A stretch of DNA of 15,625 bases from a virus (Duplodnaviria > Heunggongvirae > Uroviricota > Caudoviricetes): the IMG/VR virus record IMGVR_UViG_3300030294_000003. The stretch is one strand, 5' to 3'. The notes under the pieces were generated by a model. It did not search any database. It worked only from the letters and a program-made list of their open reading frames with translations, and had not been told where the DNA came from. Position numbers and translations under genes: made by a program. Position 1 is the first letter of the stretch. The number at the start of each line of letters is the position of its first letter. Of the stretch, positions 1-15,625 are shown one piece after another.

Positions 1-18
1 AAAATCTGTCCTTTTCAT
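1..18 (-). CDS. 5' end of a gene running off the window (MKRTDF...)
   Basis: ATG at 18 follows an AT-rich leader downstream of the module at 43-87; only 6 codons are visible. Confidence 0.5.
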
Positions 19-42
19 AATTCCTTTGTTTTAAATTGTATA

Positions 43-87
43 CAAATGTACGCTTTTTAATTCATTGTTCAAAATCAAATTTGTTAA
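43..87 (-). promoter_or_regulatory. Promoter module M1
   Basis: TTAACAAATTTGATTTT...TACATTTG, 37-nt spacing. Confidence 0.8.
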
Positions 88-103
88 ATTAAATATTTAG
101 TTT

Positions 104-148
104 TTAACAAATTCTATTTCGGTATATGGATTATTTGCTGTATCTTTA
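104..148 (+). promoter_or_regulatory. Promoter module P1 (drives ncRNA copy 1)
   Basis: TTAACAAATTCTATTTC...TATCTTTAC, 37-nt spacing. Confidence 0.8.
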
Positions 149-161
149 CATTGTAATAAGA

Positions 162-199
162 GAGAGAGTTGGCAGGTTAAACACTGGAGTATTTTCTCC
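162..199 (+). ncRNA. Putative small RNA, copy 1 (conserved core)
   Basis: GAGAGA GTTGG CAG gttaaaca CTG GAGTATTTTCTCC; no ORF downstream of P1. Confidence 0.6.
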
Positions 200-237
200 A
201 ACACGATGTGAAATTTTTCGTTAATAGAAGTTAAAGA

Positions 238-320
238 AAAATCCCTTTCAACCGCTTATCTCTAATTTGCATCTGTGCGCCCAAATGTATTGATTAAAAG
301 TTTGTGTTGAAAGGAATTTT
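238..320. terminator. Long-loop inverted repeat, possible bidirectional terminator
   Basis: AAAATCCCTTTCAAC (238-252) / GTTGAAAGGAATTTT (306-320), 1 mismatch; lies between convergent units. Confidence 0.4.
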
Positions 321-450
321 ATGTTATTATATTTTGATATATATTTTGGTTGGATTTCTAATGTAGTGCATCGGTTACGGGTTTATAGTTTTAAGCTTTA
401 CGGCTGTCCTTTGTTACGTTCCATTTTATTCGTGTGTTTTTAGGCGATTG

Positions 451-540
451 TTAAACGTTGTGAATTACATAAACAGGATTGTTGAGTTCATCGACTCCAA
501 TACAGTACTTAGCTGTTAAAATGTTTTTTTCATATGCCAT
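451..540 (-). CDS. Small hypothetical protein, 29 aa (MAYEKNILTAKYCIGVDELNNPVYVIHNV)
   Basis: Translated by hand; first ATG after the M2 leader. Confidence 0.45.
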   Translation of the reverse strand: MAYEKNILTAKYCIGVDELNNPVYVIHNV

Positions 541-597
541 AAGTTTTAAATGTTAATATTATTTGTTTATATTGTTTAATTACTTTTAATTGATACA

Positions 598-642
598 CAA
601 AGATAGGTAATTATCCTATAATTTGCTAATGGAATTTGTTAA
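598..642 (-). promoter_or_regulatory. Promoter module M2
   Basis: TTAACAAATTCCATT...TATCTTTG, 37-nt spacing. Confidence 0.8.
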
Positions 643-655
643 ATAAAATTGTATT

Positions 656-1264
656 TTATCTTAGTTCCGTTGGTATTTCTTTTTTCCATTCAGAAATTTT
701 ATCTTGAATTAGGTTTATTTCTTTTTCCAAATTTTTAATAGCCAATTTTGCAGCTTCATAGGCTTCATAACTGTATTCTTTTTCTAAACGAGGTTCTACA
801 TCGGCATCAACAAATTTGTTGTCAGAATCAATCATAATTAAGTCAAAAAACGATTTTCTAACATACGTACAATAAGCGGTTGTAAATTTGTGTTCCCCAC
901 CTGAATAATAGCCACCGTTAACACATATTGAAATTTCCAAAGAGGTGTAATCACTTTTTTTATCAAGAAAAAACCATTGTAACCCTTTTCTGTTTTCAAA
1001 TGTTAAGCCAAATTTTTCAGTAAATTCATTGAAAAATTCATCAAAAAATTTAGTTCTATTACCACCCATTACAAACAATTTTTTCCCAATTAAACGGGAT
1101 TTATTTTCCAATAGAAAAGACTGAAAGTTTTTAACCATTTCATTCATTTCTTTACGTGCATTAATAATTCTTATAGCCTGTTCTTTTCTGTATTTGGCAC
1201 GTTCATCAGATTCAAATTTTGCTAATGCTTTATACTCTTCAATTTCTTTGTCAGTCAGTTTCAT
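656..1264 (-). CDS. Hypothetical protein, 202 aa, helical/coiled-coil termini
   Basis: ORF track; own promoter M3 and AT-rich leader. Confidence 0.85.
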   Translation of the reverse strand: MKLTDKEIEEYKALAKFESDERAKYRKEQAIRIINARKEMNEMVKNFQSFLLENKSRLIGKKLFVMGGNRTKFFDEFFNEFTEKFGLTFENRKGLQWFFLDKKSDYTSLEISICVNGGYYSGGEHKFTTAYCTYVRKSFFDLIMIDSDNKFVDADVEPRLEKEYSYEAYEAAKLAIKNLEKEINLIQDKISEWKKEIPTELR

Positions 1265-1302
1265 AAGGCGTTTATTTTAGTTCGTTTTAATTAATCGATA
1301 TA

Positions 1303-1347
1303 CAAAGATAATGTATTTCGTTGGTATTCGAAAATGGGATTTGTTAA
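1303..1347 (-). promoter_or_regulatory. Promoter module M3
   Basis: TTAACAAATCCCATTTT...TATCTTTG, 37-nt spacing. Confidence 0.8.
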
Positions 1348-1799
1348 ATTAATTTTATTAACTCCTGAACAATTACAGAATAAGGAACGTAAAAAGTACC
1401 AATTTCGTTCATTCTTTCAGCTTCACAATTAATCAAATACTGTGCATTCTCCTTTGTTAAATTTTCATACTTTTGGCTGTAATATGGATTAAAAAATTGA
1501 CCGTTGTAACGTTTGGTATCAATTGTTAAATCGTAACGAAATTTATTTTGTCGTACCCATACACCGAAATATGAAAAACTTGAACAATCCCCATCACATG
1601 TTTCGAAATGTCCGTATTTGTTTTCTAAAATACTATCAATTGTTAAAAATGGTAGTTGTTCTAAAAAACGTTGTTCAATCATTTTTTTGTTGTAGTCCTT
1701 ACAAAATTTTTCGTATTCAGATACACCCATCAATTTTTCCAATTTATTTTGGGCATCGATATACAAATCACTTTCAATCCAAACTTCGCTATCATTCAT
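1344..1799 (-). CDS. Hypothetical protein, 151 aa
   Basis: ORF track; promoter M4; stop TAA lies inside the TTAAC of M3. Confidence 0.85.
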   Translation of the reverse strand: MNDSEVWIESDLYIDAQNKLEKLMGVSEYEKFCKDYNKKMIEQRFLEQLPFLTIDSILENKYGHFETCDGDCSSFSYFGVWVRQNKFRYDLTIDTKRYNGQFFNPYYSQKYENLTKENAQYLINCEAERMNEIGTFYVPYSVIVQELIKLI

Positions 1800-1829
1800 A
1801 ATCTTTTGATTTATTAATTAATTGATATA

Positions 1830-1874
1830 CAAATGTAGTGAAATTACCAATACAAAGCAAATGTAATTTGTTAA
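1830..1874 (-). promoter_or_regulatory. Promoter module M4
   Basis: TTAACAAATTACATTTG...TACATTTG, 37-nt spacing. Confidence 0.8.
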
Positions 1875-1901
1875 AAAATGATCTAAATAAAACATATTCT
1901 T

Positions 1902-1946
1902 TTAACAAATTCGGGTTTGAAATACCAATGAAAAGCACTATCTTTG
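1902..1946 (+). promoter_or_regulatory. Promoter module P2 (drives ncRNA copy 2)
   Basis: TTAACAAATTCGGGTTTG-N19-TATCTTTG, 37-nt spacing. Confidence 0.8.
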
Positions 1947-1964
1947 TATCATAAAATAAGAGTA

Positions 1965-2004
1965 GAGAGGTTGGTAGTCGTAACAAAACTAAAGTATTTT
2001 CTCC
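1965..2004 (+). ncRNA. Putative small RNA, copy 2 (conserved core)
   Basis: GAGAG GTTGG TAGT cgtaacaaa ACTA AAGTATTTTCTCC; TAG/CTA is a compensatory change relative to CAG/CTG. Confidence 0.6.
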
Positions 2005-2041
2005 GTTATATAGAATAAAATAATGTTAACTGAAGTTAAAA

Positions 2042-2072
2042 AATCCCTTAACATTTATTGTGTTAAAGGATT
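2042..2072. terminator. Hairpin, likely bidirectional terminator
   Basis: AATCCCTTAACA-TTTATTG-TGTTAAAGGATT, between convergent units. Confidence 0.5.
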
Positions 2073-2078
2073 CTAAAA

Positions 2079-2153
2079 TTAATTCCACTTATTTTCTTGT
2101 TTGCTTATTTTTTTGTAAGGTTGTTTATCCTTATATGTTAATGTTTTTGCCAT
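2079..2153 (-). CDS. Possible basic micropeptide, 24 aa (MAKTLTYKDKQPYKKISKQENKWN)
   Basis: Translated by hand; follows 2175-2345 with an A-rich leader; very short. Confidence 0.3.
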   Translation of the reverse strand: MAKTLTYKDKQPYKKISKQENKWN

Positions 2154-2174
2154 TGGTATTTTATTTAAATTATT

Positions 2175-2345
2175 TTACTTTAAATCTGATATATCAAACC
2201 TTGTTACTTTTCCCTCAATCGTATATATTAATCCATTCCAAGTTAAAAATTCATAACCAGCAATTTTTGCCACTTCAATTGCCTTATCAATATGCCCCCA
2301 CATCGATGGGCGTAGCGAACTGTTAAAAATATATTTCCAACTCAT
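2175..2345 (-). CDS. Hypothetical protein, 56 aa (MSWKYIFNSSLRPSMWGH...GYEFLTWNGLIY...)
   Basis: Translated by hand; starts 6 nt after the stop of 2352-2675. Confidence 0.75.
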   Translation of the reverse strand: MSWKYIFNSSLRPSMWGHIDKAIEVAKIAGYEFLTWNGLIYTIEGKVTRFDISDLK

Positions 2346-2351
2346 ATTATT

Positions 2352-2675
2352 TTAATTAAATTGTTGGTTATAACGTTTTATTTTTTCTTTATATAATTCT
2401 TTCAAATAACGTGAATGATTACGACGTGTAACGATTTTAACATCGTAACCGATTGATTTTAATTCTTTCAATAGGTCTGCATATTCTGATGGTTTTGCAT
2501 TACATGTAAAGTCGTTTATATCCCACCTACAAACAGAATGTTGCTCGACACGCATATAAGAACCTACATAATCTTCCCCCTCAATTTGGTACGGAAAAAC
2601 GGCAATTACTTCTTTATTCCCGTATTTAAATTTCCTGAACTGAACTTCAATTAAAATATTTTTATCTGTTTCCAT
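2352..2675 (-). CDS. Hypothetical protein, 107 aa, resembles a phage family with V.FRK..VIAVFP..SY...QH..A.P.EY..LL.EL..IGY
   Basis: ORF track; promoter M5; family resemblance is from memory, function unknown. Confidence 0.85.
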   Translation of the reverse strand: METDKNILIEVQFRKFKYGNKEVIAVFPYQIEGEDYVGSYMRVEQHSVCRWDINDFTCNAKPSEYADLLKELKSIGYDVKIVTRRNHSRYLKELYKEKIKRYNQQFN

Positions 2676-2705
2676 AACGATTGATTATTTATTAATTTCT
2701 TATCA

Positions 2706-2750
2706 CAAAGATAGTTTAAATTGTCTATTCGTGAAAATGGAATTTGTTAA
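2706..2750 (-). promoter_or_regulatory. Promoter module M5
   Basis: TTAACAAATTCCATTTTCACGAA...TATCTTTG, 37-nt spacing. Confidence 0.8.
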
Positions 2751-3133
2751 TATTTGCTTACGTTTATACCTCTTTCGTGTTGAATTTCGCAAAGTAAATA
2801 ATCTGCATTCATTTCGTTTGGAACACTACAATAGCACTCAAATATTTTTTGCTCTTTATTCGTAACAACTGTTAAATTTCCTTCACAATCGGTTTTAATA
2901 CATTCAATTTTTTCACCGTTGTAAGTACTACCAACATATTTTTGTGGTATTAACGTTTGTTCACTATTCGCTTTTATGTAATAGATATACATATCCAACT
3001 CATTCAATTTACTGTAATCAATTTCATTATCATCAAACCACATATATAATGTATTGATGTCTATTGCTTCTTTAACATTTATTAAATGTTTGTAAGCTTC
3101 AACCAATTCTTCATCTATATAAACTTTTTTCAT
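2747..3133 (-). CDS. Hypothetical protein, 128 aa
   Basis: ORF track; promoter M6; stop inside the TTAAC of M5. Confidence 0.85.
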   Translation of the reverse strand: MKKVYIDEELVEAYKHLINVKEAIDINTLYMWFDDNEIDYSKLNELDMYIYYIKANSEQTLIPQKYVGSTYNGEKIECIKTDCEGNLTVVTNKEQKIFECYCSVPNEMNADYLLCEIQHERGINVSKY

Positions 3134-3165
3134 TGTGTTTGATTTATTTAATTATTTAATGTTCA

Positions 3166-3210
3166 CAAATGTACTATATTTAAACCATTCGTGAAAATGG
3201 AATTTGTTAA
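3166..3210 (-). promoter_or_regulatory. Promoter module M6
   Basis: TTAACAAATTCCATTTTCACGAA...TACATTTG, 37-nt spacing. Confidence 0.8.
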
Positions 3211-3211
3211 A

Positions 3212-3472
3212 TTATGATTCTAAATCGGAAAAATATTCGACCACATCATCGTAAAACTTTTCAGTAATTCCACCAAATGTATAAAGATGTTCATTAACCT
3301 TAACTTCCATTAAATTGATACCCGCTTTTTCAATAATTGTATTCATTCCTTGAGGTCTTAAATAGAATACATTTTTATTTAATGCATACATTAGAATAAT
3401 TTCATCGATTAAAAATAATAAATGTTCAACAACTTGTTTTTCACTTGAATTGGTAGGGTTAATATTTTTCAT
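3212..3472 (-). CDS. Hypothetical protein, 86 aa
   Basis: ORF track; tightly linked to 3478-3762. Confidence 0.8.
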   Translation of the reverse strand: MKNINPTNSSEKQVVEHLLFLIDEIILMYALNKNVFYLRPQGMNTIIEKAGINLMEVKVNEHLYTFGGITEKFYDDVVEYFSDLES

Positions 3473-3477
3473 AATGA

Positions 3478-3762
3478 TTAATATTTAAGAGTTTCTTTGT
3501 TAAATTGTTCAACTGAAATTATTTCAATTTGTGCTCTGCTTGCATCATAAGACATTCCACTATTATCTTTATACTTTTCACTACCATCTTCTTTTAATTG
3601 CTTGTGAGCATATTGAATTGCTTTTTTGGCTTGTGAAATAGTATTATAATACAAAATATAAGAATAAAACATTCCATTTCTGTTAAAAATAGAACCACCC
3701 AAATTATTAACAAGTTTGTGATTCCCGTTAATTTGACCTGTCACTCTAATAATTGCTTTCAT
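3478..3762 (-). CDS. Hypothetical protein, 94 aa
   Basis: ORF track; promoter M7. Confidence 0.8.
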   Translation of the reverse strand: MKAIIRVTGQINGNHKLVNNLGGSIFNRNGMFYSYILYYNTISQAKKAIQYAHKQLKEDGSEKYKDNSGMSYDASRAQIEIISVEQFNKETLKY

Positions 3763-3788
3763 AAAAACTGTTTGTTTTAATTATGATA

Positions 3789-3833
3789 CAAAGATAATAT
3801 TTTCACTTCATTCCTTAAAATGAAATATGTTAA
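3789..3833 (-). promoter_or_regulatory. Promoter module M7
   Basis: TTAACATATTTCATTTT...TATCTTTG, 37-nt spacing. Confidence 0.8.
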
Positions 3834-4000
3834 TATTTAAAAAAGTGTGCTGTTAATTTCATTGTCGTTGGTACGTTAACTTCTTTAAAACGTTCCTTTG
3901 CAGCCTTACATGTTTTGGATTGTTCAGTACTACATATATAACAACCATCTAAAAAAATATCAATTTTGTAGCAACCTGTTTGACTGTTATATTTTTTCAT
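3830..4000 (-). CDS. Hypothetical Cys-containing protein, 56 aa (MKKYNSQTGCYKIDIFLDGCYICSTEQSKTCKAAK...)
   Basis: Translated by hand; promoter M8; stop inside the TTAAC of M7. Confidence 0.75.
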   Translation of the reverse strand: MKKYNSQTGCYKIDIFLDGCYICSTEQSKTCKAAKERFKEVNVPTTMKLTAHFFKY

Positions 4001-4033
4001 TTTATTTTTGATTAATTAATTTTGATTACCTTA

Positions 4034-4078
4034 CAAAGATACGGGAAATATTTCATTCCCGCAACTCTTATTTGTTAA
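4034..4078 (-). promoter_or_regulatory. Promoter module M8 (hairpin in spacer)
   Basis: TTAACAAATAAGAGTTGCGGGAA...TTCCCGTATCTTTG, 37-nt spacing. Confidence 0.75.
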
Positions 4079-4218
4079 AAATTCCGTTTTATTGGTATGT
4101 CATTTAATTTAACATCGTCAAAATAAAATGCTTTTTCGTAAGCTGCAATTTCAGCTTTTTCACAGTCTTTAACATACCGTTTATGACCATCGCCCCAAGT
4201 AATTAAATTTGTTTCCAT
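4075..4218 (-). CDS. Hypothetical protein, 47 aa (METNLITWGDGHKRYVKDCEK...)
   Basis: Translated by hand; stop inside the TTAAC of M8. Confidence 0.7.
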   Translation of the reverse strand: METNLITWGDGHKRYVKDCEKAEIAAYEKAFYFDDVKLNDIPIKRNF

Positions 4219-4230
4219 AAGTTAAGGGTT

Positions 4231-4425
4231 TTATTTGTAATATTTGTCCGCTGTAAATTGCCTATCAAAACATACCATACTTCGATTACTGTTTTCATAT
4301 CTATTAACAATTGATATTGCTTCTTCTCTTGTACAACCTCTTCTCAAAATTTCACGTCGACGACTTACTTTAAACACTCTGTAAACCTTATACGTTCCAA
4401 TGTATTTTTTTGCCTCTACTCTCAT
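4231..4425 (-). CDS. Basic hypothetical protein, 64 aa (YKVYR...G.T.EEA motif)
   Basis: ORF track; part of the M9 operon. Confidence 0.75.
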   Translation of the reverse strand: MRVEAKKYIGTYKVYRVFKVSRRREILRRGCTREEAISIVNRYENSNRSMVCFDRQFTADKYYK

Positions 4426-4432
4426 AATGATT

Positions 4433-4555
4433 TTATTTACAAATAATGTTACTAAAATGGTTTGAAAAATCCGCTTGTGAAATACCTATAATGAATAAAA
4501 CTAAAACCACCAATGCGATAACTAAATTTATATTAACTTTTTTTAGTGTTTTCAT
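4433..4555 (-). CDS. Small membrane/signal-peptide-like protein, 40 aa (MKTLKKVNINLVIALVVLVLFIIGISQA...)
   Basis: Translated by hand; basic N-terminus followed by a hydrophobic stretch. Confidence 0.65.
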   Translation of the reverse strand: MKTLKKVNINLVIALVVLVLFIIGISQADFSNHFSNIICK

Positions 4556-4564
4556 TTGTTTCTA

Positions 4565-4672
4565 TTATAGGTTGCTTGCTATGAATAAACCGATTGAATA
4601 ATAAGCTAAACAGGCAAATACCAATTTTTCAGCTTTTGAACGTTTTTTTACGAATGCTATAACTTTTTTCAT
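4565..4672 (-). CDS. Small membrane peptide, 35 aa (MKKVIAFVKKRSKAEKLVFACLAYYSIGLFIASNL)
   Basis: Translated by hand; first ORF after M9, leader AAACGCCTTATG. Confidence 0.65.
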   Translation of the reverse strand: MKKVIAFVKKRSKAEKLVFACLAYYSIGLFIASNL

Positions 4673-4712
4673 AAGGCGTTTGTTTAATTTTGTTTTCTTT
4701 AATTTCAATACG

Positions 4713-4757
4713 TAAAAGTAATGAAAAATACCCATTAACGAAAATGGAATTTGTTAA
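4713..4757 (-). promoter_or_regulatory. Promoter module M9
   Basis: TTAACAAATTCCATTTT...TACTTTTAC, 37-nt spacing. Confidence 0.75.
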
Positions 4758-4930
4758 AGTTTATCAACTGCATTTATAAAATCTGCAACCTCAATTCCAC
4801 CGATACAATAGTCACCGTTTGGTAAATAAATGTATTGACTGAAATGTTCTTTCGTATGGTTAACAAGTTGAAAAACTTTGTGGTTGTCAATCATATAATT
4901 GAAAATCGCTTTTTTAAGTTCTAAGTTCAT
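4754..4930 (-). CDS. Hypothetical protein, 58 aa (MNLELKKAIFNYMIDNH...GDYCIGGIEVADFINAVDKL)
   Basis: Translated by hand; stop inside the TTAAC of M9. Confidence 0.75.
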   Translation of the reverse strand: MNLELKKAIFNYMIDNHKVFQLVNHTKEHFSQYIYLPNGDYCIGGIEVADFINAVDKL

Positions 4931-4951
4931 AGCCGTATATTGTTTATTTGA

Positions 4952-5167
4952 TTAATAATCAATTGATTTAGAATTATAATAATTAACTTCTAACCAATTT
5001 TCAACCTCTTTATTAAAATTTTCTAATTCATCATTATCTTCTGCATCAGGAATGTTAACGCCTTCTAATTCGCCTAAAAAAATGTTTTTTTCCCAAATAT
5101 CAATTCCGCCATCAAATTGTTTACAAATAAATTCATCCACCCCAACAAAAACACTAATTGTATTCAT
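4952..5167 (-). CDS. Acidic hypothetical protein, 71 aa
   Basis: ORF track; promoter M10; 17 D/E vs 4 K/R. Confidence 0.8.
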   Translation of the reverse strand: MNTISVFVGVDEFICKQFDGGIDIWEKNIFLGELEGVNIPDAEDNDELENFNKEVENWLEVNYYNSKSIDY

Positions 5168-5206
5168 AACTTTATTTTTTAAATTGTTTTATTTAATTTC
5201 AATATG

Positions 5207-5251
5207 TAAAAGTAAACAAAAGCATCTACAACTGCAAATGCTTTTTGTTAA
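5207..5251 (-). promoter_or_regulatory. Promoter module M10 (hairpin in spacer)
   Basis: TTAACAAAAAGCATTTG-N20-TACTTTTAC, 37-nt spacing. Confidence 0.75.
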
Positions 5252-5266
5252 ATTAAATCAGATTTT

Positions 5267-5797
5267 TTATCTGAATGGATTGTAATTAACATCTTCCAAC
5301 GATTTAATAGCTTCAACATCCAATTGTAATTCACTAAAGTAATTCCAGCCATTGGATAACCCTTTTTCACATAGTTCAATAAATGGGTCGTATAATGGTT
5401 TTAAATCTTCAAATTTTGAACCGCAATACATTACGTTAGCTTTTAAATCAACTATTGCCATCATTCTGATATAACCATAAAAATATTGAATTTCATTATT
5501 ATCAAATAATTCAATGTTTTCATTAACAAATTTGCAACCTTTGTTTATTGATTCTATACCGTTAAAATCAAATGCCATTGTTTTGATATGGTTATCATCG
5601 TTGTAATAACGAACCAACAAAGCGTAATAAGTTGATTTTTTTGGTGCGCACAATTTACCTGTTTTCGGGTCAATAGTTTGTGTAACGTGCCTGTAACCCT
5701 TTTTAGGGCTAAATTCCATAGAATCATACAAAGTGGTTTTTAATCGAAATCCCCAAGGGTAATTCTCAACTGCAATTTTTTCACTTGTCTTAATCAT
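5267..5797 (-). CDS. Hypothetical protein, 176 aa, resembles a phage family with YPWGF..E...KG.R...QT..PKKSTY
   Basis: ORF track; promoter M11; family resemblance is from memory. Confidence 0.85.
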   Translation of the reverse strand: MIKTSEKIAVENYPWGFRLKTTLYDSMEFSPKKGYRHVTQTIDPKTGKLCAPKKSTYYALLVRYYNDDNHIKTMAFDFNGIESINKGCKFVNENIELFDNNEIQYFYGYIRMMAIVDLKANVMYCGSKFEDLKPLYDPFIELCEKGLSNGWNYFSELQLDVEAIKSLEDVNYNPFR

Positions 5798-5850
5798 AAT
5801 AGTATATTTTTTAAAAGCGTTTAATTATTTCGTTTTAATTAATTGATATA

Positions 5851-5895
5851 CAAAAATAGTGTTTAACATTGATATATCAAAATGGAATTTGTTAA
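5851..5895 (-). promoter_or_regulatory. Promoter module M11
   Basis: TTAACAAATTCCATTTT...GTTAAACACTATTTTTG, 37-nt spacing. Confidence 0.8.
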
Positions 5896-6113
5896 TAAAA
5901 ACGAATATTTTCTCTAATATATTTTTCAACAATTAGTTTATTTGTTAAATTACATTTACCATTGGTATATGGTTCAATACCTTTTTCAATTATAATCAAA
6001 CGACCAATTTCGCCACATCTTAAAATTCCATTTTGTAAAAACCAATAGTATTTTGTAGTTGTTACAAAAACAAAATCGTTTAGTTGAACTTTAATAAGCT
6101 TTTGTGTTAACAT
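5892..6113 (-). CDS. Hypothetical protein, 73 aa
   Basis: ORF track; stop inside the TTAAC of M11. Confidence 0.75.
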   Translation of the reverse strand: MLTQKLIKVQLNDFVFVTTTKYYWFLQNGILRCGEIGRLIIIEKGIEPYTNGKCNLTNKLIVEKYIRENIRFY

Positions 6114-6125
6114 ATTTTTTATTTG

Positions 6126-6419
6126 TTAAATAAAAATTAATTTTATTGCTGCTTTCATAGCCGTTTCAATGTTATCATCAACACAATTGTTTGGATATAA
6201 CTCAAAACTTTCGGTTAATGGTAAAATACGTACACCATCAGAATCTAAATTAACATTTGAATTATTAACTAAATAGTTGTAGTTTACAAAGACTTTAAAA
6301 TGTAATTCATGTAACATAGAATCGGTTAAACATTTTTCCTTAGAAGTTATTCCGTAATGGTTAACTACTACTTTTAAACCGTTTACAAGTAAGTCAAATT
6401 GAGCTTTTGGATATTTCAT
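6126..6419 (-). CDS. Hypothetical protein, 97 aa
   Basis: ORF track; promoter M12; stop inside an orphan TTTAACAAAT half-site. Confidence 0.8.
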   Translation of the reverse strand: MKYPKAQFDLLVNGLKVVVNHYGITSKEKCLTDSMLHELHFKVFVNYNYLVNNSNVNLDSDGVRILPLTESFELYPNNCVDDNIETAMKAAIKLIFI

Positions 6420-6447
6420 TTTGTTTTCGTTTAATAAATTTATAATA

Positions 6448-6492
6448 CAAAAGTAAGCTTTTAACCAACACGAAACAAATGCTTTTTGTTAA
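6448..6492 (-). promoter_or_regulatory. Promoter module M12
   Basis: TTAACAAAAAGCATTTG-N20-TACTTTTG, 37-nt spacing. Confidence 0.8.
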
Positions 6493-6509
6493 AAAACAAA
6501 TTAATTATT

Positions 6510-6554
6510 TTAACAAATTCCATTTTACTAATCCATTATATTATATTACTTTTA
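6510..6554 (+). promoter_or_regulatory. Promoter module P3
   Basis: TTAACAAATTCCATTTT...TACTTTTAC, 37-nt spacing. Confidence 0.75.
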
Positions 6555-6580
6555 CATCGAAATCAAAACAATATAGCATC

Positions 6581-6934
6581 ATGGAAAAGAAATCTATTTT
6601 CACAATTGAAGTTTATAACATGACAGGTGGAAAGTTCAATAGTGTTACAAACACGTTTAGCAGTGCTTTAAACGCTTTAGAAAACATTCTTTGTAACCTA
6701 CAAGCGCAAAGTAAATTTGAGCATTATCAGGTCTTTATTCAAGAGTCAAAATTTGATAAAAACGGATTGTTGGTTATGAAAACAAAAGTTAACCGTTTTA
6801 ATTTGAATGTTTTTTCAGAATTTGAATTAACAAATGATAGTCATCAATTTCATTTTATTGCAATGGATTTAATTGAAAAAATGAATAAAAGAATTGAATT
6901 GAATGATGGAATAAAATGGGATTTGTTAAAATAA
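6581..6934 (+). CDS. Hypothetical protein, 117 aa (start revised to MEKKSIF)
   Basis: The track start at 6479 lies upstream of promoter P3; ATG 6581 follows the leader. Confidence 0.75.
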   Translation: MEKKSIFTIEVYNMTGGKFNSVTNTFSSALNALENILCNLQAQSKFEHYQVFIQESKFDKNGLLVMKTKVNRFNLNVFSEFELTNDSHQFHFIAMDLIEKMNKRIELNDGIKWDLLK

Positions 6935-6947
6935 AAAATAAATTAAT

Positions 6948-6992
6948 TTAACAAAAAGGGTTTGCAGAAGTAAGCCCTTTTCTGTATCTTTG
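6948..6992 (+). promoter_or_regulatory. Promoter module P4 (terminator-like hairpin in spacer; drives ncRNA copy 3)
   Basis: TTAACAAAAAGGGTTTG-N20-TATCTTTG, 37-nt spacing. Confidence 0.8.
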
Positions 6993-7010
6993 TATTACAA
7001 TAATGGATGA

Positions 7011-7051
7011 GAGAGGTTGACAGGATGCACAAATCCTGAAGTATGGTCTCC
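7011..7051 (+). ncRNA. Putative small RNA, copy 3 (conserved core)
   Basis: GAGAG GTTGA CAGGAT gcacaa ATCCTG AAGTATGGTCTCC; 6-bp hairpin. Confidence 0.6.
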
Positions 7052-7092
7052 TTGACATCTAAACTTTTTTTGTTAAAAAAACTTAATAAAAA

Positions 7093-7124
7093 CTTAACCC
7101 ATATTTCTATCAATATAGGTTAAG
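7093..7124. terminator. Hairpin, likely bidirectional terminator
   Basis: CTTAACCCATATT-TCTATC-AATATAGGTTAAG, between ncRNA copy 3 and the convergent ORF 7150-7509. Confidence 0.5.
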
Positions 7125-7149
7125 CAAAGTCATTTTATGTCAAGTTTAG

Positions 7150-7509
7150 TTAAATAAAGCTATCAATTATTCTTTTTATTTCATTTTTATTTTGTTTAAT
7201 CATTTCGTCACTTTCCTGAAATTTAGCACTTAATTTAATAGTTGGGTCAGCATTTTTAACACTGTTAACTAATTTGTTTTTTGATGCTACATCGAAAAAT
7301 TTACTAACAAATCTTTCCTGTTCATAAATTAACGTTTCAAGTCTTACAAGTTCAAAAATTTTGAGTAGGTATTTTTTAACATCTATTTCCTTTGTGTAAT
7401 TCATCGACCGTGGGGAAATTCCGTAATTGAAAATACGGCTACCTTCGTCCGTTGTAACTTCAAAACCAATGGTTTTAAAATCGTTGTCTTTAACTAAAAT
7501 TGCTTTCAT
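7150..7509 (-). CDS. Hypothetical protein, 119 aa
   Basis: ORF track; promoter M13. Confidence 0.85.
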   Translation of the reverse strand: MKAILVKDNDFKTIGFEVTTDEGSRIFNYGISPRSMNYTKEIDVKKYLLKIFELVRLETLIYEQERFVSKFFDVASKNKLVNSVKNADPTIKLSAKFQESDEMIKQNKNEIKRIIDSFI

Positions 7510-7557
7510 AACTTATAAGTTTTTAATGAATTGATTTATTTCCTTTTAATTATACAA

Positions 7558-7602
7558 CAAAGATAATCTTTTGAATCCATTCGTGAAAATGGAATTTGTT
7601 AA
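7558..7602 (-). promoter_or_regulatory. Promoter module M13
   Basis: TTAACAAATTCCATTTTCACGAA...TATCTTTG, 37-nt spacing. Confidence 0.8.
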
Positions 7603-7619
7603 AAAACAAAGTAATTTAT

Positions 7620-7664
7620 TTAACAAATTCCATTTCGGTATATGGTTGAAATGAATTACTTTTA
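7620..7664 (+). promoter_or_regulatory. Promoter module P5
   Basis: TTAACAAATTCCATTTCGGTATATGG...TACTTTTAC, 37-nt spacing. Confidence 0.75.
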
Positions 7665-7693
7665 CATATCAATTTAATTAAAACAAACAAAAT

Positions 7694-7894
7694 ATGAAAA
7701 CGTTAACAGTATTGCAGCAAATAAATATTTTATTGAAGCATGCCAATAGAAACGGTTTAGAAATTAAATTTTTTAACGTTCACGACAATTGTGTATTTGC
7801 TAATTTATATAATCCTGAAAAAGATGTTTATTCTTATCAAACGGTTTTTTGTGTTATTGATGATTGTGAATATAAATTTACTTTAATACCTTAA
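7694..7894 (+). CDS. Hypothetical protein, 66 aa
   Basis: ORF track; promoter P5. Confidence 0.8.
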   Translation: MKTLTVLQQINILLKHANRNGLEIKFFNVHDNCVFANLYNPEKDVYSYQTVFCVIDDCEYKFTLIP

Positions 7895-7910
7895 TTAAAA
7901 AAAATTGGTT

Positions 7911-8099
7911 ATGAAAACAATTATAATAAACGAATGGTTAAAATTCACATACCGTGAAGATAGAAGTGTTAAATTTGAACCTGCATACCGCAATGGGGCA
8001 TATATTAACGTTTTTATACATTCAGATGAATGTGAAAAATTCTTAAAGGAAAATGATATTAATTATCAAATCAGTAACAAAAACAATATTGATAAATGA
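7911..8099 (+). CDS. Hypothetical protein, 62 aa (start revised to ATG 7911)
   Basis: ORF track 7905 uses TTG; ATG 7911 is in frame; stop overlaps the next start (ATGA). Confidence 0.75.
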   Translation: MKTIIINEWLKFTYREDRSVKFEPAYRNGAYINVFIHSDECEKFLKENDINYQISNKNNIDK

Positions 8100-8371
8100 A
8101 AAACTATGTACGTTTTTATGAAATGTCAACAGGTAAATGGGTTGATGGAAAAATGAATTGGGATATGAAATATCCTATTGAGGGTTGTGGTAGTGATTCT
8201 GTAATGTATTACGATGGGCGTTTGAATTTATCATCAATATGTTATCAGGCAAGACAAAGAATCATTCAAATGAATGCAGTTAATAGAATAGTAGGCTTTA
8301 AAGTCTATAAAAACGGTAATGAAGTTTATTCAACCGTTCCAACCGCAAAAAATTGCTTAAAATATGAATAA
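8096..8371 (+). CDS. Hypothetical protein, 91 aa (YVRFY..STG...GSDSV..YDGR motif)
   Basis: ORF track; translationally coupled to the previous ORF. Confidence 0.85.
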   Translation: MKNYVRFYEMSTGKWVDGKMNWDMKYPIEGCGSDSVMYYDGRLNLSSICYQARQRIIQMNAVNRIVGFKVYKNGNEVYSTVPTAKNCLKYE

Positions 8372-8372
8372 G

Positions 8373-8388
8373 ATACTCGAATGAGTAT
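8373..8388. repeat. Palindrome ATACTC-GAAT-GAGTAT, copy 1
   Basis: Recurs at 9240, 13579 (inverted) and 14184. Confidence 0.75.
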
Positions 8389-8401
8389 GTAAATAATTAC
8401 T

Positions 8402-8446
8402 TTAACATATTCCATTTGTACCAACGATTAAAATATATTACTTTTA
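8402..8446 (+). promoter_or_regulatory. Promoter module P6
   Basis: TTAACATATTCCATTTG-N20-TACTTTTAC, 37-nt spacing. Confidence 0.75.
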
Positions 8447-8471
8447 CATATCAATTTAAAGCAACAATGTT

Positions 8472-8696
8472 ATGAAAAAAGACTTTTTAAAAATAGGGTT
8501 ACGATTTTATGTTGAGGATGAAATAAACACTTTTAGCGTTGTTTCCTTTGATTCAGAATCTATGTACATTTATTCCGAATTATTAAAAGAGAATATTGAA
8601 AAACCTTTTAAGGTCTCTCACTTTTATAAACAAGTCTCTGATGGTTTTTTAACTATTTCTACAGACAAGTCTCTGATGTTTATTCAACAATTTTAA
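8472..8696 (+). CDS. Hypothetical protein, 74 aa
   Basis: ORF track; promoter P6. Confidence 0.8.
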   Translation: MKKDFLKIGLRFYVEDEINTFSVVSFDSESMYIYSELLKENIEKPFKVSHFYKQVSDGFLTISTDKSLMFIQQF

Positions 8697-8721
8697 ATTC
8701 ACAAATAAATAATAAATAGTT

Positions 8722-9051
8722 ATGACAGATTTAACAATTGCCCAACAGTGGGAAGCGGTGAATAAAATGAATTTTTTTGAGATTGAAGTTGTAGACCAAC
8801 GAACCAACGAACAGGATTATATCATTTTTAACATTGATATTGATTCAAAAGTTGATGGAACGCCTGTTTTTAGAGCCGAACACGTTGCACTTAGTGAAGC
8901 AGAAGAAAAAAGTCCATTGGTAGCTTTTTGTTATTCTGAGATTGATGAAAACTTCTCGTTGGATCAAAATCTAGGTTCATTGATGGATGAATGTGTTGAT
9001 GCTATAATCAATAGTGAATTTTATGAATTTCCAAAAGATGAAGAAGAATAA
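8722..9051 (+). CDS. Strongly acidic hypothetical protein, 109 aa
   Basis: ORF track; 27 D/E vs 6 K/R. Confidence 0.85.
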   Translation: MTDLTIAQQWEAVNKMNFFEIEVVDQRTNEQDYIIFNIDIDSKVDGTPVFRAEHVALSEAEEKSPLVAFCYSEIDENFSLDQNLGSLMDECVDAIINSEFYEFPKDEEE

Positions 9052-9059
9052 TTAATAAT

Positions 9060-9233
9060 ATGGTACAAACAACTAATAATCATCTAACAGTATACAAATA
9101 CCTATCAGAAACCGCTGATAGGAGATGTAGAAAATATAAAGAACTTGATAAACAATTGGATAAACTTAGTGAAAAATATGGTAAAGAATCCAAAGAAGTA
9201 AACGATTTTTTTAATCAATTTATTATCCTATAA
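9060..9233 (+). CDS. Hypothetical protein, 57 aa (MVQTTNNHLTVYKYLSETADRRCRKYKELDKQLDKL...)
   Basis: Translated by hand; starts 8 nt after the previous stop. Confidence 0.7.
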   Translation: MVQTTNNHLTVYKYLSETADRRCRKYKELDKQLDKLSEKYGKESKEVNDFFNQFIIL

Positions 9234-9239
9234 TTAACA

Positions 9240-9255
9240 ATACTCGAATGAGTAT
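9240..9255. repeat. Palindrome ATACTC-GAAT-GAGTAT, copy 2
   Basis: Identical to 8373-8388. Confidence 0.75.
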
Positions 9256-9265
9256 CTAACATCCT

Positions 9266-9310
9266 TTAACAAAAATGGTTTGTGAAAATGAATCCTTTTC
9301 TTTACTTTTG
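9266..9310 (+). promoter_or_regulatory. Promoter module P7
   Basis: TTAACAAAAATGGTTTG-N20-TACTTTTG, 37-nt spacing. Confidence 0.8.
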
Positions 9311-9339
9311 CATATACAAATTAATAAAACAAACGCTTT

Positions 9340-9762
9340 ATGAAAAGGCAATTTAAAATTATAACAAGTGTAGCTACACACATTTGTACTATCAACAAAA
9401 AGAATGACATCTTTTTTGATGTATTTGAAAGGGAAATAGAAAATATGGGTAATGCTGATGAAAAATTTATTGTTGAAAATATGGATGGTAAAATACTATT
9501 CACTGATACAGATGTTAAAGAATGGGAAAATGATGGTGGTGTTTATATTTGTCGCTTTTGTGGTAAGCGTATTGAAAGTGAACACGATGTATATGTTGAG
9601 GATGGTGCAAGTGAGTGTCATTGTGAGGACTGCCATCCGATTCTATTCCCAAATGATGATGTATGGCAAGCTTTATATAAAAAGTACAACATCGACAGCG
9701 AAACAGGCGAAGAGCGTAATAACTTTTATGGTGAATATTATTATTGGACTACTGCACCGTAA
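9340..9762 (+). CDS. Hypothetical protein, 140 aa, putative Zn ribbon (CRFC...CEDC)
   Basis: ORF track; two CxxC motifs; promoter P7. Confidence 0.85.
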   Translation: MKRQFKIITSVATHICTINKKNDIFFDVFEREIENMGNADEKFIVENMDGKILFTDTDVKEWENDGGVYICRFCGKRIESEHDVYVEDGASECHCEDCHPILFPNDDVWQALYKKYNIDSETGEERNNFYGEYYYWTTAP

Positions 9763-9767
9763 TTTAT

Positions 9768-9812
9768 TTAACAAATTCTATTTCGATATATCATTGTTAA
9801 AGCTTATCTTTG
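9768..9812 (+). promoter_or_regulatory. Promoter module P8
   Basis: TTAACAAATTCTATTTC...GTTAAAGCTTATCTTTG, 37-nt spacing. Confidence 0.8.
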
Positions 9813-9849
9813 TATAGTAATATAATTCAAATAAATAAACCAATCAGTT

Positions 9850-10110
9850 ATGTCAGAAAAAGAAAAATATAATTTTTTTCTCGATGGTGATTTATCCCAA
9901 ATGTCATTTCAAAGGACATTCTTAAATAATCGTGGAATCAGTACAGAACAAAACAATGTCTACCCATGTTTAAGGCAATGTGATGTTAAAAATGCTTTAA
10001 CTTTAATATGGGAACAAAGTTGTGATGGTTGGTGGCATTACAAAAAAAAGTATGTTGAATTAGAAATTTGTACCGCTGAAGAATATAACAGCAAATTATC
10101 AAGATGGTAA
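9850..10110 (+). CDS. Hypothetical protein, 86 aa
   Basis: ORF track; promoter P8. Confidence 0.8.
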   Translation: MSEKEKYNFFLDGDLSQMSFQRTFLNNRGISTEQNNVYPCLRQCDVKNALTLIWEQSCDGWWHYKKKYVELEICTAEEYNSKLSRW

Positions 10111-10123
10111 AATATTATTTTAT

Positions 10124-10168
10124 TTAACAAATTCTATTTTCATACATCAATGTTAAAGCTTATCTTTG
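10124..10168 (+). promoter_or_regulatory. Promoter module P9
   Basis: TTAACAAATTCTATTTT...GTTAAAGCTTATCTTTG, 37-nt spacing. Confidence 0.8.
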
Positions 10169-10202
10169 TCATATCAATTTAATTAATTCAAATAAACATA
10201 TT

Positions 10203-10361
10203 ATGTCAGAAAGAGAATGCGCAATAAAAGTAGGTGAAGCAGTTTTACAACTTCTTAATCTTGAAATAAATAAAGTTGGTTTAATACCTACAGTGTGGGG
10301 TGATAAGACCGTTGAGGGGTTAGGATTCACTATTATGGGAATTGTAGAAATAAATAAATAA
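10203..10361 (+). CDS. Hypothetical protein, 52 aa (...GLIPTVWGDKTVEGLG...)
   Basis: Translated by hand; first ORF after P9. Confidence 0.75.
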   Translation: MSERECAIKVGEAVLQLLNLEINKVGLIPTVWGDKTVEGLGFTIMGIVEINK

Positions 10362-10367
10362 TGTTTT

Positions 10368-10670
10368 ATGAAAAATCCGTATAAAGTAAGCTATCAAAAA
10401 CATTGGTCTGAAGATGGTACAGTGTATACCCAACGTGTTAAAATTTCACGTGAAGATTATTTAACATTTTGTGAAGAAATGGATTTGGAATTTATTAACA
10501 AATTTCCATTTAAAAAACATTATTGTCATACCGATTCTGATACAATCTACATGAGGTCAAAAGATACCAATGCAAAGGTCGTTTACTTAAAATCAACTGA
10601 AACACGTTTTTTTTGTTTTATGATGATGATTAATCTAAAAGATAGAAACACTTATTTAGTTATAGCTTAA
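10368..10670 (+). CDS. Hypothetical protein, 100 aa
   Basis: ORF track. Confidence 0.75.
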   Translation: MKNPYKVSYQKHWSEDGTVYTQRVKISREDYLTFCEEMDLEFINKFPFKKHYCHTDSDTIYMRSKDTNAKVVYLKSTETRFFCFMMMINLKDRNTYLVIA

Positions 10671-10685
10671 ACTAATAATATATTT

Positions 10686-10967
10686 ATGAAAAAACTTAAA
10701 ATTACAAAAGGCGAATGGTTTATAAGTGGTGATAAATATCCAACTATACAATCAAAAAATACAAATGAAAATATCGTTGTAACATATCCTACAATTGCTA
10801 CAATAAATTCAACGTTTATTGATGAAATAGAATATAAAGCAAATGCAAAACTAATTGCTGCATCGCCAAAAATGCTTGCGGCACTTGAAGTGTTAATGGA
10901 AAATTCAAGTAATCTACATGAGTTCCAAAAAATTTATATTCAGGAAGCTCTTGATGCAGCACTTTAA
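10686..10967 (+). CDS. Phage protein of the widespread 'H/ITPGPW...ANARLIAAAPELL' family, 93 aa, function unknown
   Basis: ITKGEW near the N-terminus and ANAKLIAASPKMLAAL match the motif as I recall it. Confidence 0.8.
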   Translation: MKKLKITKGEWFISGDKYPTIQSKNTNENIVVTYPTIATINSTFIDEIEYKANAKLIAASPKMLAALEVLMENSSNLHEFQKIYIQEALDAAL

Positions 10968-11017
10968 TTTTAATTAATTATATAGTCCAAATTGATAATT
11001 GTTAAAATATAAATATT

Positions 11018-11158
11018 ATGATTGATTTTAATTGCCTTTCAGAAAATAGCGAAGTTGTTCTTTTATTAAAACAGAGAGAAGAATTAGATAAAAAGATAAA
11101 TGAATTAGATGAATTTGCATTGCTACTATATGAAATTGCTAAGTTGAACGAAGAATAA
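11018..11158 (+). CDS. Hypothetical coiled-coil peptide, 46 aa (MIDFNCLSENSEVVLLLKQREELDKKINELD...)
   Basis: Translated by hand; heptad-like pattern. Confidence 0.65.
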   Translation: MIDFNCLSENSEVVLLLKQREELDKKINELDEFALLLYEIAKLNEE

Positions 11159-11185
11159 AAAACAAGTAAATAATAATAATATATT

Positions 11186-11464
11186 ATGAGCGAACAAGAA
11201 ATTAAATATAAACAAATGCTCAACAACGTGGCATTGTTAACAGATTATAATGACCACACAGAAGCTCGTATAGCCATTGCAAAGTTCTTTGGTATGCGTA
11301 ATAGGATTGATGATTTAGAATCATTACAACGTCAACAAAATAGGCTTGGGTATATGACAGAAGACCTATTGAAAGAACGTGCCGAAATAACAAAGACAAT
11401 ATACAATCGTTTGATTTTTACTTGTGGTATTGAAATAGCTAAAGAAGTAATGTCAAAACTTTAA
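11186..11464 (+). CDS. Hypothetical protein, 92 aa (LTDYNDHTEA motif)
   Basis: ORF track; stop inside the TTAAC of P10. Confidence 0.85.
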   Translation: MSEQEIKYKQMLNNVALLTDYNDHTEARIAIAKFFGMRNRIDDLESLQRQQNRLGYMTEDLLKERAEITKTIYNRLIFTCGIEIAKEVMSKL

Positions 11465-11505
11465 CAAATTACATTTTAGTATATCACTGTTAAAGCGTAT
11501 CTTTG
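11461..11505 (+). promoter_or_regulatory. Promoter module P10
   Basis: TTAACAAATTACATTTT...GTTAAAGCGTATCTTTG, 37-nt spacing. Confidence 0.8.
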
Positions 11506-11538
11506 TACTATCAAAATAATTAAACAAAACAAGTTATT

Positions 11539-11700
11539 ATGAAAAATAAAGCACACGTATTTCAACACAGAACTTCGGGTCTACAAATGTTCGTTTATCA
11601 TCAACCTTCAGAAGATTTAGCAAAATCTGAGTTATATGGTATTGTAGCAAATAGTAGCGATTGGATTTATTTAGGACAAAAAACGGCACAAGATGCATAA
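11539..11700 (+). CDS. Hypothetical protein, 53 aa (MKNKAHVFQHRTSGLQMFVYH...)
   Basis: Translated by hand; sole ORF between P10 and P11. Confidence 0.7.
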   Translation: MKNKAHVFQHRTSGLQMFVYHQPSEDLAKSELYGIVANSSDWIYLGQKTAQDA

Positions 11701-11715
11701 AATAAACATTATAAA

Positions 11716-11760
11716 TTAACAAATTCTATTTTAGAATGTCGTTGTTAAACCGTATCTTTA
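11716..11760 (+). promoter_or_regulatory. Promoter module P11
   Basis: TTAACAAATTCTATTTT...GTTAAACCGTATCTTTAC, 37-nt spacing. Confidence 0.75.
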
Positions 11761-11799
11761 CACTGTAATTAAATTAAACAAATAAAAACATAAAATATC

Positions 11800-12021
11800 A
11801 TGGCAAAGAAAAATCTTATTACATTAGCAAAAGGGTTGGATTTTACAACCGAATCAGAATATTTTGATTATCTTATTGATTCATATCTCTATGGTAATTT
11901 CAATCAATGTAAAAGACTTTTCAATGATATGAAAAAAGAAGCCCAAAAGAAATTTATTAAGTATGTTGATAATTCATATACTAATAAAGACATTATGGAT
12001 TTTTATTTCAACCTATTGTAA
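11800..12021 (+). CDS. Hypothetical protein, 73 aa
   Basis: ORF track; promoter P11; TAATG overlap with the next gene. Confidence 0.85.
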   Translation: MAKKNLITLAKGLDFTTESEYFDYLIDSYLYGNFNQCKRLFNDMKKEAQKKFIKYVDNSYTNKDIMDFYFNLL

Positions 12022-12317
12022 TGAAAAACGTAATTATAATTGGTGCTGGCGGTACGTATGGAACATCTACAACCATTGCACAACGCATTATAGAAGCACG
12101 AGAACAGGGTATTGAAGTTGTGGAGTATAAACCAAACAGCGAACAAAGTAAAATATTAGAACTTGCAGACCAACTAAACAGCTTAACAGAGCGTGAAAAC
12201 AAAGCTATGAGAGAAGCAGAACCTTTTATACTTCAGTCAATTCCACACGATGAAATACCATTCTATCCAAATAAAAAAATCAAAGGTTATCAACAGCCTT
12301 ATAAATTCCACAAATAA
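12021..12317 (+). CDS. Hypothetical protein, 98 aa, Rossmann-like N-terminal glycine motif
   Basis: ORF track; MKNVIIIGAGGTYG. Confidence 0.8.
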   Translation: MKNVIIIGAGGTYGTSTTIAQRIIEAREQGIEVVEYKPNSEQSKILELADQLNSLTERENKAMREAEPFILQSIPHDEIPFYPNKKIKGYQQPYKFHK

Positions 12318-12318
12318 T

Positions 12319-12537
12319 ATGGGGTTAAGATGTGAACAACACGTTGAGGATGGTTATAGTTACAACAGGTTTACAGACACACAAATGAGACCTATTTTTA
12401 GACAATGTAAATACAATGCAAAATACAAAGTCAAAGCAGAGAATACAAAAGGTTATGTAAGCGAAATGAACGTTTGTACAAAACACAAAAACAATTTAAT
12501 TAAACGATTTAAAATAATTGATATTCAAATAATTTAA
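12319..12537 (+). CDS. Hypothetical Cys/His protein, 72 aa (start revised to MGLRCEQH)
   Basis: In-frame ATG 1 nt after the previous stop; CxxH...CxxH; stop inside the TTAAC of P12. Confidence 0.75.
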   Translation: MGLRCEQHVEDGYSYNRFTDTQMRPIFRQCKYNAKYKVKAENTKGYVSEMNVCTKHKNNLIKRFKIIDIQII

Positions 12538-12578
12538 CAAATTCCATTTCCGTATGTCAACCTTATTCCGTATCTTTG
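12534..12578 (+). promoter_or_regulatory. Promoter module P12 (drives ncRNA copy 4)
   Basis: TTAACAAATTCCATTTC...TATCTTTG, 37-nt spacing. Confidence 0.8.
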
Positions 12579-12594
12579 TATCATAATAAAGGTA

Positions 12595-12632
12595 GAGAGG
12601 TTGGCAGACAATAAATCTGGAGTATATTCTCC
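12595..12632 (+). ncRNA. Putative small RNA, copy 4 (conserved core)
   Basis: GAGAG GTTGG CAGA caataaa TCTG GAGTATATTCTCC. Confidence 0.6.
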
Positions 12633-12680
12633 GTTGGATACTATATATCAATTGTTAAAAAAATAATTATTGAACCAAAA

Positions 12681-12731
12681 GGAGTATAATCTTCGGTCTA
12701 TTAAATATTTTAACATCCGCCAACATCTCTC
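12681..12731 (-). ncRNA. Putative small RNA, copy 5 (conserved core, faces copy 4)
   Basis: Minus strand GAGAG AT GTTGG CGG atgttaaaatatttaataga CCG AAGATTATACTCC; CGG/CCG is a compensatory change. Confidence 0.55.
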
Positions 12732-12747
12732 GAATCATATGATATGG

Positions 12748-12792
12748 CAAAGGTAGTCAAAACAATTCATATAACCAAATATTTTCAGTTAA
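12748..12792 (-). promoter_or_regulatory. Promoter module M14 (drives ncRNA copy 5)
   Basis: TTAACTGAAAATATTTG-N20-TACCTTTG, 37-nt spacing. Confidence 0.75.
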
Positions 12793-12820
12793 AAGATCTT
12801 AATAAAAATTTATTGTAATT

Positions 12821-12865
12821 TTAACAAATTCTATTTCCACAATTGAAGTTAATACCGTACTTTTG
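12821..12865 (+). promoter_or_regulatory. Promoter module P13
   Basis: TTAACAAATTCTATTTC...TACTTTTG, 37-nt spacing. Confidence 0.8.
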
Positions 12866-12908
12866 TAAGGTAATCAAATAAAAGTAATTAAAACAAAACA
12901 TTATAGTT

Positions 12909-13157
12909 ATGGCAACAAATAAAACAACATTAGTAAACGAATTACAAGGGGCATTAGACCGCTTTAACAGAAACCTTGAACCATCAGGTAGATGTGTACA
13001 AATTCAGGCTAGAAACGGCTACATAGCGTTGGATATGTATAGTATTAAAACAGGCAAATGTATTGACTTCTATACGTCAACAGATACCAACAAACAAATG
13101 TTAAATTTACTTTACGCTTTAAGTAAAGCAATTGAACTTGTTAATAATCCAATCTAA
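12909..13157 (+). CDS. Hypothetical protein, 82 aa
   Basis: ORF track; promoter P13. Confidence 0.8.
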   Translation: MATNKTTLVNELQGALDRFNRNLEPSGRCVQIQARNGYIALDMYSIKTGKCIDFYTSTDTNKQMLNLLYALSKAIELVNNPI

Positions 13158-13170
13158 AATAAAATATATT

Positions 13171-13293
13171 ATGGAAATAGAAGAAATTGTTAAAATTATT
13201 GATGGTATTAAACCATTGTCATTTTTTAACCAAAATGAAAAAGATGTATTTCAACTTGCACTTGATTTGGTGAAAGCAGCAATTGAGGGTTAA
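13171..13293 (+). CDS. Hypothetical protein, 40 aa (MEIEEIVKIIDGIKPLSFFNQNEKDVFQLALDLVKAAIEG)
   Basis: Translated by hand. Confidence 0.65.
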   Translation: MEIEEIVKIIDGIKPLSFFNQNEKDVFQLALDLVKAAIEG

Positions 13294-13302
13294 TCAATAT
13301 TT

Positions 13303-13325
13303 TGTCAAAAAATCCTTTTTTGACA
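13303..13325. terminator. Hairpin TGTCAAAAAA-TCC-TTTTTTGACA
   Basis: Perfect 10-bp arms, 9 nt after a stop; near-identical copy at 13820. Confidence 0.45.
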
Positions 13326-13377
13326 TTTATTAAAATTTCATTTTAATAACACATAAAATAATTAAATAAGTAATTAA

Positions 13378-13569
13378 ATGAAAGCATACAAAACAATCAC
13401 ATATTCAGGCGTTGACCTTACAATAAGCAAAAAGGTTGCAATGGACGGACTACAGTATTTTTGTATCATTCGCAAAGATAACAAACGTATTGTAGCACGT
13501 TATAAACTACTTCGTGAAGCGGTTTGGCAATTGGATAACTTTGTGAAATATCCTATATTACCTTTATAA
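13378..13569 (+). CDS. Basic hypothetical protein, 63 aa
   Basis: ORF track. Confidence 0.75.
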   Translation: MKAYKTITYSGVDLTISKKVAMDGLQYFCIIRKDNKRIVARYKLLREAVWQLDNFVKYPILPL

Positions 13570-13578
13570 TATGATTCA

Positions 13579-13594
13579 ATACTCATTCGAGTAC
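13579..13594. repeat. Palindrome copy 3 (ATACTC-ATTC-GAGTAC, inverted spacer)
   Basis: The 14-bp core is the reverse complement of TACTCGAATGAGTA. Confidence 0.7.
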
Positions 13595-13618
13595 CTATAA
13601 ACCATTTAAACAAATAAT

Positions 13619-13786
13619 ATGAAAAACAATTTTGAAGTTACTTTTGAGGGTCGGGTATATTATTACAATCGTGTTTTAATTATATGGGATTGGGATTGGT
13701 TTTGGAAACCGTTATTATTAACGAACACTGAAACGAATGTTAAAACTTTGTTTATTCTATTTGTAAAATTCCAATGGAAGTATTAA
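13619..13786 (+). CDS. Trp-rich hydrophobic peptide, 55 aa (...RVLIIWDWDWFWKPLLL...)
   Basis: Translated by hand; AT-rich leader. Confidence 0.55.
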   Translation: MKNNFEVTFEGRVYYYNRVLIIWDWDWFWKPLLLTNTETNVKTLFILFVKFQWKY

Positions 13787-13796
13787 TAATCAATTT

Positions 13797-13841
13797 TGGG
13801 GTTAAAATTTTAACCCCATTGTCAAAAATATCTTTTTGACA
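13797..13841. terminator. Tandem hairpins: 22-bp perfect palindrome plus TGTCAAAAA-TATC-TTTTTGACA
   Basis: TGGGGTTAAAATTTTAACCCCA (13797-13818) and 13820-13841, immediately after the last gene of the block. Confidence 0.5.
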
Positions 13842-14128
13842 TAATTAACATACGTTTACTTTACAAGTGAAAAAATTCCTTATGCGGTATGCTAACAATA
13901 TGATAGTTTAAATATGTTTTTATTAACATTATGATAATTTAACTTTTTTATGCTACAAATGTAAAGTTAGTTAAATAAGGTTAAATATTTATTTAACCAA
14001 AATTTTGTTAAAAATTTAACATACATGACCGTCCTCCTCCCTCATTTCGCTACGCTCATTCTCTCACTCTTTCAGAGTTCGTATTATTATATACCATTTA
14101 TTCTCTAATTAACTATACTATATATAAA

Positions 14129-14172
14129 AAAGGTAACAAAAATAGTCTATTTACACACTTTTTGTTACCTTT
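14129..14172. repeat. 14-bp-arm inverted repeat AAAGGTAACAAAAA / TTTTTGTTACCTTT
   Basis: Perfect arms with a 16-nt loop; the right arm overlaps a TACCTTTG box (14166-14173). Confidence 0.65.
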
Positions 14173-14183
14173 GTAATATGCAG

Positions 14184-14199
14184 ATACTCAAATGAGTAC
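14184..14199. repeat. Palindrome copy 4 (ATACTC-AAAT-GAGTAC)
   Basis: 2 mismatches to copies 1 and 2. Confidence 0.7.
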
Positions 14200-14369
14200 G
14201 TTAAATATGAGTTGTTTTTACCTTATTTTACGTAATAAATGTATATATGTTAAAAAACATGTTAATATTTTTACTATAAACATTTCATTATAAGCACACA
14301 TACAGTACCAAATTCAAAGAGGTAAATTTTTGTAATGCGAGCGTGTCATATATAAAACAAATATTTTAT

Positions 14370-14414
14370 TTAACAAATTCCATTTCCTATAATGGTTTTA
14401 ATAGTTTATCTTTG
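14370..14414 (+). promoter_or_regulatory. Promoter module P14
   Basis: TTAACAAATTCCATTTC...TATCTTTG, 37-nt spacing. Confidence 0.8.
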
Positions 14415-14445
14415 TCATATCAAATATAATTAAAACAATAGTCTT

Positions 14446-14835
14446 ATGGAATACGTTGGTTTGTTACCTGATAATTTTATGATATATTTAGAGCAGTATA
14501 GAAAGACTGATTCTAATATTAATATAATTACTGACTTTAACAATGGTAATAACGCTCATTGTTTTAAACTTAGTACATCTATACCTTATGAGATTTATTC
14601 TTTGGGTAGTGGCAATTCTAAATATACAACTGTTATATATAGAGAAGTATTTAATAGTTTAATTCAGAAATTAAAATATAACCTTGTAAATAATGGACAG
14701 AAGTTGTATTCAGATAAGCTGACAATTATAAAAAGAATGTATTTTGAAATTGTTGATAAAAATGTTAATATGGTTTGTGAGTTTATTGAAGTTAAAGCTA
14801 TTATTATTGGAAATTGGGATTACAAAACTAATTAA
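14446..14835 (+). CDS. Hypothetical protein, 129 aa
   Basis: ORF track; promoter P14. Confidence 0.8.
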   Translation: MEYVGLLPDNFMIYLEQYRKTDSNINIITDFNNGNNAHCFKLSTSIPYEIYSLGSGNSKYTTVIYREVFNSLIQKLKYNLVNNGQKLYSDKLTIIKRMYFEIVDKNVNMVCEFIEVKAIIIGNWDYKTN

Positions 14836-14836
14836 T

Positions 14837-14881
14837 TTAACAAATTCCATTTCTATATATCAACGTTAAACAGTATCTTTG
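14837..14881 (+). promoter_or_regulatory. Promoter module P15
   Basis: TTAACAAATTCCATTTC...GTTAAACAGTATCTTTG, 37-nt spacing. Confidence 0.8.
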
Positions 14882-14929
14882 TATGGTAATTAATTAAAAA
14901 TAAATAATTAAACAAATAAAAGTAAATAA

Positions 14930-15229
14930 ATGAAAACATCTTATTTTAAAATGATTTGTCAAAAATCTGTAAACGGCAAAATGATTATAGTTGCAGCCGT
15001 CGATGATAATATGTTTGGTGAAAACTTACCATCTATTTTTGAAGTTCAGGCGTTTAAAATGCCATCAACTATTTATACAGGTACATATCCACAAATTAAA
15101 ATCAATAGTGAAACTATAAAAGATAGAACTGATGAATTAAAAGGTATGGGTATTAATGGAATAATAACAGAAGAAGAATGGTATTGTGTATCAAATGATA
15201 ATGATGATATTTTAGGTATAGGATTATAA
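14930..15229 (+). CDS. Hypothetical protein, 99 aa
   Basis: ORF track; promoter P15. Confidence 0.8.
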   Translation: MKTSYFKMICQKSVNGKMIIVAAVDDNMFGENLPSIFEVQAFKMPSTIYTGTYPQIKINSETIKDRTDELKGMGINGIITEEEWYCVSNDNDDILGIGL

Positions 15230-15259
15230 TAATATATAAATTTAATAAAGTTAGTTATT

Positions 15260-15625
15260 ATGATAATATGTAAAAGTTGTGGTTATGAATTTAAGCCGAA
15301 TGAGGGTTTATATAATACCCCATCGGGAATATTTTGTTGTTCATGTTATGATAAGCCATATGTTAAAAAGAAAGTATGGGATAACATACGTAATACTCCA
15401 CCGTTAGATATTTGTATGGGTAGACAAATAAATCCTGATAATAGACTGACTGCACCAAAATCTTATGTTTTTGTAAGAATTGTTGCAATAGATAATTCTG
15501 TTTATCCTAATTGGTTTTTATTAGCTAAAACAAAGAATGAGGTATATCATCATTTTGAAAAATATTGTGGTAAAGAGATTGAAAATGGTGTACGTGATTT
15601 TATTCGAAATAACGATGATGATAAT
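15260..15625 (+). CDS. Partial protein with N-terminal Zn ribbon (MIICKSCGYEF...FCCSCYD), open at window end
   Basis: Translated by hand, 122 codons without a stop; two CxxC motifs. Confidence 0.8.
   Translation, partial: MIICKSCGYEFKPNEGLYNTPSGIFCCSCYDKPYVKKKVWDNIRNTPPLDICMGRQINPDNRLTAPKSYVFVRIVAIDNSVYPNWFLLAKTKNEVYHHFEKYCGKEIENGVRDFIRNNDDDN

Follow-up and report, generated by a model that had tools for sequence, protein, structure and literature searches.

The window, a stretch of 15,625 nt from an uncultured Caudoviricetes virus (IMG/VR record IMGVR_UViG_3300030294_000003), carries a densely repeated promoter-like module. A regular-expression scan for TTAAC-N32-TAnnTTT recovers 29 copies between positions 43 and 14881, 15 on the plus and 14 on the minus strand, or one per 539 bp (Table 1). 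This exactly reproduces the copy number, strand split and 37-nt distance from TTAAC to the -7 box that the first-pass annotation had claimed. Spacings from 25 to 49 other than 37 gave zero to two matches each in the same window, and in 200 dinucleotide shuffles of it modules numbered 0.57 on average and never more than three. Scores from a weight matrix built on the 29 copies are sharply bimodal, at 29-56 bits for the copies themselves and 10.7 bits for the runner-up, a decayed module copy at 6929 (minus strand) that lacks a -7 box. The same scan of the window found no site that has the -33 and -7 parts without TTAAC.

Small orphan ORFs lie downstream of 24 modules, and a conserved small-RNA-like element, GAGAGAGGTTGGCAG...CTGGAGTATTTTCTCC, lies downstream of the other five, which bears out the first-pass description of every copy as preceding one to five small ORFs or an RNA element. 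For 22 copies, an ATG-initiated ORF of at least 30 aa begins 25-53 nt past the -7 box, after an A-rich leader without a Shine-Dalgarno sequence; the two further ORF-associated copies precede a 29-aa ORF and an ORF cut off by the start of the window. Five divergent module pairs are present, with TTAAC-to-TTAAC gaps of 16, 17, 17, 27 and 28 bp, and these gaps form two classes one helical turn apart.

Table 1. Coordinates of the 29 putative promoter modules in the window, with their predicted cargo and divergent partners (gap, TTAAC to TTAAC).
Coordinates	Strand	Module feature	Predicted cargo	Divergent partner
43..87	-		ORF from near 17, running off window start	104(+)
104..148	+		small-RNA-like element, about 153-232	
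598..642	-	-33 box is TTAG	29-aa ORF 451-540(-)	
1303..1347	-	TAA of TTAAC is stop of upstream gene	656-1264(-), 202 aa	
1830..1874	-		1344-1799(-)	1902(+), gap 27 bp
1902..1946	+		small-RNA-like element, about 1951-2034	
2706..2750	-		2352-2675(-), 2175-2345(-)	
3166..3210	-		2747-3133(-)	
3789..3833	-		3478-3762(-), 3212-3472(-)	
4034..4078	-	strong hairpin CGGGAA...TTCCCG in -33/-7 spacer	3830-4000(-)	
4713..4757	-		four small ORFs down to 4075(-)	
5207..5251	-	nested terminator-like hairpin, z = -4.8	4952-5167(-), 4754-4930(-)	
5851..5895	-		5267-5797(-), 176 aa, phage gene of wide distribution	
6448..6492	-		6126-6419(-), 5892-6113(-)	6510(+), gap 17 bp
6510..6554	+		6581-6934(+)	
6948..6992	+	nested terminator-like hairpin, z = -6.1	small-RNA-like element, about 6997-7080	
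7558..7602	-		7150-7509(-)	7620(+), gap 17 bp
7620..7664	+		7694-7894, 7905-8099, 8096-8371	
8402..8446	+	preceded by TACTCGAATGAGTA hairpin at 8374	8472-8696, 8722-9051, 9060-9233	
9266..9310	+	preceded by TACTCGAATGAGTA hairpin at 9241	9340-9762	
9768..9812	+	spacer subfamily ATATCAnnGTTAAA	9850-10110	
10124..10168	+	spacer subfamily ATATCAnnGTTAAA	up to five ORFs, 10203-11464	
11461..11505	+	spacer subfamily ATATCAnnGTTAAA	11539-11700	
11716..11760	+	spacer subfamily ATATCAnnGTTAAA	11800-12021, 12021-12317, 12250-12537	
12534..12578	+		small-RNA-like element, about 12583-12664	
12748..12792	-	linker TGAAAATA	small-RNA-like element, about 12743-12652(-)	12821(+), gap 28 bp
12821..12865	+		12909-13157 through 13619-13786	
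14370..14414	+		14446-14835	
14837..14881	+		14930-15229 and 15260 onward	

The module consensus is tTTAACAAATTCCATTTn-N20-TAyyTTTG-tAT. Counted as promoter positions, TTAAC occupies -49 to -45, a -33 box (TTTn) -36 to -33 and a -7 box (TAnnTTTG) -12 to -5, so that 8 bp always separate TTAAC from the -33 box downstream of it. TAnnTTT is present in 29/29 copies (last base G in 22, A in 7), TTT of the -33 box in 27/29 (offsets 13-15; the fourth base is G in only 9/29), and the spacer between the two boxes measures 20 nt throughout. These features support the earlier assignment of the core to the Bacteroidota primary-sigma class. Mapped promoters of Flavobacterium and Bacteroides have the -7 box at -12 to -5 and 5' UTRs with medians of about 24-32 nt (PMC9723704), matching the -7 position and leader lengths of the modules. 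A Flavobacterium rRNA promoter, TTTG-N20-TAnnTTTG, shares their geometry.

TTAAC is a different matter. This Flavobacterium rRNA promoter carries an A-tract and no TTAAC (in one genome, not that of the phage's host). In a 400-kb Flavobacterium sample none of 56 promoter-like sites has TTAAC, and among the 723 -7 boxes there it shows no enrichment at any phased distance. It is likewise absent upstream of the rRNA, pstS and alkaline phosphatase genes of the same genome, which gives no indication of a general UP element or of a Pho box. The proposal of an extra phased element outside the host consensus thus stands, although it had taken in the whole AAATTCYA block: the conserved part is TTAAC only, and the linker varies between phage lineages. 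We conclude that TTAAC at -49 to -45 is a real third promoter element. Each window copy has a single such box, with no second TTAAC 10-11 bp to either side.

Other phages show how the element is kept while its surroundings change. The AAATT linker is lineage-specific, and the TTAAC register is retained in several unrelated lineages; in one of them (L021) the module reads TTAAC-TAAAATAG-TTTG. The relative L009 has 22 strict copies at spacing 37, and three further IMG/VR records (G002, G003, G005) have about 40-61 copies each. TTAAC also occurs in other phages as phased tandems of two or three copies 10-11 bp apart (37+47, 38+27, 38+49 and 37+26), and the same box is used by phages that have almost no early genes in common.

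A related architecture exists in Bacteroidota chromosomes. The motif TTAAC-N6-TTAACA-N21-TAnCTTTG was found in at least 120 genome stretches, about 117 of those listed being Bacteroidota, as against 50 matches in mixed taxa for a control motif of 8-bp period; this excess of about 2.4-fold is a lower bound, and the orthologous loci among the matches are not independent. In 13 YtxH-like, 10 MoxR and six other orthologous promoters the boxes are invariant and the 21-nt spacer is free, and 25 of the 117 Bacteroidota matches listed have a third box 10-11 bp upstream. This double-TTAAC architecture is conserved away from any phage. A full OmpR-family regulator gene lies within 1-2.5 kb at about 20 of the 120 loci listed, compared with none in a 400-kb control; no Pho-type regulon was found. 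TTAAC would be the unit of a Bacteroidota cis-element, and in other phages and host promoters it occurs as two to four direct repeats, 10-11 bp apart on one helix face. New here are the lineage-specific linker, the phased phage tandems and the double form in Bacteroidota genomes.

We put at roughly 0.7 the probability that all 29 modules serve a large lytic Bacteroidota phage as early promoters with a protein-read third box. On this reading of the sequence, the RNA polymerase of the host, carrying the primary sigma factor, would recognise each module through the -33 and -7 boxes and, from a predicted start site, begin a short transcript whose A-rich leader, free of a Shine-Dalgarno sequence, would lead into one to five tiny orphan genes or a structured RNA of roughly 60 nt. 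Two promoter arrays would diverge from mid-window. TTAAC would recruit or stabilise polymerase from upstream and may also mark the promoter class for joint control, while terminator-like hairpins within the spacer of a few copies may insulate cassettes. Recombination at module copies would be a by-product at most.

The conservation of TTAAC across phage lineages and in Bacteroidota genomes, often with OmpR-family genes nearby, makes it most likely that it is a protein-read activating site, be it a half-site of response-regulator type or an UP-like contact. Bacillus subtilis PhoP sites are TT(A/T/C)ACA repeats, and response regulators of the OmpR family normally require two half-sites. TTAAC/TTAACA resembles OmpR/PhoB-family sites in half-site letters and in the 11-bp direct-repeat period, and the double-box phage and host sites lie, like those of this family, across the -35-type position or immediately upstream of it; one OmpR-family regulator, SaeR, binds GTTAA-N6-GTTAA (PMC5083920). 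Unlike such sites, the window copies combine a single box with a normal -33 element, and regulator binding is putative; repeated half-sites at a 10-11 bp period occur in other phages and in host promoters and not in the window. The single box per window copy counts against the response-regulator reading. A host winged-helix protein of response-regulator type is a tentative candidate for the reader.

Contact by the polymerase alpha C-terminal domain, which reads UP elements such as that of E. coli rrnB P1, is rather doubtful. UP elements are A/T-rich tracts at about -38 to -59 with phased subsites. In keeping with this, the stretch from -49 to -37 covers the proximal subsite, extra copies are phased by 10-11 bp, the linker is A-rich in most lineages and the box belongs to what would be strong phage promoters. 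UP elements also come up in the account of a Bacteroides phage promoter, P_BfP1E6 (bioRxiv 10.1101/2025.03.18.644028). The letters of TTAAC are specific, however, with an invariant C, and the box is absent from the Flavobacterium rRNA promoter, which represents the strongest host class, and from ordinary host promoters.

A phage protein, injected alongside the DNA or expressed from a few initial promoters, could instead read TTAAC and activate the class or later shut it off, the likeness to host sites being mimicry or coincidence. Phage control of promoter classes has precedent in T4, which switches them by MotA/AsiA or alpha ADP-ribosylation. The presence of TTAAC in every window promoter of the class and its rarity in host promoters of the Flavobacterium sample would suit such a protein, and an inverted GTTAA inside the spacer of 6-8 window copies makes an inverted-repeat operator conceivable. 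We nevertheless consider it unlikely: the box is common to phages whose early genes hardly overlap, which a host reader explains better, and host genomes keep the architecture away from any phage. No OmpR-type domain was found in the four phage records searched, which also speaks against a phage protein but leaves room for a non-OmpR phage factor.

The first-pass annotation had further proposed that the modules could serve as recombination joints for gene shuffling. This would make them portable units like the PeSL cassettes of phages RB49 and phi1, which pair a repeated early promoter with a stem-loop upstream (Arbiol et al. 2010, PMC2839356), and exchanges between them would excise, insert and reorder promoter-plus-gene cassettes. 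As in the PeSL system, the modules lie densely among orphan genes in a hyperplastic region whose gene content differs strongly between relatives: window and L009 have only 13 genes in common, in rearranged order, and in that comparison a TTAAC edge lies no more than 6 bp from six of the block ends, while one window-specific three-gene insert has a module at both ends. L009, about 73% identical, is the only relative with enough sequence for a breakpoint comparison, and of 26 block ends against it about 10 lie at modules and about 10 at module-free gene junctions, which shows no clear preference for modules and lends the joint role no specific support. Peat metagenome contigs do contain in-register module joins (41 to 596; 10144 to 11497 in three runs), but these carry foreign letters and short sides, which assigns them to diverged relatives rather than recent exchanges, and gene order is identical in all 24 contigs that encode an identical window protein. 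Efficient homologous exchange by RecA usually needs a minimum of about 23-27 bp. Copies compared in register share exact identity over a median of 11 bp and at most 27 bp, and only 13/406 copy pairs reach 20 bp, mostly below that minimum. Nested hairpins would recall PeSL, but only four or five of the 29 copies have one, inside the -33/-7 spacer rather than upstream; with z below -2 in 5/29 copies (mean z -1.1), most modules have no stem-loop terminator of the kind that accompanies every early promoter in PeSL cassettes. Given such short shared sequence and breakpoints without clear enrichment at modules, we regard recombination as a quite improbable main role.

That the 37-nt geometry and shared block merely record recent duplication of one promoter, with TTAAC lacking its own function, is already disfavoured and hardly credible: spacer subfamilies (six copies with ATATCAnnGTTAAA) and a spacer identity of 0.40 against 0.30 expected would fit, yet most spacers are near random while TTAAC and its register persist in 29/29 copies, with different linkers in distant lineages and with free spacers in host orthologous promoters.

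T4 early promoters are reportedly of the sigma-70 type, strong and reiterated, and have UP-like parts upstream. The modules resemble them in comprising dozens of near-consensus host-type promoters before short operons of small, non-essential early genes, and in carrying conserved sequence upstream of the -35-type box. They differ in their Bacteroidota -33/-7 core, in having, in place of an A/T tract, a discrete box of 5 bp in fixed register whose C is invariant, and in the recurrence of that box as phased tandems in host promoters.

To our knowledge, Bacteroidota phage promoters are almost unstudied. The three-box rule TTAAC-N8-TTTG-N20-TAnnTTTG, or its variant with tandem TTAAC replacing the -33 box, would make early regions recognisable in thousands of uncultured phage genomes and would supply compact strong promoters for Bacteroidota genetics. 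Its occurrence in host promoters suggests that the box belongs to a phylum-wide cis-element so far undescribed, probably a response-regulator site, which would control YtxH-like, MoxR and envelope-protein genes. Were phages to borrow this element, their early transcription would become linked to host signalling. It is possible, if somewhat doubtful, that many Bacteroidota phages, the window phage among them, wire their whole early programme to a host winged-helix response regulator or another conserved host reader of TTAAC repeats. The signalling state of the infected cell, such as envelope stress that the infection itself brings on, would in that case gate or boost the early transcription of the phage; a single box would act jointly with sigma on the -33 box, and a double box would take the place of the -33 box. 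The close relative L009 tolerates TTCAC and TTAAG in place of TTAAC, a latitude that counts against the explanation we favour.

A direct scan of the window for TTAAC-N32-TAnnTTT returned 15 plus-strand and 14 minus-strand copies, extending from 43-87 on the minus strand to 14837-14881 on the plus strand, which reproduces exactly the 29 promoter modules and fixed 37-nt geometry described in the first-pass annotation. Other spacings between TTAAC and the -7 box, from 25 to 49, gave zero to two matches each, and 200 dinucleotide-preserving shuffles of the window contained a mean of 0.57 copies (maximum 3). Aligning the copies yields the consensus tTTAACAAATTCCATTTn-N20-TAyyTTTG-tAT, with an A-rich leader after it. 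Under a weight matrix derived from these copies, they reach 29-56 bits themselves and the next best site in the window reaches 10.7 bits. Because the scores split into two classes with an empty gap between them, the window holds no site that has the -33 and -7 parts but lacks TTAAC. The 10.7-bit site is itself a decayed module, TTAACAAATCCCATTTT, that has lost its -7 box and lies within the 3' end of the gene at 6581-6934.

According to transcription starts mapped in Flavobacterium psychrophilum, TAnnTTTG occupies -12 to -5 and the median leader is 24 nt long (PMC9723704). Numbered on this start-site scale, the module consists of TTAAC at -49..-45, the AAATTCCA linker at -44..-37, TTTn at -36..-33 and TAnnTTTG at -12..-5. 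One Flavobacterium rRNA promoter, TTTG-N20-TAnnTTTG, has the geometry seen in the window and carries an upstream A-tract, not TTAAC. Module leaders lack Shine-Dalgarno sequences, an absence to be expected for Bacteroidota (PMC6847099). By sequence, the modules fit promoters that the host polymerase would use for early genes. All sequencing runs listed as containing the window's sequence are DNA runs from peat metagenomes. The earlier proposal that the upstream box falls outside the ordinary consensus held up in a 400-kb sample of one Flavobacterium genome, where none of 56 TTG-N19-21-TAnnTTTG sites had TTAAC at distance 37 and 723 TAnnTTTG sites showed no TTAAC peak at any distance. Across the whole genome of that Flavobacterium (5.7 Mb), TTAAC at 21 spacings before TAnnTTTG occurred 252 times, fewer than in a reversed control.

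The window (27% G+C) is densely filled with small ORFs. No convincing Pfam or PHROG family was found for ten of the larger ones, no tRNA or above-threshold Rfam family was detected in the window, and nucleotide and protein searches of a phage collection with the window gave no match. Downstream of 22 modules, an ATG-initiated ORF (30 aa or longer) begins 25-53 nt past the -7 box; one further copy precedes a 29-aa ORF and one more an ORF cut off by the start of the window. The other five precede no ORF and are followed instead by a conserved element, GAGAGAGGTTGGCAG-loop-CTGGAGTATTTTCTCC. Each copy had been said to precede ORFs or an RNA element, and this accounts for all 29 (24 with an ORF, five with the element). 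The element has two short stems, an outer one of 5 bp and an inner one of 3 bp (CAG/CUG) that becomes CGG/CCG or UAG/CUA in some copies, compensatory changes within one stem. It matches no Rfam family and is kept in three phage lineages: the window, L009 (the main relative compared here) and another phage contig (L021:1355-1434).

Genes upstream of the modules abut the box, with stops all at -35 to +1 relative to TTAAC. The TAA within TTAAC is the stop codon for nine of about 19 upstream frames, no clear excess over the one-third that reading frame by itself would give. The modules form two divergent arrays, one on the minus strand (7602 down to 43) and one on the plus strand (7620 up to 14881), and the window contains five back-to-back promoter pairs. 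Box-to-box gaps in these pairs are 16, 17, 17, 27 and 28 bp, two classes one helical turn apart that, with five pairs compared post hoc, amount to no more than a hint. A 580-nt stretch of the plus-strand array region has no ORFs and contains several strong hairpins (GGGGTTAAAATTTTAACCCC; AAAGGTAACAAAAA...TTTTTGTTACCTTT) as well as a C-rich tract unusual for DNA of this composition; part of the region has a conserved counterpart in L009 (7484-7713) that is likewise free of genes.

Coordinates of module-associated and other features in the window
Feature	Position	Strand
GAGAGAGGTTGGCAG-loop-CTGGAGTATTTTCTCC element, copy 1	153-232	+
GAGAGAGGTTGGCAG-loop-CTGGAGTATTTTCTCC element, copy 2	1951-2034	+
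GAGAGAGGTTGGCAG-loop-CTGGAGTATTTTCTCC element, copy 3	6997-7080	+
GAGAGAGGTTGGCAG-loop-CTGGAGTATTTTCTCC element, copy 4	12583-12664	+
GAGAGAGGTTGGCAG-loop-CTGGAGTATTTTCTCC element, copy 5	12652-12743	-
Modules whose TTAAC supplies the upstream stop	1347, 2750, 3833, 4078, 4757, 5895	-
Modules whose TTAAC supplies the upstream stop	11461, 12534	+
50-codon frame stopping on TTAAC's TAA	5251	-
Decayed module	6885-6929	-
Modules with the ATATCAnnGTTAAAsC spacer	5895	-
Modules with the ATATCAnnGTTAAAsC spacer	9768, 10124, 11461, 11716, 14837	+
TACTC-N4-GAGTA hairpin, copy 1	8374-8387	
TACTC-N4-GAGTA hairpin, copy 2	9241-9254	
TACTC-N4-GAGTA hairpin, copy 3	13580-13593	
TACTC-N4-GAGTA hairpin, copy 4	14185-14198	
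ORF-free stretch	13787-14369	
C-rich tract	14029-14080	
Stretch conserved with L009	13980-14222	
176-aa orphan protein gene	5267-5797	-

A comparison of relatives separated the box from its linker. The peat phage contig L009 (about 70% protein identity; L010 and L011 are the same sequence) contains 22 modules that match strictly, at spacing 37, and about a dozen more with TTCAC, TTAAG or TTAAA as the box, so the box is not absolutely invariant in evolution. The module of L021 takes the form TTAAC-TAAAATAG-TTTG-N20-TATCTTTR, and three IMG/VR phage records, G002 and G003 (215-220 kb) and G005, each contain 40-61 copies of TTAAC-(A/T)CAAAATA-TTTGG-N19-TAyCTTT. The linker is thus lineage-specific, and TTAAC, TTTG and the -7 box hold one register. 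This specificity explains why the full window consensus has only 5 single matches in IMG/VR and 3 single matches in genomes. Module-bearing loci have almost no early proteins in common: clustering of early-region ORFs from 20 such loci identified no widely shared one. A metagenome scan gave distant relatives only. The window's 176-aa orphan protein has more than 100 homologues in phage-like contigs (26-49% G+C) from peat, freshwater and marine samples, a distribution far wider than that of the module, which is absent from the more distant carriers L013-L016.

Other phages repeat TTAAC on one helix face. Tandem boxes lie 37 and 47 from the -7 box in the phage loci L209/L155, L173, L174 and L170, 38 and 27 in L012, L056 and L067, 38 and 49 in L065, and 37 and 26 in L086. 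Where a box sits at 26 or 27, it takes the place of the -33 TTTG.

A matching element was found in host genomes. Scanning one genome per species for TTAAC-N6-TTAACA-N21-TAnCTTTG identified at least 120 stretches (L237-L356), about 117 of those listed belonging to Bacteroidota of many different families, with most genomes contributing a single one; a control scan set to an 8-bp period yielded 50, from mixed taxa. Among the matches listed, genes recurring downstream encode YtxH-like proteins (13) and MoxR AAA ATPases (10-11), along with two lipoprotein families, DUF1573, thioredoxin-like proteins and one OmpR-family regulator. Orthologous promoter sets keep both boxes invariant, and their 21-nt spacer varies almost freely. 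Of 117 sites among the matches listed, 25 have a third TTAAC, 10-11 bp upstream of the other two, and a third or fourth box is often present. Full-length OmpR-family regulator genes occur within 1-2.5 kb at about 20 of the listed loci, representing at least 8 locus types, and the same search found none in the 400-kb control; one such regulator gene lies beside the gene for a 244-aa lipoprotein in Bacteroidales. Regulators of the OmpR family are known for binding sites built of GTTAA/TTAACA direct repeats with an 11-bp period, Bacillus PhoP being an example. Within the OmpR family, SaeR has a direct-repeat site of this kind (PMC5083920). The host element looks like an undescribed regulon site that would be phylum-wide in Bacteroidota.

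The safest statement is that TTAAC appears to be a third promoter box, read by a protein and helically phased, in many Bacteroidota phages and a small set of host promoters. For the tandem form, the candidate reader with the most support is a winged-helix regulator of the host, and none of four phage records encodes a Trans_reg_C (OmpR-type) domain. The single-box form in the window offers such a regulator one good half-site, and for this reason a UP-like contact with the polymerase alpha subunit, or a phage factor, is a serious possibility there. In a limited literature search, no paper turned up on TTAAC repeats in Bacteroidota, or on TTAAC-box promoters either there or in phages of this phylum. 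The present analysis contributes the two divergent arrays, the distinction between box and linker, the phage spread with phased tandems, and a host element of matching form near regulator genes. An ECF-sigma reading of the AAC letters was rejected, TTAAC and the -7 box being separated by 32 nt, as was a Pho-box, since in one Flavobacterium the regions preceding pstS and alkaline phosphatase have no TTAAC tandem.

The modules had also been proposed to serve as recombination joints for gene shuffling. Thirteen genes common to the window and L009 are rearranged in order. Six of 26 orthologous-block ends fall within 6 bp of a TTAAC edge, four on the side of a module that carries the -7 box or the leader, about ten where a gene begins or ends with no module, and the rest inside genes or non-coding DNA. 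Since modules occupy most intergenic space, ends at modules represent no enrichment over gene junctions generally. In-register exact identity between copies is short (median 11 bp, maximum 27 bp). In-register module-to-module joints do occur in peat contigs (DNA, four runs), and their foreign letters and short sides indicate that they come from diverged relatives. The 24 contigs that encode a protein identical to one from the window all have a single gene order and offered no recent structural variants. On these grounds, recombination of the type associated with the PeSL cassettes of RB49/phi1 phages (PMC2839356) is possible as a by-product and is not supported as a function.

Modules 4078, 5251 and 6948 carry strong hairpins with T-runs inside the -33/-7 spacer (z -3 to -6), against a mean z of only -1.1 over all copies. 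Orthologous copies in L009 keep the nested hairpins with different loops, and these structures fit terminators that would be nested within the next promoter. Six modules have a common spacer, ATATCAnnGTTAAAsC, that puts an inverted TTAAC at about -21..-16. The reader of the upstream box might use this as another site, or the resemblance may reflect mere shared descent. Four exact copies of a TACTC-N4-GAGTA hairpin are present in the window, where none would be expected; modules 8402 and 9266 each have one of them 25-28 nt upstream, and another is located between two genes without a module.

Follow-up and report, generated by a model that had tools for sequence, protein, structure and literature searches.

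A promoter-proximal hairpin element, candidate for a small-RNA family, in a peat phage and related uncultured Bacteroidota jumbo phages

The window (the whole stretch of 15,625 nucleotides that was analysed) belongs to a phage of about 263 kb from peat. It contains five copies of a conserved hairpin unit of 45 bases, located in each case directly 3' of its own early promoter. The order of the parts, read directly from the sequence, is the same in all five: GAGAG, GTTGR, the hairpin, RAG and N6-CTCC. Copies 1, 3 and 4 have a CAG/CTG hairpin base, which is replaced by TAG/CTA in copy 2 and by CGG/CCG in copy 5. The features are listed below, with scores from R2, the covariance model of the family.

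104–148, plus strand: promoter of copy 1, with TTAACAAATTC box (104–114), TTTC/TTTG-like −33 and −7 box TATCTTTA (141–148)
160–199, plus strand: core of copy 1, subtype A; GAGAGAGAG, GTTGG, hairpin CAG..CTG, GAGTAT-TT-TCTCC; 52.1 bits, E = 4e-13
214–224, plus strand: T-run and GTTAA, 20 nt past the CTCC of copy 1, a spacing common to subtype A
239–320, no strand assigned: inverted repeat AAATCCCTTTCAAC / GTTGAAAGGAATTT, 3' of copy 1
1902–1946, plus strand: promoter of copy 2, with TTAAC box (1902–1912) and −7 box TATCTTTG (1939–1946)
1965–2004, plus strand: core of copy 2, subtype A, with compensated hairpin base TAG..CTA; 53.8 bits
2025–2073, plus strand: GTTAA boxes (2025–2029, 2035–2039) and terminator-like hairpin (about 2042–2073) of copy 2
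6944–6992, plus strand: promoter of copy 3, with TTTAACAAAAAGGG box region and −7 box TATCTTTG (6985–6992)
7009–7051, plus strand: core of copy 3, subtype A, with 6-bp hairpin CAGGAT..ATCCTG; 52.7 bits
7065–7125, plus strand: T-run and GTTAA (7072–7076) of copy 3, and hairpin (7092–7125) common to the convergent gene 7150–7509
12534–12578, plus strand: promoter of copy 4, with TTAAC box (12534–12544) and −7 box TATCTTTG (12571–12578)
12595–12632, plus strand: core of copy 4, subtype A; 56.2 bits
12633–12680, no strand assigned: AT-rich sequence separating copies 4 and 5, which are convergent, with GTTAA (12654–12658)
12681–12731, minus strand: core of copy 5, subtype B; GAGAGAT, GTTGG, hairpin CGG..CCG, AAG-ATTATA-CTCC; 41 bits, E = 5e-10
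12748–12794, minus strand: promoter of copy 5, with −7 box TACCTTTG (12755–12748) and TTTTAAC box near 12790

The pattern GAGAG-N0-3-GTTGR was searched on both strands of the window, with shuffled sequence as a control. Seven overlapping matches fell at five sites only (160/162, 1965, 7009/7011 and 12595 on the plus strand, 12731 on the minus strand), versus 0.03 matches expected by chance. The full model R2, run with filters off, returned the same five copies, which are those located by an earlier sequence-only reading, and no sixth copy in the window, the next match having E = 0.38. Copy 5 is weak under a model of subtype A (14.8 bits) and reaches its 41 bits under the family model. In the genome of this phage, seven copies lie inside 19 kb, and none was found in the adjoining 12–13 kb on each side of this cluster.

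Every copy in the window is preceded by a Bacteroidetes-type promoter, consisting of a TTAAC box, a TTTG-like −33 element and a TAnnTTTG −7 box. The element starts 9–12 nt past the −7 box in every copy, and 17–23 nt separate the end of this box from GTTG, homologues included. The architecture of the copy 1 promoter is found before every family member, and TACCTTTG is the −7 box of every subtype B copy. The earlier claim that each copy has a promoter of its own is thus borne out, with a −7 box at a near-fixed distance in the window and in the homologues.

Homologues were gathered by a motif scan of metagenomes and with a covariance model, a search that the sequence-only reading had proposed. 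About 50 further copies were obtained, on 26 AT-rich phage contigs related to the peat phage. As a strict motif was used to retrieve the metagenome loci, much of the apparent invariance stems in part from ascertainment. Three loci were reached via a neighbouring protein alone, and the element was present in all three. The flanking proteins are 39–77% identical between orthologous loci, yet the motif is retained. Two subtypes were distinguished, A and B, the latter, where found, being convergently paired with A. The A-to-B layout of copies 4 and 5 recurs at loci L052, L054, L057, L063, L065, L079 and L106–L108. Subtype B retains GGTTGG, the hairpin, RAG and CTCC. The sequence comparison thus establishes the existence of the family, its fixed place behind promoters and the preservation of the motif while neighbouring genes diverge.

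Copy 3 lies between genes 6479–6934 and 7150–7509. Between the homologues of these two genes, nine relatives have both an A and a B copy, whereas the window has A only. Conversely, locus L046 carries a copy after the homologue of gene 4231–4425, where the window has none, and one low-depth contig from a related strain skips window positions 42–595, including the whole copy 1 unit. Copies sit between gene cassettes in either orientation, and each pair of A and B constitutes a large inverted repeat. Such plasticity would suit a DNA-level module, namely a small mobile or recombining cassette of promoter and palindrome, similar to the promoter-early stem-loop (PeSL) units of T4-type phages or to a transposon end. 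Its hairpin would arise in single-stranded DNA or by cruciform extrusion, and the unit would separate gene cassettes as a boundary or terminator. A hairpin that is equally good on both strands (see below) would be expected as well. This explanation is considered improbable: the asymmetric conserved loop sequences and the invariable one-sided promoter at a set distance argue for a strand-specific product; around single copies, neither a transposase nor target-site duplications nor terminal inverted repeats were observed; and the uridine tract that an intrinsic terminator needs directly after the core is absent.

Pairing was examined in 45 distinct sequences. The three base pairs of the inner hairpin, P2, are 100% paired, with double-sided changes at all three (13 cells, a number reached in 0 of 500 shuffles). 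Pairing falls to 41–60% when the partner is shifted along. P2 extends to 4–6 bp in 37 of 43 copies, which was equalled by none of 2000 loop shuffles. The fourth pair, U-A in 20 copies and A-U in 14, has the second-highest mutual information in the element. The loop is 7–20 nt long and its bases are 193 A, 146 T, 67 G and 35 C. A covarying hairpin base with a variable loop had been noted from the five copies, and these compensatory changes agree with it; selection of the variable-loop hairpin for pairing is well supported by this comparison. Because the antisense strand folds into a hairpin just as good (mean stems of 4.26 and 4.35, with 10 copies favouring each strand), the strand assignment comes from promoter orientation only.

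The outer helix, initially regarded as ambiguous, is conserved as GAGA/UCUC and paired at 83%, but shows zero compensatory changes, and its register differs in subtype B. A kink-turn, with a 3-nt bulge, tandem sheared G.A/A.G pairs and an opposite strand that enters the canonical helix directly, was considered and rejected. On the 5' strand, GAGAG-GUU-GA-CAG agrees with this scheme, and GA is found past CUG on the 3' strand; six more conserved bases, GUAUNN, stand between this GA and the UCUC helix, and positions 2b/2n vary as R/R.

Downstream of the core, a T-run followed by RTTAA is found 20–21 nt past CUCC in essentially all subtype A copies. In copies 1–4, GTTAA is at positions 220, 2025, 7072 and 12654, in keeping with the set distance claimed at the outset; the last of these, at 12654–12658, reads TTAAC on the opposite strand, after the T-run of copy 5. 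Since RTTAA keeps a constant distance from CUCC whatever the length of the loop (7–20 nt), this distance would be set from the folded core and not along the DNA from the promoter. The inverted repeats said to end copies 1–3 were all located, at about 239–320, 2042–2073 and 7092–7125. The first is probably a two-way terminator, serving copy 1 and the convergent minus-strand genes, and the L046 orthologue of copy 1 has a compact hairpin at the equivalent place. The core itself was rejected as an intrinsic terminator, which would have a G+C-rich hairpin and an immediate U-tract: the U6 tract starts 14 nt beyond the core base. On sequence grounds, the terminator role is taken by the separate hairpins further downstream. 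With regard to the standalone RNAs previously postulated, these hairpins would fit products of about 100–130 nt.

No copy is followed, in its own orientation, by the start of an open reading frame of at least 40 codons, as originally stated, with the exception of one frame of 40 aa at 321–443. The latter lies inside the terminator repeat region of copy 1. No tRNA was found in the window. A search of the window against Rfam 15 gave no match at gathering score, and nothing overlapping any copy at E up to 10; a permissive scan of 12570–12760 gave chance-level matches only (mir-1, 20 bits for a cut-off of 45.6; L10 leader, 13.8 bits). The view that the motif is no recognised riboswitch or ribozyme therefore withstood the Rfam check. 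The 25 neighbouring proteins had no Pfam match, and no cas-like, nuclease or Argonaute-like gene was found among them. The five copies would thus be members of a small-RNA family not described before, from uncultured jumbo phages of Bacteroidota.

The subtype A core can also be read as TTGACA-N15-17-TATNNT, with a pyrimidine/purine step where transcription would start; this is close to the sigma-70 promoter consensus and is unexpected under a pure RNA model. The sequences were compared with a −35 TTGACA, a spacer of 17±1 bp, a TATAAT-like −10 with T-12, A-11 and T-7, and a purine start 7–8 nt further on. Of 36 subtype A copies, 29 have TTGACA without a mismatch and the others TTGGCA, TTGGCT or TTGGTA; TATNNT is present in 36/36, and the spacer is 15–17 bp in 31/36. 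The third base past CUCC, which is the expected start, 7–8 nt past the −10, is a purine in 35/36 and follows a pyrimidine in 29/36. The window contains four matches to an E. coli-type promoter versus 1.4–1.6 expected, three of them being copies 1, 3 and 4, and a simple promoter scan listed copy 4 with 10/12 matches.

The element may act in cis at or with RNA polymerase rather than as a free RNA, as a promoter-like DNA site just inside the early transcription unit. It might be a second promoter for a phage-directed sigma factor, a sigma-dependent pause or attenuation site or, together with the nascent hairpin, a put-like or Q-like device deciding whether transcription stops at the downstream terminator. 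The set distances to the upstream −7 box and the downstream T-run are consistent with such a site, as is the arrangement in relatives, where about one copy in two precedes a gene of the same orientation. It is nevertheless regarded as rather unlikely. The phage's own promoters are of the Bacteroidetes −33/−7 type, for which reason the host is taken to be of that type too, and the primary sigma factor of Bacteroidetes is not known to use E. coli-type promoters. Further promoters of the E. coli type are not enriched across about 44 kb. Subtype B keeps the other conserved parts without a −10, and its spacer, 22–27 bp in 6 of 7 copies, is not usable. The compensatory changes in the spacer and −35, the AGAGAGAG tract and the variable loop are unexplained by a promoter, and only convergent genes lie beyond copies 1–3 of the window, so that a promoter there would have nothing to express.

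The precedents initially invoked, RNA anti-CRISPRs and pseudo-ToxI RNAs, do not appear to fit. Solitary repeat units are solitary, promoter-proximal and non-coding, with no cas gene near (PMC10651486), and the element shares this context, being also intergenic and cas-free among the 25 neighbouring proteins. It could then mimic the repeat of a host type VI-B system and load Cas13b with useless RNA. Type VI-B repeats are 36 nt long and have a poly-U loop, and their 5'-GUUG and CAAC-3' ends are complementary (bioRxiv 10.1101/092577). GUUG is at the start in all copies; CAAC follows 35–40 nt on in 10 of 43 copies and is missing in 33. The loops, A-rich and 7–20 nt long, differ from a poly-U loop, and a conserved closing helix, GAGA/UCUC, lies outside GUUG. 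No motif-bearing CRISPR-like array was found in 185,579 species genomes, a weak argument as the pattern required the GAGAG prefix. Among viral solitary repeat units, which SRUFinder defines by a BLAST bit score of at least 41.1 and 90% coverage of a known repeat, Camara-Wilpert et al. 2023 found no type VI units (PMC10651486). The Cas13b-repeat mimic was rejected on the CAAC count and the loops, and an RNA anti-CRISPR of this kind is highly improbable. A ToxI-like array, with tandem direct repeats and an endoribonuclease toxin gene, was also rejected, as the copies in the window are all single units, 0.1–5.6 kb apart; no toxin family was found among the neighbouring proteins, and no ToxI match in Rfam.

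A variable segment of set length after a conserved domain could also denote a guide-like or antisense regulator, in which the 5' domain is a protein handle and the variable 14–20 nt past CUCC pair with differing targets. Alternatively, the conserved GAGUAU would find its partner in the AUACUC arm of hairpins of the form ATACTC-N4-GAGTAT, which follow early genes: GAGTAT is common to four palindromes, at 8373, 9240, 13579 and 14184, and the complementary AUACUCC is found in subtype B copies that resemble copy 5. Such a regulator is very doubtful, since orthologues do not share the variable segment, which is AT-rich, the complementarity spans 6–8 nt only, and the neighbouring proteins offer no nuclease or Argonaute.

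It is tentatively proposed, as a possibility somewhat short of probable, that the copies are genes of a family of short non-coding early phage RNAs with the internal loop as protein-recognition surface. The host RNA polymerase would initiate at the Bacteroidetes-type early promoter, and the RNA would fold, a few bases in, into the conserved 5' domain. In this domain, the outer helix, GAGA/UCUC, would be short, the purine-rich internal loop (5' G-GUUGR / 3' RAGUAU-NN) asymmetric, and the hairpin 3–6 bp long with an unconstrained loop. The domain would be followed by a variable linker of 14 nt, the U6-RUUAA tract at its set distance and the terminator hairpin, the predicted RNA being probably about 100–130 nt long. 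The invariant internal loop would most likely be recognised by a protein. Many copies on strong early promoters would provide abundant ligand early in infection, which would sequester or recruit the target protein; that the RNA is a protein decoy is a guess.

Several known systems share part of these features. ToxI and pseudo-ToxI are phage-borne structured RNAs, and the element could likewise titrate a host protein, but ToxI units are tandem direct repeats of about 36 nt beside a toxin gene, unlike single copies kilobases apart with their own promoters. Racr and solitary repeat units are, similarly, small non-coding phage units directly behind a strong promoter of their own, cas-free and in several copies, and a dose-dependent decoy is plausible. 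Most copies fail the type VI-B hallmarks, however, with a closing helix outside GUUG. The PeSL cassettes of T4-type phages also reiterate an early promoter and a stem-loop; they lie among small early genes, where the genome of a large phage is plastic. Their stem-loops are not a conserved 45-nt motif with an invariant internal loop, whereas here the structure is downstream of the promoter, within the predicted transcript.

The put RNAs of HK022 and lambdoid pause elements are structured or promoter-like and occupy the first tens of nucleotides of an early or late phage transcript, before a terminator; the element could act on polymerase in the same manner. HK022 put consists of two stem-loops ahead of long operons, in contrast to the single hairpin domain found here; many copies face convergent genes, and the −35/−10-like hexamers are of E. 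coli type in a Bacteroidota phage. 6S RNA is an example of an RNA able to imitate a promoter. The element has neither the GGA hairpin loops of CsrB/RsmZ-type sponges nor the open-bubble architecture of 6S, is far smaller than the latter and has no Rfam homology. It resembles both in being a multi-copy or multi-site RNA, if transcribed as proposed, whose conserved unpaired motifs would bind protein.

The five sites picked out in the sequence-only reading are real. Within the window, the pattern GAGAG-N0-3-GTTGR is confined to them, against 0.03 occurrences expected, and the earlier description of the five sequences agrees with the DNA read directly. Each is a 45-base hairpin unit belonging to one of two subtypes, A and B:

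160-199, plus strand: copy 1, subtype A
1965-2004, plus strand: copy 2, subtype A
7009-7051, plus strand: copy 3, subtype A
12595-12632, plus strand: copy 4, subtype A
12681-12731, minus strand: copy 5, subtype B, convergent with copy 4

R2, the covariance model of the family, recovered these copies at 41–56 bits when run on the window without filters, and found no further one (next match, E = 0.38). Inspection of the ORFs confirmed that the copies have none behind their promoters. The window is AT-rich and dense with small ORFan genes, contains no tRNA, and carries 28 occurrences of the TTAACAAATTC box, which is part of a Bacteroidetes-type promoter module. The Rfam scan suggested alongside the sequence-only reading assigned no family to the copies at either gathering or permissive thresholds. 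A GIR1 ribozyme match elsewhere in the window (13787-13851, minus strand) is weak, at 25.9 bits where the cut-off is 100, and covers only a minor part of the model. It falls in an island rich in palindromes and free of genes, and almost certainly reflects a hairpin matched by chance. The ORF at 6479-6934 is called as a gene of 117 residues starting at an internal Met (MEKKSIF...) rather than of 151. As its homologues have 111–113 residues, the segment 6479-6580 is probably promoter and leader, with a TTAACAAATTC box at 6510-6520.

The window DNA recurs in many peat metagenome runs, and a contig of 263,276 bp also encodes the window's own protein. The flanks were reached stepwise by exact-protein look-ups. 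Two further copies lie 4 and 6 kb to the left of the window, and none was found in the next 12.8 kb on the left or in 12.5 kb on the right. Seven copies thus cluster in 19 kb about the divergent centre of the early region. Four DNA runs contain the same phage as fragmentary contigs, without sequence variants inside any element.

A -7 box TAnnTTTG precedes every copy and ends 17–23 nt upstream of GTTG, so that the transcript is predicted to start a few bases before AGAGAGAG. The two subtypes read as follows:

Subtype A (36 distinct copies): AGAGAGAG-G-UUGR-CAG(loop)CUG-RAGUAU-NN-UCUCC
Subtype B (7 distinct copies, copy 5 included): G-GUUGG, a CGG/CCG hairpin, AAG, six bases, CUCC

Subtype B differs from A in its flanks and has TACCTTTG as its -7 box. 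Where present, it opposes an A copy, as in the pair of copies 4 and 5, with 48–62 AT-rich bases in between. On the 3' side of CUCC, 14 poorly conserved bases are followed by six T and then by RTTAA, 20–21 nt from CUCC; further TTAAC/GTTAA boxes and a terminator-like hairpin lie downstream, and a search of the 3' tail for a consensus structure gave none. The RTTAA tract with its T-run (window 214-234, 2025-2039, 7065-7084 and 12650-12660, and all family members) is the inverse of the upstream TTAACAAAT box of the promoter, so that inverted boxes flank each unit on both sides; the two boxes of an A/B pair make an AT-rich palindrome.

About 45 nt 3' of CUCC, a subset of subtype A copies has a second conserved motif, UUUAACAUA-N3-CCACAGUARYGUYGGU, a small bulged hairpin directly before the next promoter module:

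L110:6520-6560 (locus left of the window): second motif
L048, L049, L051, L058, L059, L066 and L067 (other fetched loci): second motif

Another hairpin, ATACTC-N4-GAGTAY, was found four times in the window for 0.2 expected:

8373-8388: ATACTC-N4-GAGTAY hairpin
9240-9255: ATACTC-N4-GAGTAY hairpin
13579-13594: ATACTC-N4-GAGTAY hairpin
14184-14199: ATACTC-N4-GAGTAY hairpin

Two of these lie directly past gene ends. The other two lie about 10–15 nt past a TACCTTTR -7 box, the same position relative to the promoter as that of the RNA element. Their GAGTAT arm is the conserved GAGUAU of the element, and subtype B of the copy 5 kind bears AUACUCC.

The inner hairpin, P2, is well supported as a real structure. 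Its three pairs are standard in all 45 distinct sequences, and double-sided changes occur at each of them (C-G to U-A; A-U to G-C, U-A and G-U; G-C to C-G), which bears out the covariation of the hairpin base proposed from the sequence alone. The compensated cells exceed those of every shuffle, and sliding the partner strand abolishes the pairing. In 37 of 43 copies the stem reaches 4–6 bp, a level that none of 2000 loop shuffles attained, and a fourth pair alternates between U-A and A-U. A compensated difference is also seen between orthologues, copy 2 having UAG/CUA where its counterpart at locus L046 has CAG/CUG. Outside P2, the only covarying column pair is a switch from A47-U51 to U47-A51, which coincides with the A/B split. 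Folding predicts an outer helix between GAGA and UCUC; it is plausible rather than proven, as the sequence is invariant in subtype A and the register is shifted in subtype B. Read on the antisense strand, the hairpin is no worse, so that the strand was chosen from the promoter and from the conserved loop sequences, which are strongly asymmetric. Loops differ in length by up to 13 nt while the distance from CUCC to RTTAA is constant, which argues that the geometry of the unit is dictated by the folded core rather than by DNA distance from the promoter.

The JGI metagenomes were scanned once with a strict motif, yielding 35 loci. Twenty-nine are AT-rich phage DNA; they lie on 26 contigs, drawn from about 12 data sets, and carry homologues of the window genes at 39–77% identity. 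The other six (L047, L053, L061, L062, L071, L077), like two matches in genome_contigs (L081, L082), lie in GC-rich coding DNA without a promoter and were treated as chance matches. Two covariance models, R1 and R2, applied to the metagenome loci as the sequence-only reading had proposed, gave about 50 copies on related phage contigs, some of which the motif pattern could not have selected. Ascertainment by the motif was avoided by fetching loci through a neighbouring protein alone, and the element was at the same place in three out of three. Nothing resembling it was found in IMG/VR or GenBank phages. In IMG/VR, everything that the strict motif or a relaxed A/B motif picked out was a chance match within coding sequence: L001-L003, L104/L105 (methylase-like ORF), and L094 among others (integrase-like ORF). 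A promoter-module scan gave 35 single unrelated matches, none with the element. GenBank phages gave no match by megablast or tblastn, and the copy 4/5 region gave blastn matches at E of 2 or more only, the one to a Lak phage being coding sequence. Locus L004, which encodes a protein relative at 59% identity, has neither promoter box nor element. The motif strings were absent from the literature searched. Known structured RNA families from Bacteroidota phages are few, and none could be found for their jumbo phages. The element constitutes a real, conserved and previously undescribed phage family of putative RNA genes, with a proven hairpin and an internal loop of invariant sequence.

In the window, copies 1–3 and 5 are directed against neighbouring genes. 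About half of the copies in relatives share the direction of the gene that follows, and that gene has a promoter of its own; orientation is thus apparently free, as expected for self-contained units. Syntenic places differ in having A alone or A with B, and in the presence or absence of a copy. The units seem to come and go as cassettes. In DNA run X15, one low-depth contig of a related strain joins position 41 of the window to 596. The segment left out, 42-595, holds the complete copy 1 unit with its terminator repeat as well as a tiny minus-strand ORF, a hint that this unit is such a cassette. One subtype A copy always lies just upstream of, and co-directional with, a conserved ORFan of 411–455 residues (59–85% identity among relatives):

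L110:6580-7947 (about 4–5.5 kb left of the window): ORFan
L059:151-1431: ORFan
L060:355-1257: ORFan
L066:2435-3724: ORFan
L069:900-2135: ORFan

Its C-terminal block SFAVIGDTKPIK..LGGKYN..GWIF is invariant; neither a Pfam family nor an atlas match at 0.9 or above was found for the protein.

The core of subtype A can also be read as a near-consensus sigma-70 promoter, with TTGACA or TTGGCA, a 15–19-bp spacer, TATNNT and a pyrimidine-purine step at the expected start:

169-195: sigma-70-like core of copy 1
7017-7047: sigma-70-like core of copy 3
12601-12628: sigma-70-like core of copy 4
L046-L080: sigma-70-like cores in subtype A copies

TTGACA is exact in 29 of the 36 copies, TATNNT is present in all 36, the spacer is 15–17 bp in 31, and the start is a purine in 35. 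For a motif of this size, the odds of a chance origin are estimated to be small, even after allowing for a dozen by-eye comparisons. Such a core is unexpected here, the phage's promoters being of the Bacteroidetes -33/-7 type. The element could act in cis on the polymerase, as a second promoter, as a sigma-dependent pause, or as a put/Q-like device reading the nascent hairpin together with the U-tract that lies 14 nt farther on, although this is rather unlikely. Against a simple promoter stand the phage's own use of Bacteroidetes-type promoters, the lack of enrichment of other sigma-70-type promoters in 44 kb, the absence of the hexamers from subtype B, and the compensation within the hairpin of -35 departures from consensus. 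The RNA-gene model is therefore kept first, as a tentative choice held at somewhat below even confidence. The two readings are compatible and not exclusive.

As to function, a decoy role is possible. Produced at a high early dose, the RNA might capture a host immune or RNA-handling protein through its invariant internal loop; alternatively, a sigma or polymerase component might be bound by a miniature promoter mimic, through the embedded TTGACA/TATNNT. That the element is, in either form, a new class of phage RNA counter-measure is improbable on present evidence. Neighbouring proteins give no clue to a partner; the 117-residue protein always found upstream of the syntenic copy folds with adequate confidence (pLDDT 78), but comparison with the PDB gave no match at an E cut-off of 0.001. 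Small, highly conserved and easily synthesised, and with at least seven copies per genome placed after strong early promoters, the element would serve as a handle for pull-downs and infection RNA-seq once a host is available. If a host protein is bound, it would join a very short list of RNA-based phage tools for take-over or anti-defence. If the sigma-70-like promoter is real, its class would be foreign to the host; the phage would then be directing a switch in polymerase specificity, and this switch would be coupled to an RNA hairpin. Either way, the covariance model lets annotators mark such loci as RNA genes and not as empty intergenic DNA.

Known motifs were compared with the element. A kink-turn matches on one strand only. 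Sarcin-ricin/loop-E, hammerhead, hairpin-ribozyme loop B, an integron attC site and an anti-Shine-Dalgarno mimic were judged by eye, and each lacks the required strand sequence or order. In the counter-measure reading, the element would have no sequence kinship to CRISPR repeats or ToxI. Type VI-B repeats are 36 nt long, have GUUG and CAAC at their ends and contain a poly-U loop (bioRxiv 10.1101/092577); these hallmarks are missing in most copies, and a mimic of the Cas13b repeat is unlikely. ToxI-like arrays are tandem, whereas the copies of the element are not. Apart from the type VI-B mismatch, the closest described layout is that of solitary repeat units (PMC10651486).

Follow-up and report, generated by a model that had tools for sequence, protein, structure and literature searches.

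Organisation of the locus

The DNA analysed here derives from an uncultured large phage (roughly 250 kb) of a Bacteroidota-type host, and the region studied is a variable one, in which the content of orphan genes between the same flanks differs among relatives. The window, meaning the whole stretch of 15,625 nucleotides (nt), was joined to identical flanking contigs to give a 34,180 bp reconstruction, for which public gene calls were used; overall, the analysis covered about 45 kb from this phage and about 40 kb from relatives. A megablast comparison of the whole window with a phage collection returned no match, Rfam and tRNA scans of the window returned nothing relevant, and a Pfam scan of ten window ORFs/proteins assigned no family, precomputed Pfam hits being almost absent from the called genes as well. 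The window carries 29 copies of a module that opens with TTAAC, and 50 copies were counted in the 34 kb. In IMG/VR, a scan for the exact 17-mer returned 72 single hits, every one a coding or chance match, and no module array.

Eight ORFs of the window end on the TAA of a TTAAC, as the initial annotation had reported, and each of these TTAAC motifs opens a full module. With a tandem junction defined as a same-strand ORF lying directly upstream of a module, its count of 8 of 18 tandem junctions in exact register also holds. The features are as follows:

43..14881, both strands: 29 modules, each made up of TTAAC, a distal box ending TTT(G/C/T), a 20-nt spacer and TA--TTT(G/A), at a fixed 37-nt offset
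Minus strand, first T of each module: 87, 642, 1347, 1874, 2750, 3210, 3833, 4078, 4757, 5251, 5895, 6492, 7602, 12792
Plus strand, first T of each module: 104, 1902, 6510, 6948, 7620, 8402, 9266, 9768, 10124, 11461, 11716, 12534, 12821, 14370, 14837
1303..1799, minus strand: ORF 1344-1799 (151 aa) and module; the stop is the TAA of the TTAAC (1347-1343) opening module 1347-1303
2706..3133, minus strand: ORF 2747-3133 (128 aa) and module; stop in the box of module 2750-2706
3166..3472, minus strand: ORF 3212-3472 (86 aa) and module; stop TAA-T-TTAAC (position -4) before module 3210-3166
3789..4000, minus strand: ORF 3830-4000 (56 aa) and module; stop in the box of module 3833-3789
4034..4218, minus strand: ORF 4075-4218 (47 aa) and module; stop in the box of module 4078-4034
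4713..4930, minus strand: ORF 4754-4930 (58 aa) and module; stop in the box of module 4757-4713
5851..6113, minus strand: ORF 5892-6113 (73 aa) and module; stop in the box of module 5895-5851
6111..6419, minus strand: ORF 6126-6419 (97 aa) and orphan half-site; ends on TTAACAAAT (6129-6121), next ATG at 6113, no -7 box
7149..7509, minus strand: ORF 7150-7509 (119 aa); ends in a TTAAC (7149-7153) without a module
11186..11505, plus strand: ORF 11186-11464 (92 aa) and module; stop in the box of module 11461-11505
12319..12578, plus strand: ORF 12319-12537 (72 aa) and module; stop in the box of module 12534-12578
14446..14881, plus strand: ORF 14446-14835 (129 aa) and module; stop at position -4 before module 14837-14881

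The orphan half-site of ORF 6126-6419 had likewise been described correctly, the ATG following 10 nt on with no promoter between, and so had the two near misses, ORFs 3212-3472 and 14446-14835, both of which read TAA-T-TTAAC. ORF 7150-7509 was absent from that annotation.

The module as a predicted promoter

TTAAC is invariant in the 50 copies and begins a 17-nt distal box. Counted by offset, TTT occupies positions 13-15 in 94-100% of copies and is followed by G, T or C, giving a TTTG-like -33 element; TA at 37-38 and TTT at 41-43 are invariant, G stands at 44 in 80%, and no G occurs at 39-40. The spacer between the -33 element and the -7 element (TA--TTTG) is exactly 20 nt, and on the usual numbering the distal box spans about -49 to -33, ending in the -33 element. 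The consensus described for Bacteroidetes promoters at -33/-7 is TTTG/TANNTTTG, refined to TAHHTTTG (PMC6847099; PMC2483708; PMC9723704). The module contains both parts, namely a -7 element of the form TAnnTTTG (TAHHTTTG; consensus from PMC6847099) and a -33 TTTG about 19-20 nt before it. ATGs lie 67-98 nt downstream of TTAAC, and the regions upstream of start codons are A-rich and devoid of Shine-Dalgarno motifs. On these sequence features, the module is predicted to be a reiterated, host-type early promoter of the Bacteroidota sigma-A (-33/-7) kind, and the copy at 12534-12578 is predicted to drive a small-RNA-like element, not an ORF. A scan with the sigma-70 consensus is uninformative for a promoter of the -33/-7 type.

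Fourteen modules, back-to-back pairs included, lack an ORF immediately upstream, and their TTAAC is just as invariant; relatives also carry the box as TTAAG or TTCAC. Both findings argue that the TAA belongs to the promoter and is co-opted as a stop, and does not owe its presence to that use. The distal box itself might act as an UP-like element or a regulator site. Hairpins that are strong (-12 to -17 kcal/mol, then a T-run) occur in 8-10 of the 50 copies, the others having weak ones or none. Three strong-hairpin modules inside the window were flagged as terminator-like, and such a hairpin, where present, sits in the 20-nt spacer; in module 4078-4034 it starts 11 nt past the stop of ORF 4075-4218.

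Position of stop codons relative to the box

The reconstruction holds 36 tandem junctions, 16 of them in register. Measured from the first T of TTAAC, stops fall at +1 (16 cases), -4 (three), -7 to -10 (four), -15 to -20 (eleven) and -33/-35 (two), and two more modules whose spacing is 1 or 3 nt shorter are also in register, giving 18/38. No ORF reads past the box TAA (beyond +1) in these 36-38 junctions. In AT-rich sequence with TAA as the usual stop (78 of 86 stops), such overlaps could be thought to arise by chance, and TTAAC at module-free stops (5/68) does occur at about the level expected from base composition, plain TTAAC at gene ends not being enriched. Against this, 16 stops share one of 37 positions (binomial p about 4e-16), the frame of the box TAA is used by 21/36 ORFs where 1/3 would be expected (p = 0.002), and relatives show the same register; the counts refute chance, which retains practically no credence. 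TTAAC as such occurs 162 times, roughly double the 85 found in shuffles, and longer TTAACAAA remnants at gene ends exceed chance, with two in this phage and several in relatives.

The stop at the box might itself be under selection, either keeping ribosomes on read-through transcripts out of the promoter/hairpin or holding the end of translation at a constant distance from the hairpin downstream, in which case the register would be a designed regulatory feature instead of a side effect of packing. The absence of ORFs running beyond the box TAA agrees with this, as does the conservation of the register across lineages at 60-76% protein identity, and the eight strong-hairpin modules all have at least 10 nt, mostly 16-23 nt, between stop and stem. 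Yet hairpins and upstream stops show a weak, non-significant association: a box stop occurs in 1/8 hairpin-type modules vs 15/28 others, hairpin-type modules tending to have the stop 16-20 nt upstream, with a Fisher p of 0.05, or 0.13 when the counter-example at 22334 is counted. Moreover, over half of the junctions have their stops elsewhere in no obvious pattern, and no mechanism is known by which a ribosome translating an mRNA would act on a promoter element in the DNA. Selection on the stop is on balance unlikely. Compaction, which the initial annotation had listed as the alternative to its own proposal, explains the register best, as module-free gene junctions (n=37) have a median spacer of about 10 nt and include four ATGA overlaps.

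C-termini of homologous proteins

That proposal was that incoming genes acquire their stop from the site, and the homologues speak against it. No captured or truncated C-termini were apparent, orthologues and distant homologues agreeing within about one residue; in the pairs F2, F0, F16, F20 and F13 the difference is 0-1 residue. ORF 2747-3133 has three homologues at about 60% identity, all of 128 aa and all ending ...NVSKY on TATTAAC, with module bodies or downstream genes that differ. The orthologues of ORF 1344-1799 in loci L080 and L084 stop on the box TAA, the box there being TTAAG, and those of ORF 3830-4000 in L080, L083, L084 and L089 all end on TATTAAC; in L089 just TTAACAA is left before the next ATG. 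The L083 orthologue of ORF 4754-4930 (59 aa) ends in TTTAAC followed directly by the ATTATG of the next gene, with no module, and the L080 orthologue of ORF 7150-7509 ends on the box of a full module. Among longer proteins, the 252-aa one has a homologue at 42% identity whose C-terminus lies one residue earlier. For the 265-aa protein there are 121 homologues, many of similar length (about 250-300 aa), a subset (about 330-370 aa) having an extra C-terminal stretch, and nearly all alignments end at query residues about 255-264, so that no conserved sequence is missing. The acquired-stop proposal also sits poorly with the presence of a promoter in each unit and with the separation of promoters and ORFs described below.

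Rearrangement boundaries and the integron comparison

Twelve boundaries were mapped between close relatives: three lie in the box, two just past the -7 box, four at 5-17 nt before a start codon, two in ORFs and one between back-to-back boxes. Nine of them are thus in or beside a module (three in the box, one between boxes, two at the -7 box and three at the module 3' end before the ATG), the remainder being one before a start codon without a module and the two within ORFs. The box-internal boundaries have differing offsets (0, 5-6 and 10-16), and orphan box remnants keep 5, 9 or 12 nt. One indel, in L084 vs L080, spans exactly box to box. Of the earlier claim that the cassette boundary or crossover lies at TTAAC, one part therefore stands, in that the module bounds exchangeable gene units, as seen from these box boundaries, the box-to-box indel and the differing genes between shared flanks; the other part, one fixed crossover at TTAAC, is not supported, given the varying offsets and the location of most other boundaries past the -7 box, before start codons or in ORFs.

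Promoters and ORFs also separate, the same promoter being found with different ORFs and the same ORF and 5'UTR with different promoters. F9, for example, has an identical 5'UTR in L080, where a plain module precedes it, and in L083, where the module is of the hairpin type. These two loci are 95-99.7% identical over shared blocks (99.7% over F9 and the downstream module), and their divergence begins about 8 nt before the next ATG. Orthologous junctions can carry unrelated spacers, and module 9225 of L080 matches window module 3210 at 19/21 spacer positions, neither neighbour gene being shared. Spacer identity alone is no guide to module orthology, since paralogous modules share up to 20/21 spacer positions.

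In an integron-like reading, TTAAC would be the crossover site of a site-specific recombinase and inserted cassettes would take their stop from it. As at integron attC sites, a stop is embedded in a conserved motif at the cassette 3' boundary, and about half of the boxes (26/50) fit RYYYAAC, 9/50 also having GTTRRRY in the spacer; the exact box-to-box indel, the three boundaries in the box and the retention of the terminal TTAAC when the downstream partner changes point the same way. However, retention of the TAA is trivial, since no gene can do without a stop. An attC-like site requires a second, inverted core, which is missing from 41/50 modules, and the paired inverted cores RYYYAAC/GTTRRRY and the two-pair inverted-repeat architecture (R''/L''-L'/R') of attC are replaced by at most a single 7-8 bp repeat. 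No IntI or attI is recorded in the roughly 85 kb of loci covered (this phage and relatives), where precomputed Pfam annotation lists no integrase or resolvase on any gene. Rather than promoterless cassettes in one orientation joined at a fixed crossover, the units have their own promoters, lie on both strands and show boundaries at at least five kinds of position instead of one bond, with 9/12 outside the box. The spread of boundaries largely refutes an integron-like system, and the parting of promoter from ORF and the C-termini, which are conserved and not junction-derived, also speak against it; it is regarded as very improbable.

The boundaries are nevertheless strongly enriched in the box relative to random placement (3/12 in about 1.6% of the sequence), which leaves room for a factor that recognises the box. 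It could be speculated that the invariant distal box (TTAACAAATTCCATTT) is bound by a phage-encoded DNA-binding or recombination protein promoting box-to-box exchange, the array then being a dedicated jumbo-phage gene-cassette system with the box as promoter, stop codon and recombination site, yet this is considered improbable.

Comparison with known systems

The closest parallels are found in the promoter-early stem-loops (PeSLs) of T4-type phages, whose description places upstream stop codons in an AT-rich region preceding -35, stem-loops in the interval separating the boxes, and crossovers from -10 to ATG (PMC2839356); crossovers were also mapped to the AT-rich stretch upstream (Arbiol et al. 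2010, PMC2839356; Comeau et al. 2014, PMC4122927). In both systems, strong host-type early promoters (predicted ones in the case of the module) recur among small orphan genes of hyperplastic regions, the stop of the upstream gene lies in the AT-rich part ahead of the promoter, and indels and replacements between close relatives are bounded by the cassettes. Between the two promoter boxes, PeSLs often have stem-loops or terminators, and about a fifth of module copies have strong hairpins that are putative terminators. The module differs in its -33/-7 Bacteroidota sigma-A type without Shine-Dalgarno, in lacking sequence homology to PeSLs, in its additional invariant 17-nt distal box with a rigid 37-nt geometry, and in the exact register of its TAA at about 45% of junctions.

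The early promoters of phage T4 with UP-like elements resemble the module in occurring in many copies, in an extended consensus reaching about -50 and in driving early genes, but differ in sigma specificity; to our knowledge, a distal element serving as stop codon is not part of their description. In the overlapping stop/start signals (ATGA, TAATG) of compact operons, the stop triplet likewise belongs to the next element and packing creates a one-register pile-up, whereas here that element is not the start codon but a promoter box lying about 70-100 nt ahead of it.

Proposed explanation and implications

The register is probably (roughly 70%) the outcome of tight gene packing against a repeated promoter that doubles as a recombination linker, and not of an integron-like system. 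Almost every one- to three-gene unit in the variable region would carry such a promoter, and under tight packing the upstream ORFs would run right up to the box, none entering the promoter. As the box always contains TAA, the triplet would act as the stop at about 45% of tandem junctions. No frame lottery would be needed for the register to arise and persist: the (T)TAA of a gene and the TTAA of the box may be fused in frame by a short-homology deletion, and box-to-box exchanges would preserve the fused stop. The repeated modules may also be the linkers through which homology drives the shuffling of genes, a part played by PeSLs in T4-type phages, with crossovers falling within the box, at the -7 box and a little ahead of start codons, and dedicated site-specific recombination at TTAAC would be unnecessary.

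Annotators of such arrays should anticipate ORFs that terminate within the following promoter, and a stop/promoter overlap should not be taken as an integron signature. The mapped boundaries are concrete and testable. In this reading, a large Bacteroidota phage packs dozens of orphan early genes and reshuffles them with the help of a single repeated promoter, which would give transcription starts, sometimes a putative terminator, the stop of the preceding gene and homology patches for exchange. PeSLs have so far been documented in T4-type phages of Proteobacteria, and the array carries the idea over to an unrelated promoter type and host phylum.

Module anatomy and probable promoter identity

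The window has a G+C content of 27% and is made up of ~45 short ORFs, the minus strand encoding those at 656-6419 and 7150-7509 and the plus strand all others. The called genes are nearly devoid of precomputed Pfam hits, and a scan of 10 window ORFs returned no Pfam family. Numerous bog and fen metagenomes contain this phage, the longest contigs reaching about 250-260 kb. Joining the window to two flanking contigs, identical to it in the overlaps, gave a 34,180-bp reconstruction. This carries 50 copies of the module, a repeated promoter-like unit opening with TTAAC, 29 of them within the window.

The geometry of the module is rigid: after TTAAC come 8 further conserved bases and TTT(G/C/T), then a 20-nt spacer that leads to TA--TTT(G/A), whose TA lies exactly 37 nt after the first T of TTAAC. 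Across the 50 copies, the conserved positions fit the Bacteroidetes housekeeping promoter, with TTTG at -33 and TANNTTTG at -7, and they also fit the refined -7 form TAHHTTTG, since G is absent at both middle positions in every copy; the consensus, including the refined form, has been described previously (PMC6847099, PMC2483708, PMC9723704). As judged from sequence, the module thereby matches a promoter of the Bacteroidetes housekeeping type. If offset 37 is taken as T-12 of the -7 element, TTAAC comes to lie at about -49 to -45 and its TAA at -48 to -46. The distance from TTAAC down to the start codons is 67-98 nt, and the sequence before these codons is A-rich and has no Shine-Dalgarno motifs, in line with expectation for the phylum. 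In around one-fifth of the copies, a strong hairpin and then a T-run lie between the -33 and -7 elements, and three of the strong-hairpin modules within the window carry a terminator-like flag.

TTAAC is unchanged in 50/50 copies, including 14 that no ORF immediately precedes (members of back-to-back pairs, and RNA promoters). Related phages also display the box variants TTAAG and TTCAC. This argues that the TAA belongs to the distal box of the putative promoter, the conserved 5' part of the module, and that serving as a stop codon is a secondary role. In a related phage (L080:13336-13400), a TTAAC in the interval separating the orthologues of F20 and F21 lies 5 nt nearer to an otherwise normally spaced -33/-7 pair (offset 32, not 37), and works as a stop yet is out of position for a promoter box.

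A subfamily of modules (e.g., window 9768, 10124, 11461, 11716, 14837, and 5895) has the common spacer GATATATCA(A/T)TGTTAAA(C/G), in which TGTTAAA is an inverted repeat of the box TTTAACA, 28 nt apart. Paralogous modules beside unrelated genes reach spacer identities of up to 20/21 positions. The common spacers suggest module duplication or gene conversion, or alternatively a palindromic regulator site.

Stop codons in register with TTAAC

The initial annotation held that genes in the window use the TAA of the next TTAAC as their stop codon, and this was upheld for all eight ORFs it assigned to full modules, as was exact register at 8 of the 18 tandem junctions, i.e., same-strand ORFs directly upstream of a module. 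An orphan half-site at 6121-6129 and two near misses were likewise as described, and ORF 7150-7509 also stops in a TTAAC, here without a module. Using public gene calls, 36 tandem junctions were counted on the 34-kb reconstruction.

Stop codon positions at 36 tandem junctions, counted from the first T of TTAAC
+1: 16 junctions
-4: 3 junctions
-7 to -10: 4 junctions
-15 to -20: 11 junctions
-33 / -35: 2 junctions
Beyond +1: 0 junctions

The excess of stops at +1 over a uniform expectation is pronounced (p about 4e-16), and the box TAA is in frame with 21/36 ORFs (p = 0.002). Two further in-register cases occur at modules with slightly shorter spacing, and stops in register with the box are also seen in relatives. 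The register between stop codons and TTAAC is real and non-random.

C-termini of homologous proteins

If genes acquired their stop from the site, captured or truncated C-termini would be expected, yet no protein end examined had a truncated, extended, or junction-derived appearance. In three diverged relatives (L080/L083, L084, and L089), orthologues end 0-1 residue from the window proteins.

Orthologue lengths of protein families
F2 (ORF 1344-1799, minus strand): 151/151/146 aa
F0 (ORF 3830-4000, minus strand): 56 aa in five lineages
F16 (ORF 4754-4930, minus strand): 58/59 aa
F20: 85/86 aa
F13: 62/63 aa

Homologues of a 128-aa protein are ~60% identical, and 3/3 for which the DNA was read finish with ...NVSKY on TATTAAC, while a 42%-identity homologue of the neighboring 252-aa protein is one residue shorter at its end. 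For a 265-aa protein, nearly all homologue alignments finish at query residues about 255-264 and many homologues are similar in length (about 250-300 aa), with a subset of about 330-370 aa carrying an additional C-terminal stretch of about 80 aa. This protein, encoded just past the window end (L078:11646-12443, window numbering 16091-16888), is without a Pfam family and has 121 homologues in a library of 1.8 billion proteins, 41 of them below 1e-30; it represents a fairly widespread, undescribed family.

Synteny boundaries and gene shuffling

Relatives have in common a backbone of families F7, F8, F9, F10, F0, F1, F2, F11, F19-21, and F12, between which the small genes differ. Using L080, L083, and L084 (89-100% identity in shared blocks), boundaries were placed to within a few bases.

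Location of 12 synteny boundaries
Within the distal box (offsets 0, 5-6, and 10-16): 3
6-8 nt outside the box, between back-to-back modules: 1
Immediately 3' of the -7 box: 2
5-17 nt upstream of a start codon: 4
Inside the 3' end of an ORF: 2, one being an in-frame F25/F13 chimera across a 10-nt microhomology

Modules, including the box, are enriched for boundaries, the box holding 3/12 in about 1.6% of the sequence. The proposal that cassette boundaries lie at TTAAC is thus retained as an enrichment but not as one fixed position, as the offsets differ and 9/12 boundaries fall elsewhere. An integron-like mechanism is not supported, as the array departs from integrons in attC structure, in fixed crossover, and in promoterless cassettes. 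Precomputed Pfam annotations covering roughly 85 kb of loci showed no integrase.

Several comparisons illustrate the exchanges. From F9 through the module downstream of it, L080 and L083 are 99.7% identical, and they part ~8 nt upstream of the next ATG. F9, with an identical 5'UTR, is preceded in one of these phages by a plain module and in the other by one with a hairpin. The spacer of L080 module 9225 equals that of window module 3210 at 19/21 positions, with the window neighbors absent from L080, and the F2-F11 junction is syntenic, yet its spacers are unrelated. Promoter and ORF are thus separable from each other. Behind gene ends, orphan remnants of the box are 5, 9, or 12 nt long. In L080, F25 carries the last ~14 codons of F13 (L080:3384-3398 vs L083:2155-2339). 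The F25 end and most of F13 were lost by in-frame deletion spanning the microhomology GAAGATGCTA / GAATATGCTA, a clear case of short-homology deletion yielding a chimeric ORF.

Other repeated elements

The core GAGAG(A)GGTTG(G/A)CAG ... GGAGTAT-TCTCC characterizes a small-RNA-like element that begins ~10 nt past the -7 box of a module and contains no ORF; its five window copies gave no Rfam match. Relatives have kept it: in L080, the copy that follows module 11708 matches at 24 of the first 25 nt. In addition, the palindrome TACTC-N4-GAGTA recurs just past gene ends where the next gene is without the main module, and also behind the L080 orthologue of ORF 8096-8371. Two TGTCAAAAA...TTTTTGACA palindromes and the perfect 20-bp palindrome GGGGTTAAAATTTTAACCCC sit in or before a long module-free non-coding stretch (13787-14360) and may be terminators or operator-like sites.

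Repeated elements in the window
150-260, 1950-2060, 6995-7100, 12585-12640 (plus strand): small-RNA-like element
12680-12745 (minus strand): small-RNA-like element
8374-8387, 9241-9254, 13580-13593, 14185-14198: TACTC-N4-GAGTA palindrome
13303-13325, 13798-13817, 13820-13841: TGTCAAAAA...TTTTTGACA and GGGGTTAAAATTTTAACCCC palindromes

Probable gene packing against a putative promoter

The genome is very compact, with spacers of ~10 nt and four ATGA overlaps at module-free gene junctions. In the simplest account, ORFs would have been trimmed back to the point where sequence constraint from the following element sets in, the TAA of the box being the last possible stop that keeps the promoter clear of coding sequence. 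No frame lottery would be needed for the register, as the (T)TAA that a gene already has could be joined in frame to the box TTAA by deletion of what lies between them, and this fusion of stop and box may then have been kept through box-to-box exchanges. Hairpin-type modules tend weakly to have the stop 16-20 nt upstream, a tendency that is not significant and has one counter-example; such a position would suit a terminator that needs to fold out of reach of a ribosome ending translation.

Among known systems, the PeSL cassettes of T4-type phages come closest, and the present array is their analogue. In PeSL, the stop codon of the upstream gene lies in the AT-rich region before the -35, stem-loops lie between the boxes, and crossovers fall in that same AT-rich stretch or between the -10 and the ATG (PMC2839356, PMC4122927). 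Unlike PeSL, the array described here has a different promoter type and an unusually invariant distal box. The register is best explained, with a probability of roughly 0.7, by gene packing against a reiterated putative promoter with a second role as a recombination linker. Packing of this sort is ordinary in kind and is new in this lineage.
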